Source: an uncultured Methanosarcinales archaeon
Lineage (GTDB): Archaea; Nanobdellota; Nanobdellia; Woesearchaeales; BS150m-G63
NCBI GenBank assembly: GCA_964630685.1
Contig: CAZVVW010000001.1
Span: forward strand, 30,236-94,235
DNA length: 64,000 nucleotides
Direction: 5' to 3'
Positions within the stretch are counted from its first letter, which is position 1. Every line of letters begins with the position of its first letter. A program made the position numbers and the translations under genes. Under the pieces are notes generated by a model that saw only the letters and a program-made list of their open reading frames with translations, searched no databases and was not told the origin of the DNA. Below are positions 1 through 64,000 of the stretch, in pieces.

Positions 1-180
1 GCTAATATTGCAGCTAGTGTGATTATCCAACCAGTTTCTGGAAGTACAGAAACAACTGAAAGTGAAGGGATTGAGTTTGAGAACATGACTCCTCTTTTAT
101 TGGTGTTTAGCTTGGTTTTATTACTGCTTTTAGTGGTCGTATTGTTAATATTTGGATTTATTAAGAGGATGGAACTTTGA
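1..180 (+). CDS. 3' end of a secreted/surface protein (partial, start outside window); ends with hydrophobic TM anchor plus basic tail (LLLVFSLVLLLLLVVVLLIFGFIKRMEL*)
   Basis: Open frame from window edge to TGA at 178-180; C-terminal hydrophobic stretch followed by K/R tail, typical of a C-terminal membrane anchor on an archaeal surface protein. Confidence 0.4.
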   Translation, partial: ANIAASVIIQPVSGSTETTESEGIEFENMTPLLLVFSLVLLLLLVVVLLIFGFIKRMEL

Positions 181-267
181 ATATAATATAGAGGTTTTTT
201 CGAAAGATTTATATATCCCTTATTGATATTAAAGGTAGTATTCTGATGAAGAGTTCTAAAGATTAAA

Positions 268-915
268 ATGGATGAAGGACAAAATTTAATGAAAACAGGT
301 ACAACCACTTTAGGTATTGTTTGTAAAGATGGTATTGTACTTGGAGCTGACAGAAGGACAACTCTTGGTGGCCAATTGGTTGCTAATAAGAAAACTAAGA
401 AAGTATTACCGTTAACTGATAATATTTCAGTCACTATGGCTGGAACTGCTTCAGATGCTCAACTTATGATTAAGTTAGCACAAGCAGAATTAAGATTAAA
501 GCGAATAAGAATAGGTAGAGAATGTACTGTGAAAGAAGCTGCCAATCTTATGGCAAGAATGGTATACAATAATCTTAGAAAACCAAGCATGGTTCCAGGA
601 ATAAGTCATTTTTTGATGGCTGGAAGAGATAATCATAGTTATTATTTGTATGATATCTTTGCAGATGGAACAATTACTTTAGTTGATGATTATGTGTCAT
701 CTGGTTCTGGAAGCGTTATGGTTTATGGAGTTTTAGAAACTTTATATAAAAAAGAAATGACTATAGAAGAAGGGCTTAAGTTAATTGTTAAATCAATAAA
801 TGCTTCAATGCAGAGAGATACTGCATCTGGAAACGGAATAGATATTGTTGCAATTACTAAAGAAGGTGTAAAAACTGTTTTTGAAAAAGAAATTGATTCA
901 ACAATAAGCGCTTAA
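268..915 (+). CDS. psmB: Proteasome subunit beta (archaeal 20S proteasome; Ntn-hydrolase with Thr1 after propeptide)
   Basis: Motif TTLGIVCKDGIVLGADRRTTLG..., GTASDAQ and ~215 aa length are classic for archaeal PsmB. Confidence 0.9.
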   Translation: MDEGQNLMKTGTTTLGIVCKDGIVLGADRRTTLGGQLVANKKTKKVLPLTDNISVTMAGTASDAQLMIKLAQAELRLKRIRIGRECTVKEAANLMARMVYNNLRKPSMVPGISHFLMAGRDNHSYYLYDIFADGTITLVDDYVSSGSGSVMVYGVLETLYKKEMTIEEGLKLIVKSINASMQRDTASGNGIDIVAITKEGVKTVFEKEIDSTISA

Positions 916-1029
916 GCTTATGTTGATTATTTAATCGATAAATAAATTAAATGATTTTTATGAATTGAATATTAATTACAATATTCTTAATTAAATTTTT
1001 AATAAGATAAATATAAAGTGAAATGAAAA

Positions 1030-1140
1030 ATGAGTAAGATAACAAATGAAATATTACGAGAACAAGTTCTCGAAAGTTTTGCTTTTAATAGTCAAAACAA
1101 GAAGGAAATCTCTAAATTAGAAGGTGATATTTATGAGTAA
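1030..1140 (+). other. 36-codon upstream ORF whose N-terminus (MSKITNEILRE) duplicates the N-terminus of the downstream aCPSF1 gene (MSKITDEILKE); its stop (TAA 1138-1140) overlaps the main ATG (ATGAGTAA)
   Basis: Direct nucleotide repeat atgagtaagataacaaatgaaatatta (1030-) vs atgagtaagataacagacgaaatatta (1133-); complete ORF read by eye. Confidence 0.35.
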
Positions 1141-3028
1141 GATAACAGACGAAATATTAAAAGAAATTCCTGATGGAAAAATATCGGAAGTAAATTTTGA
1201 GGGCGCTAATATTGTGCTCTATACAAAAGATGAAGATTTTTTCTTTAATAATAATGGCATGGTAAGAGATATTGTGCATAAATTCAAGAAAAGAATAGAA
1301 TTAAGACCAGATCCTGCAATTTGTATGGATGCTGAATTAGTAAAGAAAAAAATAAAAGAATTATTACCAGAAGAAACTGGAATAGATAATATTATTTTTG
1401 ATCCAAAAAGAAGTAGAGTTATAATTGAAGTTGAAAAGCCAGGTTTGGCTATTGGAAAACAAGGTAGTCTTCTTAGAGAGATAAAAAATGAAACTTTGTG
1501 GATTCCTCAGGTAAGAAGAAAACCTGCAATAAGGTGTAAATTAATAGAAGGAATTCGTGCGGTTTTGTATCAAAATTCTGAATCAAGAAGAAAATTTTTA
1601 GATAAAGTAGGGCATAGAGTATATGATGGTTGGATAAGAGCTAAAAAAGAAGAGTGGATAAGGTTAACTTATCTTGGTGGAGGAAGAGAGGTTGGAAGAA
1701 GTTGTTTATTTTTACAGACTCCTGAATCAAGGATATTATTAGATTGTGGAGTGAATGTAGCATCTGATAAATATGCGTATCCTCATTTAGAGGCACCTGA
1801 ATTTAAAATAGATGAATTGGATGCTGTGCTTTTGAGTCATTCACATATAGATCATTGTGGATTTATTCCTTATTTGTTTAAGTATGGATATAAAGGCCCT
1901 GTTTATTGTACAGCGCCAACAAGGGATGTTTCTGCTTTATTGCTATTAGATTATGTTAAAATTATGAGATCTGAAGGGAAAGAACCAATATTTACATCTA
2001 AAGAAGTTGAACAGATGGTTAAACACACTATTTGTCTTGAATATGGTGCTGTTACTGATGTTACTCCAGATATTAGAATTACTTTGTATAACGCTGGTCA
2101 TATTCTTGGTAGTGCAATGATACATATGAATGTGGGTAATGGGTTACATAATTTACTTTATACTGGAGATATGAAGTTTGGTAGAACAAAATTATTAGAA
2201 CCAGCTGTAACTGAATTTCCTAGGCTTGAAACTTTAATGATTGAATCTACATATGGGAAAAAAGAAGATGTACTTCCTTCAAGAAAAGAATGTGAAGATA
2301 TGATGGGTAATATCATAACTGAAACACTTAATAGAAACTCAAAAGTGTTAATACCAGTACTCGGTTCTGGAAGAGCACAAGAAGTATTATTGATTATTGA
2401 TGATTTGATTACTAAAGGGGCAATTAAAGAAGATGTTCCTGTATATATTGATGGAATGGTTTGGGATATAACAGCAATCCATACTGCATATCCTGAGTTT
2501 TTGAATAATTCGGTTAGAAAATTAATATTCCATAAAGACCAAAATCCTTTTTTGAGAGAAAACTTTAAACAAGTTGGTAGTAAAAAAGAAAGGCAAGGCG
2601 TTATTGAAGACGAAGGTGCTTGTATAATCATGGCTACATCTGGTATGCTTGTAGGTGGACCTAGCGTAGAATATTTAAAGAATTTATCTTCTAATCCTAA
2701 AAATTCTATGATTTTTGTGAGTTATCAGGGAGAAGGTTCCTTAGGTAGGAAAATTCAAAGAGGAGTTAAAGAATTTTCACTTATGTCTGGCCAAAAACAG
2801 AATACTTATCAATTGAATATGGAAGTCCATACAATTGATGGTTTATCAGGTCATAGTGGTAGAAGAGAATTGATGAATTTTGTGTATAGATGTCATCCAA
2901 AACCAAAAAAAGTGATTGTAAATCATGGTGAAAGTTCTAAAACATTAGATTTAGCTTCCTCTTTACATAAAGCAAATAGAATAGAGACCGCCGCACCACA
3001 AGATTTAGAGACTATTAGGATAAAATAA
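1133..3028 (+). CDS. Archaeal CPSF1 / FttA-type ribonuclease (N-terminal KH domains + metallo-beta-lactamase + beta-CASP); transcription termination factor homologue
   Basis: HSHIDHCGF metallo-beta-lactamase motif, beta-CASP region, ~630 aa; GGTGAT Shine-Dalgarno 6 nt upstream of ATG 1133 (the ORF track's start at 1124 is a GTG just upstream). Confidence 0.9.
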   Translation: MSKITDEILKEIPDGKISEVNFEGANIVLYTKDEDFFFNNNGMVRDIVHKFKKRIELRPDPAICMDAELVKKKIKELLPEETGIDNIIFDPKRSRVIIEVEKPGLAIGKQGSLLREIKNETLWIPQVRRKPAIRCKLIEGIRAVLYQNSESRRKFLDKVGHRVYDGWIRAKKEEWIRLTYLGGGREVGRSCLFLQTPESRILLDCGVNVASDKYAYPHLEAPEFKIDELDAVLLSHSHIDHCGFIPYLFKYGYKGPVYCTAPTRDVSALLLLDYVKIMRSEGKEPIFTSKEVEQMVKHTICLEYGAVTDVTPDIRITLYNAGHILGSAMIHMNVGNGLHNLLYTGDMKFGRTKLLEPAVTEFPRLETLMIESTYGKKEDVLPSRKECEDMMGNIITETLNRNSKVLIPVLGSGRAQEVLLIIDDLITKGAIKEDVPVYIDGMVWDITAIHTAYPEFLNNSVRKLIFHKDQNPFLRENFKQVGSKKERQGVIEDEGACIIMATSGMLVGGPSVEYLKNLSSNPKNSMIFVSYQGEGSLGRKIQRGVKEFSLMSGQKQNTYQLNMEVHTIDGLSGHSGRRELMNFVYRCHPKPKKVIVNHGESSKTLDLASSLHKANRIETAAPQDLETIRIK

Positions 3029-3152
3029 AATTAAATGATGAAATTTAGTGTTTTCACTACTTCTTAATGATAATAATAGAAAGTTTTATAAATGGATAAA
3101 GGGTAATTTGTTCACGAGACAAATTGGTCAATAAAAAAAAGATTTAGGGTTA

Positions 3153-3551
3153 ATGAAATTAAATGATGTTTCTGTTTCGTTAGATTCTACTACATTAAAT
3201 TCATTTAAAGAATTATCTTTAGCAAGTCAAAAACTTAGTAGTCAATGGAATGGAATTAATTTGGGGGCAGAACAAGCGTTGAGTTCATTGAGGGCCACTG
3301 TTTCTCCAATGGCTGAATCTCTTTCAAAGTTACAGCAAGATTATGCTTCAATGATGAGTTCTAATATTAATATTGATAATTTATTGAGCGGGGCAGAAAG
3401 TATGAGTGAATCTGTTGTTGGTGCTTCAAGTTTGATGGGTGAAGCGCTTGGAAATTATAGGGATGCGTTGAATACTAAAATATCTGACACTAATTTTGGT
3501 GGGTTGATTTCTCAGACAGAATTGTTTAAACAAGGTGGCAGTCTTTATTGA
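3153..3551 (+). CDS. Hypothetical Ser-rich protein; codon composition visibly less AT-biased than neighbours
   Basis: ORF only; no recognisable family. Confidence 0.3.
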   Translation: MKLNDVSVSLDSTTLNSFKELSLASQKLSSQWNGINLGAEQALSSLRATVSPMAESLSKLQQDYASMMSSNINIDNLLSGAESMSESVVGASSLMGEALGNYRDALNTKISDTNFGGLISQTELFKQGGSLY

Positions 3552-3838
3552 GTATTGTCCCTGCTTCGAATGCTGTTTTTGATGATAGTCCATTCTCATC
3601 TAATGAATGTGGTAAATCTAAATGGTTTCAGAGGGGAAATCACACTGCTTATGCAGGTGCTGGATTGCTTGTTTTAACTAGCTTCACAGGTCTGGGTGTT
3701 GGATATGCATTGGGTGCTAAAGCATTGATTGATTCTTATTCAGTGTTAATTGCTTCAGGTGTTGGATTGGCTAGTTGGTGTGCAGGAAATGCTATGGATA
3801 TTGCTGGAATTAATGATAAAGAGAAAAAGTATTGTTAG
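3548..3838 (+). CDS. Hypothetical small Gly-rich membrane protein; no ATG start (TTG), possibly the frameshifted continuation of 3153..3551
   Basis: ORF open from 3530 with no ATG; hydrophobic Gly-rich helices. Confidence 0.2.
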   Translation: MSIVPASNAVFDDSPFSSNECGKSKWFQRGNHTAYAGAGLLVLTSFTGLGVGYALGAKALIDSYSVLIASGVGLASWCAGNAMDIAGINDKEKKYC

Positions 3839-5107
3839 CTAATTTATTTCAACAGCTCTTAAATCATGGATGGTTGTTTTTATTATTTTTATTTTTATTT
3901 CTTGGCCTAAAGGATAGTTTCCTTCAACTATAATCTGTTTGTAGTGTTGATTTCTTCCTATAGATGTGTTGTTTTTTCCCTTTTCATCTATCACTATATT
4001 TCCTTTCCAATTTTTCCATTTTTTGTTGTTTTGAAATGCATTCCAATGGAAAGTTCTGGTTAGTTTTCCTGAACGTTCTTTGATCTGTATTCCAGGAGTT
4101 TGTTTTAATTTTCCTGCTGGAGTGTTTGGTCTTTTCCAAAATTTTGAGATGTTTAGCACATCTGGTTTGATTTCTTCTATTAATTTTATTGAATCCTGAA
4201 ATTGTTCATCTGTTTCTCCAGGAAATCCACAGATTATGTCTGTTGCTAAAGTTATGTTTGGATGTGCTTTTTTGAATTCTTGTATTATTTTTTTGAAATC
4301 TTCTATTTTGTATTTCCTGCCCATCTTTTTTAAGACAATGTTGTTTCCTGACTGGACAGGGATATGAATAAATTTAAACATTCTTGGTGAATTGAAAATC
4401 TCTATTAGTTCTGGTAAATATTTTATTATGTGATCTGGGTTTGCCATGCCTAATCTTATTCTGTGATTTCCTGGAATTTTGATTAAGTCTTTTAGGAGTC
4501 TTGGCAGGTTTGTTTTTATGTCTAATCCATAAGCGCCTGTGTCTTGTGAGGTGAGCCAAATTTCTTTTACTTTATTTTTTGATGCTTGAATTACTTTTTT
4601 TATTATTTCATTTGGGTTGTATGAGAGAAGTTCTCCTCTTGCTTTTTTTGTTAAACAATAAGTGCAGTGGCCTAAACATCCGGTGTTTATGGGGATTATT
4701 TCAATTATCTCTTTGTGATTTATTTTTGGGAAGGCGAGTCTTTTTGGTTGTTTTTCTTCTGCTATTAGAATTACTGTGTTTCCTTGGAGTGTTTCTTCAA
4801 CTACTTCTGAAATATGTTTTAGTTGATAGGTACCTATTAGAGAATATCCTTTTAGTGCGTTGAGTGTTGGTTGTGCTTGAGGAATACATCCTGCGATGAT
4901 TGTTGGTTTTTTTGGTAATTCTTTGATTCTTTTTAAGAAAGCAGAATCTGTAGGGGATTTTACTGTGCAAGTGTTTAAGATTATTAAATCTGATTTGTTT
5001 ATGTCTTTAGTTAGCTGGAAGCCATCTTTAACTAGTAACCCTTGCATTGTTTCAGTGTCTGCTAGATTTAATGAGCAACCATAGGTTTCAAAGTATATTT
5101 TTTCCAT
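3839..5107 (-). CDS. Radical-SAM methylthiotransferase, MiaB/RimO family (archaeal e-MtaB/CDKAL1-like tRNA methylthiotransferase)
   Basis: N-terminal MTTase domain (FETYGCSLNLADTE), radical SAM CxxxCxxC (GCLGHCTYC), TRAM-like C-terminus. The likely start is MEKIYFETYGC at 5107; the ORF-track start at 5179 adds 24 non-conserved residues. Confidence 0.85.
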   Translation of the reverse strand: MEKIYFETYGCSLNLADTETMQGLLVKDGFQLTKDINKSDLIILNTCTVKSPTDSAFLKRIKELPKKPTIIAGCIPQAQPTLNALKGYSLIGTYQLKHISEVVEETLQGNTVILIAEEKQPKRLAFPKINHKEIIEIIPINTGCLGHCTYCLTKKARGELLSYNPNEIIKKVIQASKNKVKEIWLTSQDTGAYGLDIKTNLPRLLKDLIKIPGNHRIRLGMANPDHIIKYLPELIEIFNSPRMFKFIHIPVQSGNNIVLKKMGRKYKIEDFKKIIQEFKKAHPNITLATDIICGFPGETDEQFQDSIKLIEEIKPDVLNISKFWKRPNTPAGKLKQTPGIQIKERSGKLTRTFHWNAFQNNKKWKNWKGNIVIDEKGKNNTSIGRNQHYKQIIVEGNYPLGQEIKIKIIKTTIHDLRAVEIN

Positions 5108-5194
5108 AATATAAGTGATATTTAATGGGTTTTTTAAATTTATGCTGAAAAAAGGCAAGTTTTTTAAAACATTTATCACTTTTTAGTAGATATA

Positions 5195-6664
5195 ATGGTA
5201 GAAAATGATTGGTTAAAGGAATTTGGCACTAAAGAGTATAAAGAAAAGTTAGAAAAAGAACAGCTCGAAAGGTGGGAAATCCAGGGTTTTTATGAAGATT
5301 TGTTTGATAGTGTGGATTTGAGAGATCTTTTTATAGGTACAAAACTTAAACATCATGATTTAACTCTTAATTCTATTGCAAATAAAAAAAATATAAGTGT
5401 TTTAACTGAAAATAATCTTTTAGATACTAAAGAAGGTTCATATATTTTGAAGCAGGGAAAATCCTTACTTGCTACACATAAATTAGTGGATCCATTATAT
5501 CCAGTGGGATATGATCTAACTGAATTTTCTCACAATGTAGATGTTGTTGGAGGGATTTCTGGTAGTGTTTCTGTTGATATTTCTAATAAATTAAATGATT
5601 TTGGATATAAATCTGAAGGAATGTTAGATATAGAGTTTTTTGAAAGAACTCAATTTTTAGAGAAGTTAGAAGAAGTTGTTAAAATAAAAGAAGGCCAAAA
5701 TTATGATTTAAGTGGATTGAAAAAAGAACTGGGTAATGAATTATTTGATGATTCTGAAAAGATTCATTTGAAATATGTTGTTGCTTCTGATAAAAGGGAT
5801 AGGAAAGCTGAGCCTATGTTTATTCCGGCTTATGTGGGGATTGGAACTAATAGGCCATATACTTTTGGAAGAAAAGGCGCTTCACATGATCGATTTTATA
5901 GATTTGATTTGGGGAGTGGTTATATTTCTCAGTGTGATGTGGGGTTGAAAAATATCGGTAAGAGCATGGATAAATTTATTATTGATAGATTTTCAAATAT
6001 GGCTATAGATGAACTTGAAGCAATGCTTGAAAACTTTGTTGGAAAAAAGAATGCTGTTGTTTTTGCTAAAAAGATGAAAAGAAAGCCAAAGAAAACTTTA
6101 GATGATGTTTTTTCTAATTATAGCAATTATAGCACAATTTATGGTGGGGAGTACGATGGAGACCCACTTTATATTTTAAGAAAATTAGCCCTTGTTAAAG
6201 ATAAAGGAAATAATTATTTTATTGATGTTAAGAAAAAAGAATCTTTCTTTAAAGTTAGAGATTATTTGGGTGAATTTTTTAAGTGTAAAAATTTTGGTGT
6301 TGAAGGATTTAGGGGTGATGGAGATATTGCTAAAAAATTAAGTGAGTGTTTTTATGAATTTCCTTATTATTTTGCTAGTGAATTTGATTCAATGAAGTTT
6401 GTGGATAAATATCCTAAGATAGTTGAAAAGGTTCCCATTACTCTTTTTAGTGGGGCAGAACATGTTTTTGGAGCTAATAAAAAAATGTCTGTTCAGGATG
6501 CTTTAGCAATCCAATCAGAAGATTATATTGAGAGATTGAAGTATGGTAGTTTTATTGCTGCGACATATCTTAATACTGGCTTTTTAGATTCAATTAAAAA
6601 ACATTTATGGAATGAGAAAGTGAATAAGACTGCAGTGGATTATGAGAATTTTTTTAAGGAATAA
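5195..6664 (+). CDS. Hypothetical protein (489 aa), no recognisable domain
   Basis: Long ORF with coding-like composition; divergent from the methylthiotransferase gene. Confidence 0.4.
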   Translation: MVENDWLKEFGTKEYKEKLEKEQLERWEIQGFYEDLFDSVDLRDLFIGTKLKHHDLTLNSIANKKNISVLTENNLLDTKEGSYILKQGKSLLATHKLVDPLYPVGYDLTEFSHNVDVVGGISGSVSVDISNKLNDFGYKSEGMLDIEFFERTQFLEKLEEVVKIKEGQNYDLSGLKKELGNELFDDSEKIHLKYVVASDKRDRKAEPMFIPAYVGIGTNRPYTFGRKGASHDRFYRFDLGSGYISQCDVGLKNIGKSMDKFIIDRFSNMAIDELEAMLENFVGKKNAVVFAKKMKRKPKKTLDDVFSNYSNYSTIYGGEYDGDPLYILRKLALVKDKGNNYFIDVKKKESFFKVRDYLGEFFKCKNFGVEGFRGDGDIAKKLSECFYEFPYYFASEFDSMKFVDKYPKIVEKVPITLFSGAEHVFGANKKMSVQDALAIQSEDYIERLKYGSFIAATYLNTGFLDSIKKHLWNEKVNKTAVDYENFFKE

Positions 6665-6939
6665 GAAAAGTATTTATAATATTTGAATTCTTATTGATTT
6701 ATTGTTTTTACTAATTAGTAAAAACTATATTGTAGGGGATATATGTTGGAATATAACAATATTTAAATACTATTTGCGACTATTGAGTGATAATAGTTTA
6801 TAAGCTTATGGAGAATAAGATTCTCTTTAATATTAACTAAAATTTAACTTAAAAAGTTTGGGGGTAAAATACCAAGAAGACTCATTTATTCGTCTTCAAG
6901 GTTTTTTACAATTATATTAAATTTAGGGGGTAAAAAACA

Positions 6940-9759
6940 ATGAAAAAATTATTTTTGTTATTATTAGTTTTCTTATTAGTACCTTTAGCACATGCTCTTA
7001 ATGTAACTCATTCTGGAAGTTTTACTGCTGGAGAAAGTCTAAATATTACAGTAGACATAGAAGATGATAGTTACACTGGCGATGTATATTGGAACACTAC
7101 TACAGATTCTGATTTGACATGGAGTTTAGTCAATGGTAGCGGAACATTTAATGCTGCTGGAATGAATTATACTTTTGATGTCAATGACTCTGGTGTTGTT
7201 ATTTTAGGTCTTTCAAGCAATGTTGCTGAAGAATTTGACCTTACTGTTAAGAACAGCACTGAGATAAATGTTACAGGTATCACTGTTAATCCTGCTGATG
7301 CAACAGCATTTTTTGTTGAGCATGAAGGGGAAGGGGTTGCAGGATCACCAATAGATATTAACTTATTGGCAAAAGATCAATATGGAAATGTTGCTAATTA
7401 TACTGGATATGCTTTATTGACTACAACTGTAGCTGATTTTGATACACTCACATGGTTAGAAGGATCTGCTTGGAATGGTCCTGGTGTCTGGAAGTATGAT
7501 TTTTCAGGAAATGGTAATGTAACGATTAATTTGATCAACACCAAAGTAGAAAGTATCACAATTACTGCAGATAATGCATTTTTAGAAGGAGATACTTCTG
7601 ATGCATTAGTTATTTCTGCATCCGATATGGATTACTTTGCTGTGATTCACGAAGGTTATGGAACTGTTGGAAGTACAGAAACAGTTACTGTTACTGCACA
7701 AGATCAGTACAATAACACTGTTTTAGATTATATTGGTGATTACACAATCACAACTACTGCAACTTATGCAGATAATCTAACATGGAATCCAATAGCGCCT
7801 TATGTATTTACTGCAAGTGATAATGGTGTTACTACAATGACTGTTAGTTCAAGTGTAGCACAAGATTTTACAATCACTGCTACAGATATTGATGGTAATA
7901 CAGGAACTTCAGAAACATTGAGTTTTGCAACCCCAACAATCAGTGCATCACCCAATTCAGGAGATATAGAAGATACAATCACTGTTACTGGAAGCGGATT
8001 TGGCCCTACTGCTAGTGTAGATGTTAAATTAGACGGAACAACGGTTAATTCAACAACTACTGATGCAGATGGTGAATTAAGTGCAATTTTTGTTGTACCA
8101 CAAATTGCTAACGGAACATACAATATTACAGCAGGAATAGCAAACTTTGAGTTTGATGTAAATCCAACTTATGTTGGTTTTGAAGCAACAGAATCTACAA
8201 CTGCTTTAATTGTTAATCCAATTGCTGGCTCAACAGGAACAACAACTTTTGTTGTTAGTGCTTTAGGTAATATGTTAGTGAATGTTACTAGTATAACAGC
8301 AACTGAATTAACAAATGATGGAACTTACACCATTAGCAATGTTTCATTTAGCCCAAGCGCATTTGAAGTTGAATGGGATGGAAGTCAAAAAGTTGATGCG
8401 ATTATTACTTTAGAAGGAGAACCTGTTGAAGGAACTTATGAAGGAGAAATAATTGTAGTGGATAGTACAGGTGGTTTTGCTGAAGTGCCATTATCAGTTG
8501 AACTTACAACTGGTGTTTATGGGTTAGCTGTTGCTGATACTTTGAGCATTAGCGGAAACGATGAAGATACTACTAAAACTGCAACATTAACTTTAACTAA
8601 CAATGGAACACTTGATTTAAGCGGAATAGCTTTAACTTATGCCTCAAGTGATTCAAGCAATGGGAAAGTTAGTTTCAGCGCAACAGATGCTTTAGCAGCA
8701 GGCGCTTCACAAAGTGTGACTGTTACTGCAAATATAACTAATTTAGATGTTGGAACTTATTCAGGAACAATTACTGTAAGTACTACTGAAGGAGTCGGCG
8801 ATACTGTTGCTGTAACTATAATTGTTACAGAAGCACCTCTTGAACTTTTAGTTATTTGGGATGTTGATAGTAATGAAGAAAACAATCTAGATGATGATGA
8901 AGAACTTAATTCAATAAGCCCTGGAGAAACCCTTACTTTAGATGTTACTGTTAAGAATAAAGACAATACAGACATGGAAGATGTTGTTGTTATTGTAACT
9001 ATAAGAGATATTGATGATGGAGATGACTTGGAAGCTGAATATGATATTGGAGATATTAATGATGGAGATACTGAAGAAGCATCTTTTAGTTTTGATATTC
9101 CCTGGGAATTAGACAGCGCAAGTTATGATTTAGATATTGAAATCGAAGGCGAAGATGAAGATGGAGAAGAATATACTGATGAATGGACAATTATATTAGA
9201 TGTTGAAAAAGCTACACATGATGTTGCTGTATCTGATGCAGATTTAGGATCAAGTATTCTTAAATGTGTTAGAAGTACATCTTTAATGATTGACATTACA
9301 AACATTGGTGAAAGGGACGAAAATGATATTGTGTTATCTGTTGAAAGTTCAGAATTAGGAATTTCTTTTTTAAAGAAAGATATTGATCTGGATGAAGCAG
9401 AAACATATTCAGAAACAATACCCATTTCATTAAGTGACAGCTTTTCAGCAGGAACTTATGGAATAACAATAAAAACATATTATGACGAAGATGAATATGA
9501 TGACAATGACATGACAGATTATAATGTTGTTAATTTAGTTGTTGAAGATTGTGTTACCACAACTCCTACAACACCAACGACTCCCACAACACCACCAGCA
9601 CCAACTCCAACTGGAGCTGCTGGAGCTGATATACCAACTTCATCTGAAGGATTTTCAGATTCTATTGGTTATGCAGTTACTTTAGTGTTAGCTAATTTAG
9701 TGTTGTTAGTGATTATAATCTTCGTACTTGTGAAGATATTCACGCCAAGAAAGCCTTAA
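6940..9759 (+). CDS. Large secreted cell-surface protein (939 aa): Sec signal peptide, Thr/Asn-rich Ig-like region, acidic D/E-rich region, TTPTTPTTPTTPPAPTP linker, C-terminal TM anchor
   Basis: N-terminal MKKLFLLLLVFLLVPLAHA; C-terminal ...VTLVLANLVLLVIIIFVLVKIFTPRKP; putative SD agggggt upstream. Confidence 0.6.
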   Translation: MKKLFLLLLVFLLVPLAHALNVTHSGSFTAGESLNITVDIEDDSYTGDVYWNTTTDSDLTWSLVNGSGTFNAAGMNYTFDVNDSGVVILGLSSNVAEEFDLTVKNSTEINVTGITVNPADATAFFVEHEGEGVAGSPIDINLLAKDQYGNVANYTGYALLTTTVADFDTLTWLEGSAWNGPGVWKYDFSGNGNVTINLINTKVESITITADNAFLEGDTSDALVISASDMDYFAVIHEGYGTVGSTETVTVTAQDQYNNTVLDYIGDYTITTTATYADNLTWNPIAPYVFTASDNGVTTMTVSSSVAQDFTITATDIDGNTGTSETLSFATPTISASPNSGDIEDTITVTGSGFGPTASVDVKLDGTTVNSTTTDADGELSAIFVVPQIANGTYNITAGIANFEFDVNPTYVGFEATESTTALIVNPIAGSTGTTTFVVSALGNMLVNVTSITATELTNDGTYTISNVSFSPSAFEVEWDGSQKVDAIITLEGEPVEGTYEGEIIVVDSTGGFAEVPLSVELTTGVYGLAVADTLSISGNDEDTTKTATLTLTNNGTLDLSGIALTYASSDSSNGKVSFSATDALAAGASQSVTVTANITNLDVGTYSGTITVSTTEGVGDTVAVTIIVTEAPLELLVIWDVDSNEENNLDDDEELNSISPGETLTLDVTVKNKDNTDMEDVVVIVTIRDIDDGDDLEAEYDIGDINDGDTEEASFSFDIPWELDSASYDLDIEIEGEDEDGEEYTDEWTIILDVEKATHDVAVSDADLGSSILKCVRSTSLMIDITNIGERDENDIVLSVESSELGISFLKKDIDLDEAETYSETIPISLSDSFSAGTYGITIKTYYDEDEYDDNDMTDYNVVNLVVEDCVTTTPTTPTTPTTPPAPTPTGAAGADIPTSSEGFSDSIGYAVTLVLANLVLLVIIIFVLVKIFTPRKP

Positions 9760-9763
9760 TTGG

Positions 9764-9790
9764 CTTTATTTTTTTCTTTTTTTCTTTTTA
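9764..9790 (+). terminator. Oligo-T tract (archaeal-type intrinsic terminator) after the surface protein gene
   Basis: tttatttttttctttttttcttttt immediately after the stop. Confidence 0.4.
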
Positions 9791-9801
9791 GAATTAGATT
9801 A

Positions 9802-10396
9802 TTAATCTTCTAAATGTTTATTGCAATTAAACACTTTTACATTGTGTTTTCTATCATCACTAATTTCTAGAATAGTCATTGATGTATTTTTATGAATATA
9901 TTTTAGATAATTTTTTTCTGGCTCGTTATGTAGGGCCATTAATAAACATCTTACAGGTCCTCCATGAGTTACTATTAACACAGTTTTACCAATATGTTTA
10001 TCAATTAATTTATTATAGAATTTCATTGTTCTTTGTTGAACTTCTGACATTGACTCTCCACCCTCTGGTTTAAAATCATTGTAAGGCTTTTCTGTTTTCA
10101 TTATAGCTTTATGAAGAACATCTCCGGAGCCTCCCTCATAGATTCCTTTGTTTTGTTCTCTTAATTCTTCTGTTAGAATCAGTTTTGTTTCTGGGTGAAA
10201 TTTTAATATTGCTTCTGCTGTGTGTTTTGCTCTTGTTAGATCGCTAGAATAAGCAAACTTTTTCATCTTTTAATCTGTCTACTATTTTTTTTATCTGTTC
10301 TCTTCCTTCATCAGAAAGAGAAGTATCTAAATGGCCTTGAGTAATCTTTTTTTTATTTTCAGCTGTTTGCCCATGTCTAATAATTATTAATTTCAT
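9802..10396 (-). pseudogene. Histidine phosphatase superfamily (phosphoglycerate mutase/CobC-like) gene split by a frameshift in an A5 run (plus-strand T5 at 10259-10263)
   Basis: N-terminal piece MKLIIIRHGQTAENKK...GHLDTSLSDEGREQ (RHG catalytic motif) starts at 10396 and stops prematurely. The downstream piece from ATG 10266 continues FAYSSDLTRAKHTAEA...LIVTHGGPVR in another frame. Removing one A restores a ~197 aa phosphatase. Confidence 0.7.
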
Positions 10397-10526
10397 AAAT
10401 GAGTTAGAATCTAAGTTATTAATAAATTTTTTGGGTATATTTCGGAAGATATTTGGATAATAAGAGTTATATCACTGGACATTCTCGCGTAAACTTAATA
10501 AGAGTATAAATCATATTTAACTTAAA

Positions 10527-11375
10527 ATGAATAAAAATAATGCTTTGATTGTATTTCAAGGAAAAAAAGTTAGAAGAATATGGTTTAATGATGAATAGTG
10601 GTTTGTTATAAAAAGATATAGTTTTAGTACTTACAGATTCTAAAGATCCTTCTCAATATTTAAAGAGAATTAGAAGCAGAGACGATGCTTTGAATCAAGC
10701 TTTTAAAGAGGGGGGGTACAATTTGTACCCCCCCTTGGTTTGGAGTTTAAAACTTCTAGAGGGTATCAAATGCTCCAATGTTGGAATACTAAAGGAATAT
10801 TTAGATTAATCCAATCAATCCCTTCTAAACGCGCTGAACCTTTCAAACAATGGTTAGCAAAAGTAGGATACGAAAGAATAAAAGAAATTGAGAATCCTGA
10901 ATTAGCTCAGAAAAGAATGAAAGAAATTTATAAAGCAAAAGGGTATTCTGATAACTGGATTGAAAAAAGAGTTAGAGGAATAGCCATAAGGAATGAATTG
11001 ACAGATGAGTGGAAAAATAGGGGAGTTCAAAATCAAATTGCTTTTGATATACTTACCAATGAAATTACTAAAGCTACTTTTGGTAAGAATGTTGAGGAAT
11101 ATAAAAAATATAAAAGTCTAGATAAACAAAATTTAAGAGACCATATGGATGATATAGAACTAATTCTTACTATGTTGGGTGAAGCAACAACTACAAGGCT
11201 CACTCGTGAAAGAGACTCTAAAAAATTTCCTAAGTTAAAAAAAGATGCAAAAGATGGTGGAGACATCGCAGGTAATACAAGAAAAAATATAGAAAAAAAA
11301 TTAAAAAAGAAAGTAGTGTTAAAAGAAAATTATATCAAAACTTTTGAAAAGAAAAAGAAATTAGACAATCAATAA
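10527..11375 (+). pseudogene. DinD/Bro-N-type (DNA-damage-inducible protein D-like) gene disrupted by an in-frame TAG at a conserved Trp position plus two compensating frameshifts
   Basis: MNKNNALIVFQGKKVRRIWFNDE-TAG-WF | +1 at A5 (10610-10614) | KDIVLVLTDSKDPSQYLKRIRSRDDALNQAFKEGGYNLYPPLVWSLK | shift back near 10749-10752 | TSRGYQMLQCWNTKGIFRLIQSIPSKRAEPFKQWLAKVGYERI...NLRDHMDDIELILTMLGEATTT. The whole reading matches the DinD family from memory. Confidence 0.65.
10710..10734. repeat. Perfect hairpin palindrome GGGGGGGTACA-ATT-TGTACCCCCCC (11-bp arms, G7/C7) inside the disrupted DinD-like gene
   Basis: Read directly; G7/C7 runs are extreme for this AT-rich genome. Confidence 0.8.
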
Positions 11376-11376
11376 A

Positions 11377-12657
11377 TTATTTTCTTTTAAAATATCCCCA
11401 TTTATCAATTGCTTTAGCTAACTCTGGATGGGTTTTAGAATATTTTTTTATTGTTTTCTTTTTCATTACTGCTTCAACTGATTGTCTTATTGCTTTAGCT
11501 CCTGCTCTTGTGCCGTCTGGATGTCCGTGACATCCTCCACCATATTGCGCAATAATGTTTTTACCCATTATTTTCATCAGTGGTTCTGTGTGCCCTGGAT
11601 GTAATCCTCCACTACAGACAGCAAACACTGGTTTAATGTATCGCCAATCCTGTTCAAGAACGTGTTGTTTTGTTTTTTTATCAATGAATTTGTCCTCAAT
11701 TTCTTCTTCAATCATTCTCACTTCTCTTGCAGCGCCTTCCATTTTTCCAACTGCAGTTCCAATGTGAAGCTGATCCACACCAATTAGTCTGGCTATTTTG
11801 GCTATTGCAAGCATAGATATTCCGTGTTTATGATATCTGGTTATTGCTGCGTGTCCTGCTCTGTGTGCATGGATTACTAAACCTAAGTTTGCTTGTCTTA
11901 ATGTTTGAAGTACACTAAAACCAGCTGTTAAGATGTCAATCATCACATATTCTCCACCATGAGCTTTTACAAATTTAGCTCTTTTGAGCATTTCATTTGT
12001 TTCTGCTGTAATATTTGGCATATATATTTTTTTCTCTCCTGTTTCTATTTCAGCCATATCTCTTAGTTTGAGTGTTTGTTTGATTCTTTCGTAGAAATTA
12101 TTGAAACTCATAGAAGTTAGGTTTTCATCATCTTTAACAATATCTAATCCCCCCATCCAAGATTCATAAGCAACTTTTGCGTGTTGTTTTTCATGGAGAC
12201 CGAGTTTTGGTTTTACGATTGTGCCAACCAAAGGTCTTTCTTTTACTTTTAGAAGTTTTCTTATCCCTGCGATTCCGAATTTTGGACCTTTAAAGCTGTC
12301 AATAATATCTTTTGGAAAAGAAATATCTTGCAATCTTAGGTTTTTGATTAATTTCATCCCATAAATATTTCCAGCAATACTTGAAAGAATTTGGGGCATA
12401 TTCCCTTGTTCAAATAAATCTTGAGGGTATGCAATTTTGATTGTTTTGGTTGCTTTATTTATAGAGAAAACACTAGGTTTTAATTTTTCTGCTATCTCTT
12501 TATTCATTGTAGAAAGTTCTGTCCAAGTACCAATAGAACTTTCACCAGCTATGTTTTCTGCTGCTTTTTCTAGAGAAATTCGATTAGGCTCAACATAAAA
12601 TTCACAGACAAGATCTTTTTTGTTTGGGAGATATTTTAGGTTTATGTAGTTAAGCAA
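11377..12657 (-). CDS. rbcL: Ribulose-1,5-bisphosphate carboxylase/oxygenase large subunit, form III (archaeal type)
   Basis: GGLDIVKDDENL, HAHRAGHAA, GGGCHGHPDG and the N-terminal LNYINLKYLPNKKDLVCEFYVEP (cf. M. jannaschii MDYINLNYRP). The probable start is TTG at 12657; the ORF track's ATG at 12876 adds a low-complexity 73-aa extension overlapping the upstream gene. Confidence 0.85.
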   Translation of the reverse strand: MLNYINLKYLPNKKDLVCEFYVEPNRISLEKAAENIAGESSIGTWTELSTMNKEIAEKLKPSVFSINKATKTIKIAYPQDLFEQGNMPQILSSIAGNIYGMKLIKNLRLQDISFPKDIIDSFKGPKFGIAGIRKLLKVKERPLVGTIVKPKLGLHEKQHAKVAYESWMGGLDIVKDDENLTSMSFNNFYERIKQTLKLRDMAEIETGEKKIYMPNITAETNEMLKRAKFVKAHGGEYVMIDILTAGFSVLQTLRQANLGLVIHAHRAGHAAITRYHKHGISMLAIAKIARLIGVDQLHIGTAVGKMEGAAREVRMIEEEIEDKFIDKKTKQHVLEQDWRYIKPVFAVCSGGLHPGHTEPLMKIMGKNIIAQYGGGCHGHPDGTRAGAKAIRQSVEAVMKKKTIKKYSKTHPELAKAIDKWGYFKRK

Positions 12658-12682
12658 TTTTTCACCTCTGTTTTTGTTTTTA

Positions 12683-13627
12683 TTATCTATTTCCGTAATT
12701 AAAGATTTTTGATAAATCAGTTTTTTCTTTTTCTTCTTTTGTGAGTTTTGACTTGCTTTGTGTTTCTGCTGGTTGTGTTTCTGCTGGTTGTGTTTCTTGA
12801 GTTGGTTGTGGTGTTGTTTCTGTAGTAGGAGTTTCTTGTGGTGCTGGAGTAGATTCCATAGCAGGTTTTTCTGCAAGGGAATGTTCTTTTTCCATCAGAT
12901 CTTTTGTTAAATTAGGTTTAGATTCTTGTGCTTCTGGTTTTGATTCGTTCAAGTTCTCTTGTGTGTTTTGTGGAGAATCCTGGAGAGCTTGTTCCCTTTG
13001 TTCTTCCTCAATTGTTTTTATGAATGTTGGTTCTTCAGCTGCAGGAGGAATATCATCAATATTCATTGTTTCTCCTTCGCTAGGTTCTTCAGAATCTTGA
13101 ACTGGAATTTCTAGCTCAGAGGGAATAGCTAAATCATCTGATTGATGTTCTGAACCAATTGATTCTCTCCCGTCTAATTCTGGCGCTAATGATTCTTGAG
13201 GAATTTCTGATTGCTTTGACTCTTCTTGTTCTTCCCTGATTTCTATATTTGGCTCTTCTGTAGGTTCTTCTTGAGTGTTCATTATTTCACTTAAAGTTCC
13301 ATCTTCTTTTGTGATATCATATTCAGTAGAGCTTTTTTGAGAATCTAATGTTTCTTGAGCAGAATCTTGTTTAACTTCTAATTCAGCACTCTCTTTTTCA
13401 ACTTCTTTGAGTTCTTCAGAAACATCTTTTTGTGTTGTTTTAGTTTCATCAACTAAATTTTCTTTAACTTCCACACTTTCTTTAACTTCAACTTTTGGCT
13501 CTTCTTTTTTTGGTTTTATACCACCAATTATATTTTGAGCTTTTTCAACAGCATCTGCCATAGATGCAGCCAATCCTCTTGATTTTAATGTTTCCGCAAG
13601 TTCATTTATTTTTTCTTGGTCTGTCAT
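12683..13627 (-). CDS. Hypothetical acidic, low-complexity protein (E/Q/T/P-rich, PAETQ repeats) with a short structured N-terminal region
   Basis: ORF; compositionally biased. Confidence 0.35.
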   Translation of the reverse strand: MTDQEKINELAETLKSRGLAASMADAVEKAQNIIGGIKPKKEEPKVEVKESVEVKENLVDETKTTQKDVSEELKEVEKESAELEVKQDSAQETLDSQKSSTEYDITKEDGTLSEIMNTQEEPTEEPNIEIREEQEESKQSEIPQESLAPELDGRESIGSEHQSDDLAIPSELEIPVQDSEEPSEGETMNIDDIPPAAEEPTFIKTIEEEQREQALQDSPQNTQENLNESKPEAQESKPNLTKDLMEKEHSLAEKPAMESTPAPQETPTTETTPQPTQETQPAETQPAETQSKSKLTKEEKEKTDLSKIFNYGNR

Positions 13628-13659
13628 ATTTCTTCACCACCTATCTTAATTTTGGTTTA

Positions 13660-14163
13660 TTATTCTAATGTTGTTGTAAACTCATCCCCATGTGTATGGA
13701 ATAATCTTTTAGTGTTGCTCTTCTTTTTAAAGTTTACTACTTTTCCGATAAACATTATATGGTCTCCGGTTTCTATCTCCTTAATAATCTCACATTCAAG
13801 ATATGCACTTGCTTCTTTTATCCTAGAACAATCTATTGTTCTACATTCTTCTTTAGTTAATCCGGTTTCCCTAAATTTGTCTTTAAATTGACCTGAATTC
13901 CTGCCACAGTAGAACACTTCTTTCTCTTTTGAATAAGGCATGAAATTTACTACAAAAACTCCTGAACGCCTTATGAGTTCTAAAGAAAATCTATTCTTTC
14001 CAATAACAATTCCGTAAAGCATTGGTTTAAAACTTAGTGGAGTGTGCCAGTCTATGGTGATTATATTTTCTTTTTGTTCTATTCTACCAGAAGGTTTTTC
14101 GTGATCGTGTCCAGAGGTGATTAACACTGTTTGTCGTGGATTAGCTATTTCAGAGATTCTCAT
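13660..14163 (-). CDS. Flavin reductase-like FMN-binding protein (NADH:flavin oxidoreductase, DIM6/NTAB family)
   Basis: ~167 aa with ...DKF...GDHIMFIGKVV..., typical of flavin reductase-like domains. Confidence 0.55.
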   Translation of the reverse strand: MRISEIANPRQTVLITSGHDHEKPSGRIEQKENIITIDWHTPLSFKPMLYGIVIGKNRFSLELIRRSGVFVVNFMPYSKEKEVFYCGRNSGQFKDKFRETGLTKEECRTIDCSRIKEASAYLECEIIKEIETGDHIMFIGKVVNFKKKSNTKRLFHTHGDEFTTTLE

Positions 14164-14171
14164 TTTAAATT

Positions 14172-14957
14172 CTATGCTTTTTTATTTTCAAACCAAAAGG
14201 CAGAGATAAAAGTTAGTAAGTAGAGTAATGTTGTTGAAATATAGAAATTCATCCCCATCAATTGAGCAAATGGAAAGAGGTATGACGTGCTGAAAGGCAC
14301 ACTAATCACTTCAATTAAAATTATTGAAGTTGTGGAATAAAGAGCTATTTTTAGGATTTGTTTAAACTTAATAGGGTTAATTCTTAATCTAGCGATTATG
14401 AAACCGAGAAGTGTGAAAACTATTGCAATAAAGAGATATTTAATTGAGTATAAAATATAACTAGTAAGTAAAATTGAAGGCAAGGCTAGGATTATAAGAA
14501 AACTGAGGATATTAGATGTTTTTTCTTTGTTTTCTAATAAATTTTTGAAATCTGAAGTGTTTATTTTTTTGATTGAATTGTATGGTTTGTAATAAATATA
14601 ATCTTTTGTGATGAGTAGTTTTTCTTTACTCATATTTAATTGATTGTTTGTGTCAATAACTATTTGAGAGTCCTTTTCTGTAAACACTAAAGGAGAATTC
14701 ATTTCTGCTTCAATGTTTAATGTTAATTTATCAAAATGCGAAAATTGATTTTCTAAGTTTGATTTAATTGAGATTATTTTTGGCAGTGCTAAAATAGACA
14801 TTATAATAAAACAAATAAAAAGAATGAATAAGGTGTGTTTGAATGCTTTTGCTATTGGTTTATGTGTGAGTTTTTCAAATTCAGCAGGATTTGCTGAATT
14901 ATACACTCTTTTTAAGATTAAGAAAAGTAAATTGTTTTTTAGGTTTAATTTTTTCAT
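14172..14957 (-). CDS. Hypothetical polytopic membrane protein
   Basis: Multiple hydrophobic helices. Confidence 0.35.
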   Translation of the reverse strand: MKKLNLKNNLLFLILKRVYNSANPAEFEKLTHKPIAKAFKHTLFILFICFIIMSILALPKIISIKSNLENQFSHFDKLTLNIEAEMNSPLVFTEKDSQIVIDTNNQLNMSKEKLLITKDYIYYKPYNSIKKINTSDFKNLLENKEKTSNILSFLIILALPSILLTSYILYSIKYLFIAIVFTLLGFIIARLRINPIKFKQILKIALYSTTSIILIEVISVPFSTSYLFPFAQLMGMNFYISTTLLYLLTFISAFWFENKKA

Positions 14958-15006
14958 TCTCTTTTTTAATAATTAAATAGAGTTAGAATTAATAAAGATT
15001 TTGGTT

Positions 15007-15594
15007 TTAGGTTTTGTAAGCAATTATTATGATGTCTTTTTCTTCTTCAGTAATTTTTTTTACATTAAATTTATTTTTTATCAATTTGAGAATAGTTTCT
15101 CTTTTTTTGGATTTTTTTAGAAAGCTTAGAATCAATAGGTTTTTTGAAACTCTTTTAATATTATCTAATCCCTTTTCTATATGGTGGAAGTTTTGAATTG
15201 CTGTAATACTTGTAACGACATCAAAGCTGTTGTCTTTAAATGGGAGATTTTCTGCTTCTGCTAAAATGTATTTGCTTTTTTGCTTTTTTGCTTTATCTTT
15301 ATTTTTTGCTTTATCTTTGTTTTTTTCTTTATCCTTTGCTTTTTTTATTAGTTTGATTGCGGGGTCAATTCCTGTTTTATTGCAGTTTGTATATTCCCAG
15401 AATTGAGTTGTTAAACCAGTACCGCATCCGACATCGAGTAGAGTATCAGTTTGTTTAATCTTGATGCCTAACTTTTCAAGAAACGCTTTTATGAACTTAA
15501 GTTTTTTAGTCTGTTCTTCACCATGAAGCTCTTCATAACCTTCAGAAATTTGGTTGTAGTAATTGGGGCTTGGTGAAACCATATTAGTAATCAA
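15007..15594 (-). CDS. Class I SAM-dependent methyltransferase (Methyltransf_11-like) with a Lys-rich insertion
   Basis: LDVGCGTG motif I; acidic + hydrophobic motifs (ENLPFKDNSFDVV); overlaps cobO by 11 nt. Confidence 0.6.
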   Translation of the reverse strand: MITNMVSPSPNYYNQISEGYEELHGEEQTKKLKFIKAFLEKLGIKIKQTDTLLDVGCGTGLTTQFWEYTNCNKTGIDPAIKLIKKAKDKEKNKDKAKNKDKAKKQKSKYILAEAENLPFKDNSFDVVTSITAIQNFHHIEKGLDNIKRVSKNLLILSFLKKSKKRETILKLIKNKFNVKKITEEEKDIIIIAYKT

Positions 15595-16174
15595 TACCTT
15601 CTCTTGCTAAAATTTTTTTATTATAGGGATGCTTTACTTCCCCCATTTCTGTGACATAATCTGCAACATCTATCAATTCTTTTGGTGCCCCTCTTCCTGT
15701 GAGAATGAGTTCTGTGTTTTCTGATTTTATTTTCATTAGATTTAATATTTCTTCTGTGCTAATCAAACCTTTTGCTATTGCACAATTTATTTCATCAAGA
15801 ATAATTACATCATGGTCTCCACTTGTTGCAACTTTATGTGCATATTCAAATGCTCTTCTTACTGATTCTGCTTCTTCTTCATCTGGTAGAAATTTGTAGT
15901 GGCCATTATTATTCTTTTTTATGGATTCTTTTCCGAATTCATGAATGTGTGTTTGTTGGTCTGTTAAAGCATCTTTTCCAAATTGTGCAATTTTCATATT
16001 GGGAAGATGATTTTCAACAGCAAAGATTTCTCCTGTATCTCCACTTTTTAGAAATTGAATCATATAGATATTTAAATTATATCCTGCAGCTCTTAGCGCT
16101 ATACCTAAAGACATGGATGTTTTTCCTTTACCGTTTCCAGTATATATGTGCACCAATCCGAGTTTTTTTTTCAT
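15584..16174 (-). CDS. cobO: Cob(I)yrinic acid a,c-diamide / cob(I)alamin adenosyltransferase (CobA/CobO/BtuR family)
   Basis: IYTGNGKGKTSMSLGIALRAAG P-loop; C-terminal ...KHPYNKK...GIDY matches CobA (KHAFDAGVKAQIGIDY). Confidence 0.85.
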   Translation of the reverse strand: MKKKLGLVHIYTGNGKGKTSMSLGIALRAAGYNLNIYMIQFLKSGDTGEIFAVENHLPNMKIAQFGKDALTDQQTHIHEFGKESIKKNNNGHYKFLPDEEEAESVRRAFEYAHKVATSGDHDVIILDEINCAIAKGLISTEEILNLMKIKSENTELILTGRGAPKELIDVADYVTEMGEVKHPYNKKILAREGIDY

Positions 16175-16202
16175 TTTGGTAAGTTTAATCTGGCTTAGTT
16201 GT

Positions 16203-18437
16203 CTATCCGCTGCAAACAGAATAATTACAAGAAGAACATTTACAACAACCCTCTTGAAAGATTAATTTACCCTTACATTCAGGACAAACGTCTTTAGAGT
16301 TATTATTATTTTTTTGTGTTTCTTCATCTTCATCTTCATTTTCATCTTCATCTTTTTCATTATTTTTTTTTGCTTTTTCTTTTTCAATATTAATATTAAG
16401 ATTTAACACTTGCTGATCTTTACTTCCATCTCTATAAATTGTTACCCCCTTACATCCAAGTGTATAAGCGAGTAAATATACTTCTTCAACATCTTCCATT
16501 GTTGCTTCATTTGAAAAGTTAACTGTTTTAGATACTGCGTTGTCTGTATATTTTTGGAATACTGCCTGCATTTTTAGATGGTCTTCTGGATAAATATCAT
16601 GAGCTACCACAAAAGTCTTTTTTAATTTTTCTGGAATTTCATCAATATGTTGAATAGAACCTTGATTGACAATTTTTTCCATTAAACTTTTAGAAAAGAT
16701 CTTATGTTCTTCTAATGCTTTTTTGAAATTCTTATCAATATAGAATAATTCTTTTCCATCCATAACTCTTTTTACATAACTCAAAGCGAATAATGGCTCT
16801 ACTCCGCCAGAAGCATCAGCAATCATTCCAATTGTCCCTGTTGGAGCAATGGTCGTTCTTGTTGCATTCCTTATCTTAATGTGCTTTCCTTGGAAATATC
16901 TACTACTTTTATTGTAGATACTCTCATTCCAATTTGGAAATACACCTCTTTCTTTTGCTAATTCTATTGAAGCTTTATCTGATTCATCTTTTACAAATTT
17001 CATTACTTTTTCAGCTAATTCAACTCCTTCTTCACTATTGTAGGCTAAGTTTGATTGCATTAACATATCTGCCCAACCCATAACCCCTAATCCAATTTTT
17101 CTGTTCGAGTTAACCATTTTTGTAATTTCTGGTAAAGGATATTTGCTTCTATCAATTACATTATCTAGGAAGTGAATTGAAGTGTGAATTATTTTTTTTA
17201 ATTTTTTCCAATCAATTATACCTTCTCTGATAAAATTTCCAAGATTTATTGAACCTAAATTACATGCTTCATAAGGAAGTAATGGTTGCTCACCACAGGG
17301 ATTTGTACTTTCCATTTCCCCTATAGCTGGAGTAGGGTTGTCTTTATTTATTCTATCTAAAAATATAATTCCTGGATCTCCATTACGCCAAGCAGAACTG
17401 ACTAATAACTTAAATACTGTTTTTGCATTTAATTTTTGTACGCAACTACCATCTGCAGGATTTATTAAATCATAATCTTCATCTTTTTCAACTGCTTCCA
17501 TGAATTCTTCAGTTATTCCAACAGAAATATTAAAATTTGTTATTGCTTCATTTTTTTCTTTACAATTTATAAAAGTAAGAATATCAGGGTGATTTATTTT
17601 TAGAATCCCCATATTTGCTCCACGTCTCTTTCCACCTTGTTTAATTACTTCTGTTGCTGCATTATAGACTGTAAGAAATGAAACAGGCCCAGATGCAACT
17701 CCCTTTGTTGATTTTACTACAGAATTTTTTGCTCTTAATCTTGAAAATGAGAATCCAGTTCCGCCACCACTTTTATGGATTATTGCTGCATCTCTTAATG
17801 TGCCAAAAATACCTTCCATGCTATCTTCGATTGGTAGTACAAAACATGCAGCTAATTGTTGGATATCTGTACCTGCATTCATTAAAGTTGGTGAGTTTGG
17901 CAAAAAATCAAGGTTTGCCATCATATCATAAAATTCTTGTGTTATTTTTTTTAAGTCTGCTTTTTTGTTGTATTTTTTATCTGCTTTTGCTATATCTTTT
18001 GCTACCCTTTCAAATAAGTTTTCAGGATTTTCAATTAACTCACCTTTCATATTCTTTAATAAGTATCTTTCTTTAAGTACAGTGAGAGCATTTACAGTTA
18101 ATTTTTTAGAAGGACTAATTTTTCCAAGAACTGCTTTTTTTTCATCTCTTATAGATTTATGTTCATGTCTGTAAATAATATAAGCTTTTGCGGTTTTTAC
18201 ATGCCCTTTATTTATTAGTATGTTTTCTACCATGTCTTGGATAGATTCTACACATGGCACATCTCCATTAATTTTTTTTATTAATTCTAATTCAATTTCT
18301 TCTGCTAATTTTTTAGAAAGTGCTTTATTTGTTCCACCAACTGATTCTGCTGCTTTGAATATTGCGTTCGCTATCTTCCCTAGATCAAATGGAACTATAT
18401 TTCCATCTCTCTTTTTAATTTTAGAAATTTTTGTCAT
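16203..18437 (-). CDS. nrdJ: Class II (adenosylcobalamin-dependent) ribonucleotide reductase with N-terminal ATP-cone and C-terminal Cys4 zinc ribbon
   Basis: ATP-cone (KRDGNIVPFDLGKI), catalytic region with CGEQPLLPYEACNLGSINL, C-terminal CPECKGK...CCKCSSC. Confidence 0.85.
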   Translation of the reverse strand: MTKISKIKKRDGNIVPFDLGKIANAIFKAAESVGGTNKALSKKLAEEIELELIKKINGDVPCVESIQDMVENILINKGHVKTAKAYIIYRHEHKSIRDEKKAVLGKISPSKKLTVNALTVLKERYLLKNMKGELIENPENLFERVAKDIAKADKKYNKKADLKKITQEFYDMMANLDFLPNSPTLMNAGTDIQQLAACFVLPIEDSMEGIFGTLRDAAIIHKSGGGTGFSFSRLRAKNSVVKSTKGVASGPVSFLTVYNAATEVIKQGGKRRGANMGILKINHPDILTFINCKEKNEAITNFNISVGITEEFMEAVEKDEDYDLINPADGSCVQKLNAKTVFKLLVSSAWRNGDPGIIFLDRINKDNPTPAIGEMESTNPCGEQPLLPYEACNLGSINLGNFIREGIIDWKKLKKIIHTSIHFLDNVIDRSKYPLPEITKMVNSNRKIGLGVMGWADMLMQSNLAYNSEEGVELAEKVMKFVKDESDKASIELAKERGVFPNWNESIYNKSSRYFQGKHIKIRNATRTTIAPTGTIGMIADASGGVEPLFALSYVKRVMDGKELFYIDKNFKKALEEHKIFSKSLMEKIVNQGSIQHIDEIPEKLKKTFVVAHDIYPEDHLKMQAVFQKYTDNAVSKTVNFSNEATMEDVEEVYLLAYTLGCKGVTIYRDGSKDQQVLNLNINIEKEKAKKNNEKDEDENEDEDEETQKNNNNSKDVCPECKGKLIFQEGCCKCSSCNYSVCSG

Positions 18438-18512
18438 TTTTTATGCCTCTTTTTATCCCTTGTTTTTAGCTATATATTTAGCCATATATCTAGTTGGTTA
18501 GTTAATTCTACT

Positions 18513-18530
18513 TACCACCCAATTAAATGG
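18513..18530. promoter_or_regulatory. Near-perfect 18-bp palindrome CACCCAATT|AAATGGGTG (1 mismatch) ~80 bp upstream of nrdJ, between an AT-rich TATA-like region and the start codon; candidate operator
   Basis: Read directly; reminiscent of CAC...GTG NrdR-type boxes. Confidence 0.25.
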
Positions 18531-18665
18531 GTGTATAACTTATATATAAATATTTATGTATCTCTAATTTATGTTTTAGGTTATATATTTTTTTGTTAGG
18601 TATTTTAATTTTAAATAGATTGTATTTACAAAAGATATTTATACTTGTTTTAGTGTTTTTTTAGT

Positions 18666-19490
18666 ATGGGTATTGAAAAAGTTATCGAGAAGATTAAAAA
18701 ATTAGTTGAATGTAAATATGTACGTCTGGTTGATAGAGGAAATAGTGCTATTTTTATTGCTTTAAGTGTTGCTAAACAAAGGAGTTTTGATAATGTTTTG
18801 ATTCCAGATCAAGGGGGGTGGTTGACTTATTTACAATTTCCTAAAAAAGCTGGATTGGGTTTGAGGAAGATTAAAACTGATTATGGTCTTATTGATTCTG
18901 TTGATTTGAGGGGTGAAAAAGGTTGTTTGCTCTACCAAAATCTAGCAGGTTATTTTGTTGAACAACCAGTCAAAGAGATTTATAGGGTTTGTAAGGGTAA
19001 AAATCTTGTTATTTTAGATGTTTGTTCAATAGGTGATGAAATTGTTAATCTTGGTGGTTTTGCCGATATTTTAATTGGAAGCTTTGGGAGATGGAAAGTT
19101 GTTGATGCTGGTTATGGTGGTTTTATTGGTACTAATGATAAAGAGCTATTTTCTTTGATTGAGGATTTTAGTTCTGGAGATTATGTTTTTGATGAAAATA
19201 ATTCTGAAGTTTTGTTAGATAAACTTGAGAATGCTAAACAAAGATTGAAGTGGCTTTATGATAAAAATATGGAAGTTAAAGGAGAGTTAAAAGATTTTAA
19301 TGTGATTCATAGTGGTGGTAAAGGGGTTAATGTTGTTGTAAAATACTGTTGTGAAGATGAAAAACAAAAAATACTTAAATATTGCAATAAACATGATTAT
19401 CCATATACTTTGTGTCCGAGATATATTCGTGTGAAAGATAGGGCAGTGAGTATTGAAATTAAGAGGTTAAAGGAAACTTTTCGAAAATGA
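18666..19490 (+). CDS. Hypothetical protein; weak resemblance to PLP-dependent transferase fold (…GSFGRWKVVDAGYGGFI)
   Basis: ORF; only motif-level similarity. Confidence 0.3.
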   Translation: MGIEKVIEKIKKLVECKYVRLVDRGNSAIFIALSVAKQRSFDNVLIPDQGGWLTYLQFPKKAGLGLRKIKTDYGLIDSVDLRGEKGCLLYQNLAGYFVEQPVKEIYRVCKGKNLVILDVCSIGDEIVNLGGFADILIGSFGRWKVVDAGYGGFIGTNDKELFSLIEDFSSGDYVFDENNSEVLLDKLENAKQRLKWLYDKNMEVKGELKDFNVIHSGGKGVNVVVKYCCEDEKQKILKYCNKHDYPYTLCPRYIRVKDRAVSIEIKRLKETFRK

Positions 19491-19753
19491 AGAAAATATT
19501 ATTTTTTGTCGTTGTGTTTTTGGTAGTCGGAGGCTACATGATTAAGAGTTCTTTAGATACAGATTTGGAGACTAAAGAAGAGAAGATAACTTTTGCTAAA
19601 GAATTTTTTACTTGGGTAAAAGGGGTTGGCGTGAATACTAAAAATGTTGTAGGTTATGCAACTGAACAAGATTGGTTACCTGATACTAATGATATTAATG
19701 ATACTAATAGTACTGATGATGAAAATGGGAATGATGAAGGAGATGATGAATGA
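19487..19753 (+). CDS. Small secreted/membrane protein with acidic C-terminus
   Basis: N-terminal hydrophobic helix; overlapping start/stop with neighbours. Confidence 0.3.
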   Translation: MKKILFFVVVFLVVGGYMIKSSLDTDLETKEEKITFAKEFFTWVKGVGVNTKNVVGYATEQDWLPDTNDINDTNSTDDENGNDEGDDE

Positions 19754-20157
19754 TGGGATTAATAGAACCAGAAAGTATGGATGAATGTTTATATTTTAGT
19801 AATAGGACTTTAGGAGAACTTGGAAAAGCAAAGGCTTGGGTGTATAAGAAAAAGTGTCCTGAATGTGGAAAAGTTAAGATGGGGAAACCTGTTGTTAAAG
19901 GGAAAGTTAAGATACGAGCTCTAGAGTATGTTTGTCCTGAATGTGGGTATACTGAAGATAAAAAAGAACATGAAGGATCATTAAATATGGAGATTAAATA
20001 TGTTTGCCCTAAATGTGAACATGAAGGTGAAGTAGAAGTTCCTTATGTTAGAAAAACATTTCAAGGAGTGAAATCAGTTGTATTTATTTGTGGTGGCTGT
20101 GGTGAAAAATTAGCAATTACAAAGAAAATGAAGGATCCTAAAAAGAAAAAGAAGTGA
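19750..20157 (+). CDS. Double zinc-ribbon protein (four CxxC pairs: CPECG…CPECG…CPKC…CGGCG)
   Basis: Cys spacing. Confidence 0.45.
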   Translation: MMGLIEPESMDECLYFSNRTLGELGKAKAWVYKKKCPECGKVKMGKPVVKGKVKIRALEYVCPECGYTEDKKEHEGSLNMEIKYVCPKCEHEGEVEVPYVRKTFQGVKSVVFICGGCGEKLAITKKMKDPKKKKK

Positions 20158-20642
20158 AAATGGTAAAAAAAATACTAAAAAACAAGAAGAGCAAAGCCCT
20201 TCAAGCCTTTCTAAATGAAAGGGGTAAGAAATTTTTGAAAAAAAAGTTTGATGTTTCTAGATTGAAAGAGATGAGAATACTTCTTTTTTTAGTTGTATTT
20301 ATTGCTGTACTTACTTTTATAGGTTATGTGTTGAGTGGAGTGGTAGATAAATCTCCTGTTGAAGAAGATACTTTTTTAATTATTAGGAGTGTTGGTGGCA
20401 CAACCATTGAATTAATTGAATCAGGCAGAACTCCACTTGATGTTTTGTTGGATTTACATGCTATACAAATGGAAGAATTGCAATATATGGTGCTTGTTAA
20501 TTGTATTGACAATATCTGTGGCGGAGATGATTTTTACTGGGCTTATTATATTGATGGAAAAATTGGTAGTGTAGGTGTTGGCGAATATATTATACAGCCA
20601 GGCGATGATATTGAGTTTAGACTAGTTGGGAAAAGTAGTTAA
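20154..20642 (+). CDS. N-terminally anchored protein with DUF4430-like beta-grasp domain
   Basis: TM helix then ...YMVLVNCIDNICGGDDFYWAYYIDGKIGSVGVGEYIIQPGDDIEFRLV. Confidence 0.4.
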   Translation: MKMVKKILKNKKSKALQAFLNERGKKFLKKKFDVSRLKEMRILLFLVVFIAVLTFIGYVLSGVVDKSPVEEDTFLIIRSVGGTTIELIESGRTPLDVLLDLHAIQMEELQYMVLVNCIDNICGGDDFYWAYYIDGKIGSVGVGEYIIQPGDDIEFRLVGKSS

Positions 20643-20735
20643 AACTTTTTATTTCTTTTTGTTTTTTGTTTAAATTATTTTTTGTAGTGATTTTTCCGAA
20701 AACTTTATAAACTATAGTGCATCTATAGTTATACT

Positions 20736-20954
20736 ATGGTAACAACAATACAAGTAAGTCAAGAATTAAAAGAGCAATTGTCTTTTAGAAAAGTTTCTGC
20801 TAAAGATAGTTATGAAGAAATTATTTGGGATTTATTGGAAGACACAATGGAATTGAATGATCAAACTAAAAAAGAAATTAAGATTGCAAGAGAAGAATTT
20901 AAACAAGGAAAATTCGTGACTCATTCTCAATTAAAGAAAGAGTTGGGATTGTAA
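20736..20954 (+). CDS. Type II antitoxin (RelB/DinJ-like) partnered with the downstream RelE toxin
   Basis: 72 aa, immediately upstream (13-nt gap) of a RelE toxin. Confidence 0.5.
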   Translation: MVTTIQVSQELKEQLSFRKVSAKDSYEEIIWDLLEDTMELNDQTKKEIKIAREEFKQGKFVTHSQLKKELGL

Positions 20955-20966
20955 ATGGAGTTCTAA

Positions 20967-21218
20967 ATGTATGAAATAAATTATTCTAATTCTGCAATTA
21001 GGTTTCTTAAGAAACTTTCTAAAGATAAACAAAAACATATTTTATCAGTTTTAGAAAGAGCAAGAATCAGGCCAGAAAAACATTTTGAAAGATTGGTTGG
21101 TGAGAAGACATATAAAATAAGAGCTGGAAAATATAGAATAATTGCAGATGTGTATAATAAAGAATTATTGATTTTAGTAATTAAAATAGGTCATAGAAAA
21201 AATATATATAAAAACTAA
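20967..21218 (+). CDS. relE: RelE/ParE-family type II toxin (mRNA interferase)
   Basis: ...YRIIADVYNKELLILVIKIGHRKNIY. Confidence 0.75.
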   Translation: MYEINYSNSAIRFLKKLSKDKQKHILSVLERARIRPEKHFERLVGEKTYKIRAGKYRIIADVYNKELLILVIKIGHRKNIYKN

Positions 21219-21282
21219 ATATATTAAGATATGTGAAAATTAAAGTAATATTTATAAACTATATTCTAATTTAAAATAGATT

Positions 21283-23562
21283 ATGGCTGTTAAGAAAAGT
21301 AAAAAATCTACTGGAAAGAGTAAAATTAAGAAACATAATAAGAGAATGAAAGATGATAAGAGAATATTAGTGACTAGTGCATTACCTTATGTGAATAATG
21401 TGCCACATCTTGGTACTTTGGTTTGTGTGATTAGTGCTGATGTCTATACTAGATTTTTGAGGCTTAGAGGTAAGGAAGTTGTTTATGTGCTGGGTACTGA
21501 TGAACATGGTACAACAGCTGAAGTTAAAGCACTTGCTGAAGGTGTGACTCCTAGACAATTAGTTGATAAATATTTTAAATTACAAAAAAAGGTTTATGAT
21601 TGGTTTTTATGTAGTTCTGATGCTTTTGGAAGAACTTCTGACAAAGAGAATTTTGAAGTTACTGTTGATATCTTTAATAAATTGAATAAAAATGGTTTTA
21701 TTTTTGAGGATATTGTTAAACAAACTTATTGTTCAAAATGTGATAAATTTTTGTCTGATAGATTTGTGACTGGTGAATGTCCTCATTGTGGTTATGAGCA
21801 AGCTAAAGGGGACCAGTGTGAGCATTGTGGTAAGTTGTTGGATGCACTTGAATTGATAGATGCTAAATGTGAAGTTTGTGGAACATCTCCTGAAGAAAGA
21901 GAGTCAAAACATTTATTTATGGACTTGCCTAAAATTGAGCCAAAATTGAAAAAATGGATAGATATGCAATCTGTTAAAGGAAAGTGGGCTGTGAATGCAA
22001 AGACAATGACTGATGCATGGTTGAAAGAAGGATTGAAGCCAAGATGCATTACTAGAGATTTAAAATGGGGAGTTCCTGTTCCTTTGGAGTCTAGCGAGAA
22101 AAATTTACTAGACTTTAAGGATAAGGTCTTTTATTCCTGGTTTGATGCGCCAATTGGTTATATTTCTATAGCTAAAAAATGTAGGAAAGATTGGAAGAAG
22201 TGGTGGCATGCACCTAAAGATGTTAAGTTAGTGCAGTTTATGGGCAAAGACAATATTCCATTCCATACTATTTTGTTTCCATCTTTTTTGATTGGGGCAG
22301 AAGATAATTATACTTTATTACATCATATTTCTTCTAATGAATATTTGAATTATGAAGGTGGTCAATTCAGTAAAAGCAGACATAGCGGTGTTTTTGGTGA
22401 TGATGCTATGGAAACTGGAATTAAAGCAGATGTATGGAGATATTATATTATGGTGAATCGTCCTGAGAAATCTGATACTGAGTTTTCATGGGCAGATTTC
22501 CAGAGCAAAATAAATCATGAATTGGTTGCTAATATAGGTAATCTTGTTAATAGGGTGCTTAAATTTTTGAATAGTTTTTATAGTGGAAAAGTTCCTGCTG
22601 GAAAATTGGGTGGGAGGGAGAAGAAGTTTTTTGCTGATGTTGTAAAGAAAGAGAAAGAGATTATTGAGTTGTTGGGCGATGTAAAAATTAAAGATGCTTT
22701 GCGTGAAATTATGAACACTTCTAAACTTGGAAATCAATATTTTCAAGAAGCTGAACCTTGGAAAAATTTTAAATTGGATCGTGGGAAGGCAGACACATCT
22801 CTTTTTGTGTTGGTTAACTTTGTGAAAGACTTGGCTTTACTGCTTAAGCCTTATTTACCTGAGACTGCTGAAGGAATTGAGAAACAGCTAAAAGTTAAAG
22901 TTGGTGGGTTTGATGAATTAGGTGAGTTGAGTGTTAAAGAAGGACATAAGGTTGGTAAAGCAAAAGCATTGTTTGAGAAAATTAATGATGATAGATTAAA
23001 TGAACTTCGTGAAAAGTTTAGTGGTGAGAATAGTGAGAAAGAAGGGAATGGAGGAAAAGGCGGTGGTGACAAAATTGATGCCTTTTCTAAATTAGAGTTA
23101 CATGTTTCTAAAATATTGAAAGTCGAAGATCATCCAGATGCTGATAAATTATATGTTATGCAAATAGATACTGGGAGTAAAAAAGGTGAGGGAAAAAGAC
23201 AGATTTGTGCTGGGATTAAAGATGATTATAGTGTTGATGAACTTGTTGGTAGGAAAATAGTTGTGGTTACCAATCTTAAACCTGCGAAGTTAAGGGGAGT
23301 TGAAAGTAATGGAATGCTTTTAGCTGCTGAAACTGATAAAATTTGTAGATTGCTAGAAGTTGGTACTGCTAAAGTTGGCGAAAGGGTTTTTGTTGGCGAA
23401 AGTTGTGAGGGTGGTAGATTTAATCAGATTACTATTGATGAGTTTGCTAAAGTAAAGATGGTTGTTAAGAAAGGGAAAATTATTTATGGTAGCGATGAGT
23501 TAAGAACAAGTGATGGGCCAGTTATTGTTCAAGATATGAAGGACGGCGCTAAAGTTCATTGA
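21283..23562 (+). CDS. metG: Methionine--tRNA ligase with C-terminal Trbp111/EMAP-like tRNA-binding domain
   Basis: HLGT (HIGH-class) motif, Zn knuckles (CPHCG…CEHCG…CEVCG), KFSKS-like FSKS, C-terminal LHVSKILKVEDHPDADKLYVMQIDTG. Confidence 0.9.
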   Translation: MAVKKSKKSTGKSKIKKHNKRMKDDKRILVTSALPYVNNVPHLGTLVCVISADVYTRFLRLRGKEVVYVLGTDEHGTTAEVKALAEGVTPRQLVDKYFKLQKKVYDWFLCSSDAFGRTSDKENFEVTVDIFNKLNKNGFIFEDIVKQTYCSKCDKFLSDRFVTGECPHCGYEQAKGDQCEHCGKLLDALELIDAKCEVCGTSPEERESKHLFMDLPKIEPKLKKWIDMQSVKGKWAVNAKTMTDAWLKEGLKPRCITRDLKWGVPVPLESSEKNLLDFKDKVFYSWFDAPIGYISIAKKCRKDWKKWWHAPKDVKLVQFMGKDNIPFHTILFPSFLIGAEDNYTLLHHISSNEYLNYEGGQFSKSRHSGVFGDDAMETGIKADVWRYYIMVNRPEKSDTEFSWADFQSKINHELVANIGNLVNRVLKFLNSFYSGKVPAGKLGGREKKFFADVVKKEKEIIELLGDVKIKDALREIMNTSKLGNQYFQEAEPWKNFKLDRGKADTSLFVLVNFVKDLALLLKPYLPETAEGIEKQLKVKVGGFDELGELSVKEGHKVGKAKALFEKINDDRLNELREKFSGENSEKEGNGGKGGGDKIDAFSKLELHVSKILKVEDHPDADKLYVMQIDTGSKKGEGKRQICAGIKDDYSVDELVGRKIVVVTNLKPAKLRGVESNGMLLAAETDKICRLLEVGTAKVGERVFVGESCEGGRFNQITIDEFAKVKMVVKKGKIIYGSDELRTSDGPVIVQDMKDGAKVH

Positions 23563-23584
23563 TTGATTAGTTGATTAAGTTTAG

Positions 23585-24118
23585 TTGTTTTATTATAAGG
23601 TAATCGGGGTGAATTACATGAAAAAAGGGAAAACTAAAAAATCGAATTCTAAATATGGTGAATATCTCCTTTCTGGGGAGAAGATAATTAAAGAATATAA
23701 TTTTAAAATTGGACTTTATGATATATTGATTACTGATAGAAGGGTGTTGATAAAAAGAAGATTTCCAAGAACTGTGATGGCTTTCAAATATAAAGATGTT
23801 GAAGTTGTTGAGTATATTACAAAGTTTAAATGGGTTAAACTCGTTATTTCTGTTTTTGGGTTTGCGTTTACTTTCTTTTTTACAAAAGCAAGAGATAACA
23901 TGTTTATCAAAATGTTTGGATTAAAAGAGTTGATGTATTTATTTGCTATTGCTTTTGCTGTTATGGGAATAGTTTATTTAGGTAAATTTTTACTTAGTGC
24001 AATTGGTAGGTTGAGAATAATAATAAAATCTAGTTCAGAGCCAGTAGAGATTTATACAAGATATACTAAATTAATTCCAGAATTTATTAAACTTGTTGAA
24101 GGAAAAAGACGCAAGTAA
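23585..24118 (+). CDS. Membrane protein with bacterial PH (bPH_2/DUF304-like) domain
   Basis: YLLSGEKII...LITDRRVLIKRR pattern followed by TM helices. Confidence 0.4.
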   Translation: MFYYKVIGVNYMKKGKTKKSNSKYGEYLLSGEKIIKEYNFKIGLYDILITDRRVLIKRRFPRTVMAFKYKDVEVVEYITKFKWVKLVISVFGFAFTFFFTKARDNMFIKMFGLKELMYLFAIAFAVMGIVYLGKFLLSAIGRLRIIIKSSSEPVEIYTRYTKLIPEFIKLVEGKRRK

Positions 24119-24120
24119 AA

Positions 24121-24167
24121 TTGTTAAATTAGATTGTTAATTAGATTGTTAATTAGATTGTTAATTA
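24121..24167. repeat. Tandem 12-13 bp repeat (ttgttaa(a)ttaga x ~4) immediately upstream of the first gene of the surface-protein cluster
   Basis: ttgttaaattaga ttgttaattaga ttgttaattaga ttgttaatta. Confidence 0.8.
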
Positions 24168-24186
24168 AAAAATTGGTAAACAATAA

Positions 24187-27100
24187 ATGAATAGTATGAA
24201 TCATTTGAAAACGGTAGCTATTTTTATGATTTGTTTAATTTTAACTTTGCCATTTTATTCTGCTAATGTTTTTGCTGCTGCTAATGTTATGAGTGCTAAG
24301 ACTTATGGGGGGAGTGGTGTTGAAAGATATAGGCAATCTGTAGATAACACTAGGTTTGAAGCTGTTGTTGGTGGGGAGCCTGTTGGAATTGAATATATTT
24401 ATCTTGAAAGTTTTAGTGGGGGATTTAAACAGCAATTTACTTCTTGTGTTGATGCAGATTTTGGATATAATTGTGTTAAAACTCTTGAGTTGGATACTCT
24501 GACTGGTGGGTTATATACTTATTATATTCGTTCTTATGATAATCCTGATGGGCAAGGCATTGCTGTGAGTACAATGATAACTGATATTATTGTTGATGAT
24601 TCTAAACCCATTGTTAATACCTTTAGTTCTAATTTTAATAATGTAGGATTAACTCAAGAAGTACGGCTGAATTTTGATGTTTCTGATGTTGCTGCTCAAG
24701 GATGTAGTGGGTTTGGAAGAGTTGAGTTATCTGTAGGGTCAAAAGATAATGTGGTTGAAACATTGCCTTTGAATGATGTTATTGGTTGTTCTTATTTGGG
24801 TAATCTTACTGTTGTGCCTGGACAACATATTGAAGAAGGAGCTATGAGGGTGATATATTATCTGAAAGTGTATGATAGATTTGATAATCCTTCTGATTCA
24901 AAATATTTACAAGTTAGTGTTGATTTAGAAGCTCCTAGTATTGTTACTAGTTCTTTTGAGATCGTTACTCAAGTTGGGGATGAACCAGTTTATTATGTTA
25001 AAAAAGGGGAGAGTACTCCTGTTCTTATTAAATTTTTAGTGGATGGTGATGTAGATTTAGTGAATGCTGATTTTTTAGACCTTAATCCAAATTATATTAG
25101 TTTGGTTTCTGGTTCTTGTCAGCAGATGGGTTATGAAAGATATAGGTGTAGCTGGAATGCTTTTATCAATGTTGGAGAAACTACTAATGCTCAAATAAAA
25201 AGTAGAGCTTATGATGATTCAGGAAATTTTGATGAAGCTGTTTTTCCATATACTGTTTTTGTGGATGATTCTTCTCCTGAGTTGAGTAGTTTAACTACAG
25301 GTCATAGTTATGATGATGTTATTTATGCAGGTAAATTTACTACTTATAATGCTTTGATTACTGAAAGCGGTGTGGGGTTGAATTTGAGTAAGGTTTATCT
25401 TGATTTGAGTGAGATTAATGGGCGTAGTAGTGTAAAGGCTGATAATTGTACTGGTGCTGGAACTACTTGGAATTGTTATTGGTATGATGTTGAAACCACA
25501 ACAGGCGATGGATATAAACAACTCGCTTTGACTGGTGAGGATGATAGTGGAAATGCTTTTGGGGAATTAGGAATATTAACTTATGCAGATAGCACTTTTC
25601 CTGAAGTTGTCAGCAAGAATTATACAAGTAGTAGTGGCTATTGTCCAACAACTGCAGATATGATTACTTTTGAGGTAGGGGTTATTGAAGCAGGTCCTGG
25701 ATTGGAATTTAGTGTTGATGTTTCGGATATAAGTACTGCTTCTGAAACTGTTGATGGAAGTTGTAGTTTGGTTGTTGATGAAGAAGAAGAAAGTGCAGAT
25801 GAATGGGAATGTACTGCTGTTGTTGGAGAAATTATTTCTGGCCATTTTGATGGGGAGATTGGATTTACATTAATTGATGGCTCTAATAATACTATTGAGG
25901 ATGTTATTGATATTGAGATTTGTTTGCTTGATGATGTTACTGTTGAGCCAAACTTTTTTGATTTAATTGAGGATCCTCCGGAAGCAGTTCCTTCTATTGT
26001 AAGCAGAAAAGGATTGAGTAAATATAATTATCCTGTTTTTGTATTTCCAAAATTACGTGCTAGTGGGCTTACAGAAATGCTGAATTTTGAGACATCTTGT
26101 GTTGGTGCAGAAGTTATTGATGTGTTAGGTGAAAGGAGTACAAATCCTACTTTTAGTTTAAGGTTAGACCAAAATGACAATACATCAGACATTGAAGAGA
26201 TTTTGATTAATTGTTCTTTTAGCATAAAATTAAGATCTGGTAACACTGTTTACCTTAATCCTGAAATAGAAGAGTTTGAGGTTCCCTTTACATTGTATGA
26301 TACTTCTTTTGGTGATGTAACAGAAGCTATGGCTGATAAAATTTATGGCGTTAAAGAGAGATTGATTGAATTGGATGATAATATAGCTACTTGGGATAAA
26401 GTAAATACTTTTTTGAAAGTTATTTCAACTATAACCAAAGCTTTGGTTAAGATTGCTGTTATGGCATCTATTTTACTTCCAATAATTTATGCTTTTGCAT
26501 GGGTTGTTTATGGATTTATTTATGCTGGTTGCTGTGTTGTTAGTTTGGGTAGTGGTTGCGTGGGAGCTTGTGACCCCCCTGCAACATTGAAAGGTAATGC
26601 AGTATGGCAAATAGTTGGCAATATTCTTTCAGGAATTTTTGTGTGGATTGAAAAATTTGTTTGGCCTTTAGGTATGGAAGATATGAATCCATGGAGAATT
26701 CTTTTTAAAATGGCAGTGATGCTTTATTCTTGTAAATTATGTCAGTATAATATAGCTGGTTTTGAACCTTATAAGAGTATACACACTGCTAGTGCTTGTA
26801 TGTGTTTACCTGCTATATTATATAATTGGAGAAAAGAAAAAGCAGTTAATTGTATACAATTGAGGTGTTTGCAAGATAGTGTTGAAAAAGGGTACCCTTC
26901 TTCTGTATGCGATCAAAGAAAAACACAACAACAATGTTTGTATGTTGATGGTGCCGCTTGGAGTGAAGTTGCGGTTAAAAAAGGATTTGGATATTGGATG
27001 GGCATTTTAGGTCAACTGATTTTAGGGTTGTTAGTTAACTTAGGCATACTTTTATTAGGTATCTCTTGGAAAGTTACATGTAAAACATTTTTAAATGGCA

Positions 27101-27348
27101 TAGTTAGGGATCTTAAAGATGTTTTATTAAATGGAGAAATAATTGCATGTGAACTTGCAGGTTCTGCAATAATGTTGACAGAATTAAATGGATTTAGTAC
27201 TAATTTATGGGACTGGGAAGATTATAATAATAAGTTGTATTTTGATAGTGATCCATGTGCAGGCCTTGATTGGTCTACTTCAAGTGGTGGTGGTGCAAGT
27301 GCTGATGCAGGAGACGATGCATTAGAATTGGAGGTGTCTTCATGGTAA
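24187..27348 (+). CDS. Giant secreted Cys-rich protein (1053 aa): Sec signal peptide, repeated beta-rich modules with NCT..W.CYW motifs, C-terminal Cys-rich domain with hydrophobic helices; paralogue of 36139..39513
   Basis: Signal MNSMNHLKTVAIFMICLILTLPFYSANVFAAANV; shared motifs with 36139 (DNCTGAGTTWNCYWYD vs ENCTQSGSDWDCYYDTD; CMCLPAIL…CDQRKTQQQC vs CGCVPAIV…CQRDKKVGTC). Confidence 0.6.
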   Translation: MNSMNHLKTVAIFMICLILTLPFYSANVFAAANVMSAKTYGGSGVERYRQSVDNTRFEAVVGGEPVGIEYIYLESFSGGFKQQFTSCVDADFGYNCVKTLELDTLTGGLYTYYIRSYDNPDGQGIAVSTMITDIIVDDSKPIVNTFSSNFNNVGLTQEVRLNFDVSDVAAQGCSGFGRVELSVGSKDNVVETLPLNDVIGCSYLGNLTVVPGQHIEEGAMRVIYYLKVYDRFDNPSDSKYLQVSVDLEAPSIVTSSFEIVTQVGDEPVYYVKKGESTPVLIKFLVDGDVDLVNADFLDLNPNYISLVSGSCQQMGYERYRCSWNAFINVGETTNAQIKSRAYDDSGNFDEAVFPYTVFVDDSSPELSSLTTGHSYDDVIYAGKFTTYNALITESGVGLNLSKVYLDLSEINGRSSVKADNCTGAGTTWNCYWYDVETTTGDGYKQLALTGEDDSGNAFGELGILTYADSTFPEVVSKNYTSSSGYCPTTADMITFEVGVIEAGPGLEFSVDVSDISTASETVDGSCSLVVDEEEESADEWECTAVVGEIISGHFDGEIGFTLIDGSNNTIEDVIDIEICLLDDVTVEPNFFDLIEDPPEAVPSIVSRKGLSKYNYPVFVFPKLRASGLTEMLNFETSCVGAEVIDVLGERSTNPTFSLRLDQNDNTSDIEEILINCSFSIKLRSGNTVYLNPEIEEFEVPFTLYDTSFGDVTEAMADKIYGVKERLIELDDNIATWDKVNTFLKVISTITKALVKIAVMASILLPIIYAFAWVVYGFIYAGCCVVSLGSGCVGACDPPATLKGNAVWQIVGNILSGIFVWIEKFVWPLGMEDMNPWRILFKMAVMLYSCKLCQYNIAGFEPYKSIHTASACMCLPAILYNWRKEKAVNCIQLRCLQDSVEKGYPSSVCDQRKTQQQCLYVDGAAWSEVAVKKGFGYWMGILGQLILGLLVNLGILLLGISWKVTCKTFLNGIVRDLKDVLLNGEIIACELAGSAIMLTELNGFSTNLWDWEDYNNKLYFDSDPCAGLDWSTSSGGGASADAGDDALELEVSSW

Positions 27349-27857
27349 AATCAAAATTAATATGGGTGAGTGGAATAGTTTTAGTTATTTTTTGTTGTTT
27401 ATCTGGAGAAATGATTGCTTGGCAATGGTTTCACCCTTCTGGAAGTCCTAAAACTGCCTGGTATGATGTTACAGATGATGAAGTTGAAAAATGTTCTAAA
27501 GGAATAGACGTTCCAGGAGTTATAACTGATGGTGGGTCACATGGAGATAGTAATTATATATATGAATTAACTTTTTCATTACAGGCGTCAGAAACAGAAC
27601 TCCATAATGTTAGTTTATTTGAAGTATCTTATTATATAGAACCTTTGGAAGGTAATTTAACTTTTGAGGTATTTTTATTAGGTTCTGGAATATCTACAAA
27701 TGTAACGGGTGAATTAGTATCAAAACCTAATGGTGGAAAAGTAGGTTATGAATTTATAGAAGATGAAAAAGGAATATACACAGAAGCATTGATTGATTAT
27801 TGGGGAGATTCAAGCGGAAGTTATATTGTTCCGGTGGTGAAAAATGAAGAAGAGTAA
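27342..27857 (+). CDS. Small secreted/N-anchored protein (171 aa)
   Basis: Signal/TM; overlaps neighbours (translational coupling). Confidence 0.4.
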   Translation: MVKSKLIWVSGIVLVIFCCLSGEMIAWQWFHPSGSPKTAWYDVTDDEVEKCSKGIDVPGVITDGGSHGDSNYIYELTFSLQASETELHNVSLFEVSYYIEPLEGNLTFEVFLLGSGISTNVTGELVSKPNGGKVGYEFIEDEKGIYTEALIDYWGDSSGSYIVPVVKNEEE

Positions 27858-28680
27858 AGATGTAAAACATTCAAAATTTAGAAAAAGTGATTTTTTTAAA
27901 ACATTGAAGAAGTGCAAGAAGATTCATTTTGTATTGTTATTTGATATTTTGGTTATATTGTTAATGATGATTCCATTATTTTTTTCAGGAGTGTATTTGA
28001 TGGGTTATATTAATAATAATCCAACTATGAAAAATGTGGTTGGACAATTAAACCAATTTGAAAATATGGATGTTACATCTCCAGAGAATTCTGAAATCAT
28101 AAAATCACTTATCTTACCTAATAAAGAAGTGTTTCTTAAATTAGTAATTACATTTTTGTTACTTTTTGTAATTTCTTTATTGCTGATGAATATTATATTT
28201 TCAATTATGAAGGGAACTTCGTGGAGTTTTGTGAAATATGGTGGGCTTAAAAAAAAGTTTGTCGTGAGTTTTTTTAAGAAGTCTTTTCTTTGGCTTTTTG
28301 TGTGGTTTTTTATTATTCTTTTACTTGCTACAGCTTTGGGGGGGATTAGCGGAATTATATTATTGCAAATATTAATGTTGTTCTATTTTTATTTAACTTT
28401 TTTTGTATTTTATCCTTTGCTTACATTAGATTATAAAATAGGTTTTAAAAAATTGTTTAAGAAAACTTTGAAATGTGCTATGAATTTTAGGAAATTTATT
28501 GTTCCATTTTTATGGTATATCTGTGCTTTAATATTGTTTATAGTTATTTTGGGATTGTTTTTTAAGATAAACATTATTTTAGGATATGGGGTATCTTTAT
28601 TATTTATGTTTTTGTATTTTGCTTTTCAGAAATATTATTTGTTAACGATTGTTGAAAAAATAAAGAAGAACTGTGATTGA
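27844..28680 (+). CDS. Polytopic membrane protein, family member 1 of 3 (paralogues at 51066 and 60779)
   Basis: Shared motifs: [KQ]Gx(2)WxFx(6)KK[FIY] and K[KT][LI]FxKT[LF]Kx(4)[KR][FH]x(2)P with the other two. Confidence 0.45.
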   Translation: MKKSKDVKHSKFRKSDFFKTLKKCKKIHFVLLFDILVILLMMIPLFFSGVYLMGYINNNPTMKNVVGQLNQFENMDVTSPENSEIIKSLILPNKEVFLKLVITFLLLFVISLLLMNIIFSIMKGTSWSFVKYGGLKKKFVVSFFKKSFLWLFVWFFIILLLATALGGISGIILLQILMLFYFYLTFFVFYPLLTLDYKIGFKKLFKKTLKCAMNFRKFIVPFLWYICALILFIVILGLFFKINIILGYGVSLLFMFLYFAFQKYYLLTIVEKIKKNCD

Positions 28681-28696
28681 TGTTATAATTAATAAA

Positions 28697-31003
28697 ATGT
28701 TAAGAAGTAAAAGAGGTCAAATAACGGTATTTATTTTGTTAGGGTTAGTTATATTAGGACTAGTTGTTGGATTTTTAGTGTTGAAGTCAAAAGTTACTGA
28801 AACTGAATTGAGTACTGGAGATGTTGTGGAAAAAACCCCTACAGATCTTAGACCTGTACATAATTTTGTTCATGAGTGTATGGAAAGGGTACTGATAGAT
28901 GGGCTTAAACGGGTTGGAGAACACGGCGGATATATTGAGCCTTTGAATGAAGAATTATCTGGCAAGAGTTTTGAAGTAGATTATTTTAATCCTACTGATT
29001 CTGATGGTGTTTCATTGTCTGGGGAAGATGAACTTTTTGTGCCTTATTGGTTTTATCAAACTCAACCAAATCCCTGTGTTTCGTGTACTGTTTCTACACA
29101 TAAACCATCTATTGAAAATATTGAAGAACAATTAGAGATTTATTTTAAAAGGGAATTTAATAATTGTGCAAAAGATTTTGTTATGTTCACAAAAAGGGGA
29201 TTTGAGATAGAAGAAAAGGGAGAACTTAAACCAGAAATTAGTGTTGCTGAAAAAAGTGTTAATTTTTTCCTTGAATATCCTCTTAAAGTTAAGAATAGGG
29301 GGAGTTCTACTTTAATTGAGCAGTTTTATGTTTCAGTACCTTTGAATTTTATGGATTTTTATAAACTTGCTGAAGATATTTATACTTATGAATCAGAATT
29401 TATGCCTTTGGATAAGTTTATAATTAATTTAATTAGTATGCATTCTGGTTTAAGCAATTATAAGTTGCCTCCTTTTTATGAGATAACTGAAGGTTATAAT
29501 TATATTATGTGGGTGAAACCAATTGTAGATAGACTTCTGAGGCATGTATTTTTATTAAATTTTCCTTATTTGAGGGTTAAAGGCACTTTAAATGAGCAAG
29601 AGATGTTACAGAATGCAGATGGTTATTTAGAGGGTGCATTTTTTAATGGTTCTATTTTAAATGTTAGTGGTGGATCTGGAGATTATGGTGAACTTGAGGC
29701 TGAATTTTTTTATGTTAATTGGCCCATGTTTTTTTCAATAAGACCTGGAGATGGAACAGTTTATAAACCAATAAGAACTGAACAAAGATCATTTTCTTTT
29801 ATTCAACCACATCAAGTGAATACTTACAAGTTTTTATATGATATTAGTGTTCCTATTTTAGTTAGAATAACTCAAAAAAATGCTTTGTTGGATGGGCCAT
29901 ACAGTTTTTGGTTTTCAATGGAAGTAACAATAAAAGATAATAAGAATTTATTGCAATGGTTTTCTGGTAATGGTACTGTAACTGCAGACCAAATAAATGA
30001 TACCATCAATGTTTCTGATTTGGGATTGATTGAAAAAACATTATTTTGTGAAGAGAATCAGTTGTTAAGTGGTAATGTAAATGTCACTGCTTATAGTGCT
30101 TATAATGGAACTCCTATTGAAGATGCAATTGTACGATTTGGGTGTGGTAGATATGGTTCTTGTAAATTGGGAAAAACAGATGCTAATGGTGTGTTGAGTA
30201 CTAAAATGCCTTTATGTAATGGAGGTTATGTGCTTGTTGAACCTCCAAGAGGGATGGAGAGTGTTTATTTTAGAAAAGCAGAACCATTAACAACTGAGAT
30301 TGGAGGTGATGGTTTTGTTGAAGTTTATTTAGACAGAGTTGCTGTAAAAAATATATCTTTTAAAATTCTAGAGATGTTGAGTGTTAATGATTGTTGCGTT
30401 GCTGGAAGAGATATTAATGATCATGAGCTGGTTATGCTTACTATTAAAAAAATGCTTGAGCCTGGAGAGATAGGGGAAGCCTTTACTCAGACATTTATTT
30501 ATGATCCTGAAGCAGACGAGCCAATGGCAATTAAAGAATTAAAATTAGTGCCTGGTGAGTATGATGTTAGTGCAACTTATTTTGATAATGATGGATTTGA
30601 GATAAGAAAATGGTGTAAACATATCTGTAAAGGATTTGGGTGTGGGCAGATAGAGGGGGCTGTTTTTCAAGGAGTACATCCAACAGATGCAAAACACGAT
30701 TGTTTAATAAGTCCAACTTGTCTTGTGTTGATGTCTCAATGGGTTCCAGATGATCCTATAGAAATTACTCCAGCACCACTTGGCGGTGTGATTATGAATA
30801 ATGAAACTGGTTATTGGGAACTAACCGCAAGTGATATTTATTCTTATCAAGATGATGTTGTTTTTAATATATTAAGAATGCCAACACCGACTTGTTTAGA
30901 TACTGATTGTGTGTTACCTGTTTGTGTAGGATTGGAAGAGATGGGTAAGACAATCAATTATTCTAAAGATTTTAGGAATGAGATTGAGCCGAGATTTATT
31001 TGA
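28697..31003 (+). CDS. Large protein with archaeal class III (type IV pilin-like) signal peptide (MLRSKRG|QITVFILLGLVILGLVVGFLVL), family member 1 of 3
   Basis: N-terminus matches the prepilin-peptidase motif [KR]G|Q + hydrophobic helix; paralogous to 33445 and 52187 (…RPVHNFV…GGYIEP… vs …RPVYNFI…GGWISV…). The ORF track's start at 28673 is probably upstream of the real ATG at 28697. Confidence 0.55.
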   Translation: MLRSKRGQITVFILLGLVILGLVVGFLVLKSKVTETELSTGDVVEKTPTDLRPVHNFVHECMERVLIDGLKRVGEHGGYIEPLNEELSGKSFEVDYFNPTDSDGVSLSGEDELFVPYWFYQTQPNPCVSCTVSTHKPSIENIEEQLEIYFKREFNNCAKDFVMFTKRGFEIEEKGELKPEISVAEKSVNFFLEYPLKVKNRGSSTLIEQFYVSVPLNFMDFYKLAEDIYTYESEFMPLDKFIINLISMHSGLSNYKLPPFYEITEGYNYIMWVKPIVDRLLRHVFLLNFPYLRVKGTLNEQEMLQNADGYLEGAFFNGSILNVSGGSGDYGELEAEFFYVNWPMFFSIRPGDGTVYKPIRTEQRSFSFIQPHQVNTYKFLYDISVPILVRITQKNALLDGPYSFWFSMEVTIKDNKNLLQWFSGNGTVTADQINDTINVSDLGLIEKTLFCEENQLLSGNVNVTAYSAYNGTPIEDAIVRFGCGRYGSCKLGKTDANGVLSTKMPLCNGGYVLVEPPRGMESVYFRKAEPLTTEIGGDGFVEVYLDRVAVKNISFKILEMLSVNDCCVAGRDINDHELVMLTIKKMLEPGEIGEAFTQTFIYDPEADEPMAIKELKLVPGEYDVSATYFDNDGFEIRKWCKHICKGFGCGQIEGAVFQGVHPTDAKHDCLISPTCLVLMSQWVPDDPIEITPAPLGGVIMNNETGYWELTASDIYSYQDDVVFNILRMPTPTCLDTDCVLPVCVGLEEMGKTINYSKDFRNEIEPRFI

Positions 31004-31007
31004 TTTA

Positions 31008-32552
31008 TTATATAATTAATTGAGCTATTTCTTCATTACTTTTTCCTTCATGCACTGCAGTTATTAATTGGTCAACCATATTATAATCGTTAATATTAGG
31101 ATTAGTTATACCCATCATTGCTAATAATTCGTCTGAAGTTTTACCTTCAATTACTGATTGTTTTAGTTGTTCAATTCCAGAATAATCTGGTTCTGGAGGA
31201 TTTTCTATTTCTTCTATCATTGCTTGTACTTGTTTGAATGAGTCACATGAACGCTTAAAATGAGGTGTTGTTAGTTCATTACATAGATTATAATTGTGAT
31301 TGTTTAGTACAATGCCAAAATAACAACTATCTTTTGTTGTTTCTCTTTCTACATATTGGCAAAATTGACTGTCTTGTGTATGTTCTACAATTGTGCTGAA
31401 ACAATTATCTTTTTCTATTTGATTTGTTAATTGTCCGCATAGTTGGGCAGCTTCGTTGGGGTTTGAAGAAATTAAGTTGGATAATTGATCTTGAATGTCT
31501 TCTAAATCTACATTTTCAGTAGGTGTTGTGAATGTTACTGGTTCTTCAACTTGTGTTGGTTGTTCTAAGTAAGGTTCTCTACATCCTTCTATTTCTACGT
31601 GTTTGCAGATGTAATTTGTTTCTTCTGAGCAAGGGATGTCTTCTGTACATGCATCTTGGTCATCGCAGGTTGCAGGACATTTTCTACATTCTTCACATGG
31701 CCCACCACAGTCTATATTTTCTTCTCCTTGGTTTTTGATATTGTCTGTGCATGTTGGTTCTTGTTTTGATTCTTTGTAAATTTTTATAGGAATTGATGCT
31801 ATTGCTGTCTGTCCATTATATTTTACAGTTGCTTTGAGGGAGTAAGATCCTGGCTTAGTGGTTTCTTCAATAAGAATATTTATTTTTTTAGTGCTTTTTG
31901 TTTCCAGAGCTATTGTTTCTTCAGTTGGAGTCTGTAATACATTGCCATCTTGGTCTTGAATTGTATACATTACAGTTACATCATATCTTTTTTTAGTGCC
32001 CATGCTATCTAATGTTTGAATAAAAGATATTTTTTCTCCTGGTTGAGCTGTTGTAGAAATTGCTTCTAAACTTACATCTAAAAGAGTTTCAGGTGTTTGA
32101 TTGGGTTTTATTAATTTTGAATATCCAAAATAGATTGTTCCTGTTACTGCCATTATTAATATTAAGAAAACTAAAATTTGTTTTGGAATGTCTGCTTTTG
32201 GTGATTGTTGTGTTTGTTGTTGTGTTTGTTGTTGTGTTTGTTGTTGTGTTTGTTGTTGTGTTTGTTGTGTATGAGTTTGTGGATATTGTTGTTGCTGAGA
32301 GTATGGTTGTTGTGTTGGCGGATATTGTTGCTGTTGTACTGGTTGAACTCTTCCTGGCCAAGCTTGTGGTTGTTGTGCTAGTTGTTGTGCTGGTTGTTGG
32401 CCATATGTTTGTTTTATTGCTTGTTCAACTTGATAGTTTGCATAACCATAATTTAATAGAGCTTGTCTTATCTGTTGAATAGAATATCCTTGAGATAATT
32501 GTTGTTGGATGTAATTTATTAGGTTTTGAGGCATAAATTTTAGAAAGTGCAT
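31008..32552 (-). CDS. Q-rich (prion-like) N-terminal region + TM + Cys-rich extracellular domain + duplicated C-terminal helical motifs; the only minus-strand gene within the cluster
   Basis: QQ(T)QQQ repeats encoded by a 12-nt tandem repeat; hydrophobic helix VFLILIMAVTGTIYFGY; CxxC-rich segment. Confidence 0.45.
   Translation of the reverse strand: MHFLKFMPQNLINYIQQQLSQGYSIQQIRQALLNYGYANYQVEQAIKQTYGQQPAQQLAQQPQAWPGRVQPVQQQQYPPTQQPYSQQQQYPQTHTQQTQQQTQQQTQQQTQQQTQQSPKADIPKQILVFLILIMAVTGTIYFGYSKLIKPNQTPETLLDVSLEAISTTAQPGEKISFIQTLDSMGTKKRYDVTVMYTIQDQDGNVLQTPTEETIALETKSTKKINILIEETTKPGSYSLKATVKYNGQTAIASIPIKIYKESKQEPTCTDNIKNQGEENIDCGGPCEECRKCPATCDDQDACTEDIPCSEETNYICKHVEIEGCREPYLEQPTQVEEPVTFTTPTENVDLEDIQDQLSNLISSNPNEAAQLCGQLTNQIEKDNCFSTIVEHTQDSQFCQYVERETTKDSCYFGIVLNNHNYNLCNELTTPHFKRSCDSFKQVQAMIEEIENPPEPDYSGIEQLKQSVIEGKTSDELLAMMGITNPNINDYNMVDQLITAVHEGKSNEEIAQLII
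32205..32270. repeat. 12-nt tandem repeat (ttgttgtgtttg x5.5) encoding (QQQT)n on the minus strand
   Basis: Perfect copies 32205-32264 plus a partial. Confidence 0.85.
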
Positions 32553-32662
32553 TATTTATTTAAAACTTTTGAAATGTAGATTTATTTTTTGTTGAAGATC
32601 TTTTGGTTTTTTTGTTGGTTTTTTCAAAAAAATATAGTATGGATTTATTAATTCTAAAATTG

Positions 32663-32698
32663 TTAGTTATAGGGTAATAATTAGTTATAGGGTAATAA
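32663..32698. promoter_or_regulatory. Perfect 18-bp tandem direct repeat (ttagttatagggtaataa x2) upstream of a TA module, followed by a (TA)7 tract at 32727-32741; candidate antitoxin operator/TATA region
   Basis: Read directly. Confidence 0.35.
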
Positions 32699-32772
32699 AA
32701 AGTAAATTAAGGTAAAACAAAAGGTTTATATATATATATATCAAATATATCCCATATAATGGTGATGTATAT

Positions 32773-33006
32773 ATGGTACAAGCAATGATTAAAATATCTG
32801 AAAATGCAAATCAAATTTTGAATATTGTTAAAGCTAGATTTAATCTTAAAGATAAGAGTGGAGCAATTGAAAAGGTTGTAATAGGTTATGGTGGAGATTT
32901 TTTAGAGCCAGAATTGAGACCTGAATTTATTCAAAAAATGCAGAAAAGACAAAAAGAAGAAACCGTTAAAGTTAAAGATTTCAAAAAACATTTTAAATTA
33001 AATTAA
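32773..33006 (+). CDS. Putative antitoxin (77 aa) of a RelE-type TA module
   Basis: Small ORF 16 nt upstream of a RelE-like toxin; its 3' end and the spacer are a (taaat)5 microsatellite. Confidence 0.35.
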   Translation: MVQAMIKISENANQILNIVKARFNLKDKSGAIEKVVIGYGGDFLEPELRPEFIQKMQKRQKEETVKVKDFKKHFKLN

Positions 33007-33022
33007 ATTAAATTAAATTAAT

Positions 33023-33290
33023 ATGTATATTTATGAAATTAGAAAAAGTGTAGAGAAAGAATTCTTTAAATTAGCAAAGAAAAATCCAAAACAATTAATA
33101 ATAATTGAAAAAAAGATTCATGAAATAATTAAAAATCCACATCACTATAAAAATTTAAAAAAAACCATTACAACCTCTAAGAAGGGTGCATGTTGAGGGT
33201 TCTTTTGTGTTGGTGTTTTCTGTAGATAGCGAAATCGAAAAGATAATTATTGAAGATTATGATCATCATGATAAAATTTATCATTGATTG
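33023..33290 (+). pseudogene. RelE/ParE-family toxin disrupted by a frameshift in an A8 homopolymer (33157-33164)
   Basis: MYIYEIRKSVEKEFFKLAKKNPKQLIIIEKKIHEIIKNPHHYKNLKK then +1 frame PLQPLRRVHVEGSFVLVFSVDSEIEKIIIEDYDHHDKIYH (cf. RelE ...RVGDYRIIY...IGHRKDIY). Confidence 0.6.
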
Positions 33291-33444
33291 TTTTAATTGT
33301 TAAGATTGATTAATGACTTCTCAAAACCTTTTAGGTTTTTTCGAAAGTTTTATATATTTCTCAATTATTTTATTCTCTATTAATTAGGTTTTTTTAGATA
33401 GTAGTACACATTATCCATTTAAGTGTACTAAAAAGAGGTTAAAA

Positions 33445-35073
33445 GTGGATAAAAAAGCTCAGGTGACATTGTTTATAGTAATAGGATTAATTATTCTTGC
33501 TTTAGTTGGCACTTTTATGTATATTAGAGAGAAATCTGTTGAGGGTGAAATTGGTAAGATTGATATTTCTGAAGTTCCTATGGAGTTTAGACCTGTGTAT
33601 AATTTTATTAATGATATTGTTTATGATGTTGCTGTTGAAGGTTTAGAGATTATGGGTTTACAAGGTGGGTGGATTTCTGTTGATGATGCTGAACTTTCTG
33701 GAGAAACCTTTATGATTCATCCTGATGCTACGAGTTCTGAAATTCTTAAACTTTTTAACATACAAGTTCCTTATTGGTATTTTATGAGTTCTCCTAATGA
33801 ATGTATGGCTAATTGTGAATTTAGCACTAAAGGAAAAGCTCCACTCAATAGCTGGACAGAAAATCCCTCCGATAGGCAAGATACTGATAAATCTGTGGAA
33901 GCACAATTGGATAGATATATTGAAGCAAACCTTAAAGAAAGATTGGCTTTGGAATTTAATACATTGAGAAAACAAGGATATGACATAAGTGGGGAGGGGG
34001 ATGTTTTGATAACAACAATTGTTGGAGAAGAAGATATTTCTGTTTCTGTCTCGTATAAAATTATTGTTGAAAAAGAAGATGGAAAAGGAGAATTTGACAG
34101 ATTTTTTGTTAGGGTTCCTTTAAATCTTAAGAAAATGTATGCTTTGGCAGAAGAAATAATTAATGCTGAAGTGGATTATCATTTTTTAGATGAAATTTTT
34201 TGGAATTGGATTAGTATTTATCAAGGGTTGGAAGGAGAATTGCCCCCTACAACCCAGTTTGATGTTAGTGTTACTAGTGCGGGCCCCTGGTTTATGACTA
34301 CTTCAAGAAAATTTATTGAAGATTCTATATTAGTTCCATTTGTTAAAACAATTCAAATACAAGATACTCAAAATTATGAATCTAAAGAGGTTCCTGGAGA
34401 TCCTAATGATAATTTTTATCGTGCAATGAATGGTATAAGGTCTATGGCAGAACCAAAATTCTTGAGCAAGCCATATAACATGTCTGTTGTGTTCATCTAT
34501 CAGCCAGAATGGAGTATTTATTTTAATATAGACCCCCATAATGGAGAAGTTATAAGATCTACCCAATATGATAATAATATATTGGGGATGTTACCTATTT
34601 CATTCCAAAATTATAAATTCTTTTATGATGTTTCAATTCCAGTACTTGTAATTATCACATCAGATGATGAATTAAAAGAAGAAGGATATTCACTTATGTT
34701 TGCAATTGAATCTAATATTAGGGGTAATAAACCCTTATCTCCTGCAAAGGTCGTTAGCTCAATTGTCGGAACACAGAGAAATACCCTTTTTACAGATGAA
34801 TCTCAATGGTTAAGCGGTAATATCACTATTGAAATTATAGATAATTTTGGAGCACCTGTTGAAGGGATTTTTGTGAGATATTTATGTGGGACACAAGTAG
34901 CAGATATAGGAGTTACAACAATTGATGAAGAGGAGAAGGCTAGTTTAATTTCTAAATTTCCTTTATGTGAAAATGGTTTACTGAACTTGCATAAAGAAGG
35001 ATATTTAGGATTTGAAGGTATAAGATTAAGCACTAAACTTGGAGAGGAAGCATATATATTAGTTCAAACTTAA
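33445..35073 (+). CDS. Large protein with class III (type IV pilin-like) signal peptide (MDKKA|QVTLFIVIGLIILALVGTFMYI), family member 2 of 3; GTG start
   Basis: Paralogous to 28697 and 52187; SD-like aagagg 10 nt upstream. Confidence 0.5.
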   Translation: MDKKAQVTLFIVIGLIILALVGTFMYIREKSVEGEIGKIDISEVPMEFRPVYNFINDIVYDVAVEGLEIMGLQGGWISVDDAELSGETFMIHPDATSSEILKLFNIQVPYWYFMSSPNECMANCEFSTKGKAPLNSWTENPSDRQDTDKSVEAQLDRYIEANLKERLALEFNTLRKQGYDISGEGDVLITTIVGEEDISVSVSYKIIVEKEDGKGEFDRFFVRVPLNLKKMYALAEEIINAEVDYHFLDEIFWNWISIYQGLEGELPPTTQFDVSVTSAGPWFMTTSRKFIEDSILVPFVKTIQIQDTQNYESKEVPGDPNDNFYRAMNGIRSMAEPKFLSKPYNMSVVFIYQPEWSIYFNIDPHNGEVIRSTQYDNNILGMLPISFQNYKFFYDVSIPVLVIITSDDELKEEGYSLMFAIESNIRGNKPLSPAKVVSSIVGTQRNTLFTDESQWLSGNITIEIIDNFGAPVEGIFVRYLCGTQVADIGVTTIDEEEKASLISKFPLCENGLLNLHKEGYLGFEGIRLSTKLGEEAYILVQT

Positions 35074-35130
35074 AATAAAAACTAAGATAAATATCAAGAT
35101 AAAAATTAAAATAAGAATAAAAATAAAAAA

Positions 35131-36015
35131 ATGAAATCAAAAACATTCATCGGAATTGGAATTTTTATGATTTTACTAGTAGTTATGGTTCCAATATCAT
35201 TTGGAGTGAGTTTTGATTCTGAAAATCCTCATATGACAGTTACTATGGATAAATTACATGAATTAGATGTGTCTTTTAAGAGAATTCCCATGGATGCTGC
35301 ATCTGATACTATTGGAAATCCAATGGAATTAGAAGAAGATGATGAAATAATTTTAACTATTATTAAGTATGAAGAAATCAGTGGAGAAGAAACTTTTCAA
35401 CAATTTATTGATTATAATTATGGTGAAGAAGGGATTAAAGTTAAGTTAGTTCCTGGAAAATATTCTATTAATGGGCAATTATTAGTTAATAGAAATATAA
35501 CTATCCCTGGGAGAAAAGATACTTATTGTAAAGGTATTGCACAACAAGATTTTGAACAGACATCATCTACTTTTGCAACTGGGGCTGCAGGAGTTGTTGT
35601 TGGGGCTGCTGTTGGAACTGCAATATCTGCAGCAATTGGTGCTGGAAGTGTTGCTGCTGCTGGGCCAGCATTAGTTGGAGTTTTTTCTAGTGGTGCAGGT
35701 TTTATGGCTGCTTTAGGTCCTATTGGTTTGGTTGCTTTAGGACTTCTTGCTGTATTTGCTGTAGTCACTTCTTTACTTGATTGTACAGGGACAGAAGAAT
35801 CTGTTGAGATTCCTGAAATAAGTATGAATCCTGCAATGCTTGGTGGAGTTATGGGGAATATAACTCTTAATCAAGATATATATTCAAAAAGTGAAATAAC
35901 ATTTTATGTTTTTAGTACAGATCCCCCATTAGCTATTGAAGGATTAAATATTTTGGGAATGATAGAAGATTTGGGAATTATACATCCAGATTTGATACAA
36001 CCAGATTTATCATAA
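35131..36015 (+). CDS. Secreted protein with C-terminal Gly/Ala-rich (glycine-zipper-like) membrane segment
   Basis: Signal peptide; AAGVVVGAAVGTAISAAIGAGSVAAAGPALVGV... Confidence 0.4.
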   Translation: MKSKTFIGIGIFMILLVVMVPISFGVSFDSENPHMTVTMDKLHELDVSFKRIPMDAASDTIGNPMELEEDDEIILTIIKYEEISGEETFQQFIDYNYGEEGIKVKLVPGKYSINGQLLVNRNITIPGRKDTYCKGIAQQDFEQTSSTFATGAAGVVVGAAVGTAISAAIGAGSVAAAGPALVGVFSSGAGFMAALGPIGLVALGLLAVFAVVTSLLDCTGTEESVEIPEISMNPAMLGGVMGNITLNQDIYSKSEITFYVFSTDPPLAIEGLNILGMIEDLGIIHPDLIQPDLS

Positions 36016-36138
36016 TTATGATTGAGATAATATTAGGAGTAAAAATTTAAATTAAGGGGTAAAAGTTTAAATTTCAAAGAAACTTTTATATATAATTGGG
36101 CATAACAATAATTAGGAGAGGACATATACACGATATAC

Positions 36139-39100
36139 ATGAAAAAAGAAGAGATATTGAGAATTTTGGTAGTGTTTATTATTACAGGTATCCTGTTGAT
36201 GCCAGTCTCTTCTGCTGTTTTTTTGGGTTCTGTGAGTGTTTCTGGAAGTGATGGAATTCCAAATGTAAGGAGAGGACTTGATTATACAACAGTTAGTGTG
36301 CAAGTTAGTGATGTCGGCAATGGTAGTTTGCTTTCTCAATTGACTTTTGATACCCCTCATGGTTTTCATCAACCACCTGATAGTTGTGATGGTGGGACAT
36401 GTTATTTTACTTCTGATACTGGTTTTTTGGTTTCTAATGTTTATACTGCAACTGCAAATTATCCTGGAGTGAGTTCTGTTTCTGCATCTTTTGTTGCTGA
36501 TGGTGATGCGCCAACTACTGTTGAATTAACTGTTGGTCAAGAGAAGGATAAAGTTAAAGCTAATTATTATATGCACGATCCTGAGTATGGTGGAACTAAC
36601 ACTATGACTTGTTCAGGAATCACTAAATTAGAATTTTATGTTGATGGTGATTTAGATTCTACTGTTGATGTTGGTGCAGGGGAAGGTAATGGGACTAAAG
36701 TTTGTGAATATGAAGGAGAAGCTGAACTCACTGTTAATACTAATGGAGATCATGAAGTTTTTATTAAAAGTTATGATGCTTTAGATAATGTTAAGTCTTC
36801 TATTATTAGACCTTTTGAAACAGATTTTACTCCTGCTGTTATTAGTAATACTTTTAGTTTGTTTAAAGACGGTGTAGAAATGAATTATATTCGTACTGCT
36901 GGTGGTACTATTAATGATATTGAAGTGCGTTTTGAGATAAAAGAAGAAAGTGACCTTGTTTTACTCAAAGCTGATTTGAGTGAAGTGGGTGGGGGGGTTG
37001 ATGATGCAATCTATCCATATGCTTCTGGAAATTCAAATAATAAATGTTTATTTACAAGTGTTAATAGCACTTGGAATTGTAGATTTTATGTTAATTTGGA
37101 ATTGAGCAGTAATAATCCTTCTATCCATGTTAGTTTGGAGGACAAGTATGGGATTGAAGTTAGTCAAAGTCTTACTGGAGATTTTATCACTGATAATGAT
37201 AATGCTTCACTTAAATTTTTGGGAACAGATATTTGTTATGAAAATGTTTGTTATGTTAATAGTGACGAGGTTCGATTTATTGCTGAGTTATATGATAAAG
37301 GATCTGGTTTTAGAAATGAATTGATTGATGGCGGAAGAAACTTTATCTTTAATCTTGAAGATTTTGGATTGGGACAAGTGAATGCAGAGAACTGTACTCA
37401 ATCTGGAAGTGATTGGGATTGTTATTATGATACTGATTTGAGTGGAATTGGGTTAGTTAATGGTAACGAAAAAGAAATTTATATGTATTCTGCTTCAAAA
37501 GATGATGCTGGAAATCCAATTACTGAAAGTGATACTGTCAATAGAACTGTGATTGTAGATACACTTGCACCTGAAAAGTATGGAGCTGTGGTTGTTCAAG
37601 AATCTCTTGGTGGAAGAACAGATTGGTTACAAGAAGGTGATAATCTTGATTTTATAATTAATTTTGTTGAAGATGAAAGTGTAATATTAGCTGAAAATGC
37701 ATTTGCTGATTTTTCACAAATTGTTGGGGATGATGAGCCAGATCTTTATACTAATGTTACTGCTGAAGAATGTGGGGAAGGTGTGCTTACAGAAATTATT
37801 GTTGATACTGAAACTAATGAAACAGAAGAGCATATATTGTATGAATGTAGGTGGAATGTTGAAAATGTAGCCCCTACTGGAAGTGCTGAATTTGATAAAG
37901 TTACTTTTTCAGTTAGTGATATTGCAGGAAATTCTGTTGATGAAGAATATTATGTTTGGATATTGACAATTTCTACTGAAGAAAATCCTAATTATTTTGA
38001 ATATGGAGTTATGGCTATAAGTCCTCCAGCAGTAGATCGAAGGGCAACAGATTTAGTTGATTATAGTGTTTTTGTACAATTAGGGATAGAAGAATATTTA
38101 CCTACTTCTTCTGGCATGCAAGCAATTCCTTTGAAAGTGGATAAAAATACTGTAATTTGTGTTGGAGAATATTTTGCAGGAGAACCAACAGTGTTTGGAA
38201 ATACTATGGTTCCTGGAAATTTTACTGTTATGCTTGATATTGCTAAAGGAGATTATAATAATGTAAGTGAAGTTGAATTTAATTGTTCTTTTGAAGTGAT
38301 ATCTCAATATGAAAATTTTATATCTAACCCAGAGAATGAAAGTGTTGTTGTGGTTATAGACTTATTTGATAGTGTTTATGATCCTTTAGGGGATGCATTT
38401 CTGAAAAAAATAAAATCTAATACAGTTATATTGAATAAGTTTAGTGATTGGATTGTTAAATTAGATGATTTTATCACTAATTTGAAAAGATGGTGTGGTA
38501 TTTCTGCTACTTTTGCTAAATTAGATCAAACCATTTCTGCAATAGATACTACGTTACTTTCAGCGGCTTTAGCAGTTTATGTAGTTCCAGGATTACAGGG
38601 AGTTGCAAAAGGGATATGGGAACCTTATCATAACACTGTTGTTTGTAATTTTAAAAAAATACAGCAAAAACTGACATTATCTGCTACAGGTTTAAATGGA
38701 ACAGTGCCTTTTATAGGTAAAACATGTGCATTTGTTCAATGTGATAAATGTTGGGGGTGGGGTTCAGATACTATAGGTGGAGCTGTTGATAAGATAAATG
38801 ATTTTATGGATGATAATGCGGTAAATGAGGTGATTACTGCGTGGAATGAAGATATACTTGGCGCAGGAGGAAATCGTTCTTTGAAGAGTACAGGTTTCCC
38901 TTCTATGGGTAAATTTGGTTTTCCAGGACAAGATGATAGTATTATAATGGCACTAACTTGTGGATGTGTTCCTGCCATAGTTCATTTCCTTGCTAAATAT
39001 ACTCAGATAGAATGTACTTATGTTAGTTGTATGTTTGAGATGGCTGCACAAGGAGCACCATTTGAACATTGTCAACGAGATAAAAAAGTAGGTACATGTA

Positions 39101-39513
39101 AATTTATAATTGGTCCATTTTTAGATGCAATGCCAAATCCTTTTGCATATCTTGGACAAATTATGGATTGGGTTAAAGATTTAATTGAAACCGCCCCTGT
39201 TAGAGCACTTAGTATGGGAATGGGTTATGCATGTCAAAAATATAATGAGGCATATAAGAAAGTCAATGTTCCTTGTGAATCTTCTTTGGAGAATATTGTC
39301 AAAAATGGGTGGCTTGTTGCTTGTGGTGCTAGTGAGGCTCTTATGAAATGGGATCAGAATCAAGCTACTTGGGATTGGTTAGCTAATCCAGGCGATTGGA
39401 AATTAGGAGATTTTTTCCAATCAGAAGCTGCAAGTTGGCAAGAAAGTGATAATTGCTTAGATAATCCCGCAGTAAAAGATATAATTGAGAGGATGGGTGA
39501 AATAGAAGATTAA
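36139..39513 (+). CDS. Giant secreted Cys-rich protein (1124 aa), paralogue of 24187..27348 (shared N-terminal modules and C-terminal Cys-rich domain)
   Basis: Signal MKKEEILRILVVFIITGILLMPVSSA; motif sharing described above; TATA-like ttttatatataatt ~45 bp upstream. Confidence 0.6.
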   Translation: MKKEEILRILVVFIITGILLMPVSSAVFLGSVSVSGSDGIPNVRRGLDYTTVSVQVSDVGNGSLLSQLTFDTPHGFHQPPDSCDGGTCYFTSDTGFLVSNVYTATANYPGVSSVSASFVADGDAPTTVELTVGQEKDKVKANYYMHDPEYGGTNTMTCSGITKLEFYVDGDLDSTVDVGAGEGNGTKVCEYEGEAELTVNTNGDHEVFIKSYDALDNVKSSIIRPFETDFTPAVISNTFSLFKDGVEMNYIRTAGGTINDIEVRFEIKEESDLVLLKADLSEVGGGVDDAIYPYASGNSNNKCLFTSVNSTWNCRFYVNLELSSNNPSIHVSLEDKYGIEVSQSLTGDFITDNDNASLKFLGTDICYENVCYVNSDEVRFIAELYDKGSGFRNELIDGGRNFIFNLEDFGLGQVNAENCTQSGSDWDCYYDTDLSGIGLVNGNEKEIYMYSASKDDAGNPITESDTVNRTVIVDTLAPEKYGAVVVQESLGGRTDWLQEGDNLDFIINFVEDESVILAENAFADFSQIVGDDEPDLYTNVTAEECGEGVLTEIIVDTETNETEEHILYECRWNVENVAPTGSAEFDKVTFSVSDIAGNSVDEEYYVWILTISTEENPNYFEYGVMAISPPAVDRRATDLVDYSVFVQLGIEEYLPTSSGMQAIPLKVDKNTVICVGEYFAGEPTVFGNTMVPGNFTVMLDIAKGDYNNVSEVEFNCSFEVISQYENFISNPENESVVVVIDLFDSVYDPLGDAFLKKIKSNTVILNKFSDWIVKLDDFITNLKRWCGISATFAKLDQTISAIDTTLLSAALAVYVVPGLQGVAKGIWEPYHNTVVCNFKKIQQKLTLSATGLNGTVPFIGKTCAFVQCDKCWGWGSDTIGGAVDKINDFMDDNAVNEVITAWNEDILGAGGNRSLKSTGFPSMGKFGFPGQDDSIIMALTCGCVPAIVHFLAKYTQIECTYVSCMFEMAAQGAPFEHCQRDKKVGTCKFIIGPFLDAMPNPFAYLGQIMDWVKDLIETAPVRALSMGMGYACQKYNEAYKKVNVPCESSLENIVKNGWLVACGASEALMKWDQNQATWDWLANPGDWKLGDFFQSEAASWQESDNCLDNPAVKDIIERMGEIED

Positions 39514-39514
39514 G

Positions 39515-40252
39515 ATGGTTGAAGAAATAAAAGGGGTAGGTGAAACTTCGTTTGCACGCCCAAATGATGAAGAATATAAGGGTTTACCTATTGCTCCAAC
39601 TAGCGAAGAACATAAAGAGCATATAGCTCCACCTACAATGGGGGAATATAAAGAACATATTGAACCTCCTCATCCACATGAAGTTGGGATGTCTGTATTT
39701 GGACATCATCACATATCTTTATTGATTATTGCGCTTGTTGTAGTGATTGTTGGAGTGATGGTTGTTTGGTTTTATCCTGGCGGTGAAGATGTGAGTGATG
39801 TTGGAATTACTGGAAGTGTTATAACTATTGAAAATTTGAGGTTAGTTGATGATGCTGAAGGTGGAGGATATGTAGATAGGAAGAATAACCTTTATGATTT
39901 TAATGAACCTTTGAATAGGCGTGTTGGGGTGTTGTGGGATATAAAAGGAAATATTGGAGAGCTTCCAGAAGGTAGTGTTCCCATAATTACTCTCACTATT
40001 AAACATACTATCTTAGTAAAAGAACAATTTAGTGATGATGAGTATTCTCCTTTAAGTGATTTAAAGGATATTCAAAGAGTTGATACAGAGCTTGATGAAA
40101 ATAATAATTATTTTAGTCCCCATGGAGCGTTTACTGGGTTTGATGAACTTCAAGGGGTTGGAAATTATAAGGTGGAAATTGTTGCAATAGATGAAAAAGG
40201 CGTTGAAATCAGAGATGAATTAGAATTTATGCTTGGAGAATGGAAAAACTAA
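39515..40252 (+). CDS. Type II membrane protein with His-rich N-terminal repeats (E[EH]YKEHI.PP) and extracellular C-terminal domain
   Basis: Single TM (ISLLIIALVVVIVGVMVVWFY); starts 2 nt after the upstream stop. Confidence 0.4.
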   Translation: MVEEIKGVGETSFARPNDEEYKGLPIAPTSEEHKEHIAPPTMGEYKEHIEPPHPHEVGMSVFGHHHISLLIIALVVVIVGVMVVWFYPGGEDVSDVGITGSVITIENLRLVDDAEGGGYVDRKNNLYDFNEPLNRRVGVLWDIKGNIGELPEGSVPIITLTIKHTILVKEQFSDDEYSPLSDLKDIQRVDTELDENNNYFSPHGAFTGFDELQGVGNYKVEIVAIDEKGVEIRDELEFMLGEWKN

Positions 40253-43200
40253 GAATTAATAGGAATTTAGTATTATTAGGGGTTTTATTAGTTGTATTTG
40301 TGCTATTCTCTGGGTTAGTTAATGCAGCATGTTATAATTATGAAAACAATTGCAAAATTACTGGTGGTAGTGGAGATATATATACTCAACCAAGGTGTAG
40401 TGATACTGTTCCAGGAGTGAAAGAAGTTCCTCAATGTGGAACGAGTGATACTACTAACCAATATGGTTGTGGATTCGATAATTCTCATAAAAAAGAAGTT
40501 ATGGTGGATTATAGTTATTGTCAGCTTAAATCAAATCCTGGAGCCGGAGATCCAACAGAATGGGTATTGTTAGAAGATGTTATGATTGAAGAAGGGGGAA
40601 CTAAAGTGTTTTATCCAAGAGAGAATAAATATGGAGAATACTCCCCAAAATGTTTAGCTAATGGAAAAACAATTCAATATTCTAAAAAACATATTAGCGG
40701 ATATTATGGTAATCTGGCAAATAGTGTAAATGATTATAATGCTCAAGAGACCTGTTTAGATAATTCTTTTTGTTATTATAAATCTGGTTTTGGAACTGAA
40801 GTGCGTTGTGGTGAATGTGAACTGGATAATAATTTTGTTTGTACTGATTACAGTACTGTCGATAGGGGGGGCAATCCAACTCATAAAGTTTATCCAAAAA
40901 GGGTTGTTGGTGAGTCTATATCTCACAATCAAATAAAACATTCAAAATGTGTGCAAGGAAAATGTAGTGATACATTAACTGAGGTAAATACTTGTGATTA
41001 TGCTTTTGTTAAAGTGAATCTTGGTCAAGGGAATAATGGATATGTTTGTGGAACTGCTGAATGTAAACCAGGATATATTGATAGAGATTGTGAAGAACCT
41101 TATATTGATGGGGAAGAGATTAAATTTAGGATAAAAAAGAATGAAAAAATTTTAGATAGTGAATTGAAATATTATATTTGTGATTCAAATCAGGAATGTG
41201 TTGTGGAAAATGTTTATGATTGTGGAGAAAATAAAAAATCTAGTGATGGTGGTACTGATGAAAATGATCCTGGCTCAAGATGTGAAGAGCCGAGTTGTCG
41301 TAAAATAGGTTTTTTAGAGAAGTTTTGTGAAACAAAAGTTGGAAATGATTGGAAGAAAGTGTATGATGGAACAGAATCAAGAGAATCTTTTTGGGGCATT
41401 GATAGGGTTCCTACAGCAAAATGTGTTGATGGTGTGTGTGTTAAAGATGAAAATAATATGATTGTTAAAGAAAATAAAGTTGTTTGGTTAGATGAAACAT
41501 TGGATTTGCGTTTTTTGGATAAGTGTGTTAAAGTTGGAGATACTGTTAAGTTATTTCCCATTCATGATTTCGGAGACTTTTTTATAAATTATTTTGTGTC
41601 TAATGAACATATATCTCCATCAATGTATGCATTGGATGAATTAAATCCATCAAATGATATAGATAATAATGTAAAAAAAGTGAAAGTTTATTCTTGCAAA
41701 GAAAGTACTGGGCTTGATTTAAATGTTGATTATGAATGGGTTAGTTTTAGGGATCATTCAGAAGAACTTAAAAATTGTGATGGGAATGATGAGAGAGTGT
41801 GGGTGAGTGCTGATAAGACTAAATTTATTTGTCAACCAAATATAAATACTAATGGTGGAGATTCTAGTACAACTGATGGAACTTGGGATAGTTGTGGAGT
41901 TATAACTTCTGGAAATGATGTAGGATATGCTCGTACATGTGAGAGTGGGAAATATTGTGAGATTGGTGAGTATGGATGTAAACCTTTTAGTGTTATACTT
42001 TCATTTGAAGGTGGATTTAAACAAAATAATCATAATAATCCTATTGAGATAAGCATAAAAAGAAGTGATGGGGGGTATGGTCAAACTTATACTAAAGACG
42101 GGAAAGATTTACATGAAGCTGATTTGACTCAATTTACTGGATTGGGATTCACTCATCCAGGAGATTATACATTAAAAGTAAGTGCTCAAGGATATCAAGA
42201 TAAAGAGTTTTCTTTTACTATTTTAGATGGACAAGATGCAATAACTGCTGGTTCTTATGGAGCTAATTATATTAACAATGTAAGATTGGATTTTTTAGAT
42301 GTTATGAGGGGAACAGAGGTTGTTAGCTGTAAATCAAATGAAAAAATATTTTATGATCCAGAACATGTGTTAGAAGAAGCTGGTTGGTTAAGTAAGTTTG
42401 GAAGTGTAATAACTTTTGGGTGGATAAGTGCAGATGATACTACGGGAGAAGTGTTTGCTTGTGTTCCTAAATGTATTAAGGTTGAGGGAGAACATAGTGT
42501 ACAAATACTTGACCAACAGGCAACAACAAAATATAGTCCTATTCCTTCTATATTTACCACCCCACCTGTTTATGATAAACAAGAGATTGTGATTCCTGCC
42601 CCTATCCTTGCAGGATGGAAAACTAAAGAACTTGAATGTGATAGTAATGGTATGGCTGTTAGAGGTGTTATAGAAATAATATGTCCAGATACTGCTAAAC
42701 CTGTTTATAATTCTGATACTAATAAGGTTGACTGTGTTGAAACTTGTGAAGATGTTGCATATGAAGGTTCAAGTAGTTTGGGTACTCATACTTGTAGAGA
42801 TTTGACTGAAAGCGTTGCTATAAAAAAAGAATTAGACAATTTAAATTATAATATGTATAAATGTAAAGAAGGTAATTGTGAATTAGATGACAGTTTTAAA
42901 TTTCAATGTACAGGGGTAACCACAGGTACTGCAACTATTGAGGTAGAAGAAGATCATTATGTTTGTGTTGAAAAACAAAGTTGCGACCCATTAGGAGGGA
43001 GTAATGTTAATAAATGTGATGGAACTCAACAAAGCTGTGGTTGTAGTTTAAGTAATATTTGTATTCCTTGTGATGCACATGAAGTATGTGTACAAGATAG
43101 TACAAATTTGTATGAATGTAAGGGTACTAAATTAACTATTTTATTGCCTGCAGGGATTACTTGTAAAAATGTAGTGTCACATGAAGGGATAGGCTTAAGT

Positions 43201-44085
43201 TTAGTCATGTTTCCCTCAAATTTGGAGGAGGATAGATATGAAATAAATAAGATTCCTGATAAAACTAGTTTTTCAATTAATTTTGCAAAAGGAGACAGGT
43301 CATCACAAGTTCAGGGTATTACTAATTTTGATGAAAATGGAGAACAGGTTTTCACTGTGACTGGTTTAGAGAATCTTGCTGGGTTTGTTGGAACACAAAT
43401 AGAAGGAATGAGAGTTTTGAGTAATAGGATCTTATTTGGTGGCAAACCAACTGTAGGGAAAACTCGGACTGAATTATGTGAAATTGCTAAAACAGAGTTT
43501 AAAGAAGAAGTGAGTGCTAAAGTTAAAGAAATAGAGAGTGAAGGAGTTACATTTCCTTATCAAGATTATGATGTTGAATCATTAAAGCCAAGCATTTGGG
43601 GAGATATATGCAGACTTTATGAGATTACATCTGCCCAAAAACAAGTTGCGTTGGATATTCCCAAATTAACACGTATTAAAGTGAAAAATAATGCAGGTTC
43701 AATAAATACTTTCACTGGATGGAGTAATATAAAGCCAATTCTTCAGAGCAGTTATGGGGAAACAATATTACTTGATTCAAGTAGTGCAAATAATGCATTA
43801 CAGTGGTTTAGGGGATGTATGAAGATTGATGAAACTGTTGATGATATAAGGCAACAATTGTGTGTATATGATGGGGATAAAACTATTCCAGGATGTATTG
43901 TTGTGATGGAGATGAGGTGGGCTGGCGATACTACTGTTGCTGGTGGTTTGAGTGATACTAATTATAATGAGTTAGTTTTTGAACTAAAACATAATGGAAA
44001 TAGGATTTGGGGTCCTCATTCAATAAAAGACCTTGAAATAACTGAAGATATAACACAAGATTCAACTCTTGCTTGTAGTAGTTAA
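40240..44085 (+). CDS. Giant secreted Cys-rich protein (1281 aa) with many CxxGxC / EGF-like-spaced Cys modules
   Basis: Signal peptide; overlaps upstream stop. Confidence 0.5.
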   Translation: MEKLRINRNLVLLGVLLVVFVLFSGLVNAACYNYENNCKITGGSGDIYTQPRCSDTVPGVKEVPQCGTSDTTNQYGCGFDNSHKKEVMVDYSYCQLKSNPGAGDPTEWVLLEDVMIEEGGTKVFYPRENKYGEYSPKCLANGKTIQYSKKHISGYYGNLANSVNDYNAQETCLDNSFCYYKSGFGTEVRCGECELDNNFVCTDYSTVDRGGNPTHKVYPKRVVGESISHNQIKHSKCVQGKCSDTLTEVNTCDYAFVKVNLGQGNNGYVCGTAECKPGYIDRDCEEPYIDGEEIKFRIKKNEKILDSELKYYICDSNQECVVENVYDCGENKKSSDGGTDENDPGSRCEEPSCRKIGFLEKFCETKVGNDWKKVYDGTESRESFWGIDRVPTAKCVDGVCVKDENNMIVKENKVVWLDETLDLRFLDKCVKVGDTVKLFPIHDFGDFFINYFVSNEHISPSMYALDELNPSNDIDNNVKKVKVYSCKESTGLDLNVDYEWVSFRDHSEELKNCDGNDERVWVSADKTKFICQPNINTNGGDSSTTDGTWDSCGVITSGNDVGYARTCESGKYCEIGEYGCKPFSVILSFEGGFKQNNHNNPIEISIKRSDGGYGQTYTKDGKDLHEADLTQFTGLGFTHPGDYTLKVSAQGYQDKEFSFTILDGQDAITAGSYGANYINNVRLDFLDVMRGTEVVSCKSNEKIFYDPEHVLEEAGWLSKFGSVITFGWISADDTTGEVFACVPKCIKVEGEHSVQILDQQATTKYSPIPSIFTTPPVYDKQEIVIPAPILAGWKTKELECDSNGMAVRGVIEIICPDTAKPVYNSDTNKVDCVETCEDVAYEGSSSLGTHTCRDLTESVAIKKELDNLNYNMYKCKEGNCELDDSFKFQCTGVTTGTATIEVEEDHYVCVEKQSCDPLGGSNVNKCDGTQQSCGCSLSNICIPCDAHEVCVQDSTNLYECKGTKLTILLPAGITCKNVVSHEGIGLSLVMFPSNLEEDRYEINKIPDKTSFSINFAKGDRSSQVQGITNFDENGEQVFTVTGLENLAGFVGTQIEGMRVLSNRILFGGKPTVGKTRTELCEIAKTEFKEEVSAKVKEIESEGVTFPYQDYDVESLKPSIWGDICRLYEITSAQKQVALDIPKLTRIKVKNNAGSINTFTGWSNIKPILQSSYGETILLDSSSANNALQWFRGCMKIDETVDDIRQQLCVYDGDKTIPGCIVVMEMRWAGDTTVAGGLSDTNYNELVFELKHNGNRIWGPHSIKDLEITEDITQDSTLACSS

Positions 44086-44086
44086 G

Positions 44087-47000
44087 ATGAAGAATAAATT
44101 AATGGTTGGAAAGAGAAGTTTGATTTTATTAGTGCTAACAATATTCTTATTTATGAATCTTGAAGTGGTGTTTGCTACACCATCAATTCCACCATTACCT
44201 CCAATTAATTTAAATACTATAACAAATAGAGATGTTACTATTGGAACTTATGATATTTCTTCAAATAATGATCCTATTGGAGGCATTAAAGTTTCTTTTA
44301 CAGGAGATTCTATATCTCAAGATGTTTCTTGTACAACTAACAATCAAAATCCTGGAAAAGGTACATGTAAAATTATTCTTCCTGTTGACTCTTATACTCT
44401 TACATTTGAAGAAGGATTGAATTACGAGCTGGATAGTTCGACTAGTTCTTTAGTTCTAGATGTTCCTGAGACTGGAAGTTCAACATTTAATTATATGTTT
44501 AATCAAGTTACTACAGGTACACTTAAAGTTGAAGGGGTGAAAGAGAAGTTAATTAATGGGCAAGAAAATTCTTTAGCAGGTGCACAGATAACTTTAAAGG
44601 ATGATCAAGGAACCTCTGTTGTGGGAGTTAGTGGAACTACAGATGCTAATGGTGGGGCGTCATTGACTGTTGCTGAAGGTACTTATACTGTTATTGCAAG
44701 TAAAGATGGATGGGTAACTACAGAAAAAACAGGGGTGGTTATTACTGCTAATCAAGATACTGTGGTTAATAATATTCCTGCTTTAGATAAAGAAAATAAT
44801 CTTCAATTGAGATATTTGATTGTTAAAGATGATGGTTCTAATACTCCTATTAATGGAATTGAATTATATTTTGAAGGAAATGTTGTTGGAACTAGTGGTT
44901 CAAATGGTAGATTAGAATCGACTATTCAAAGCGTAAATCTTAAACCTATTTTGACATTTAAAGGAAATGGGTATGATGATAAAGATGGGACACCTAGTGC
45001 TGATTTGAGTTATAGTGGCTGGAATGTTTTTGAAGGGGTAAATGCTATTCAGATGGTTAAATCTGCGCCGGTTCTTCCTGCTTGTCTTAGTGTGATTAAA
45101 AAGATGAATGTTACTGCTGATCTCTTAGATGCGTATAATATAAAAGATACTAGTGGAACTAAAAATGGCACTATTCCTAAAGGAACTTTAGTTGATATAT
45201 GTGAAATTGATGGGGATTGGACAAAAGTTAAATCAGGTTCAGGTGTAATTGTTGGATGGGCTAAAAGTGAAGGACTTGAGGATATTGTTGCACCGCCTTT
45301 GAATTTATTAGTAAAAGTTAAAGGAAAAAGACAAGATAACACTGAATTTAATATTAATGAGCAAGGTAAGATATTTGTTGATGGTGTTAAAAAACATGAT
45401 GGAGTAATAGATACTAGTAATCCTACATCTATTGGGGTTAATTCTGCTGAACATACCATTAAAGTTGTTATGAATGGTAATTCCAGATTTGAAGAAGCAA
45501 GTGTAGATAAAACAAAAATGGAAATTGATTTGCTTACAGCTGCTAATACACCCTTAACAATATTAGTTAATGAAAAACCAGGTAATTTAGGGAATATTAG
45601 TGTTACTGTGAAAAATGAAACTGGAGCTTTTATTACAAACGCGGTTGTTAAAATACAATGTTCTGGATGTAATGAAATTGATTTGACTTATATATCTAAT
45701 GGGGTGTATAAAGCAGAAAATGTAGGTATTGGGACTTATAAATTGATTGTGAGCACTGGTACTAATTACCTTCCTTTTGAAAGAGCTAATGTGATTGTTA
45801 GTGCAGGTATCTTAACTTCTATTACTGATGTTGAACTTCTAAAACCTTCAAAGTATGTTGATTTTAAGGTTGTTGTTAAAAATAGCACTAATACTGGAAT
45901 TCCTTTACAGGATGTACTTGTTAGCATACCTCTTTATAATTCAAAGGAAATTACAGATGACCAAGGAAAAGTAACTTTTACTGGATTGGGAAGGGGAGCT
46001 TCAGTAGAAATATCTGCTGAAAAAGAAGGGTATTTTATGATTCCTGTTACTAAAATAGTTGGAGATACTGAAATTACTTTAACTATGAATTTAGTGGGTG
46101 CTATGACAGGACGATTAGGAATAAGTGTTTTTGATGAAGATGGAAAATGTGTTGAGTTGGTTAAAACAGATTTAAAATTAACTGATATTAATAATATGAA
46201 TCCATATCTAAAACAAATAGGTAGTTTAAATAAAGATAATACTTATTGTGGTAAATATTCTTGGTTTGTTTGGAACAATGTTCCTAGTGGCGAACACACA
46301 TTATTGATAACAAAACAAGGATATGATGATTATACTACTTCGATAACTATTACTCCTGGTGGAAGTATGGTTGTTAAAAATGTTATATTGAAGGGTGTAG
46401 TAGGAGATCAATGTAGTGATGATGAGAAATCAAAATGTATTAATGATAATAAATATGTTGAATGTAAAAAAATAGCAGGAGTTCGTAAGTGGGATCTTTC
46501 TAATGAAATAGAATGTGGAGAAGAAAAATTTTGTGTAGATAAAATTGGTTCTTTAAAACGTAAAGCTAATTGTGTTAAAGAAGAAAACAAGTGTGCTTCA
46601 GATGAAAGTGCTAATTATTGTGCGGTAGAATGTACAGGAAATTCTGTGTCTTATAAAAACGGATTATTTGGAACTGGGAATGAACATTGTAAGGCTCTTT
46701 ATGATGATAAGAAAAGGTGTTGCCTTACTGAAGAAGAGGTAGGAAATTTAGATACTAAAGCAGAACAAGAAACGCTTGGAACAGGAGAATGTTCTAAAGC
46801 ACAACAAGGATATCATAGATGTTATGCTGATCAATTACAGAAATGTAGTGGTTCATGGTATACTCTAGGATTGGCTAATCTTAAATGGAAGCAAAAAGAA
46901 GAATGTCCAGTAAATACGCATGTTTGTACTGTTTCAGATAATAAATTAGATGGGGCATGTGTTAAAAAATCAAGAGTTTGTGATATGAAAGGAAATTTAC

Positions 47001-47551
47001 AAGTGATGGTGAATGTGATTGGAGAAGATAAAAAAGATGTTACCATTACATTAAATAGGCATGCTCAAGATAAAATTCAATGTGGAAAGTGGCCCCAAAC
47101 ACATACTGGAAATGCTGGAGAACGGTTTGTTTTAACTAAAAGGTTTACTGATATTCCTTATGGTACTTATGATATAACTATTAGTAAATCAGGTGTTGAT
47201 GAGAAATCACAAGAGATATCTTTTATGGAAAAAGATAGAATAGTTAATATTGAGTATACAACTGGAAAAGCTGTTGAAAAATGTACTGATGAGTTTATAT
47301 TTAGTGAAACTGAATTGAATAAAATAAATGGAATGAATAGAGCTGATTTTAAGGAATTTTGGATGACAGATATTAAAGGAACTACACATAAAGTTAGTTA
47401 TAGTGGGAATCAATTTAAAATAGATAAATTTTGGTTCAGGGGCGCTAAACAAGTTTCTTATAATATTGAGATATATTATTTGAAAAATGAAAAACCTTAT
47501 AGAAGTACTGGAACTTATACTGTTTCAGAAAATCCCTGTGCATCATCATGA
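44087..47551 (+). CDS. Giant secreted protein (~1154 aa) with multiple CarboxypepD_reg-like beta-sandwich repeats and an SH3b-like domain, Cys-rich C-terminal part
   Basis: Repeats such as GAQITLKDDQGTSVVGVSGTTDANGGASLTVAEGTYTVIASKDGW; SH3b-like ...KGTLVDICEIDGDWTKVKSGSGVIVGWAKSEGL. The ORF track's TTG start at 44069 is unlikely; ATG at 44087 follows the upstream TAA by 1 nt. Confidence 0.5.
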   Translation: MKNKLMVGKRSLILLVLTIFLFMNLEVVFATPSIPPLPPINLNTITNRDVTIGTYDISSNNDPIGGIKVSFTGDSISQDVSCTTNNQNPGKGTCKIILPVDSYTLTFEEGLNYELDSSTSSLVLDVPETGSSTFNYMFNQVTTGTLKVEGVKEKLINGQENSLAGAQITLKDDQGTSVVGVSGTTDANGGASLTVAEGTYTVIASKDGWVTTEKTGVVITANQDTVVNNIPALDKENNLQLRYLIVKDDGSNTPINGIELYFEGNVVGTSGSNGRLESTIQSVNLKPILTFKGNGYDDKDGTPSADLSYSGWNVFEGVNAIQMVKSAPVLPACLSVIKKMNVTADLLDAYNIKDTSGTKNGTIPKGTLVDICEIDGDWTKVKSGSGVIVGWAKSEGLEDIVAPPLNLLVKVKGKRQDNTEFNINEQGKIFVDGVKKHDGVIDTSNPTSIGVNSAEHTIKVVMNGNSRFEEASVDKTKMEIDLLTAANTPLTILVNEKPGNLGNISVTVKNETGAFITNAVVKIQCSGCNEIDLTYISNGVYKAENVGIGTYKLIVSTGTNYLPFERANVIVSAGILTSITDVELLKPSKYVDFKVVVKNSTNTGIPLQDVLVSIPLYNSKEITDDQGKVTFTGLGRGASVEISAEKEGYFMIPVTKIVGDTEITLTMNLVGAMTGRLGISVFDEDGKCVELVKTDLKLTDINNMNPYLKQIGSLNKDNTYCGKYSWFVWNNVPSGEHTLLITKQGYDDYTTSITITPGGSMVVKNVILKGVVGDQCSDDEKSKCINDNKYVECKKIAGVRKWDLSNEIECGEEKFCVDKIGSLKRKANCVKEENKCASDESANYCAVECTGNSVSYKNGLFGTGNEHCKALYDDKKRCCLTEEEVGNLDTKAEQETLGTGECSKAQQGYHRCYADQLQKCSGSWYTLGLANLKWKQKEECPVNTHVCTVSDNKLDGACVKKSRVCDMKGNLQVMVNVIGEDKKDVTITLNRHAQDKIQCGKWPQTHTGNAGERFVLTKRFTDIPYGTYDITISKSGVDEKSQEISFMEKDRIVNIEYTTGKAVEKCTDEFIFSETELNKINGMNRADFKEFWMTDIKGTTHKVSYSGNQFKIDKFWFRGAKQVSYNIEIYYLKNEKPYRSTGTYTVSENPCASS

Positions 47552-49326
47552 ATAATAAAATAAAGATTGAAATGGGAATAATGGTTTTATTACTTGTGAG
47601 TATGTTAGTGGTTTTGGCTCCTTTAGTTGTTGGTGTTTCTGCTTTTAGTGATAATGTTGATATATGGGATGCTGCTGATACTTCTACTGTGCATAATGAT
47701 TGCAAAGACCACAATACTGATTGGTCGTGTCAATGTAGTAAAGACCAATGCGATGCTGTAAACGATTCGGACTGTAAAAAAGGTTTATGTACAGATTCTT
47801 CTGTGAGTGAGTTTTATTGTTGTAGTGATGCTGCTGCTGGTGTTACTGGGGGATTGTCTACTTTATGTAAAAAGTTTAAATTTAATGAAAAAATTAAAGG
47901 GGTAACAATAAATATTGGTGGTCAAACAGGCGTTTCTGATGAGGAGGGTGTTTTTATAAGGGACAGCGGAGATAAAAAGGATACTAATTGTTTTAATTTT
48001 GAATTGAAAACTACATTTGGAATGAATGCTCATTTGGAATGTAGTGGCCAAACTGGTACTCAATTAGTGTTTCCAGAAAGTGAGAAATTTGAATCTGTTT
48101 CGTTTTCTTATGAATTAGGAGAGAAAAATATGGCTAAAAAATATGGTTGTTCGGGAGATCCAGATTTAAGAACTCTTTGTAAAAAGTTTAAATTTAATGA
48201 AAAAATTAAAGGGGTAACAATAAATATTGGTGGTCAAACAGGCGTTTCTGATGAGGAGGGTGTTTTTATAAGGGACAGCGGAGATAAAAAGGATACTAAT
48301 TGTTTTAATTTTGAATTGAAAACTACATTTGGAATGAATGCTCATTTGGAATGTAGTGGCCAAACTGGTACTCAATTAGTGTTTCCAGAAAGTGAGAAAT
48401 TTGAATCTGTTTCGTTTTCTTATGAATTAGGAGAGAAAAATATGGCTAAAAAATATGGATGTGGGGCTGAAATTTCGGGTGTTGAAGATACTCCTAGTGT
48501 GCATAATGATTGCAAAGACCACAATACTGATTGGTCGTGTCAATGTAGTAAAGACCAATGCGATGCTGTAAACGATTCGGACTGTAAAAAAGGTTTATGT
48601 ACAGATTCTTCTGTGAGTGAGTTTTATTGTTGTAGTGATGCTGCTGCTGGTGTTACTGGGGGATTGGAATTGAATGAGGAGAGTTTAACGAATTTAACAC
48701 TACAAACAACAGAAATTAATACTGAAAAGGCTGAATTATGCGGAAATACAAATCTTACTTTACTTAAATCAGATTTTTCTCAACCAATTAAATGGAATAC
48801 TTATACTTGCCAAGAATTAAGTGGAACTAACAAAATAAGAGGTATTAATAAAAATTGCTATAAACAATCAGAATATGTTAAATCTACTTCTAATTATTAT
48901 GGATGTAAAGTTAGTACTAAATATTGTTGTCCTTTTATTGAAAATAGTGTAATTGATAATATTCAAATAACTAAAATAATAAATAGTTTAAATGCTAGAA
49001 AGAGTTTTATAACTGATCGTCTTCTTGTTTTATTTAAAACTGCTTTAATAGAATATGATACTGATAACAATGGAACTATTGAGAAATCTGAACAACCCAA
49101 TTGTGTTAATTGTCCAATGAAAATAGGTGACGTTCAAATAGAATTTAAATTCACAACAGAAACCAAACCAACACCAAGTAATACACATTTAATTCGAGAA
49201 ATAAGTAATACTAAATTTAAAATCGATGGATTAAAATACAACTTAAAAATAATATATAATGGAAATACTAAAGCACAATCATTAAATCGAGATTATACTG
49301 CAGAGATACCCTATGAAACACAATAA
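47548..49326 (+). CDS. Secreted Cys-rich protein (592 aa) containing perfect internal module duplications (A-B-B-A)
   Basis: ATGA start/stop overlap; see repeat feature. Confidence 0.5.
   Translation: MNNKIKIEMGIMVLLLVSMLVVLAPLVVGVSAFSDNVDIWDAADTSTVHNDCKDHNTDWSCQCSKDQCDAVNDSDCKKGLCTDSSVSEFYCCSDAAAGVTGGLSTLCKKFKFNEKIKGVTINIGGQTGVSDEEGVFIRDSGDKKDTNCFNFELKTTFGMNAHLECSGQTGTQLVFPESEKFESVSFSYELGEKNMAKKYGCSGDPDLRTLCKKFKFNEKIKGVTINIGGQTGVSDEEGVFIRDSGDKKDTNCFNFELKTTFGMNAHLECSGQTGTQLVFPESEKFESVSFSYELGEKNMAKKYGCGAEISGVEDTPSVHNDCKDHNTDWSCQCSKDQCDAVNDSDCKKGLCTDSSVSEFYCCSDAAAGVTGGLELNEESLTNLTLQTTEINTEKAELCGNTNLTLLKSDFSQPIKWNTYTCQELSGTNKIRGINKNCYKQSEYVKSTSNYYGCKVSTKYCCPFIENSVIDNIQITKIINSLNARKSFITDRLLVLFKTALIEYDTDNNGTIEKSEQPNCVNCPMKIGDVQIEFKFTTETKPTPSNTHLIREISNTKFKIDGLKYNLKIIYNGNTKAQSLNRDYTAEIPYETQ
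47688..48666 (+). repeat. Nested perfect direct repeats inside one gene: A1 47688-47856, B1 47866-48146, B2 48178-48458, A2 48498-48666 (A=169 bp, B=281 bp)
   Basis: Nucleotide-identical copies (offsets 810 and 312). Encodes the Cys-rich module HNDCKDHNTDWSCQCSKDQCDAVNDSDCKKGLC... x2 and the LCKKFKFNEKIKGVTINIGG... module x2. Confidence 0.85.
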
Positions 49327-51085
49327 AATGATAAAAAAATCAAATATATGGATTATTGGAATTTTAGTATTCATTTCTTTAGGTCTTACTGTATCTGTAC
49401 CTGTTAATGCTGAAGATTTAGGAATTTCTTTAGATTTAATTAGATCACTAGTGGCAGAAACGATGAGTGACTCTCAATCACAACAATCACAACAATCACC
49501 AATTTCTATAGTAGAGGATGAAACTGATTTAACTTCAGAAGAATTATCGTGTAATAACGACCAATCTAAATGTCATACAGAAGGATGGAATGGTGGTGGT
49601 GCTGGAAAAGAAGTAGAACCAGTGACATTTGGAAGTGAAACTATTAAATGTTATATAAATAATCAAGAAGACCATGAATGTAAAGGAACTGATGAGAATC
49701 CAACACCTTGTGTGTGTTATAGGATGAGGAGTTATGGTGAATGTATTTCTGGAACAAGGGCTTGTGAAATGGAAGCTAAGTATATGGATGGAAATAATAA
49801 TGAACAGGTTGGCCCATGTAAATGTGGTAATGGATATACTACTGAAGATAAACCTTTTTGTTTAGCTATAGCTGACCAAATATTTTCAACTAAATATGAA
49901 TGTGATGGATATAGTAATACAGCTGACCTATGCGATGAAACAAATTGTGCACAACCTTCTAGCCCACTTTGTGAAGGTAAGCCTTGTAGTGGTGGTGCTG
50001 GAACGTGTACTAATAGTGATCAAGGAATTGTGTGTCAAGCTGATGCTGGAGAAGTTGCATGTAATACTTTAGCACAAGGAAGAGCCAAGTTAATTAAAGT
50101 TGATGATTTAAGTTTTAGAAACCAAGTTAAAAATGATACGAGTGGGTCTAACATCCCAGGAGGTTATAGATGTTATGATGGAGATCACGCTGCTGGAACA
50201 AGTATATGGAGATTTCCCAATACAGCAGAATTAAGAGGTCATAAATGGAATCTAGATGGAGAAGAAAAAGAGATTGATTGGGAAAGATTCCAAAGAGAAT
50301 ATTTGGGTGTTACTAATAGTTATAGTGGACAAGGTAGTGAAGAGTTTAGGAGATTAGTTAATGGGAGAGAATATGCAAGGAATTATCAATGTTGTGTATT
50401 GGTTTCATCTGCTGATTACTCTTTATGGGGTGGATTTTTTGGACCTATAGATCCTAGAGCTCAATGGGTATGGGATAAAACAGGATTGGCAGAAATATAT
50501 GGTGATAAGGTTAATGAATTCTTTGGATTGGATAATTGGAGCCTTGGAGCTATGGAAAATATGACTGATTGGACTGATATGCTTTGTGATAGTGTTAGGG
50601 TTTCTGGAGAAATAGTAGAAGAACCAGAGACGTCTCAGATAGAAGAGGGAGGAATTGTTTATTCAGCTCAAGGAACAAGAGGAGAATGGTTGCCAGATTA
50701 TACTAGATTATATGAGGTTTCTTGGAGTTTACTTAATGAAAGAGGCTCTGATAAAGATATCAATGTTAGTGTTTATCTTAAAGAAGAAGGACAGAATTGT
50801 GAAAATAGCGAAGAGACTCCTGTTTCATGCAAAAAAGCAGCTAAATGGGAAGGTGATGATATAATTAGAAAATTAGTTGCAGAAGGAGAGTATATTTATG
50901 GATATTATTCTTTTTATTATAACCAAAGTGTTAATTTTACAAAAACGTGTGTGACTTATACAGGAGATGGAGGCAATTGTAATTTCCCAATGGTTGATGA
51001 GACTTATGATGCACCTGATCCAGCATTTAGTGAAGGTGAAGAAAACACAGGAGACTCAGAGGTAGATGAAGGTGGCTGGGTATAA
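49313..51085 (+). CDS. Secreted Cys-rich protein (590 aa)
   Basis: Signal peptide; many Cys; overlapping start/stop. Confidence 0.45.
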   Translation: MKHNKMIKKSNIWIIGILVFISLGLTVSVPVNAEDLGISLDLIRSLVAETMSDSQSQQSQQSPISIVEDETDLTSEELSCNNDQSKCHTEGWNGGGAGKEVEPVTFGSETIKCYINNQEDHECKGTDENPTPCVCYRMRSYGECISGTRACEMEAKYMDGNNNEQVGPCKCGNGYTTEDKPFCLAIADQIFSTKYECDGYSNTADLCDETNCAQPSSPLCEGKPCSGGAGTCTNSDQGIVCQADAGEVACNTLAQGRAKLIKVDDLSFRNQVKNDTSGSNIPGGYRCYDGDHAAGTSIWRFPNTAELRGHKWNLDGEEKEIDWERFQREYLGVTNSYSGQGSEEFRRLVNGREYARNYQCCVLVSSADYSLWGGFFGPIDPRAQWVWDKTGLAEIYGDKVNEFFGLDNWSLGAMENMTDWTDMLCDSVRVSGEIVEEPETSQIEEGGIVYSAQGTRGEWLPDYTRLYEVSWSLLNERGSDKDINVSVYLKEEGQNCENSEETPVSCKKAAKWEGDDIIRKLVAEGEYIYGYYSFYYNQSVNFTKTCVTYTGDGGNCNFPMVDETYDAPDPAFSEGEENTGDSEVDEGGWV

Positions 51086-51830
51086 TTTTATTAATTACCT
51101 TAAAAATGTTTTTAAGGTGTTTGGAAATAGTTTTAAATTAGATTTATCTTTTCTTTATAGTATCTTGTTAGATTTATTATTTTATCTCTCAATATTTTTT
51201 ACTTATAATGTATTATATAACATAATTATGGATAGGACATTCGAACTAATGAGTATGAGTGCAGTAGATTTAGGAATTGAACAAATAGGTATGATGGCTA
51301 AATCATTCATGCTGAAATTTTATTTGATGGTAGTTGTGGGAATAGTTTTGTTTATCTTTTTTTATGGAATATTTAAGTCATTAGTCTGGGCAATGACATT
51401 AAAATCAAAGATGAATAAAAAATACATGCAAAACTTTTCAATGTTGAGTTCTATAGGAATTATTTTTTGGGGATTAATAACTTATTTGATTATTGTAACC
51501 GTAACAATTGAAAACACTTTGATAATGTTATTTTTCTTTTTGTTTATCAATTATTTTACTAAAATACTTTTTACAGTATTTAGCCACCATAAATCAAACA
51601 TTAAAAAGAGTTTGAATAGCATGGTAGATATAGCTTTTAAAAAGTTTCACTTATTTATAATTCCTTATGTGTTAGAATTTGCAGTATTTTTAGTTTTATT
51701 TATAATTCTTGTAAATTTTAAATTTTTACCTTTAAGAACTTATTTAATTATAATCTTTTTTATATTTTTAATTTACTTTGCTTGGGCAAGAAAATACTTC
51801 TCAAGTGTGGTTAAAGGAATTATAAAATGA
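51066..51830 (+). CDS. Polytopic membrane protein, family member 2 of 3
   Basis: Motif sharing with 27844 and 60779; the true start may be a downstream ATG (~51228). Confidence 0.4.
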   Translation: MKVAGYNFINYLKNVFKVFGNSFKLDLSFLYSILLDLLFYLSIFFTYNVLYNIIMDRTFELMSMSAVDLGIEQIGMMAKSFMLKFYLMVVVGIVLFIFFYGIFKSLVWAMTLKSKMNKKYMQNFSMLSSIGIIFWGLITYLIIVTVTIENTLIMLFFFLFINYFTKILFTVFSHHKSNIKKSLNSMVDIAFKKFHLFIIPYVLEFAVFLVLFIILVNFKFLPLRTYLIIIFFIFLIYFAWARKYFSSVVKGIIK

Positions 51831-52090
51831 TATTATCAGCTATATTTGGACTTATTGGTGGAGTGACAAGAGCTTTTGTTGGATTATTGAAGTATTATAA
51901 TCTTAATAAAAGAGGTAAATTAAAACTTAGTTATATTCTTTTTACAGTGATTGCTTCTGGCTTCATAGGTGTTTTCTGCGGACTTTTAGTGTCTCAAAGC
52001 TATGTTCTTAGTATGTTGGGAGGATATGCTGGCACAGACTTAATAGAAGGGATATATAAAATTAGAAAACGGCAAGGAATTGTGATTTAG
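51827..52090 (+). CDS. Small 2-3 TM membrane protein (87 aa)
   Basis: ORF with hydrophobic helices; ATGA overlap. Confidence 0.3.
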   Translation: MILSAIFGLIGGVTRAFVGLLKYYNLNKRGKLKLSYILFTVIASGFIGVFCGLLVSQSYVLSMLGGYAGTDLIEGIYKIRKRQGIVI

Positions 52091-52186
52091 CGTCTTTAAA
52101 ATAATAACCTTTTTATAGTCAAAGAGTTTAAAATATTAAAGTCAGTAGAAATATCGGAATTTTAGCTTAAAAAAGAGGACATATTT

Positions 52187-54172
52187 ATGAGCAAAAGAGG
52201 ACAAGTAAGTCAGTTTGTACTAATGGGTATTGTATTAATTCTTGCTATTTCTGTAATTGTTTATGTTCGAGAAGAAAGTATTTTTTTTAGACCTAGTGTT
52301 GTGCTTCCTGCAAAAGTGCAACCAGTTGCTGGATTTGTAGAGACATGTGTAAAAGATCAAGGAATAGAAGCATTAGAATTGGCTGGTTATCAAGGTGGAT
52401 GGGTGGAGCTTCCTGACTATATTAATTATAATCCTTCTACATACATTAATTATGGTGGATTAAAAAAACCTTATTGGTATTATGGTGGTAGAATAATTGC
52501 ACCAACTATTGAGCAAGTTGAAATAGGACTTGCAGATTATCTTGATAAAGAATTACCTTATTGTCTAAACAATCTTTCTGTTTTTGAAAATGAGTTTGAA
52601 GTAAAAATTTATGATGAACCTAAAACAACTGTACAAATAGGTGAGAAAGCAGTAACTTTCAATCTGGAATATCCTGTTAGATTAACAGATAAAACAAATA
52701 GAACAAAAACAAAAGTACTCAATTTTCAATCAATAGTGCCAATTGCGTTTAAAGAATTATATGATTTTGGTATGAGAATATTAGAAATGGAAAATCAAGA
52801 GATGTTTTTTGAAAAAGCAACAGTTGATTTAATGGGGATGAATAAAAATATTCCATTTACAGGACTTAATTTTAAATGTATTTCTGGGCCAATGGAGTGG
52901 AAGGTTGCTGATGTGAGCAGAGAGATAAGGGAATCATTAACAAAAGATATTCATAGAATTAGGATAAAGAATTCAGATTATGTGCCTTTTTATGACGATG
53001 AAAGTGTTTATGAAAGTATCCAAGAAGAATTTGGTGGGGTTGAAGGGAAAACAAAGATTGTTGAGGCTAATATAGTGCCAGATTATGTTCCAATTGATGC
53101 TTATGATTATTTTCATTATTTTTGGGATGTAGGAATAGAGCCCACACGATTTAAAGCTAATTTTAATTATCTTCCTGATTATGGTATAAGATTAAACGTA
53201 AGACCTAGTGAAAAAGGTGTAATGAAAAGTAATGTTGCTAAAGGAACTAGTTATTTGAATTTTTTATGTTTACATGTGCATCATTTTAGTTATGATGTTA
53301 ATTATCCTGTAGAAGTTATGATTAGGGATGATGAAAGTCTTAATGGGCAAGGTTATGTGCTTAGATATGCTTTTCCAGTTATAATTGATCATAATGTGCC
53401 AAATAGACAAAGAACTTCTTCATCTATATTTGATGCTGTTCCTTCTATAAGAGATTATAGTGTTGAATGTGAAGATAAAGAAGGAGATTATACTGTGATT
53501 GCTAATGGGTATGATGAATATTTATTTGAAAGTGAATTAAATAATGTAAGCATAGCTTATGATTGTTTGAAATATATGTGTGATTTAGGCAATACAGGCC
53601 ATACTGGAGAGAGTTATCATAATTTGAATACTGGACTTCCTACTGGATGTTTACATGGATTTGTTGAAGCAAATAAGGAAGGGTATCTTACAACAAGAAA
53701 ACAAGTGACTGCTGACGATATGGAAACAGGACTTATCGAGTTCTGGATACCAAAACTTCAGAGTTTTAATTATAGTATTGTTAAACAGAAATACTATCCT
53801 GCAACAGAAACTTTTGGTGCAGAAGAACCCTTTAATGGAACTGCAAGCATTAATTTAAGAGTAGATGAACTCAAATTTGATGAAAGAGAATTATTGGATC
53901 CAGAGCAAAATCAAGAGCAGAAAATCAATATTTTGGCTGAAGAAGCAATGACTTATAGGTTAGAAATAACTTTATTAGACACAAATGATACTGTTGTTGG
54001 AGGATTTATGGGTGATTGGATTATTGGTTTAGATTTTATAGGTAAAGAAAAAATAGTTTTCAAAACTTTTGAATACTGGCCAACACCCACAAATGAAGAT
54101 GAAGAGATGAATATGTATGTTTATTTAGGTGAAGGAAATTATACTGAAATATTAAAACCTAAATTTGAATAA
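52187..54172 (+). CDS. Large protein with class III (type IV pilin-like) signal peptide (MSKRG|QVSQFVLMGIVLILAISVIVYV), family member 3 of 3
   Basis: SD-like aagagga 8 nt upstream; paralogous region …VAGFVETCVKDQGIEALELAGYQGGWVELPDY…. Confidence 0.55.
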   Translation: MSKRGQVSQFVLMGIVLILAISVIVYVREESIFFRPSVVLPAKVQPVAGFVETCVKDQGIEALELAGYQGGWVELPDYINYNPSTYINYGGLKKPYWYYGGRIIAPTIEQVEIGLADYLDKELPYCLNNLSVFENEFEVKIYDEPKTTVQIGEKAVTFNLEYPVRLTDKTNRTKTKVLNFQSIVPIAFKELYDFGMRILEMENQEMFFEKATVDLMGMNKNIPFTGLNFKCISGPMEWKVADVSREIRESLTKDIHRIRIKNSDYVPFYDDESVYESIQEEFGGVEGKTKIVEANIVPDYVPIDAYDYFHYFWDVGIEPTRFKANFNYLPDYGIRLNVRPSEKGVMKSNVAKGTSYLNFLCLHVHHFSYDVNYPVEVMIRDDESLNGQGYVLRYAFPVIIDHNVPNRQRTSSSIFDAVPSIRDYSVECEDKEGDYTVIANGYDEYLFESELNNVSIAYDCLKYMCDLGNTGHTGESYHNLNTGLPTGCLHGFVEANKEGYLTTRKQVTADDMETGLIEFWIPKLQSFNYSIVKQKYYPATETFGAEEPFNGTASINLRVDELKFDERELLDPEQNQEQKINILAEEAMTYRLEITLLDTNDTVVGGFMGDWIIGLDFIGKEKIVFKTFEYWPTPTNEDEEMNMYVYLGEGNYTEILKPKFE

Positions 54173-54179
54173 GATTAAG

Positions 54180-57100
54180 ATGGAAAGAAAACTAAAAACA
54201 GTACAAGTGATGGCAATAGTGATAATCCAATTAATGTTAATCACACCATTAGCTAGTGCTGTACTTATTCAAGGGGTGGATGTTGAGGTTAGTGGAAATT
54301 CAGCTGTTATCACTTGGACAACAACTGACCCAACTACTACCACAATTAATTATGGAGATACAACATTAAAGGAAAATAGTGTTTCTGATACTAATCTTTT
54401 AGAAGAACATACTATGGAGATAGTTGGATTGAGTCCTGAAACTAAATATTATTATGATATTGTTGCTGAAGATGCAAATAGTAGTAGTACAGAATATTCT
54501 AGTAATTTTATTACAGCAGATATAACTTCACCACCAAAAGTGAGTGGAATTCTAAATGGTACAATTACTGAAACTTCTATTGAATTATTATGGGCACATG
54601 TTAATGTTGTTGATTTTAATCATTATAACATTTTTAGAGATGGAGTTAATATTCATAATGCGACTTCCATTAGTCATGTTGATGATGGATTGATTGCTGG
54701 AATGAGTTATACTTATACTATCTCTGCAGTTGATGACAGCGGAAATATGGGTGAGAGTTCAGACCCCTTTACAGTTTCTACATTGGCTCCAGATATTACT
54801 GGTCCGGCTGTGTTTAATATAAGTATTTTAGCACTTACAGATTCTACAGCTGTGATTGGATGGAATACAGATGAAGAGAGCAATTCAATTATTAATTATG
54901 GTACTTCAGAGTCCTCTTTGGGGTTGAGTGTAACTGATCTTGCGTTAGTCATAGAACATTCTTTGACGATGATAGGGCTGACTAAAGATATTAGATATGT
55001 GTATGTTGTGCAATCTTGCGATGAAGCAGGTAATTGCGATAATTCAGAACCACTTGCGTTCACAGCAGGAGCAGATTACACTCCCCCATTTATTAATGCC
55101 ACAATTCCTGAATATTACAATGGATTGGAAATAGATTTTGATGTTTTTACAGAAAATCATAGTGATGTGCTTGTTTATGTGAATGATATATACAGGCGTT
55201 CTGGAAATAGTGGTTCAGAAGGGAAGGTTTCTTTTAGAAATGTTGATCTAGATAGTGTTTTAGGCACTAATGTTATTAGGATTGAAGCTGTTGATCAAAT
55301 TGGAAATGAAGCTGTTCAAAATTATAATTTGGAACTAGATTTTGTTGCTCCTGTTATGGATATAACCACAAATGTCACTAATCTTACAACTGAAAGGAGT
55401 ATTACAATACAAGGAAATGTTGATGAGCTGAGTACAATTAGATTCTTTTTAGAATTAGATCCATTTGATACAACACCGCCTGAAAAAGTGACTGAATTGG
55501 TTGCTGTTAATGTTGAAACTAATAATGTTGAATTAGAGTGGAAAAAAAGTATAGCAGAAGATTTTAATTATTATTTAATTTATAGAGAAGATATAGGACT
55601 TATTGCAACCTCTACAAGGGAAAATTATAAAGATGAAAATGTTAATTCTGGAATAACTTATAATTATTGGGTGATTGCTGTTGATAATGATTGTATTAAA
55701 GGAGGGGGTTCTGATGTTATAGCTGTTAGAACTCAAGAGGGTGAAGAGGCAATTGTTGAGTTGGATGTAGAACAAGTAGTTGCAGAATGTGATATCACAT
55801 CACCAGAAGTTGAATTAGAAACAAGTGGATATTTTAGTGAAAAAATAAATCTAAGAAAAGGGATTAATAAAATAAAAGTAGAAGCTAGTGATAAAGCTGG
55901 TAATGCTGTTGTTTGGGAAGTGCAAACAATTCATGATACTGATGCTCCAAAGTTTGTTTCTGATAATATTGATGCATTAAATCCTAGTTATAGTGAATAT
56001 GTCACAATAAAAGGGCAAGTGGATGAACCATCAACTGTTTATGTCTATCTAAATGAACGTGTTGTTCCAGATCATTTTACTCAAACTGATAATCAAGGTA
56101 ATTTTGCTGTCGAAGTTCAATTAAGAAAAGACGAAGAGATTGGAAGGGCAGGTGAATTAAAGTGGAGAAATGAATTAACTTTAATGGCTGTGGATATTGC
56201 TGGTTTAAACGGCACAATAGATGGAAGAATAGATTTTTCTAGATGTGGTGGCGGAAACATGGATTGGATTGTTAACACAAGAGATTTATATCCAGATTCA
56301 CTTGTTCCAAGACTTTTATTAGAAGGGATGGGACAATTTACTTTAGGTGTTGATTTAGAATGGCAAGGTGCTGGGGCTGAACCAGAAAGATTTAATGCAA
56401 TACCCAGAATTGAAAAATTAGATTTAAGTATAGAAGAAAAAGTAAATTATGATGAAGAATATTTAAGATCTAGAGTGTTGATGCCAGACAGAAAAGATAG
56501 AACTTTGACTGTGCTTGTTGATATAAATGCATTACCTGACCCAACTCCTGCTGGAGAAAATTGGACTTCTTATGATAAAGAAGATAATATAAGCAAAATG
56601 CATGCAGGTGAATGTTTTGGAAGTTCTACTTTATCTAATGTTGGAGTAGATGTTATGGAAGGTGTTGGATGTATAAAGGCACCCCTTGAACTTATTTTGA
56701 AATATAAATGCGAAGAGTATGATAGTCATGGATATTTGAGAAATGAAACTTGTATACAAAAAGAGTGCATTTTTGTTGATATGCTTATTGAACCAAGAAT
56801 AGATCCTAGTAAGATGTTTAATAAAGATTTATTAGGTGCAATGGTTGGATTTTTGAATGGTTCTATTGAGGCAATAAATGCCGTTTTGGAATCTTTAGAG
56901 ACTGTTTCTAGGATTACAATGGCTGGATGTGCTGTTGGTTGGGCTTTATTGACTGTTAAGAAAGTATCTGAGTTTAAAGCTTGTTATGTTTCAACTAGTT
57001 TTAAAGATTTAATTGCTAATTTACAATTAGAAGAAATTTGCGAAAGTTGTAATGTGGTAGATGGTTCTGTGATTTGTCCAATAAGTGATGATGATATTAA

Positions 57101-60100
57101 AAATAAATGTGAGAGTTGTATGGGTGCTAAATTAAATACACTAAAATTTGAAAGGGGAATGCATGCTGTGTGTGATAGGGTTTTCTGTCCAAGTGTGCCA
57201 AGTTATGAAAGTTATATTGAAAAGAATACTTCTAAAGTTTGTGAAAATCATGTTCCTAATTATAATGTGGATTTAATTAAATCTAAAGAGAGTAAAGTAT
57301 TTTCAAATACAGATTGTGATATGTGTGAGATATTACCAGAAGGAACATGGTGTAAAGATCATAAAAGTGAATGTTGTGCTGTTGATTATATGAATCAGTG
57401 GAGTACTGGTGCTTTGTTTATGGATGAAATGAAAGAATCTGCTTGTATTGCAGCAGGAAATGCTGCAGATGTTAAAGAAGGTCTTGGATGTAATAAATGG
57501 GGAGATTTCATAAGGGGCGCTAGAAATTTTAAACTGTGTAAGGGTGGAATCACAGAAGAGATAGCAGTGGGTAGTGGAGATTATACTTTAATTCTTAATA
57601 AAACAGGGGAAGGAGATTTAGCTATTTGGGGAATGCATCTCGCAAGAGATTTTGAATATACTATGACAATTGGAGGGATTCAAGAAACTAAAAGCGAAAG
57701 AATAATGATTCGTGATTTGAGTGGTTTATTGAGGGAGATAGAAGAAATTAAATGTGAAGGAATTAAAAAAGGAGATATAAAATACAATAGTTTGGATTGG
57801 CCGACATATGAAGTTGGAGGAAGTATTGAGAGAACTGAAGTTGAAAGGCGAGCTGGAACCGATTCTGCAATAATAACTAATATAACCACACTCCCAGAAC
57901 AACAAAAAGTGCCAATACCGGTGGTGAATTTTATTTGTGAAGATTTTGAGGTAAAAGAAGATAATATTATTGATCCTGCTTCTGGTTTATTGAAAGCTAC
58001 ACAGGCTGTTTGTTTACCTGGTGTAAATTCATATCTTAAACAAACAAAACAGATAATGGAATTGTTCCAAGGATGTTTTAACACTATTCTGGTTACTGGT
58101 GATGGTAGTTCTGGAATGTGTCAGCATTTGGTTAGTCAATATATTTGTGATTTAATTTATTATGCTATAAGTTGTGTTAAACAATTAGTACCTCAAGGAG
58201 ATGGAATCAGAGCAGAAGGTGGAATAGTGGGCTTTGGAAAACATATATTGAGTTCTGTTAAAAATGTGCAAAGTGGTATTTCTGGAAGATATGGTAATTC
58301 AAGAAATTTCCAGGCATTTTTTACAGGTAAAAAATTAGTGCATAGTGTTTGTATGGCTATGTTTGGTGCCGATATTGATTTTAATTTTGATAGTTTACTG
58401 GATATGGGTGTGGATATTCCTACTGATCCATTTATTATGGCTAGCGGAACAAGACGTTTTGTTGGTTATGATGTGACAACTGGTTGGAGTTCACATCTTT
58501 ATAATATTGCTCCTGTTATTATTGCAGGGGAAGATATGAAATATTGGATAGAATTAGTTTGTTCTAATGATTTTAGCTGTGAGCCCTCTGATGGTTTTGA
58601 AGGTGGTAAATGTGATTGTGCTGAAGAGGCTTTGAATTGTCGTGTTGATGGATGTACAAGAGGAGTTACTAGAATATTTGGAAGTGGAAGATTAGCTAAA
58701 GGTGAAGTGCTTAATACAGAAGAGTTTATTTCTGTTGAACCGCCACATAGAGATTCAAAATATAGATTTGATAAAGTTAGGATAAGATATGAATCTATGC
58801 TTGGACAAGATGCAAGGGCTGGAGAAGAACATAGTAGAAGAGGAGATACTAAAGAATTTAATATAAGACCTATAGGTGGAAATTCACCAGTACATTGTTA
58901 TTTTAGGTGGGGTGCAACAGATCCTGGATTTAGATGTGATTTTTATATGGATGAAAGAGGAACAGCTGTTTTTACTAATCCTCGTGGAGAATCTGTTAAA
59001 AATATTTCAGATGTTTATTATCTTGGTGAAAGAATAATGAATAATTCTCAACTCAGTTATGTGTTTAAAACAGAAGGAAAAGATGATAATGGAGACCCAA
59101 TTCCGATTTATTTGGTTGGAGAGTTGAAGAACCAAAATGGGGCTGTTGTACAGCAAGAATCTATACCAATAACAGAAGAAGGTTATCATGATTATAATAT
59201 GAATAATGATGCTTTTAATGGTGCTTTTGTTGTAAGGCCAGAGTTTTTTACACAAACAGCAAGTGTAGGAACTGGAAGTACTACTAATGCTGATGGCACT
59301 ATTTCTGGAAGTGGATGTGATGGAATTGAGAGTAGATTTGGAGTTGATAGTTTATCTTGTGATGGCATTTCAGGAACAGATGTGAGGGTTGTTTATTATG
59401 AGGGGAGTGATATTTGGAAAGTTTATTCTAATATTGCAGGATCACCTTTAACACCTACTGGAAAAATAGAAAATTATATGTGTGCACCTTATGTTGATTC
59501 AGAAAAAATAGTAAAATGTAATTTAACAGATAGTTCTGGAGATGTTACAGAGAGTATAACTATCTATATACCTACTTGGGAGAAAACAGTTGGAGATTAT
59601 ATTAAAATAATTTCTAAATCTAATAGTTCTAGTGGTGGAAATGTTCCTGGTGCTCCAGCTATTCCTGGTGCGTCTAGTGGAAATGTGGATTGTACAACTA
59701 CTGCTGTTCCTTGGACATTAACTCTTAGTTTGTATCCTTCAGATGATTTTGGAGATATTGATATGGGCACTCCTTTTGAATTGAATGAAAAAGAACAAAA
59801 AATTACTTTTAATATTAAAGCTAAATGTATTAATGAGGGGGAAGAAGTTCCTATTACTTCTCCACCTATTGGAGGAGATATAAGTGGAGGTAATGGTGAT
59901 ACCCCTGGCGGTTCTAATGGTGATGGCAGTGGTTCTGGAAGTTCTAATGGTGATGGTGAAACTACTGAAGAGTCTGGAAATTGTACTTTTAGATCCTGTG
60001 AAGGAGTAAATACTGTTGGATGTAATTGTGGCGGAAATTTAACAACAAATAATACAAAATATTGTTTTGAAGGAGAACATAATACTGGAAATCATATTTT

Positions 60101-60782
60101 TGGGAATAGGGAAGAATGTTTATGTGGGAATTATGAAGTTGATAGTGGAGAGATATGTGATTTTGATGATGAGGGAAATGTAATTAATAATTCAAATTTA
60201 AATATTCAAATGCCTGATAGTGGACAACTTAATGGCGGATATACAAATATATTTTTTAATGGAGTTTCTTCTCGTTTATTTTTTGTTAGAACTATTAATG
60301 CTAAAGTATCTGGGTGGTGTGATGATTATAGCTATTTATATAGCAAGAATGAAATTAATAATATAAATGAAGATGTATCTAATTTAATACTTTCAGAGGA
60401 TAATTGTATTGAAGGAAATTTATTGAATAATTCAAGAAATTTTTGTAAGAATCAATGTACAGAATATTGGCCTGCAATTGCTGTAAGGGATAGCACAGGA
60501 AATATTGGGGGTGGAGTTATATTTCATCCTTATGGATTAAAAATGAATAAAACTAACCCATTAAATGAACAATATGAATTAGGTATTAAAATGTGGGATA
60601 AAAATGAATGGAAGTATGAATCAGATATTGAGTTTGAAAACAGATATAAAAAAACATTTAATTTTAATACTCCCTCTACTAAGTCTGGAGAAGAATATAT
60701 TTGTGAGTGGCACAATTCAGATGATGGTACATGTACTGCAAGCAATACAGCAGAAGAATATTACTTTGTTTATAATAAATGA
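54180..60782 (+). CDS. Giant secreted protein (~2200 aa): signal peptide, >=3 fibronectin type III-like domains, long Cys-rich C-terminal region with hydrophobic helices
   Basis: Fn3-like repeats (…VITWTTTDPTTTTINYGDT…TKYYYDIVAEDANS; …VIGWNTDEESNSIINYGTS…IRYVYVVQSCD). The ORF track's TTG start at 54165 is replaced by ATG at 54180. Confidence 0.55.
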   Translation: MERKLKTVQVMAIVIIQLMLITPLASAVLIQGVDVEVSGNSAVITWTTTDPTTTTINYGDTTLKENSVSDTNLLEEHTMEIVGLSPETKYYYDIVAEDANSSSTEYSSNFITADITSPPKVSGILNGTITETSIELLWAHVNVVDFNHYNIFRDGVNIHNATSISHVDDGLIAGMSYTYTISAVDDSGNMGESSDPFTVSTLAPDITGPAVFNISILALTDSTAVIGWNTDEESNSIINYGTSESSLGLSVTDLALVIEHSLTMIGLTKDIRYVYVVQSCDEAGNCDNSEPLAFTAGADYTPPFINATIPEYYNGLEIDFDVFTENHSDVLVYVNDIYRRSGNSGSEGKVSFRNVDLDSVLGTNVIRIEAVDQIGNEAVQNYNLELDFVAPVMDITTNVTNLTTERSITIQGNVDELSTIRFFLELDPFDTTPPEKVTELVAVNVETNNVELEWKKSIAEDFNYYLIYREDIGLIATSTRENYKDENVNSGITYNYWVIAVDNDCIKGGGSDVIAVRTQEGEEAIVELDVEQVVAECDITSPEVELETSGYFSEKINLRKGINKIKVEASDKAGNAVVWEVQTIHDTDAPKFVSDNIDALNPSYSEYVTIKGQVDEPSTVYVYLNERVVPDHFTQTDNQGNFAVEVQLRKDEEIGRAGELKWRNELTLMAVDIAGLNGTIDGRIDFSRCGGGNMDWIVNTRDLYPDSLVPRLLLEGMGQFTLGVDLEWQGAGAEPERFNAIPRIEKLDLSIEEKVNYDEEYLRSRVLMPDRKDRTLTVLVDINALPDPTPAGENWTSYDKEDNISKMHAGECFGSSTLSNVGVDVMEGVGCIKAPLELILKYKCEEYDSHGYLRNETCIQKECIFVDMLIEPRIDPSKMFNKDLLGAMVGFLNGSIEAINAVLESLETVSRITMAGCAVGWALLTVKKVSEFKACYVSTSFKDLIANLQLEEICESCNVVDGSVICPISDDDIKNKCESCMGAKLNTLKFERGMHAVCDRVFCPSVPSYESYIEKNTSKVCENHVPNYNVDLIKSKESKVFSNTDCDMCEILPEGTWCKDHKSECCAVDYMNQWSTGALFMDEMKESACIAAGNAADVKEGLGCNKWGDFIRGARNFKLCKGGITEEIAVGSGDYTLILNKTGEGDLAIWGMHLARDFEYTMTIGGIQETKSERIMIRDLSGLLREIEEIKCEGIKKGDIKYNSLDWPTYEVGGSIERTEVERRAGTDSAIITNITTLPEQQKVPIPVVNFICEDFEVKEDNIIDPASGLLKATQAVCLPGVNSYLKQTKQIMELFQGCFNTILVTGDGSSGMCQHLVSQYICDLIYYAISCVKQLVPQGDGIRAEGGIVGFGKHILSSVKNVQSGISGRYGNSRNFQAFFTGKKLVHSVCMAMFGADIDFNFDSLLDMGVDIPTDPFIMASGTRRFVGYDVTTGWSSHLYNIAPVIIAGEDMKYWIELVCSNDFSCEPSDGFEGGKCDCAEEALNCRVDGCTRGVTRIFGSGRLAKGEVLNTEEFISVEPPHRDSKYRFDKVRIRYESMLGQDARAGEEHSRRGDTKEFNIRPIGGNSPVHCYFRWGATDPGFRCDFYMDERGTAVFTNPRGESVKNISDVYYLGERIMNNSQLSYVFKTEGKDDNGDPIPIYLVGELKNQNGAVVQQESIPITEEGYHDYNMNNDAFNGAFVVRPEFFTQTASVGTGSTTNADGTISGSGCDGIESRFGVDSLSCDGISGTDVRVVYYEGSDIWKVYSNIAGSPLTPTGKIENYMCAPYVDSEKIVKCNLTDSSGDVTESITIYIPTWEKTVGDYIKIISKSNSSSGGNVPGAPAIPGASSGNVDCTTTAVPWTLTLSLYPSDDFGDIDMGTPFELNEKEQKITFNIKAKCINEGEEVPITSPPIGGDISGGNGDTPGGSNGDGSGSGSSNGDGETTEESGNCTFRSCEGVNTVGCNCGGNLTTNNTKYCFEGEHNTGNHIFGNREECLCGNYEVDSGEICDFDDEGNVINNSNLNIQMPDSGQLNGGYTNIFFNGVSSRLFFVRTINAKVSGWCDDYSYLYSKNEINNINEDVSNLILSEDNCIEGNLLNNSRNFCKNQCTEYWPAIAVRDSTGNIGGGVIFHPYGLKMNKTNPLNEQYELGIKMWDKNEWKYESDIEFENRYKKTFNFNTPSTKSGEEYICEWHNSDDGTCTASNTAEEYYFVYNK

Positions 60783-61672
60783 ACCAACTAAAATCTTCAA
60801 GAAGAGCAATCTCTTCAAGGTCTATGAAAGGTCAGAACACTTTTCGTATACTAAAAAAAGCGTTCTTTGAAACGTTTAAGAAAATAAAACAGAAACCATT
60901 TTACTTAGCTCTGCCTATGTTTATGGATTTACTGCACTTAATAGTGTTTAGTGGAGTGCTCGGATGGGCTCAATTGAAAGCTATGGAGCATATACAAGGG
61001 TTACAAGGTTTATTAGAGAGTTCTTCAGCTATTGTTGGTGATGCACTTAATGAAACTACTATGACACTTATGTTAGGGCACCAAAATGAACTTATGACTT
61101 TACAGAGTGCTTTAATTAAATTAGCTTATCTGCTTTTATTGAGTGCTTGTATATTATGGTTATTATTTCAAGGGCAGAGTTGGAGATTTGCATCTAATCT
61201 GACTGGAAAAAAGATAAAATACTTTAAGTTCTTTGGAAGATTCACTATTCTGAGTGCTGTTTGGCTTATTTTAGCTAGTGTAGTTAGTGTATTTCTTTTC
61301 AAAGTGTTATTTAGTATGCAGATGGAGATACATCAGGTGAAATATGGTATTGAAACACTAACTTCTGTTGTGTTTTATGCTTTGGTAGCTTATTTTATGT
61401 TTATTAGTTATGCTTTAGTGCCTAAATATACACTTAAGACAATATTCCAGAAAACATTTAAGATTGGAACTAAACATTTTTTACCTTTAATCACAATGTT
61501 TTTCATGTTAACTGTTGGTTTTTTTATTATAGATTTAATATTAAAAGCTGTAGGTACAGTAAACATCACAGCGATGATGATTGTTGGGTTTATCTTGTTG
61601 TTACCTTACCTAACTTGGATTAGGTTATACATACTTTTAGTTGTAGAGAAATTAGAAAAACAAAAAGAATAA
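60779..61672 (+). CDS. Polytopic membrane protein, family member 3 of 3; last gene of the cluster
   Basis: Motif sharing with 27844 and 51066; ATGA overlap with the giant gene. Confidence 0.45.
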   Translation: MNQLKSSRRAISSRSMKGQNTFRILKKAFFETFKKIKQKPFYLALPMFMDLLHLIVFSGVLGWAQLKAMEHIQGLQGLLESSSAIVGDALNETTMTLMLGHQNELMTLQSALIKLAYLLLLSACILWLLFQGQSWRFASNLTGKKIKYFKFFGRFTILSAVWLILASVVSVFLFKVLFSMQMEIHQVKYGIETLTSVVFYALVAYFMFISYALVPKYTLKTIFQKTFKIGTKHFLPLITMFFMLTVGFFIIDLILKAVGTVNITAMMIVGFILLLPYLTWIRLYILLVVEKLEKQKE

Positions 61673-61683
61673 GAAAAATAAAA

Positions 61684-62289
61684 TTATTTTTTAGGTTTTT
61701 TATAATAAATTTCGTGTCTATATGGTTTGGACGCTACTTGTCCAGATTCGTGGTAACTTGTAAGTAAATTTATTGCTTCTCCTTTTCTTATTTTTTTTGA
61801 ATCTATAAATCCACTTGTTTTTGTGTATTTTATAATATCACTTATATCACTTGATTTTAGGTGAGATGATGCTGCATTAAATAATGTAGGGGCTATTTTT
61901 TCTTTTATTATTTGTTTCATATGTCCGTGATGGTTATCAAAAGTGTAATCACTCCCTTGAGATTTTACTGCTGATTTAAGTTCGTTTTTTGTAATTCCTG
62001 CATAAGTGTTGAGAATTAATTCGTTTTCAATTTGATCTTTTCCTTTCATGCCTAATGTTTGTTTTGCTTTTGAAAGATAAATATCAGTCATTTTATCAAC
62101 AAATTTATCTTGGACTTTAGAATTATCAAGTTTATCCATATCTACCAATCCATCTTTTCCAGTTAAATGTGAATCAATAGCAGAATCATAAGCTTGCCTA
62201 TGATGTCTATGAATAGTATCAGTTAGTTTTTTAGCTTTTGTATATAATTTTTTGTGTTTATCAATCGATGCATTAGTCATAATTATCAC
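61684..62289 (-). CDS. Hypothetical basic protein (201 aa); possible distant paralogue of 62892..63464 (shared MTN…RQAYD…LDN)
   Basis: ORF. Confidence 0.3.
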   Translation of the reverse strand: MIIMTNASIDKHKKLYTKAKKLTDTIHRHHRQAYDSAIDSHLTGKDGLVDMDKLDNSKVQDKFVDKMTDIYLSKAKQTLGMKGKDQIENELILNTYAGITKNELKSAVKSQGSDYTFDNHHGHMKQIIKEKIAPTLFNAASSHLKSSDISDIIKYTKTSGFIDSKKIRKGEAINLLTSYHESGQVASKPYRHEIYYKKPKK

Positions 62290-62344
62290 CCATCTGAGTT
62301 ATTATAAAATATTAAATGTTTAATCAATATAAATCTTTCTTTTT

Positions 62345-62704
62345 TTATAAGGAATTTAATATCAAATTAACTTGTTTAAGGTGTGGTTTTTGTAAATCTA
62401 AGAAATCATTATAAGTGGTATTTTCTTTTTTATTTTCTACAATTTGATAAATTTCAATCCAAGAAAATCCCGAATACCCTTTTACAAGAGATGTTTTTTG
62501 AAATATATCTAATTTGTTGATATCACTTTTAAAAAAATTCATTGCAGAATTTGTTATATATTCCATAAAAGTATCAATAAATACTTTTCTTGATTTTTTG
62601 TTTGATAAATAATTAATATTTATTATTGTTTTTTCTGCTTTTTTGTAGGCAAAATCACACTCATTAATAATATATTCAATTTTACTTTTTGCCTTTTTAT
62701 TCAT
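62345..62704 (-). CDS. Hypothetical protein (119 aa)
   Basis: ORF. Confidence 0.3.
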   Translation of the reverse strand: MNKKAKSKIEYIINECDFAYKKAEKTIININYLSNKKSRKVFIDTFMEYITNSAMNFFKSDINKLDIFQKTSLVKGYSGFSWIEIYQIVENKKENTTYNDFLDLQKPHLKQVNLILNSL

Positions 62705-62891
62705 AATTAATAAATATAGTGTTAAAAGAATTTAAGTGTTATGGAGGAAATTCAGAAGAATCTTTGATTCTTCAGGGCTTTTTTTCGAAAAACTCAGAAA
62801 ATTTTTTATAAATTTAATATTTTTTTCAGAAAATAGTGGACTTTTTTTATTAAAATCAAAAAATAATAAAAATAAAAAATAAAAAACCTAA

Positions 62892-63464
62892 CTACATGTA
62901 AGGTTTTCCTTTTAGAAATTTGGGAGGTACAATACCTAATCTATCATATTGATTAACCAGTGAAGCTCTTTCTTCTAAACTAGCTTTACTTGGATCTTTA
63001 GGTGTCACACCCACATAAGTGAATACATCATTAACAGGTACTTGATCAAGTACACTAAATGGAACTTGAGCCCTTATTCCTAATGTTTTGTTGAATTCAG
63101 TATGTTTGTTTAAGAATTCTGTATAGGTTTCATATTTTAAATCTCCTTTTTGATTATCTATTAAATCAGAAAGTGATTTTTGATCAATTCCATAAAACCC
63201 TCTTAATCCCAATGCTTCAGCAAATATTAGATCTTCAGGCATTGAATTTATAGATTTTTGTAATGGTTTTGTTAATTCTGAGATTAAAGTTTTTTTAAAA
63301 TTAGATCTTATTACATCATTTTCTAAGTTATCTAATCTGTCATAATTACCTTTTTGAAGCCCTTCTTGAGCTTTATCATATGCTTGTCTTACTCTTCTTT
63401 TAGTTGTTTCTACACTTCCAGTAGCATCTTTTGATGCAGTCAAATAATCATTTATATTAGTCAT
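62892..63464 (-). CDS. Hypothetical protein (190 aa)
   Basis: ORF; oligo-T tract just downstream on its strand. Confidence 0.3.
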   Translation of the reverse strand: MTNINDYLTASKDATGSVETTKRRVRQAYDKAQEGLQKGNYDRLDNLENDVIRSNFKKTLISELTKPLQKSINSMPEDLIFAEALGLRGFYGIDQKSLSDLIDNQKGDLKYETYTEFLNKHTEFNKTLGIRAQVPFSVLDQVPVNDVFTYVGVTPKDPSKASLEERASLVNQYDRLGIVPPKFLKGKPYM

Positions 63465-63630
63465 TTTTTCTCCCCCAATTATACTTATTAAATATGTTAC
63501 TACTATAATGTGACTATCTCATTTATAAAAGTTTCGGTTTTTTATATAGAATATTTTTGGTTCTTCCGGATTTTTGTTATTCTATAGTTTTTAGAAAAAC
63601 TTTTAAAGGTTTAAGTTATTGCTGAATATA

Positions 63631-64000
63631 ATGGTCAAAGAGAAAAAAGAAAAAAAAAGTGGTGCGAATTCTACTGAATCATCAAAAGAGTTACCTAAAG
63701 ATGTTGAGAAGAAACTTAAAGATATAAAGAAAAAAATAGATAAATTTCAAAAAAAGTTACTGGATAAATTTGAAGATTATGTGATGGGTATTGCATTATT
63801 ACCCCCTGAAAAAACAAAAGAAGGAGAACCAAAAGATGATATTAATGTGTTAATTCTTGTTGATGATTCTGATAGTCAAAAGATGACTAAGGAAGAGTTG
63901 AAAGATAAACTTTCTAAGATAATTGAAGAAATCGCTAAAGGTGTTGATAAAAAAATGGTTCCTCAGACATTGATTTTGTCTGAAGTTTGGCAGAATTGTT
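63631..64000 (+). CDS. Hypothetical protein, 5' partial at window edge (MVKEKKEKKSGANSTESSKELPKDVEKKLKDIKKKIDKFQ...)
   Basis: ATG at 63631; open to the end of the window (not in the ORF track because it has no stop). Confidence 0.3.
   Translation, partial: MVKEKKEKKSGANSTESSKELPKDVEKKLKDIKKKIDKFQKKLLDKFEDYVMGIALLPPEKTKEGEPKDDINVLILVDDSDSQKMTKEELKDKLSKIIEEIAKGVDKKMVPQTLILSEVWQNC

What the first reader, a model, noticed from the sequence alone, without database searches (positions are those of the whole stretch)
10527..11375. DinD/Bro-N-like gene broken three ways: TAG at a conserved Trp codon, and +1 and compensating shifts at homopolymers
The reading MNKNNALIVFQGKKVRRIWFNDE[TAG]WF…KDIVLVLTDSKDP…TSRGYQML…IFRLIQSIPSKRAEPFKQWLAKVGYERIKEIENPELAQ…NLRDHMDDIELILTMLGEATTTR reproduces the DinD-type family end to end, but only by switching frames twice. 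The first switch is at the A5 run 10610-10614. The switch back is around the A4 run at 10749-10752. A TAG stands where family members have Trp (…NDEWWFS…). It may be a recently decayed stress or phage-derived gene. The TAG is unlikely to be a sense codon: TAG is not used as a stop elsewhere in the window, but no other in-frame TAG is seen in conserved genes either.
Basis: partly seen in the sequence, partly recalled or inferred. Interest (0 to 1): 0.55.

Follow-up and report, generated by a model that had tools for sequence, protein, structure and literature searches.

The report
Dead defence-island gene with conserved hairpin
This is a real, recently inactivated copy of a widespread Bro-N/"DinD-like" defence-island gene in a small AT-rich archaeon (an ordinary pseudogene), but its third lesion sits at the foot of a GC-rich hairpin that turns out to be conserved inside the coding sequence of this gene family in both bacteria and archaea, with a comparable hairpin at the same relative position in E. 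coli dinD.

Summary
The broken gene is real. Repaired, it is a full-length member of the Bro-N family that PADLOC calls PDC-S13 (E 7e-102). TAG 10596-98 replaces a Trp that 137 of 138 homologues keep, and the A5 run 10610-14 carries one extra A. The return to frame is not at the A4 run 10749-52. It is a 2-nt insertion (10708-09) abutting a perfect 13+13-nt palindrome (10709-10735). Ten contigs, from at least nine samples and built by JGI, ENA and Logan, are base-identical here, so assembly error is very unlikely. TAG is a normal stop in this genome: 4 of 41 long ORFs end in it, including the RNR gene, and none has it internally. Apart from W24, no conserved residue has changed, so the decay is recent. 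The divergent neighbour, a histidine phosphatase gene, is also frameshifted at an A5 run. Unexpectedly, the palindrome is family-wide. A 14-bp stem sits at the same codons in about 136 homologues from both domains. It shows amino-acid-changing compensatory pairs, strong synonymous-site bias, and the same nucleotide core read in two reading frames. E. coli dinD has a comparable hairpin at the same relative position. The function of the hairpin is unknown.

The parts
10527..10595 (+). Codons 1-23 of the former gene (MNKNNALIVFQGKKVRRIWFNDE), in the original frame
   Evidence: Matches family HMM positions 1-23 and alignment A1.
10596..10598 (+). Nonsense codon TAG replacing Trp-24 (TGG to TAG, G>A at 10597)
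   Evidence: 137 of 138 homologues have W at this column. TAG is a working stop in this genome.
10610..10614 (+). A5 run holding one extra A (+1 frameshift between Lys-29 and Asp-30)
   Evidence: Three-frame translation. The family reads V-I-K-D. The HMM match jumps to the other frame here.
10615..10707 (+). Codons 30-60 (DIVLVLTDSKDPSQYLKRIRSRDDALNQAFK), readable only in the shifted frame
   Evidence: hmmsearch places HMM positions 26-59 at nt 10603-10704, i-E 1.3e-9. The segment is 28/32 identical to P0003.
10708..10709 (+). Two extra bases (GA, equivalently an AG tandem duplication) that bring the 3' part back into the frame of the ATG
   Evidence: All homologues go straight from AAA/CAA/GAA to GGG. 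The original frame matches the family from 10710 onward.
10709..10735 (.). Perfect palindrome AGGGGGGGTACAA-T-TTGTACCCCCCCT (13-nt arms, 1-nt loop), encoding GGVQFVPP. It is the local copy of a hairpin conserved across the family.
   Evidence: the repeat finder I12 shows 100% complementarity, and it is the only long GC-rich perfect palindrome in 64 kb. Its RNA MFE is -25.3 kcal/mol, against -9.1 +/- 2.8 for 5000 synonymous recodings, none of which reaches it. Its DNA MFE is -14.2 kcal/mol, z -4.4. Family covariation is shown.
10710..11375 (+). Codons 61-281 plus TAA, undamaged and in the original frame
   Evidence: Matches family HMM positions 58-275 without a stop or shift. All seven A-runs of 6-8 nt are in frame.
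10770..11375 (+). The 201-aa ORF (from ATG 10770) that public gene callers report for this locus (P0004)
   Evidence: Exact protein P0004 is found on 16 contigs. Pfam sees only the tail of Bro-N in it, at 19 bits, below the cut-off.
9802..10396 (-). Divergently transcribed neighbour: a histidine phosphatase gene split by one extra base in the run at 10259-10263 (GAAAAAG on the coding strand)
   Evidence: Two ORFs of 50 and 154 aa both hit PF00300. The repaired protein gives one contiguous PF00300 match over residues 3-188, E 1.5e-48. The sequence is identical in the public contigs.

Best explanation
The interval is a recently pseudogenised, horizontally acquired copy of a single-gene defence-island family. 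The family has a Bro-N N-terminal domain plus a helical C-terminal domain, is PADLOC candidate PDC-S13, and has a predicted fold like DdrC. The host is an AT-rich DPANN-type archaeon.

Three genuine mutations, fixed in the population, destroy the first 60 or so codons:
- a G>A transition that turns Trp-24 into TAG;
- one extra A in an A-run (A4 to A5);
- a 2-bp duplication at the 5' foot of a GC-rich palindrome.

TAG is an ordinary stop here. The frame between the indels contains stops when read from the ATG, so no full-length protein can be made. The 3' two-thirds is still an open frame, most simply because the decay is very young.

Shown: the lesions, their reproducibility, the stop-codon usage, the family membership and the absence of other damage.

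Inferred: loss of function, slippage as the mutational mechanism of the two indels, horizontal acquisition, and the DNA-binding and defence role of the intact family.

The palindrome at the third lesion is not an accident of this genome. It is a hairpin conserved within the coding sequence of the whole family, and its arms have undergone indels before in the family's history.
For: Identity and lesions.

Real rather than artefact: ten contigs from at least nine samples, assembled by JGI, ENA and Logan, show no differences across 10034-11403, while SNPs occur at 8065, 9402 and 11404 in some contigs.

Standard code: 29 TAA, 8 TGA and 4 TAG stops in ORFs of at least 150 aa. In-frame TAGs lie only upstream of the likely start (codon index 36 or lower) or at the stop. 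RNR, radical-SAM and DUF1189 genes end in TAG.

No genome-wide recoding: the proteasome subunit, aCPSF1, RuBisCO, RNR and MetRS genes, and ORFs of 1000-2200 codons, are intact despite abundant A-runs.

Recent decay: 0 of 78 other conserved columns are altered, while intact homologues average 0.97 deviations.

Lineage-specific gene: the nearest RuBisCO relatives (78% identity) have neither the Bro-N nor the His_Phos gene beside RuBisCO.

Defence-island family: one homologue sits between cas12a and cas4-cas1-cas2, and another lies beside RhuM, YhcG, DUF3800, RecQ and ORF6N genes.

Fold: the AF2 model has pLDDT 86.8, and its best PDB matches are DdrC chains at E 2e-6.
Against: All three lesions lie in the first 22% of the gene. 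If placement were uniform this would have a probability of about 0.01 (my arithmetic). Seven longer, more slippage-prone A-runs (A6-A8) in the 3' part are untouched. Three disabling hits alongside no other change at 78 conserved columns is an odd ratio for neutral decay.

This could mean that the 3' ORF is still under selection, or that the lesions arose in one clustered event. Neither could be tested. No read pile-ups, transcript data or protein data were available. No close relative (above 70% identity) of the gene was found to date the lesions.
Confidence: 0.8

Rival explanations
1. The locus is now a functional N-terminally truncated gene. The intact 201-211-codon 3' ORF (TTG 10740 or ATG 10770 to 11375) is expressed from an internal start and kept by selection. 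It might act as a helical C-terminal domain alone, for example as a dominant-negative or regulatory fragment. This would be loosely analogous to the short in-frame 'genes within genes' of the Rpn defence nucleases (PMC10400941).
For: All three lesions lie upstream of 10710, and none falls in the following 666 nt despite seven A6-A8 runs. Every conserved residue of the 3' part is retained. The AF2 model places an essentially all-helical region from about residue 90 to residue 261, and this region would be retained.
Against: The truncated product would start inside strand beta-4 of the Bro-N domain and lack almost all of that domain. Pfam sees only 19 bits of Bro-N in it, below the 25.6-bit cut-off. 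Naturally short family members were not seen among the best 120 hits, apart from this locus itself. Recent inactivation alone also explains the intact ORF. There are no expression data.
Confidence: 0.13
2. The lesions are sequencing or assembly errors, and the gene is intact in the organism.
For: Two of the three lesions touch homopolymers (A5, and next to G7), which are error-prone on some platforms. The neighbouring gene is also broken at an A5 run.
Against: Ten contigs, assembled separately by three pipelines from at least nine samples, agree at every base of the gene. They differ from each other at three other positions, so they are not copies of one assembly. A TGG to TAG substitution is not a homopolymer error. 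The many longer A-runs in 1000-2200-codon ORFs of the same window are all in frame.
Confidence: 0.03
3. A full-length protein is still made by recoding, through read-through or reassignment of TAG plus programmed +1 and -1 ribosomal frameshifts or transcriptional slippage.
For: Both +1 sites in the two neighbouring genes have the form AAA-AG, on which a P-site tRNA-Lys could re-pair after a +1 slip. A very stable hairpin starts right after the second shift site. The two indels sum to +3.
Against: TAG terminates conserved genes and is never internal. None of about 145 intact homologues needs a frameshift. The G-run that would have to slip is itself part of the stem, not 5-9 nt upstream of it. 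AGA, the codon to be skipped, is not obviously a rare codon in this AT-rich genome. That point is an inference, because Arg codon usage was not tabulated. A5 runs are everywhere in intact genes of the window. Three independent recoding events within 115 nt would be without precedent.
Confidence: 0.02
4. This rival concerns the hairpin only. The intragenic palindrome has no function. It persists because the peptide it encodes is an unconstrained surface loop, and because template switching between the arms (quasi-palindrome correction) keeps re-perfecting it. That process would produce apparent compensatory changes without selection.
For: The encoded segment is largely coil in the AF2 model, residues 64-71 of P0003, ahead of strand 72-78. 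It is the most variable part of an otherwise very conserved protein. The stems contain very few G:T pairs and are equally stable on both strands, as expected for a DNA-level process.
Against: A hairpin is kept at the same codons in about 136 homologues from many bacterial and archaeal phyla, in two reading registers, with stems of quite different sequence. The much more distant DinD proper of E. coli and relatives also has one at the same relative position. The hairpin uses rare codons in this 32% GC genome: GGG is 14% of Gly codons and CCC is 7% of Pro codons. The apical CAA-N-TTG is nearly invariant whichever frame reads it. A purely mutational process would not be expected to hold position and length (14 bp) this tightly.
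Confidence: 0.2

Closest known systems
PADLOC PDC-S13 (Bro-N domain-containing proteins, annotated 'phage antirepressor' or 'DNA-damage-inducible protein D' in Woesearchaeota, Nanoarchaeota, CPR and many bacterial MAGs)
   Same: It matches phrog_15286 at E 1e-75. It is 60-70% identical to hundreds of intact 275-295-aa proteins. It carries the family's intragenic hairpin.
   Different: This copy has a nonsense codon and two frameshifts in its first 61 codons. It lies between housekeeping genes (His phosphatase, RuBisCO) rather than in a defence island. Homologues examined do sit in defence islands.
E. coli DinD (b3645, SOS-inducible; I recall reports that it inhibits RecA)
   Same: The length is similar. 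The C-terminal region is weakly homologous: family HMM positions 150-240 align with DinD residues 145-237, E 1e-6. JGI names family members DinD. A strong intragenic hairpin lies at the same relative position, with the deepest MFE window centred on codons 59-66 and the stem-loop spanning about codons 56-70. Its MFE is -24 kcal/mol, and 3 of 3000 synonymous recodings are as stable.
   Different: The window gene fails the NCBIfam DinD equivalog: 18.3 bits against a cut-off of 242. The N-terminal halves are not alignable by HMM. The stem sequences are unrelated.
DdrC of Deinococcus radiodurans (homodimer that senses nicks and double-strand breaks; PMC11347143)
   Same: DdrC chains are the only significant PDB fold matches of the family model: 8u0g, 7qvb and 7udi, Foldseek E 2e-6 to 2e-4, probability 1.0. 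Both have an N-terminal winged-helix-like domain followed by a helical domain. Both DdrC and DinD are DNA-damage-response proteins.
   Different: Sequence identity is 10-12% and TM-scores are only 0.30-0.51, with large rmsd, so the domain arrangement differs. There is no sequence-level hit to any PDB chain. DNA-lesion binding by PDC-S13 proteins is untested.
Phase-variable contingency genes with homopolymer tracts (slipped-strand mispairing in restriction-modification and surface genes)
   Same: G7-G9 and C7-C9 tracts lie inside the coding sequence of a defence-type gene. An indel lies right at the tract in this window. One subfamily differs from another by tract-length changes that shift the frame across the loop.
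   Different: Tract lengths do not vary among the ten population contigs. Most subfamilies have no homopolymer, only the hairpin. The other two lesions (TAG, A4 to A5) are not readily reversible switches.
Programmed frameshift genes (prfB +1, dnaX -1)
   Same: A stable stem-loop lies close to a shift site.
   Different: There is no slippery heptamer at the right spacing. No homologue shares the shifts. An in-frame stop lies upstream.

Membership tests
Pfam Bro-N (PF02498) | Score above the gathering threshold for the domain | tested here: met
   The repaired protein scores 40.2 bits against a cut-off of 25.6, over residues 14-112 and profile positions 1-92 of 96. The ORF as it stands (201 aa) scores only 19 bits, below the cut-off.
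PADLOC PDC-S13 (candidate single-gene defence system) | Full-length match to the PDC-S13 profile | tested here: met
   E 7.2e-102, 338.5 bits, residues 1-277 against profile positions 1-275 of 286.
PADLOC PDC-S13 (candidate single-gene defence system) | Location in defence islands or next to other defence genes | tested here: not met
   The window copy lies between His_Phos_1 and RuBisCO genes among housekeeping genes. Homologues do meet the criterion: a Cas12a locus (L171) and an island with RhuM, YhcG, DUF3800, RecQ and ORF6N (L173).
PADLOC PDC-S13 (candidate single-gene defence system) | Protection against phage | not testable with these tools
   No experimental report was found.
DinD equivalog (NCBIfam NF008573) | Score at or above the curated cut-off of the equivalog model | tested here: not met
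   18.3 bits against a cut-off of 242, with only residues 154-246 aligned. The family HMM aligns only residues 145-237 of E. coli DinD.
DdrC-like fold | Significant structural match over both domains | tested here: inconclusive
   Foldseek gives E 2.4e-6 and probability 1.0, but TM-scores of 0.30-0.51 and rmsd of 10-15 A over 219-255 columns. The model has pLDDT 86.8.
Pseudogene | Premature stop or frameshifts relative to intact homologues, with no alternative reading that restores the product | tested here: met
   There is a TAG at W24 and indels of +1 and +2. Read from the ATG, the frame hits TAG and then three further stops between the indels. TAG is a genuine stop in this genome.
Pseudogene | Lesions present in the organism, not only in one assembly | tested here: met
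   Ten independently assembled contigs are identical. Raw reads were not available.
Pseudogene | No functional product from the remnant | not testable with these tools
   The 201-211-codon 3' ORF is intact. There are no expression data.
Stop-codon reassignment (TAG as sense) | TAG absent as terminator and present at conserved sense positions of several genes | tested here: not met
   Four of 41 long ORFs end in TAG, and none has an internal TAG.
Programmed ribosomal frameshift | Shift site and stimulator conserved among homologues, with a slippery motif at the proper spacing from the structure | tested here: not met
   About 145 homologues are read in a single frame. The G-run is inside the stem, not upstream of it.
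Conserved cis-acting nucleic-acid structure within a CDS | Base pairing kept by compensatory changes, above shuffled and slid controls | tested here: met
   87.3% of cells are paired, against 68.3% in shuffles (0 of 500 reach the observed value) and 40-51% when the partner is slid. Thirteen of 14 pairs change on both sides. The covariation score is 0.502 against 0.199. Caveat: the sequences are related, and the alignment was anchored on each sequence's best palindrome centre. That centre falls 11-13 nt upstream of the conserved Leu codon in 138 of 139 sequences.
Conserved cis-acting nucleic-acid structure within a CDS | Stability beyond what the amino-acid sequence dictates | tested here: met
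   With synonymous resampling, the family mean is -17.2 against -8.9 kcal/mol, the mean z is -2.9, and 109 of 136 sequences have at most 10 of 200 resamples as stable. For the window copy, none of 5000 is as stable. For E. coli dinD, 3 of 3000 are.
Conserved cis-acting nucleic-acid structure within a CDS | A demonstrated function of the structure | not testable with these tools
   No Rfam family reaches its threshold. No literature was found.

The most novel reading that the evidence does not exclude
The palindrome at 10709-10735 is the local copy of a previously undescribed, selected nucleic-acid hairpin. It has a 14-bp stem and a 1-3-nt loop, and it is embedded at a fixed loop-coding position of DinD/Bro-N (PDC-S13) genes throughout Bacteria and Archaea. 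E. coli dinD has a comparable hairpin at the same relative position. The nucleotide structure is conserved in preference to the peptide: the same core GGGGTACAATTTGTACCCC is read as G-V-Q-F-V-P in one subfamily and as W-G-T-I-C-T-P in another.

It would be a cis element of these genes. One possibility is a hairpin or cruciform recognised by the encoded DdrC-like, structure-sensing DNA-binding protein (self-regulation). Another is an mRNA stem that controls expression. It is also an indel-prone site that produced both an ancient compensated frameshift and the third lesion seen in this window.
Probability: 0.65. Interest if true: 0.7.

Novelty: new member of a known kind. Interest (0 to 1): 0.42.

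Why it matters
As a pseudogene, the locus matters little. It shows that a small DPANN-type genome carries young, population-fixed pseudogenes of an acquired defence-type gene and of its neighbour. It also shows that gene callers report the remnant as a 201-aa 'hypothetical protein'.

The by-product matters more. A hairpin is maintained inside a protein-coding sequence across both prokaryotic domains, independent of reading frame. If the comparable hairpin in E. coli dinD is homologous, there is a concrete, experimentally tractable handle on two things. One is a very widespread defence-island family of unknown mechanism (PDC-S13). The other is DinD, an SOS gene whose role has stayed unclear since it was identified by the early din-lac fusion screens. 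The hairpin is also a clean example of overlapping protein and nucleic-acid-structure constraints.

Tried and rejected
1. TAG as a sense codon. Rejected: TAG ends RNR, radical-SAM and DUF1189 genes and is never internal.

2. Switch-back at the A4 run 10749-52. Rejected by the family alignment and three-frame HMM mapping.

3. Assembly error. Rejected on ten concordant contigs.

4. Genome-wide slippage or recoding at A-runs. Rejected: neighbouring housekeeping genes and ORFs of 1000-2200 codons are intact.

5. Search for a closer intact allele or orthologue. None was found. The best homologue is about 70% identical. The nearest RuBisCO relatives lack the gene at the syntenic site.

6. Rfam. The only hit is a sub-threshold one to alphaproteobacterial ar15, at 35.8 bits against a cut-off of 40, on the minus strand 10705-10802. 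It is carried by the hairpin plus TCTTT, and its first stem is poor. I treated it as chance. Nothing in the whole window reaches a gathering score, and no tRNA was found.

7. Hairpin as an intrinsic terminator. Rejected: no T-run follows it on either strand in most subfamilies.

8. Hairpin as a repeated operator. The arms are not repeated elsewhere in 134 of 136 loci.

9. Hairpin as a recombination breakpoint between modules. Rejected: the distance matrices left and right of it correlate best exactly there, rho 0.73.

10. RNA versus DNA, judged by strand asymmetry. Inconclusive: sense and antisense folds are equally stable, and 26 versus 28 peptide classes favour each. There are 70 G:T pairs against 42 A:C pairs.

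11. PDB sequence search. No hit.

12. Literature on PDC-S13, on Bro-N hairpins and on a dinD stem-loop. Nothing was found. The tisAB-dinD antisense paper concerns the 3' end of dinD, not this hairpin.
Full report
**What is in the sequence**

The window is 31.6% GC. From ATG 10527 the reading frame gives MNKNNALIVFQGKKVRRIWFNDE, then TAG (10596-98), then WFVIK. After that it runs into stops. A second frame reads DIVLVLTDSKDPSQYLKRIRSRDDALNQAFK from 10615 to 10707. The first frame is open again from 10707 and reads GGVQFVPPLGLEFKTSRGYQML... to TAA 11375.

A profile built from 138 homologues maps these pieces as follows:
- Positions 1-28 and 58-275 fall in the first frame.
- Positions 26-59 fall in the other frame, at nt 10603-10704 (i-E 1.3e-9).

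The lesions are therefore:
- TGG to TAG at codon 24.
- One extra A in the run 10610-14. The family has GTT ATA AAA GAT.
- Two extra bases, GA 10708-09, between the Lys codon AAA and the G7 run. All homologues go straight from the Lys/Gln/Glu codon to GGG.

That is wrong. The run lies within the in-frame codons TTT AAA ACT (F-K-T), and the 13 residues before it already match the family exactly. The two indels are +1 and +2.

**What the gene is**

Repaired, the protein scores as follows:
- Pfam Bro-N, E 5.5e-10.
- PADLOC candidate defence family PDC-S13, end to end, E 7e-102.
- phrog_15286, E 1e-75.
- More than 8000 database proteins, the best intact ones 65-70% identical and 275-295 aa long. 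They come from Woesearchaeota, Nanoarchaeota, CPR bacteria and many other phyla.

It fails the NCBIfam equivalog model for DinD, with 18.3 bits against a cut-off of 242. 'DinD-like' is therefore a nickname, not a membership.

An AlphaFold model of the closest intact homologue has pLDDT 86.8. Its only significant PDB fold matches are DdrC of Deinococcus radiodurans, at E 2e-6 and TM 0.30-0.51. DdrC is a homodimer that senses nicks and double-strand breaks (PMC11347143).

Homologues sit in defence contexts. One lies between cas12a and cas4-cas1-cas2. Another lies beside RhuM, YhcG, DUF3800, RecQ and ORF6N genes.

**Is it real?**

The 201-aa remnant ORF (P0004) is recorded on 16 public contigs. 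I read ten of them, assembled by JGI, ENA and Logan from at least nine samples. All ten are identical to the window at every base of the gene. Three SNPs elsewhere (8065, 9402, 11404) show that they are not copies of one assembly. I could not see reads, but error is very unlikely.

**Is TAG a sense codon?**

No. Of 41 ORFs of at least 150 aa, 29 end in TAA, 8 in TGA and 4 in TAG. Three of the TAG-terminated ORFs are Pfam-supported genes: ribonucleotide reductase, a radical-SAM enzyme and DUF1189. No long ORF contains an internal TAG.

**How old is the damage?**

Among 79 alignment columns that are at least 95% conserved, the repaired protein differs only at W24. Intact homologues average 0.97 deviations. 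The decay is therefore young, and that alone can explain why the last 221 codons are still open.

Some features are odd for neutral decay:
- All three lesions lie in the first 22% of the gene.
- Seven A6-A8 runs downstream are untouched.
- A fourth lesion lies only about 350 bp away in the divergently transcribed histidine-phosphatase gene. It is an extra base in GAAAAAG at 10259-63. The repaired protein gives one contiguous PF00300 match, E 1.5e-48.

Other genes within 10 kb on either side are intact. I cannot tell whether this clustering reflects one mutational episode, relaxed selection on a small acquired patch, or continued use of the 3' ORF.

The nearest relatives of the adjacent RuBisCO are 78% identical. 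They have neither of the two genes at that site, so the patch is lineage-specific.

**The palindrome**

The 2-nt insertion abuts AGGGGGGGTACAA-T-TTGTACCCCCCCT (10709-10735). This is the only long perfect GC-rich palindrome in the 64 kb.

It is built from codons that are rare here: GGG is 14% of Gly codons, CCC is 7% of Pro and GTA is 20% of Val. None of 5000 synonymous recodings of the same peptide folds as well, at -25.3 against -9.1 +/- 2.8 kcal/mol. As DNA it folds at -14.2 kcal/mol, z -4.4.

The palindrome is not peculiar to this genome.
- In 139 distinct homologous coding sequences, a 45-nt sliding MFE has a single deep minimum at these codons. The mean is -17 kcal/mol against a background of about -5.
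- The palindrome centre lies 12 nt (100 sequences), 11 nt (36) or 13 nt (2) upstream of a conserved Leu codon.
- Pairing is high for 14 positions on each side and then falls to background.
- On 69 diverse sequences, 87.3% of cells pair. Shuffles give 68.3% (0 of 500 reach the observed value), and sliding the partner gives 40-51%. Thirteen of 14 pairs change on both sides, and the covariation score is 0.502 against 0.199.

Many compensations change amino acids:
- V..V (GTA/TAC), G..V (GGA/GTC) and G..A (GGG/GCC).
- W..T against G..P.
- T..C replaced by D..I in L056 (TTGTACGAT-TTT-ATCGTACAA).

Synonymous resampling gives a family mean z of -2.9.

The same nucleotide core is read in two registers. 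In the window it is GGG GGG GTA CAA TTT GTA CCC CCC. In L022, L012 and L064 it is TGG GGT ACA ATT TGT ACC CCC. This implies an old frameshift compensated within the G and C runs.

The encoded peptide is largely coil in the model, ahead of a beta-strand.

E. coli K-12 dinD is homologous only in its C-terminal part. Its deepest fold window is centred on codons 59-66, and the stem-loop spans about codons 56-70. The sequence is GACCAT-T-TCGAGG-AGAT-CCTCGA-T-ATGGTC. Three of 3000 synonymous recodings are as stable. Of the ten DinD-type relatives examined, three keep a stem with compensatory changes and the rest keep only parts of it.

**What the hairpin does is not known**

Several roles are excluded or untested:
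- It is not followed by T-runs.
- It is not repeated in the flanks.
- It is not a recombination breakpoint.
- It shows no strand asymmetry and few G:T pairs, which leans slightly towards a DNA-level role.
- No Rfam family reaches its threshold. The sub-threshold ar15 hit on the minus strand is carried by the hairpin itself.
- I found no paper describing it.

My working guess is inference only. The hairpin may be a cis element recognised by, or regulating, the encoded structure-sensing DNA-binding protein. A self-perpetuating palindrome in an unconstrained loop is the main rival.

**Verdict**

The finding is a genuine, young, population-fixed pseudogene of a known family, which is ordinary in itself. 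The conserved intragenic hairpin at its third lesion is the part worth following up.

Noticed in passing
window 9802-10396 (-), run at 10259-10263: The divergently transcribed neighbour, a histidine phosphatase (PF00300) gene, is also frameshifted by one extra base in GAAAAAG. The repaired protein gives one contiguous domain match (E 1.5e-48). The lesion is present in all public contigs that cover it.
   Followed up: yes
window 10259-10709: Four disabling lesions in two genes fall within 450 bp around a shared 130-bp divergent intergenic region, while other genes within 10 kb on either side are intact. It may be a clustered mutational episode or a small acquired patch under relaxed selection. 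This is unexplained.
   Followed up: partly
window 10709-10735; loci L011-L170 at the homologous codons: A hairpin with a 14-bp stem is conserved across the family inside the coding sequence. It shows amino-acid-changing compensatory pairs, a strong synonymous-site signal, and a nearly invariant apical CAA-N-TTG.
   Followed up: yes
L022, L012, L064, L018 versus window 10705-10736: The same nucleotide core GGGGTACAATTTGTACCCC is translated as W-G-T-I-C-T-P in one subfamily and as G-V-Q-F-V-P in the window's subfamily. The 5' arm is two bases shorter and the 3' arm one base shorter, which implies an ancient compensated frameshift within the hairpin arms.
   Followed up: partly
L176 2926-2979 (E. 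coli K-12 NC_000913.3 about 3817925-3817978, dinD codons 56-73): E. coli dinD has a stem-loop of -24 kcal/mol at the same relative position as the family hairpin. Only 3 of 3000 synonymous recodings are as stable. DinD-type relatives L181, L185 and L187 keep it with compensatory changes, and others keep it only partly.
   Followed up: partly
L171 2017-8675: In a Woesearchaeota contig, an intact family member lies between cas12a (Cpf1) and cas4-cas1-cas2, inside a type V-A CRISPR-Cas locus, with a Fic gene downstream.
   Followed up: no
model of P0003: The family's predicted fold matches DdrC of Deinococcus radiodurans (E 2e-6). The DdrC paper's title calls it 'unique', and the text I read reports no close structural relatives. 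A structural link between DdrC, Bro-N/PDC-S13 proteins and DinD may itself be new.
   Followed up: partly
window 10705-10802 (-): There is a sub-threshold Rfam hit to the alphaproteobacterial sRNA ar15, at 35.8 bits against a cut-off of 40 and E 2e-5 for the 1.2 kb searched. It is driven by the palindrome plus TCTTT reading as a terminator-like hairpin. It is probably chance.
   Followed up: partly
family codons 103-112 (window about 10836-10865) and codon 244: There are secondary dips in the family-averaged folding-energy profile, at about -10 kcal/mol against a background of -5. They lie over the AEPFKxWLAKVG motif and near GG at codon 244. I did not examine them for covariation.
   Followed up: no
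JGI contig of sample 3300072015 reported (locus coordinates 5491-5709; no DNA held): A 72-aa ORF with a weak Bro-N hit lies just upstream of an intact family member. It may be another decayed Bro-N gene copy. The closely related contig L173 has no gene call there.
   Followed up: no
L076 about 2897 and L163 about 1979: A second copy of the 12-nt hairpin arm (at most one mismatch) lies 270-670 nt upstream of the gene on the opposite strand in two loci only. It may belong to an adjacent paralogue.
   Followed up: no
alignment A1: The family looks mosaic. The window's N-terminal 130 residues are closest to P0003, including 28/32 identical residues in the shifted segment. Its C-terminal third resembles P0002 and P0015 rather than P0003.
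   Followed up: no

Follow-up and report, generated by a model that had tools for sequence, protein, structure and literature searches.

A hairpin inside the coding sequence of Bro-N-domain genes, conserved in its base pairing across Bacteria, Archaea and viruses

Within the coding sequence of one clade of Bro-N-domain genes lies a short hairpin whose base pairing, rather than the peptide it encodes, has been preserved by evolution, as judged by comparing homologous DNA, and whose helix is held at a fixed place of the open reading frame (ORF) across Bacteria, Archaea and viruses. We met this hairpin as a palindrome in a 64-kb stretch of archaeal DNA (hereafter the window), where it sits in a pseudogene. 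By the same comparison, the palindrome is a non-coincidental nucleic-acid feature: it is the hairpin's copy in a gene that is now broken, inherited by the pseudogene, and it is not the cause of the gene's death. Given that this gene is dead, carrying a premature stop as well as a +1 and a +2 lesion, the hairpin of the window is probably an inert relic.

The palindrome in the window and its broken gene

The 25-mer GGGGGGGTACAATTTGTACCCCCCC at positions 10710-10734 is a near-complete palindrome, with arms of 12 nt about a single central T (T10722) that extend to 13 perfectly matched nt once A10709 and T10735 are counted. The perfect inverted repeat so defined, AGGGGGGGTACAA-T-TTGTACCCCCCCT (10709-10735, with no strand assigned; arms 10709-10721 and 10723-10735), represents, in the window, the coding hairpin shared by the whole family. 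Counted outwards from the centre, its stem consists of pairs d=2 to d=14, its arms are 100% complementary and its predicted loop comprises 3 nt (10721-10723). Among the perfect inverted repeats of the window it is the longest and the sole G+C-rich one. At a GC content of ~31%, the window has no C7 run besides that of the palindrome and three further G7 runs. The first-pass annotation, which had pointed to a perfect G7/C7 palindrome at 10710-10734, was right about its presence and about the rarity of such runs at this base composition, but gave the arms 11 nt instead of 12-13. It had also suggested a search for further copies of the palindrome; within the window there is one copy only, with zero matches expected by chance (100 shuffles, up to three mismatches allowed), and a covariance model of the family finds the palindrome as its sole match (44.4 bits, E 1.7e-12; runner-up E 0.75). 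The folding check proposed earlier, applied to a 53-nt single strand that includes the palindrome, gave an energy of -30 kcal/mol (z -5.3) for RNA and of -14.2 kcal/mol (z -4.3) for DNA; that the palindrome acts as a strong block to transcription or replication, another early suggestion, is possible. The palindrome and all lesions of its gene are identical across 10 contigs, independently assembled from ENA, JGI and Logan samples, and because these assemblies agree exactly, an assembly or sequencing artefact is ruled out.

The gene that contains the palindrome is a pseudogene on the plus strand (10527-11375; ATG at 10527, stop at 11373-11375) for a Bro-N-domain protein of the 'phage antirepressor / DinD-like' family. 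With its three lesions removed, the host protein comprises 281 amino acids, aligns without gaps and at 71% identity to the protein of an intact relative, P0004, and scores 34.4 bits against the Pfam Bro-N family (PF02498; gathering cut-off 25.6) over residues 14-113. More than 8000 homologues of the host gene were detected (E<1e-10), PF02498 is present in homologues, and the nearest relatives belong to Woesearchaeota- and Nanoarchaeota-type genomes. An aCPSF1/FttA gene with an archaeal KH_TffA domain is located at 1124-3028 of the same window and marks its organism as an archaeon. The initial description of a DinD-like pseudogene holds for the disruption, and the Bro-N cut-off is passed, but 'DinD-like' is a weak label: the DinD model (NCBIfam NF008573 / PRK11525) gives the host protein 18.2 bits against a cut-off of 242, and in the C-terminal part only, while BLASTP finds no similarity to E. 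coli DinD (E 15). A scan of E. coli dinD for the palindrome yielded none better than 8 of 12 pairs, and with neither the similarity nor the palindrome this gene was rejected as a carrier of the hairpin.

Alignment of the host gene to the DNA of the intact P0004 gene, which comes from the same sample series as the window, and of the intact P0005 gene revealed exactly three lesions, all given here on the plus strand. A premature TAG at 10596-10598 replaces the TGG of the relatives, which encodes a Trp of the NDEWWF motif, as seen in both the DNA and the protein alignment. An A5 run at 10610-10614 is one base longer than in the relatives (TTATAAAAAGAT vs TTAT-AAAGGAT and TCAT-AAAAGAT) and causes a +1 frameshift, also visible in the three-frame translation. 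Finally, a 2-nt insertion of 'GA', a duplication of AG, is found at 10708-10709 (TTTAAAGAGGGGGGGT vs TTTAA--AGGAGGGGT and TTCAA--AGGGGGGGT) and restores the original frame (+1 +2 = +3). Given that this second frameshift lies immediately 5' of the G run, and not 3' of the C run, it adjoins the palindrome outside the runs of its arms, and a frameshift within the G or C run (phase variation) is ruled out. The palindrome was originally placed in a middle segment read in the +1 frame as EGGYNLYPP; it is in fact in the frame of the downstream segment, where the codons GGG GGG GTA CAA TTT GTA CCC CCC (10710-10733, plus strand) encode GGVQFVPP, the same peptide as in P0004. Nor is it the scar of a gene-breaking event, since the palindrome is native to, and in frame in, intact genes and the lesions are of another kind, namely TGG>TAG, one added A and a 'GA' placed beside the palindrome.

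Base pairing, codons and peptides across the family

The orthologous stretch was taken from 80 genome, 80 metagenome, 6 plasmid and 80 viral-contig loci. The 205 distinct homologues span Bacteria, Archaea, plasmids and viral contigs at 40-71% protein identity, and at the hairpin site 200 of them show 9 or more Watson-Crick pairs out of 12, compared to 12 of 1230 control windows (1%) from the same genes. These sites comprise 124 distinct 27-mers, and there is no lineage among the 205 genes in which the palindrome has been deleted. Pairing has been lost in a homologue from Chlorohelix (L176), the ORF of which is intact, and degraded copies retain 9-10 of 12 pairs. In the subfamily nearest to the window, the G-run...C-run is kept at the nucleotide level, third codon positions included, in all 12 genome representatives, whose source organisms (Verrucomicrobiota, Paceibacteria, Nitrospiraceae and others) have GC contents of 40-67%. 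Cultivable carriers of the hairpin include Parabacteroides distasonis (UNS60_RS20285), Haliscomenobacter hydrossis (HALHY_RS32995) and Arcobacter cloacae (ACLO_RS13605). The two largest subfamilies, b and b', carry two mismatches or bulges in an arm of 12-13 bp, and the offset bulges of b' are stable over dozens of diverged genes. Had the palindrome been coincidental, as the first-pass annotation allowed, homologous genes would encode the same residues without it; instead they carry it down to third codon positions, and this possibility clearly fails. Homologue DNA, together with a codon-usage control and the control windows, rules out a chance coincidence of codons.

The peptides encoded at the site are unrelated between subfamilies and include GGVQFVPP, GWVQIVHT, GWGQIATP, ELSTFCRQL, VVTKCNQ and LYENIVQL, among others. 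The hairpin DNA is GGGTGGGTACAAATTGTACATACCC under the peptide KGWVQIVHTL, GGGTGGGGGCAAATTGCCACCCCCC under KGWGQIATPL, AGTTATCGACATTTTGTCGACAACT under ELSTFCRQL, GGTTACAAAATGTAACC under VVTKCNQ and TACGAAAATATCGTA under LYENIVQL; the palindromes under QTVTKCNGL (CAAACCGTTACAAAATGTAACGGTTTG) and QLATICSQL (CAACTGGCTACAATTTGTAGCCAGTTG) are perfect. The 19-nt core of the window, GGGGTACAATTTGTACCCC, is itself translated in another frame by the subfamily NWGTICTPL (as WGTICTP), and the homologue L023 translates the same core in the third frame, as GGDNLSPP.

Compensatory changes are found throughout the stem. Across 76 distinct 45-mers, 80.9% of the cells are paired, a figure that falls to 61% in shuffled sequences and to 39-48% once the partner is slid along the sequence, and the covariation score amounts to 0.521 vs 0.205 for shuffled sequences (exceeded by none of 500 shuffles) and 0.11-0.18 when slid. 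Two-sided changes occur in all 15 pairs, with support for pairs d=2-14 from the centre and not for pairs 15 and 16. In our test for a structured cis-element, compensatory changes lie above both the shuffled and the slid controls. Codon pairs switch jointly: Ser TCG occurs with Arg CGA and Ser TCT with Arg AGA, and the same holds for CCA with TGG, GAT with ATC, GTG with CAC, and GTT with AAC. The covariation is also present where only synonymous changes are considered. Among peptides of the form E/Q-L-x5-Q-L, position 3 of the Glu/Gln codon is matched to position 1 of the distal Leu codon as G-C in 21 cases and as A-T in 13, with none discordant (p 1e-9). Position 1 of the proximal Leu codon changes together with position 3 of the Gln codon, again at synonymous sites (p 5e-6), and the choice of Gly GGG or GGA follows Ala GCC or Val GTC in 25 of 25 and 6 of 6 cases. 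QL...QL could be encoded palindromically in four ways, of which just two are in use. The compensatory double changes exclude a fixed-sequence protein site; what they indicate is a hairpin, formed either by RNA or by DNA in a single-stranded or extruded state.

Codon usage follows the helix as well. Within the stem, Gly is encoded by GGG in 76% and Pro by CCC in 93% of cases, whereas the rest of the same 140 genes uses these codons at 12% and 22%, respectively. A codon alignment of 137 genes displays excess codon identity at the hairpin columns only (K, G, Q, I, P, L); no further synonymous constraint, as would mark a larger structure or another nucleotide-level element in the gene, was found in any column of this alignment, and a larger RNA structure around the hairpin was rejected on these grounds. 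In subfamily b, a G.U wobble beside a G.A mismatch is invariant. The His codon involved is CAT in 28 of 28 genes, even though CAC would be synonymous and would pair in the stem of this subfamily; elsewhere, His codons divide into 31 CAT vs 36 CAC. Of 138 sequences, 83 give the more stable fold on the sense strand and 39 on the antisense strand, with a mean difference of only 0.5 kcal/mol. G.T outnumbers A.C by 41 to 24, but the stem tolerates GGA (A.C in the sense strand) at 15-19% and CCT (G.U in the sense strand) at only 3%. RNA folds of the subfamilies with mismatches or bulges reach a mean of -15.3 kcal/mol, compared to -4.5 for shuffled sequences.

The hairpin occupies codons ~62-71 of the ORF. 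Its stem of ~13 pairs is often lengthened by AA...TT contributed by flanking Lys and Leu codons, its centre is A/T-rich throughout, and the predicted loop measures 3 nt in 130 of 138 sequences. In an AlphaFold2 model of the P0004 protein (pLDDT 69.5), the encoded residues 63-71 are a coil of the Bro-N domain, flanked by a helix on one side and a beta strand on the other. The canonical phage Bro-N antirepressors (SM1 gp15, phiCDKH02 and M51) lack ~15 residues at this place as well as a comparable palindrome, and given the absence of these residues the hairpin sits in a clade-specific insertion. The early proposal that the palindrome is the remnant of an insertion is therefore correct only in this deep sense, as ~15 codons absent from canonical phage Bro-N genes, and this is not the insertion that broke the gene. 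A search by sequence returned no solved structures. The best Foldseek match of the model is the DNA-damage DNA-binding protein DdrC of Deinococcus, a weak match (E 7.5e-5, TM 0.31-0.40), and no catalytic domain was recognised in the protein encoded by the host gene.

Comparison with known elements

The hairpin element is self-contained. A search for second copies of the arms within 1.5 kb on each side gave 9 matches, compared to 16 with shuffled arms, and partner sites, an upstream operator copy or terminal repeats were not found above chance in these flanks. Nor do the family members share a conserved neighbouring or partner gene: recurrent neighbours are limited to lysogeny-module genes, and these recur just among related gut viral contigs. 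On gut viral contigs, the family gene is located near CI-like repressor and integrase genes. When the covariance model was run against the 80 viral loci (592 kb), all strong matches fell inside copies of the Bro-N gene. The family is scarce in curated sets (4 of 50,697 phage records and 22 of 72,556 plasmids), yet occurs on 132 IMG/VR contigs; given its rarity in both curated collections, a phage- or plasmid-borne element was rejected as a general rule.

Several known element classes do not accommodate the hairpin. No Rfam 15 family covers it in the window or in the homologues. No terminator-like site was called on either strand between 10300 and 11500, and an intrinsic (Rho-independent) terminator was rejected for a hairpin inside an ORF, in an archaeal host and with tails that are not conserved. 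A multicopy palindromic mobile element of the REP, MITE or RPE-like type was dismissed, as the exact pattern and the covariance model each detect a single copy in the 64 kb. A stimulator of -1 programmed frameshifting was rejected by inspection: the upstream codons vary (AAA, GAA, CAA or unrelated), with no conserved zero-frame X XXY YYZ. Full-text literature searches turned up no paper on a coding hairpin of Bro-N genes, and it is apparently previously undescribed.

Several systems nevertheless resemble it in part. The arfA mRNA hairpin of E. coli and the picornavirus cre are cis-acting RNA stem-loops inside coding sequences, and the Bro-N hairpin shares with them a single in-ORF stem-loop, local synonymous suppression with compensatory pairs, and a presumed action on the molecule that carries it. 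The arfA hairpin and cre depend on known factors (RNase III and tmRNA, and 3D polymerase, respectively) and are confined to narrow lineages, whereas the Bro-N hairpin spans Bacteria, Archaea and phages and constrains its peptide to such a degree that subfamilies use different frames. The origin hairpin IR-II of pT181 in repC, the phiX174 origin in gene A and the P22 pac site in gene 3 are cis sites inside the gene of their user. Similar to the Bro-N hairpin, they are nucleic-acid sites (in pT181 a hairpin or cruciform) in the coding sequence of mobile elements and are co-inherited with the gene; their proteins, however, are nucleases or terminases with defined sites, while the gene of the Bro-N hairpin encodes no recognised catalytic domain and a protein with DdrC as its best match. 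Rickettsia palindromic elements are 100-150 bp long and multicopy, insert in frame and decay after insertion. They have in common with the Bro-N hairpin that a palindromic segment is translated as an extra surface loop, but the latter is ~29 nt long, single-copy and maintained. Within functional protein-coding genes of a single type of genome, numerous long perfect inverted repeats, of up to 284 bp, have also been described (2019, PMC6649704). Protein function and secondary structure are preserved together in both cases; the Bro-N hairpin, in contrast, consists of a single short repeat, confined to one orthologous position in one gene family that extends across domains of life. Repeats kept by template switching (PMC5941160, PMC8794818) likewise conserve a perfect short inverted repeat with multi-base compensatory changes; arm copying alone, however, would not predict what the Bro-N hairpin displays, namely a conserved wobble and mismatch (the CAT codon present in all 28 genes), stable offset bulges and no loss over very deep divergence.

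A candidate stem-loop acting on its own gene

We tentatively favour the reading that the hairpin is a cis-acting stem-loop kept by selection, most plausibly in the mRNA, where it would act on the expression of its own gene. The hairpin-forming inverted repeat is native to one clade of Bro-N-domain genes and in frame there, and the element, a ~13-bp stem with an A/T-only centre, lies within the ~15 codons for a surface coil that canonical Bro-N proteins do not have. The transcript would fold into the stem-loop and thereby affect the expression of the gene in cis. In one candidate role, the stem-loop may restrain translation or mRNA survival as a brake or checkpoint independent of the host, or determine processing or stability; in another, it may be a putative protein binding site, possibly for the nucleic-acid-binding product of the gene itself. 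A device free of host-specific factors would suit a gene that moves among Bacteria, Archaea and phages. The mRNA is favoured because the hairpin site is always transcribed, because folding is somewhat more favourable for the sense than for the antisense strand, and because, by our own reasoning, the mismatches and bulges of the two largest subfamilies are tolerated by RNA and only poorly by a cruciform. The invariant G.U beside G.A with its CAT codon in subfamily b argues for mRNA and selection alike, while selection over a mutational drive is further suggested by the lack of any deletion of the palindrome and by the restricted set of QL...QL encodings. Several points weaken this case. The wobble asymmetry that should separate RNA from DNA is weak and contradictory, in that G.T exceeds A.C overall and yet GGA is tolerated above CCT, and the energy difference between the strands is small. 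To our knowledge, there is no RNA-binding factor common to Bacteria and Archaea that reads such a hairpin. The argument for selection, in turn, is weakened by the Chlorohelix ORF that stays intact without pairing, by degraded copies that keep a stem and by a perfect copy in a dead gene.

A structure at the level of DNA, that is, a cruciform extruded from supercoiled DNA or a single-stranded hairpin, would provide a transcription roadblock sensitive to supercoiling or damage, or a structure-specific site, possibly for the gene's own DdrC-like product. ColE1 carries a classical cruciform-forming repeat, which has the same size and design as the repeat of subfamily a and the window. The sequence features of ColE1-type cruciforms, at least ~11-13 perfect pairs around an A/T-rich centre, are present in the window and subfamily a, with their 13 perfect pairs, G+C-rich arms and A/T-only centre, and absent from b and b'. 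The modest strand bias and the weak DdrC likeness of the predicted protein are also consistent with this explanation, and a purely physical switch would be workable in any host. However, extrusion should, as we reason, be very costly for b and b', which are the most populous subfamilies and carry two mismatches or bulges, the conserved G.T beside G.A resembles a feature of RNA, and the DNA fold in the window reaches just -14 kcal/mol, and we consider a DNA-level role quite improbable. The idea, raised at the outset, of a recognition or cleavage site for a nuclease or recombinase, or of a footprint left by a gene-disrupting insertion, draws on the palindromic sequence with a frameshift directly adjoining it and on a host segment that is an insertion relative to canonical Bro-N domains. 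Against it, the palindrome is in frame in intact genes, and its arms differ among homologues with compensating changes that are incompatible with a fixed-sequence enzyme site. Tyrosine-recombinase cores have a spacer of 6-8 bp, compared to a hairpin centre of 1-5 nt; in addition, there is a single copy per locus and per window, and the adjoining lesion is a simple AG duplication for which the other arm was not the template. With 124 distinct sequences changing in a complementary manner, this short centre and no partner within 1.5 kb, a site-specific recombinase or restriction site was rejected, and we regard the whole explanation as highly improbable. An antisense small RNA that employs the palindrome as the stem of its terminator is hardly credible at all. 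It rests on a match to the ar15 family (Rfam RF02345) on the minus strand at 10705-10802, which covers the full length of the model with 35.8 bits (E 2e-5 in a 1.2-kb search) and stays under the gathering score of 40. The match is absent from 17 homologue loci and, at the gathering score, from the whole window; ar15 is an alphaproteobacterial family and the host is archaeal; neither strand has a called terminator-like site; and synonymous constraint is lacking at the would-be antisense promoter and in the remainder of the sRNA. A known RNA family was thus rejected, its sole candidate being below threshold and missing from the homologue loci.

The main rival explanation dispenses with function altogether. 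The repeat would have arisen once, and template switching would have kept copying one arm onto the other, so that the arms evolve in concert; the founding switch perhaps also made the extra loop of the protein, and selection on the protein would merely veto harmful conversions. Template switching has been argued to hold inverted repeats perfect without selection and to correct imperfect ones preferentially (Lavi et al., 2018, PMC5941160; Monttinen and Loytynoja, 2022, PMC8794818). Such a process would agree with palindromes that are mostly strict Watson-Crick without a clear preference for G.U, with surviving mismatches at positions constrained by the amino acid, and with degraded copies at 9-10 of 12 pairs next to a perfect copy in the pseudogene. 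Copying of the arms should, however, yield the synonymous change CAT>CAC in subfamily b, which is seen in 0 of 28 genes, and it sits poorly with offset bulges in b' that are stable in dozens of diverged genes. It would also leave a supposedly useless and deletion-prone palindrome deleted in no lineage of 205 genes, and would have to allow for the use of just two of four palindromic QL...QL encodings. Conserved coding palindromes are otherwise rare, and nothing else in the family genes behaves in a similar way. Taken together, we find concerted evolution without function unlikely.

A bolder reading, which we hold to be possible but doubtful, sees in the hairpin a portable, host-independent switch, either an mRNA stem-loop or a supercoil-sensitive cruciform, that would gate a DNA-binding protein of the DNA-damage or antirepressor type, possibly through binding by that very protein. 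As part of this reading, the peptide would be subordinate to the structure of the hairpin, the same nucleotides being translated in all three frames across lineages. If true, the portable switch would represent an undescribed class of cis-element and an unusually clean natural example of an overlapping code, with the structure of the nucleic acid taking precedence over the sequence of the protein.

Conserved structures in prokaryotic coding sequences are seldom found, since comparisons of RNA motifs focus on intergenic regions. The Bro-N hairpin belongs to a family with more than 8000 detected members, displays covariation at synonymous sites, occurs in two domains of life as well as in viruses, and dictates the residues of a protein loop. 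Were it kept solely by template switching, it would rank among the clearest cases in nature in which this process has shaped a protein across deep time. If functional, it would constitute a regulatory device without a host-specific factor, which could help to explain how genes are controlled after transfer between domains.

Codon choice in the hairpin stem

In some homologues of the Bro-N pseudogene (10527-11375, plus strand), which carries the palindrome at 10709-10735 within its coding sequence, the outer stem of the hairpin encodes E/Q-L on one arm and Q-L on the other. In these stems, QL...QL is written only as CAGTTG..CAACTG or CAACTG..CAGTTG, two of the four palindromic options, and the other two, with self-complementary arms (CAATTG, CAGCTG), are absent from all 34 distinct sequences of these loci. 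The stem histidine of subfamily b, the homologues with a G.U wobble and a G.A mismatch in the stem, is encoded by CAT in 28/28 genes (e.g. L012, L044 and L060), including the GC-rich ones; the G.T(U) wobble beside the G.A mismatch is therefore conserved rather than corrected to a G-C pair.

RNA family matches and a second palindrome

When the whole 64 kb were scanned against Rfam, tRNA and rRNA models included, no family reached its gathering score. On the minus strand at 10705-10802, ar15 (RF02345), a family of alphaproteobacterial sRNAs, matches over the full length of its model, with the palindrome as the terminal stem; at 35.8 bits this match stays below the gathering score of 40. Given that this match was not found again in 17 homologue loci, it is probably spurious. 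The window also contains an intergenic near-perfect palindrome at 6700-6729 (TATTGTTTTTACTAA/TTAGTAAAAACTATA; 15-nt arms, 93% complementary, no spacer), located ~210 nt upstream of the gene for a 939-aa surface protein.

The neighbouring phosphatase gene

The histidine-phosphatase (His_Phos_1) gene at 9802-10396 on the minus strand is split into ORFs of 50 and 154 aa. The break is caused by a +1 change in an A run, namely A5 on the coding strand (the T5 run at 10259-10263), and A4 in its place would give back ...DRLKDEKFAYSSDL.... The split is seen in most of the independent assemblies of the region, and the DNA is essentially identical across all of them. The Bro-N pseudogene, at a distance of 350 nt, carries a lesion of the same kind, its A4>A5 change.

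Genomic settings and local copies of Bro-N genes

On the Arcobacter cloacae plasmid pACLO (L173), the Bro-N family gene at 2986-3882 lies within a type I-B CRISPR-Cas operon, flanked by cas4 and cas1b, and in Parabacteroides a family member adjoins a DUF86 / nucleotidyltransferase-domain gene pair, which we read as a HEPN/MNT toxin-antitoxin pair. Extra copies, truncated or degraded, are located directly upstream of intact Bro-N genes at four loci: L032 (~1480-1800), L048 (~1500-1800), L102 (~1401-1700) and L214, the last with a match to the covariance model of the family hairpin at 1572-1616. The hairpin, with 9-10 of its 12 pairs, survives in all three remnants checked (L032, L048 and L102). 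Together with the tandem duplication of the N-terminal domain in a homologous protein, P0001, these upstream remnants suggest that the Bro-N gene is often duplicated or replaced locally.

What the first reader, a model, noticed from the sequence alone, without database searches (positions are those of the whole stretch)
24187..61672. ~37 kb unidirectional, translationally coupled cluster of giant secreted Cys-rich proteins, pilin-like proteins and conserved membrane proteins: candidate novel surface/adhesion system
From 24187 to 61672 almost every gene is on the + strand. Stops and starts overlap or abut throughout (27342/27348, 27844/27857, 39513/39515, 40240/40252, 44085/44087, ATGA at 47548, 49313, 51827, 60779), indicating operon-like co-translation. 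The content is modular and repeated: giant secreted Cys-rich proteins (1053, 1124, 1281, ~1154, 592, 590 and ~2200 aa); three paralogous proteins with archaeal type IV pilin-like N-termini; and three paralogous polytopic membrane proteins. None of the large proteins matches a family I can name beyond generic Fn3, CarboxypepD_reg or SH3b modules. No ATPase or prepilin peptidase lies in the window, so this is not a canonical archaellum or pilus locus. In a small-genome archaeon that probably attaches to a host or to surfaces, this looks like a dedicated and undescribed surface-appendage or host-interaction apparatus.
Basis: partly seen in the sequence, partly recalled or inferred. Interest (0 to 1): 0.9.

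Follow-up and report, generated by a model that had tools for sequence, protein, structure and literature searches.

The report
Conserved archaeal surface-complex gene cluster
A 37-kb run of back-to-back genes in a small-genome (Woesearchaeota-type) archaeon encodes membrane-anchored pilin-like proteins, giant secreted proteins and small membrane proteins, none with any annotation. The same genes recur in the same order in dozens of related genomes, which makes the cluster a strong candidate for the unknown machinery these cells use to hold on to surfaces or partner cells.

Summary
Genes from 24187 to 61672 are almost all on the + strand, and 12 of 18 junctions overlap or abut. The products are secreted Cys-rich giants, three pilin-like paralogues and three 6-TM paralogues with no Pfam, NCBIfam or PDB relatives.

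The cluster is not a lineage-specific oddity. It is a rearranged, duplicated copy of a locus conserved across Woesearchaeota, often next to MetRS. The usual order is PL-A (pilin-like, ~720-800 aa), GA (~1050 aa), X, TM, PL-B, GB.
- PL-A is followed by GA in 57 of 70 cases and PL-B by GB in 16 of 16, never crosswise.
- The GA signature domain has 1383 representative clusters in metagenomes; every source name seen for the family (12 checked) is 'hypothetical protein'.
- AlphaFold (pLDDT 85) shows GA as about six Ig-like domains plus a Cys-rich all-helical domain with no specific structural relative.
- X proteins share a ~160-aa C-terminal domain that g02 and g13 also carry.
- g09-g12 are lineage-specific inserts.
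- A type IV pilus ATPase and platform are linked in only 1 of 78 loci.

Best reading (confidence 0.4): membrane-anchored, pilin-like anchors display Ig-string arms for adhesion. This is inferred, not shown. Novelty: new variant of a known kind. Interest 0.7.

The parts
24187..27348 (+). g01, GA-type giant (1053 aa). It has a signal-like N-terminus, about six Ig-like (Big_13-like) domains, and a Cys-rich all-helical C-terminal domain (residues ~705-1020).
   Evidence: AF2 model, mean pLDDT 85.2. Paralogue of g08. The family has 1383 representatives.
27342..27857 (+). g02 (171 aa, one N-terminal hydrophobic segment), a stand-alone copy of the X-CTD domain (s02 family).
   Evidence: 12 relatives at the same GA-to-TM position. 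hhalign of s02 against X-CTD gives probability 84%, E 8e-6.
27844..28680 (+). g03, a 6-TM membrane protein (TM family).
   Evidence: Profile search unites g03, g14, g17 and 47 locus proteins. No invariant residue and no Pfam match.
28673..31003 (+). g04, PL-A (776 aa). It has a class-III-type N-terminus (KRG|QITVF plus a hydrophobic helix), a conserved ~370-aa core, and transthyretin-like beta domains.
31008..32552 (-). g05 (514 aa), a bitopic protein. It has a Q-rich N-terminus, one TM segment, then a domain with a faint Ig-like Pfam match and a Cys-rich region. Its family sits next to PL-A in related loci.
   Evidence: Iterative profile search gathers 30 sequences (28 locus proteins from 28 loci, plus g05 and window ORF 6940-9759), upstream of or divergent from PL-A.
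33445..35073 (+). g06, the N-terminal part of a split PL-A (KKA|QVTLF).
   Evidence: blastp against g04, E 2e-55, residues 3-540 against 13-551. The same split occurs in the nearest relative L007.
35131..36015 (+). g07, the C-terminal part of the split PL-A, with its own hydrophobic N-terminus.
   Evidence: blastp against g04 residues 551-656.
36139..39513 (+). g08, the second GA-type giant (1124 aa).
   Evidence: Full-length paralogue of g01. The GA C-terminal profile hits residues 729-1090 at E 5e-65.
39515..40252 (+). g09 (245 aa, one TM segment, His/Pro/Glu-rich N-terminus). Lineage-specific.
   Evidence: No relative in 84 loci. 1-nt gap to g08 and 13-nt overlap with g10.
40240..44085 (+). 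g10 (1281 aa, 61 Cys), a lineage-specific secreted Cys-rich protein.
   Evidence: It has 0 NxS/T sequons against 11.3 expected.
44069..47551 (+). g11 (ORF from TTG 44069; likely start ATG 44087). It carries three CarboxypepD_reg stretches plus PEGA and a Cys-rich C-terminal half. Lineage-specific.
   Evidence: Pfam CarboxypepD_reg E 2e-26, PEGA E 5e-8. No relative in the loci.
47548..49326 (+). g12 (592 aa, 32 Cys), with nested near-identical internal repeats. Lineage-specific.
49313..51085 (+). g13 (590 aa, 27 Cys), the window's X-type protein. It has a variable N-terminal part and an X-CTD/s02-like domain at residues ~447-562, and sits directly upstream of TM as in the canonical order.
   Evidence: s02 HMM E 1.7e-4. 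X-CTD hhalign E 5.6e-4.
51066..51830 (+). g14, a 6-TM membrane protein (TM family).
51827..52090 (+). 87-aa hydrophobic small ORF with an ATGA overlap with g14.
   Evidence: Conservation was not tested.
52187..54172 (+). g15, PL-B (661 aa, KRG|QVSQF).
   Evidence: Paralogue of g04 and g06. PL-B is followed by GB in 16 of 16 loci.
54165..60782 (+). g16, the GB-type giant (2205 aa). It has three fn3 stretches, Ig-like modules, the GA-like Cys-rich core motif at residues 1269-1335, and a long C-terminal extension.
   Evidence: Pfam. hhalign against the GA C-terminal domain gives probability 76%, E 2e-5. GB orthologues hit the GA C-terminal HMM.
60779..61672 (+). g17, a 6-TM membrane protein (TM family), with an ATGA overlap with g16.

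Best explanation
The cluster is the Woesearchaeal version of a conserved, chromosomally fixed cell-surface assembly locus built from cognate anchor and arm pairs.

Shown:
- Two subfamilies of large pilin-like proteins (PL-A, PL-B) are each encoded next to their own giant partner (GA, GB).
- A protein carrying a conserved ~160-aa C-terminal domain (X-CTD: g02, g13) and a 6-TM protein without conserved residues sit between them.
- GA is a string of about six Ig-like domains ending in a Cys-rich helical domain.

Inferred mechanism:
1. PL proteins are exported, and their K[KR][GA]|Q[IV]T N-terminus is cut by the cell's PibD/FlaK-type prepilin peptidase, which is encoded elsewhere.
2. PL proteins then stay in the cytoplasmic membrane through the conserved hydrophobic helix. 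This resembles the non-filament class-III substrates of Sulfolobus rather than long pili.
3. GA and GB are Sec-secreted and have no obligatory membrane span. They are held at the surface by docking their most conserved part, the disulfide-rich helical domain, onto the conserved core of the cognate PL, with X-CTD and the 6-TM protein as assembly or anchoring factors.
4. The Ig-like strings, and the lineage-specific Cys-rich proteins inserted in this window (g09-g12), point outward and provide adhesion to surfaces or partner cells.
For: - Synteny: 78 loci share the order PL-A, GA, X, TM, PL-B, GB, often next to MetRS (25 MetRS hits in 24 loci).
- Cognate pairing: PL-A is followed by GA in 57 of 70 cases and PL-B by GB in 16 of 16, with no crosswise case. 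36 of 43 PL genes with at least 4 kb on both sides have GA or GB within two genes.
- Pilin-type N-terminus: a FlaFind-like motif plus hydrophobic stretch occurs in 98 of 104 PL proteins against 11 of 855 other ORFs. This segment is the most conserved part of PL, 0.48 against 0.21-0.29 column identity.
- GA structure: mean pLDDT 85, Ig-like domains at residues 33-704 and an all-alpha domain at 712-1017.
- GA C-terminal domain: 50 of 115 relatives have no strongly hydrophobic 19-mer there, and the median is 15 Cys. This argues for an extracellular disulfide-rich domain rather than a membrane anchor.
- GA conservation: the most conserved stretch is the motif at residues 865-925, 0.45 against 0.25 for the Ig domains. 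GB shares this motif.
- X-CTD is shared by 29 locus proteins, and by g02 and g13.
- PibD is known to process non-pilin substrate-binding proteins (PMC4858521, read).
- A pilus ATPase and platform lie within 10 kb in only 1 of 78 loci.
Against: - No direct evidence for expression, cleavage, localisation or any PL-GA contact.
- Signal peptides and topology were judged by hydropathy only.
- The PL model is poor (pLDDT 56) and gave no informative fold match.
- No known pilin Pfam model matches PL, in 0 of 64 N-termini. There were only 3 weak TadE/G-like hits at E >= 0.004.
- g01 itself has four strongly hydrophobic helices in its C-terminal domain, so in this organism GA could be membrane-embedded on its own.
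- The role assigned to the 6-TM protein is a guess.
- Adhesion is inferred only from domain types that are generic (Ig-like strings also build S-layers).
Confidence: 0.4

Rival explanations
1. Pilus-tip complex. PL-A and PL-B are modular minor pilins incorporated at the tip of a type IV-like fibre. The fibre is built by an ATPase, platform and peptidase encoded elsewhere in the genome. GA and GB are the tip-bound adhesins.
For: - The class-III-type N-terminus is nearly invariant.
- PL carries F rather than E at position +5, while a canonical small pilin of the same lineage (L025, KKAQAAMEF) has E at +5. From my own knowledge, cap pseudopilins such as GspK also lack Glu5.
- One relative (L025) has a T2SSE ATPase, two T2SSF platform genes and a small pilin 4-10 kb from the cluster.
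- Archaeal type IV filament loci often carry large Ig-rich adhesin-like proteins (bioRxiv 10.64898/2026.04.22.720090).
- Modular pilins with bulky modules are known (PMC8179133).
Against: - Machinery is linked in only 1 of 78 loci, with none in the window or within 10 kb beyond it.
- No small major pilin lies in the window.
- The 6-TM family shows no T2SSF signal in 43 members.
- The PL model shows no recognisable pilin fold match, although the model is weak.
Confidence: 0.25
2. Envelope lattice. PL (membrane stalk) plus GA/GB (canopy) form a two-component S-layer-like coat, analogous to SlaB/SlaA.
For: - The locus is vertically inherited, core-like and fixed next to housekeeping genes.
- Ig-string proteins give Foldseek matches to the SbsB and Sap S-layer proteins.
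Against: - The window has a better S-layer candidate at 6940-9759. It has a signal peptide, 19 NxS/T sequons (12.3 expected), a Thr/Pro-rich linker and a C-terminal TM segment.
- Two different pairs plus variable inserts are not expected for a lattice.
- There is no S-layer Pfam domain.
- The fold matches have TM-scores of 0.1-0.2 and are generic.
Confidence: 0.12
3. Membrane-active contact device. The Cys-rich helical domain of GA/GB (a 73-residue helix plus hydrophobic helices in g01) inserts into or remodels a partner cell's membrane. This could be pore or bridge formation, with the Ig string as a spacer.
For: - A long helix (residues 712-784) and hydrophobic helices at 752-795 and 939-957 in g01.
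Against: - 50 of 115 relatives lack any strongly hydrophobic segment in the domain.
- There is no sequence relative among solved structures.
Confidence: 0.08
4. No joint function. The block is a neighbourhood of unrelated secreted and membrane proteins, or a mobile or viral island.
For: - The core proteins have no annotation.
- g09-g12 are lineage-specific.
- A toxin-antitoxin-like ORF pair sits inside the block.
Against: - Order and cognate pairing are conserved at 20-30% protein identity across 78 loci.
- Junctions overlap.
- There is no PHROG match and no relative in 2.9 million viral contigs.
- The flanks are housekeeping genes.
Confidence: 0.05

Closest known systems
Archaeal type IV filament (TFF) loci with large Ig-rich adhesin-like proteins (Makarova et al. 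2016, PMC4858521; bioRxiv 10.64898/2026.04.22.720090)
   Same: Both have proteins with class-III-type N-termini encoded beside very large secreted Ig-fold proteins and small membrane proteins, with many conserved cysteines.
   Different: No ATPase, TadC/T2SSF platform or peptidase is linked here (1 of 78 loci). No small major pilin is present. PL, GA, X-CTD and TM match none of the Pfam or NCBIfam models tested. The pilin-like proteins are 600-1000 aa.
Modular type IV pilins, such as Streptococcus sanguinis PilB (PMC8179133), and the cap pseudopilin GspK (own knowledge)
   Same: Both combine a pilin-type N-terminal helix with a bulky functional module. PL lacks Glu at +5, as GspK does.
   Different: These are bacterial, much smaller, and shown to be in filaments. 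PL has no detectable sequence or fold similarity to them.
Non-filament class-III-signal-peptide substrates of PibD (substrate-binding proteins of Sulfolobales and Haloferax; PMC4858521)
   Same: Both are large globular extracellular proteins with prepilin-type N-termini that are not classical pilins.
   Different: Those are solute-binding proteins linked to ABC transporters. PL has no such domain and is paired with giant Ig-string proteins.
Two-component S-layer SlaA/SlaB of Sulfolobales (PDB 8qox)
   Same: Both pair a membrane-anchored stalk protein with a large multi-domain partner encoded next to it.
Ig-string surface fibres such as Aureispira GhpA (9flw, 9flp), cadherins and bacterial Big_13 adhesins
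   Same: GA residues 33-704 fold as tandem Ig-like domains with DxxGN and DxxxP motifs. Foldseek E values reach 1e-11, and the GA profile picks up Big_13-containing proteins.
   Different: The similarity is at the level of single domains only (TM-score 0.1-0.2). The Cys-rich helical C-terminal domain that defines GA is absent from all of them.

Membership tests
Archaeal type IV pilin-like (class III signal peptide) proteins | N-terminal [KRDE][GA][ALIFQMVED][ILMVTAS]x3 motif followed by a ~20-residue hydrophobic stretch | tested here: met
   98 of 104 PL proteins against 11 of 855 other ORFs. g04 and g06 pass. g15 deviates at one position, KRGQVSQF.
Archaeal type IV pilin-like (class III signal peptide) proteins | Match to a curated pilin or class-III N-terminal profile | tested here: not met
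   No pilin-type Pfam or NCBIfam family was reported for g04, g06 or g15. The 64 PL N-termini gave only 3 weak TadE/G-like hits at E >= 0.004.
Archaeal type IV pilin-like (class III signal peptide) proteins | Cleavage by a PibD/FlaK/EppA prepilin peptidase | not testable with these tools
   No peptidase gene lies in the window or within 10 kb beyond it. This needs whole-genome data and biochemistry.
Archaeal type IV pilin-like (class III signal peptide) proteins | Pilin fold: a long N-terminal helix packed on a beta-sheet | tested here: inconclusive
Type IV filament system (pilus or archaellum locus) | Secretion ATPase (T2SSE) and platform protein (T2SSF) in the locus | tested here: not met
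   None in the window or its flanks. Present near the cluster only in L025 of 78 loci. The TM family gave 0 of 43 T2SSF matches.
Archaeosortase/exosortase system | Polytopic enzyme with invariant Cys/Arg/His, and substrates with PGF-CTERM-type tails | tested here: not met
   The TM family has no invariant or nearly invariant residue and no Exosortase Pfam hit. The giants' C-termini are acidic or Cys-rich, not TM-plus-basic tails.
Archaeal S-layer proteins | Known S-layer domain families or full-length homology to a characterised S-layer protein | tested here: not met
   There is no such Pfam, NCBIfam or PDB sequence hit. Only generic Ig-string fold matches appeared.
Archaeal S-layer proteins | Forms a 2-D lattice covering the cell, with very high abundance | not testable with these tools
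   Needs cryo-ET or proteomics.
Viral or mobile element | Phage or virus protein families, presence on viral contigs, integrase or tRNA borders | tested here: not met
   PHROGs gave 0 hits for the 10 cluster proteins scanned (g01-g05, g09, g12, g13, g15, g17). Viral contigs gave 0 relatives. The window has no tRNA. Housekeeping synteny is conserved.

The most novel reading that the evidence does not exclude
The locus encodes a Woesearchaeota-wide cell-cell contact machine that works without a dedicated ATPase. In this reading the pilin-like anchors position GA and GB so that their disulfide-rich, long-helix C-terminal domain engages or opens the membrane of a partner cell. That would make it the molecular basis of attachment or cytoplasmic bridging in the largest uncultured DPANN lineage, built entirely from protein families with no known relatives.
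Probability: 0.1. Interest if true: 0.9.

Novelty: new variant of a known kind. Interest (0 to 1): 0.7.

Why it matters
From my own knowledge, Woesearchaeota are among the most widespread DPANN archaea, and how they contact surfaces or hosts is unknown at the molecular level.

This locus offers a concrete gene set that is conserved across the lineages sampled here: at least five new protein families with fixed order and cognate pairing. It can be targeted in metatranscriptomes and metaproteomes, by structure prediction of complexes, and by cryo-ET. It also suggests that prepilin-type N-termini are used in archaea to anchor very large surface modules away from any pilus operon. Finally, it defines a new Cys-rich helical domain (1383 sequence clusters) that no database names.

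Tried and rejected
- Word-seeded homologue searches returned only 5-7 true relatives even with broad alignments. The third search was wasted. The exhaustive HMMER scan and the GTDB scan showed the families are large.
- Archaeosortase idea for the 6-TM proteins: rejected. There are no conserved residues and no Pfam hit.
- T2SSF platform idea for the 6-TM proteins: rejected.
- PDB sequence searches with PL, GA C-terminal and TM profiles hit only designed proteins.
- X-CTD fused to the C-terminus of GB: not found.
- X-CTD in g10, g11 or g12: not found.
- Virus or mobile element: rejected.
- Linked pilus machinery: found only in L025.
- Literature searches found no description of this locus. The library is incomplete, so this is absence of evidence only.

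Full report
**What is in the window.** The window is low-GC (about 31%) and carries archaeal housekeeping genes. By reading the translations I identify a proteasome beta subunit, a beta-CASP/KH nuclease, a RuBisCO-like protein, a ribonucleotide reductase and MetRS (Pfam labels).

The closest genome in GTDB is 'Candidatus Woesearchaeota archaeon BS150m-G63', at 75-90% protein identity over the matched pieces. Woesearchaeota belong to the DPANN/Nanobdellati archaea.

- Of 18 same-strand junctions between 24187 and 61672, 10 overlap by 4-20 nt and 2 leave a 1-nt gap.
- The large products all begin with a hydrophobic signal-like segment and have 2.6-5.4% Cys.
- Pfam and NCBIfam recognise only generic beta-sandwich modules: fn3, Glucodextran_B and Big_13 in g16, and CarboxypepD_reg and PEGA in g11. 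They recognise nothing in the other proteins.
- PDB sequence searches are empty apart from fn3 matches.
- No secretion ATPase, platform protein or prepilin peptidase was found in the window or in the 10 kb beyond either end.

Four corrections apply. One conserved gene (g05, 31008-32552) is on the minus strand. Two small toxin-antitoxin-like ORFs sit at 32773-33196. The second pilin-like gene is split into g06 and g07, which together equal g04, and the same split is present in the nearest relative. An 87-aa membrane ORF at 51827-52090 explains the 'ATGA at 51827'.

**Paralogy and modules.**
- g01 and g08 are full-length paralogues, here called GA.
- g04, g06+g07 and g15 are paralogues, here called PL (E 2e-55 to 3e-20).
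- g03, g14 and g17 belong to one 6-TM family, here called TM. This is seen only with profiles.
- g16 (GB) shares the core motif of the GA C-terminal domain. hhalign gives probability 76%, E 2e-5, at g16 residues 1269-1335, and GB orthologues hit the GA C-terminal HMM at 1e-7 to 1e-5.

- The 80 best are almost all labelled Woesearchaeota, Nanoarchaeota or Nanoarchaeia.
- Some are labelled 'uncultured Methanosarcinales', but these share the same synteny, so I suspect a labelling problem.
- I called ORFs in the 78 loci and classified them with the window proteins.
- The recurrent order is [MetRS] - PL-A (~720-800 aa) - GA (~1050 aa) - X (456-1679 aa) - TM (~270 aa, 6-7 TM) - PL-B (~620-690 aa) - GB (1500-1700+ aa).
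- A second arrangement is GA - small s02 protein - TM - PL-A, with a divergent g05-like gene.
- MetRS is directly upstream in many loci: 25 MetRS hits were found in 24 loci. Further housekeeping neighbours seen in the window are also conserved, namely a 274-aa DegT-like protein, a Zn-ribbon protein and ThrRS. The locus is therefore an old, vertically inherited chromosomal feature.

PL-A is followed by GA in 57 of 70 cases and PL-B by GB in 16 of 16, never crosswise. 36 of 43 PL genes with at least 4 kb of flank on both sides have GA or GB within two genes. Independent metagenome contigs show the same thing (L001, L003).

The window combines both arrangements around g05: g01-g02-g03-g04 | g05 | g06/g07-g08-...-g13-g14-g15-g16-g17. 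Loci L015, L016, L021 and L007/L062 do the same.

**A fifth family: X-CTD.** The proteins between GA and TM vary greatly in length, but they share a conserved C-terminal domain of about 160 aa (29 locus proteins).
- The small s02 family, which includes g02, is homologous to this domain (hhalign probability 84%, E 8e-6).
- g13, the gene just upstream of g14 (TM), hits the s02 HMM at residues 447-562 (E 1.7e-4).
- The unit GA - X(CTD) - TM is therefore present twice in the window.
- By contrast g09, g10, g11 and g12 have no relative in any of the 84 loci. I read them as lineage-specific insertions into the variable slot.
- The minus-strand g05 belongs to a bitopic family found beside PL-A. The iterative profile gathered 30 sequences: 28 locus proteins from 28 loci, plus g05 and window ORF 6940-9759.

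**Size and annotation of the families.** An exhaustive HMMER scan of 1.84 billion representative proteins with the GA C-terminal profile gave 1383 hits at E <= 1e-3 and 307 at E <= 1e-30. Nearly all are about 1000-1100 aa with the domain at roughly residues 690-1040. Every source name seen for the family (12 checked) is 'hypothetical protein'. No paper found in the searchable library describes the locus.

**GA structure.** With a 68-sequence alignment, AlphaFold2 gives g01 a mean pLDDT of 85.2.
- Residues 33-704 form about six Ig-like sandwiches. They carry conserved Cys pairs and DxxGN and DxxxP motifs, and the GA profile picks up Big_13-containing proteins.
- Residues 712-1017 form an all-helical domain that begins with a 73-residue helix.
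- Across 115 full-length relatives, 50 have no strongly hydrophobic 19-mer in this domain. The median is 15 Cys, and 96% have an odd Cys count. This fits an extracellular, disulfide-rich domain better than a membrane anchor. However, g01 itself has four strongly hydrophobic helices there.
- The most conserved stretch of GA is the motif at residues 865-925, with 0.45 column identity against 0.25 for the Ig part.

**PL structure and N-terminus.** PL could be modelled only with 9 sequences (pLDDT 56).
- The model shows an N-terminal helix (residues 13-47), a second helix (57-83), an alpha/beta core and transthyretin-like beta domains.
- The PL N-terminus K[KR][GA]Q[IV]T[VL]FI[IV]xG is nearly invariant.
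- It satisfies the FlaFind-type pattern in 98 of 104 PL proteins against 11 of 855 other ORFs.
- It is the most conserved part of the protein, at 0.48 column identity.
- No curated pilin profile matches it.
- It carries F, not E, at position +5, unlike a canonical small pilin of the same lineage in L025.

**The 6-TM family.** It has no invariant or nearly invariant residue and no Pfam match in 43 members. It is therefore unlikely to be an enzyme such as an archaeosortase, or a T2SSF platform.

**How it most likely works.** Three things are shown: conserved order, cognate PL-giant pairing, and domain architecture. The rest is inferred.
- PL proteins are exported, processed at the prepilin-type site by a peptidase encoded elsewhere, and retained through their conserved hydrophobic helix.
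- GA and GB are secreted and held by docking their conserved helical domain on the cognate PL, with X-CTD and TM as assembly or anchoring partners.
- The less conserved Ig strings, and the lineage-specific Cys-rich proteins, face outward as adhesive arms.

I prefer a membrane-anchored, non-filament assembly (0.4) over a pilus-tip complex (0.25). Pilus machinery is linked in only 1 of 78 loci, and PibD is known to process non-pilin substrates (PMC4858521). The tip-complex reading remains serious.

An S-layer-like coat (0.12) is less likely. The window has a more typical S-layer candidate at 6940-9759, which is sequon-rich and has a Thr/Pro linker and a C-terminal TM segment.

A membrane-active role for the helical domain (0.08) is the most exciting reading, but it rests on generic fold matches.

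A chance neighbourhood or a mobile element (0.05) is contradicted by synteny, by the absence of PHROG and viral-contig matches, and by housekeeping flanks.

**Novelty and interest.** The kind of thing is known: an archaeal surface locus using prepilin-type N-termini and giant Ig-rich proteins. Every core family here is unnamed. The locus is uncoupled from pilus machinery. It has a fixed two-pair architecture and a new Cys-rich helical domain. I rate it a new variant of a known kind, with interest 0.7. It is a concrete and testable candidate for the attachment apparatus of a major uncultured archaeal lineage, but no function has been demonstrated.

Noticed in passing
window 32773-33006 and 33023-33196 (+): Two small adjacent ORFs (77 and 57 aa) lie between g05 and g06 and look like a toxin-antitoxin pair. 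The second resembles a truncated RelE/YoeB-type toxin by eye. The nearest relative (L007) has four different small ORFs at this spot.
   Followed up: no
window 6940-9759 (+): A 939-aa protein has a signal peptide, 19 NxS/T sequons (12.3 expected), only 2 Cys, a Thr/Pro-rich linker and a C-terminal TM anchor. Pfam gives Wzt_C and Ig-like hits. It is a more typical S-layer or glycoprotein candidate than anything in the cluster.
   Followed up: partly
window 47658-48666 (inside g12): Nested direct DNA repeats in an A-B-B'-A' order. 47658-47856 matches 48468-48666 at 95%, and 47860-48150 matches 48172-48462 at 99%. They duplicate two Cys-rich protein modules. This could be a recent duplication or an assembly effect.
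   Followed up: partly
window 40240-44085 (g10) and 44087-47551 (g11): g10 has no N-x-S/T sequon in 1281 aa (11.3 expected from composition), and g11 has 5 (13.7 expected). GA, GB and PL are at or above expectation. The strong sequon avoidance is unexplained.
   Followed up: no
L025:1-5590 (minus strand), upstream of its MetRS-PL-GA cluster: A complete small type IV pilus set is present: a T2SSE ATPase, two T2SSF platform genes and a canonical small pilin (KKAQAAMEFLMTYGW). It shows that this lineage has pilus machinery, but it is near the cluster in only 1 of 78 loci.
   Followed up: partly
GA family C-terminal domain (g01 residues ~690-1053 and 115 relatives): 96% of relatives have an odd number of cysteines in this domain (median 15). 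This hints at one unpaired Cys available for an intermolecular disulfide.
   Followed up: no
GA family N-terminus (g01 residues 1-30): The signal-peptide region is more conserved than the Ig domains (0.355 against 0.249 column identity). It has a nearly invariant Pro (P22) and a consensus LPxYxA motif, which is unusual for an ordinary Sec signal peptide.
   Followed up: no
L008, L009, L016, L025, L026 and other loci: Many GTDB records titled 'uncultured Methanosarcinales archaeon' carry the same MetRS-PL-GA synteny as records titled Woesearchaeota. Their organism label is probably a placeholder or an error.
   Followed up: no
window 1-64000: GC skew is strongly positive (+0.25 to +0.45) wherever genes are on the + strand. 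It falls to about zero or below at 10-18 kb, where genes are on the minus strand. So G is enriched on the coding strand throughout. No tRNA or Rfam family occurs in 64 kb.
   Followed up: no
window 11377-12876 (-): By reading the translation, this ORF looks like a form III RuBisCO large subunit with a long Lys/Gln-rich N-terminal extension. No tool was run on it.
   Followed up: no
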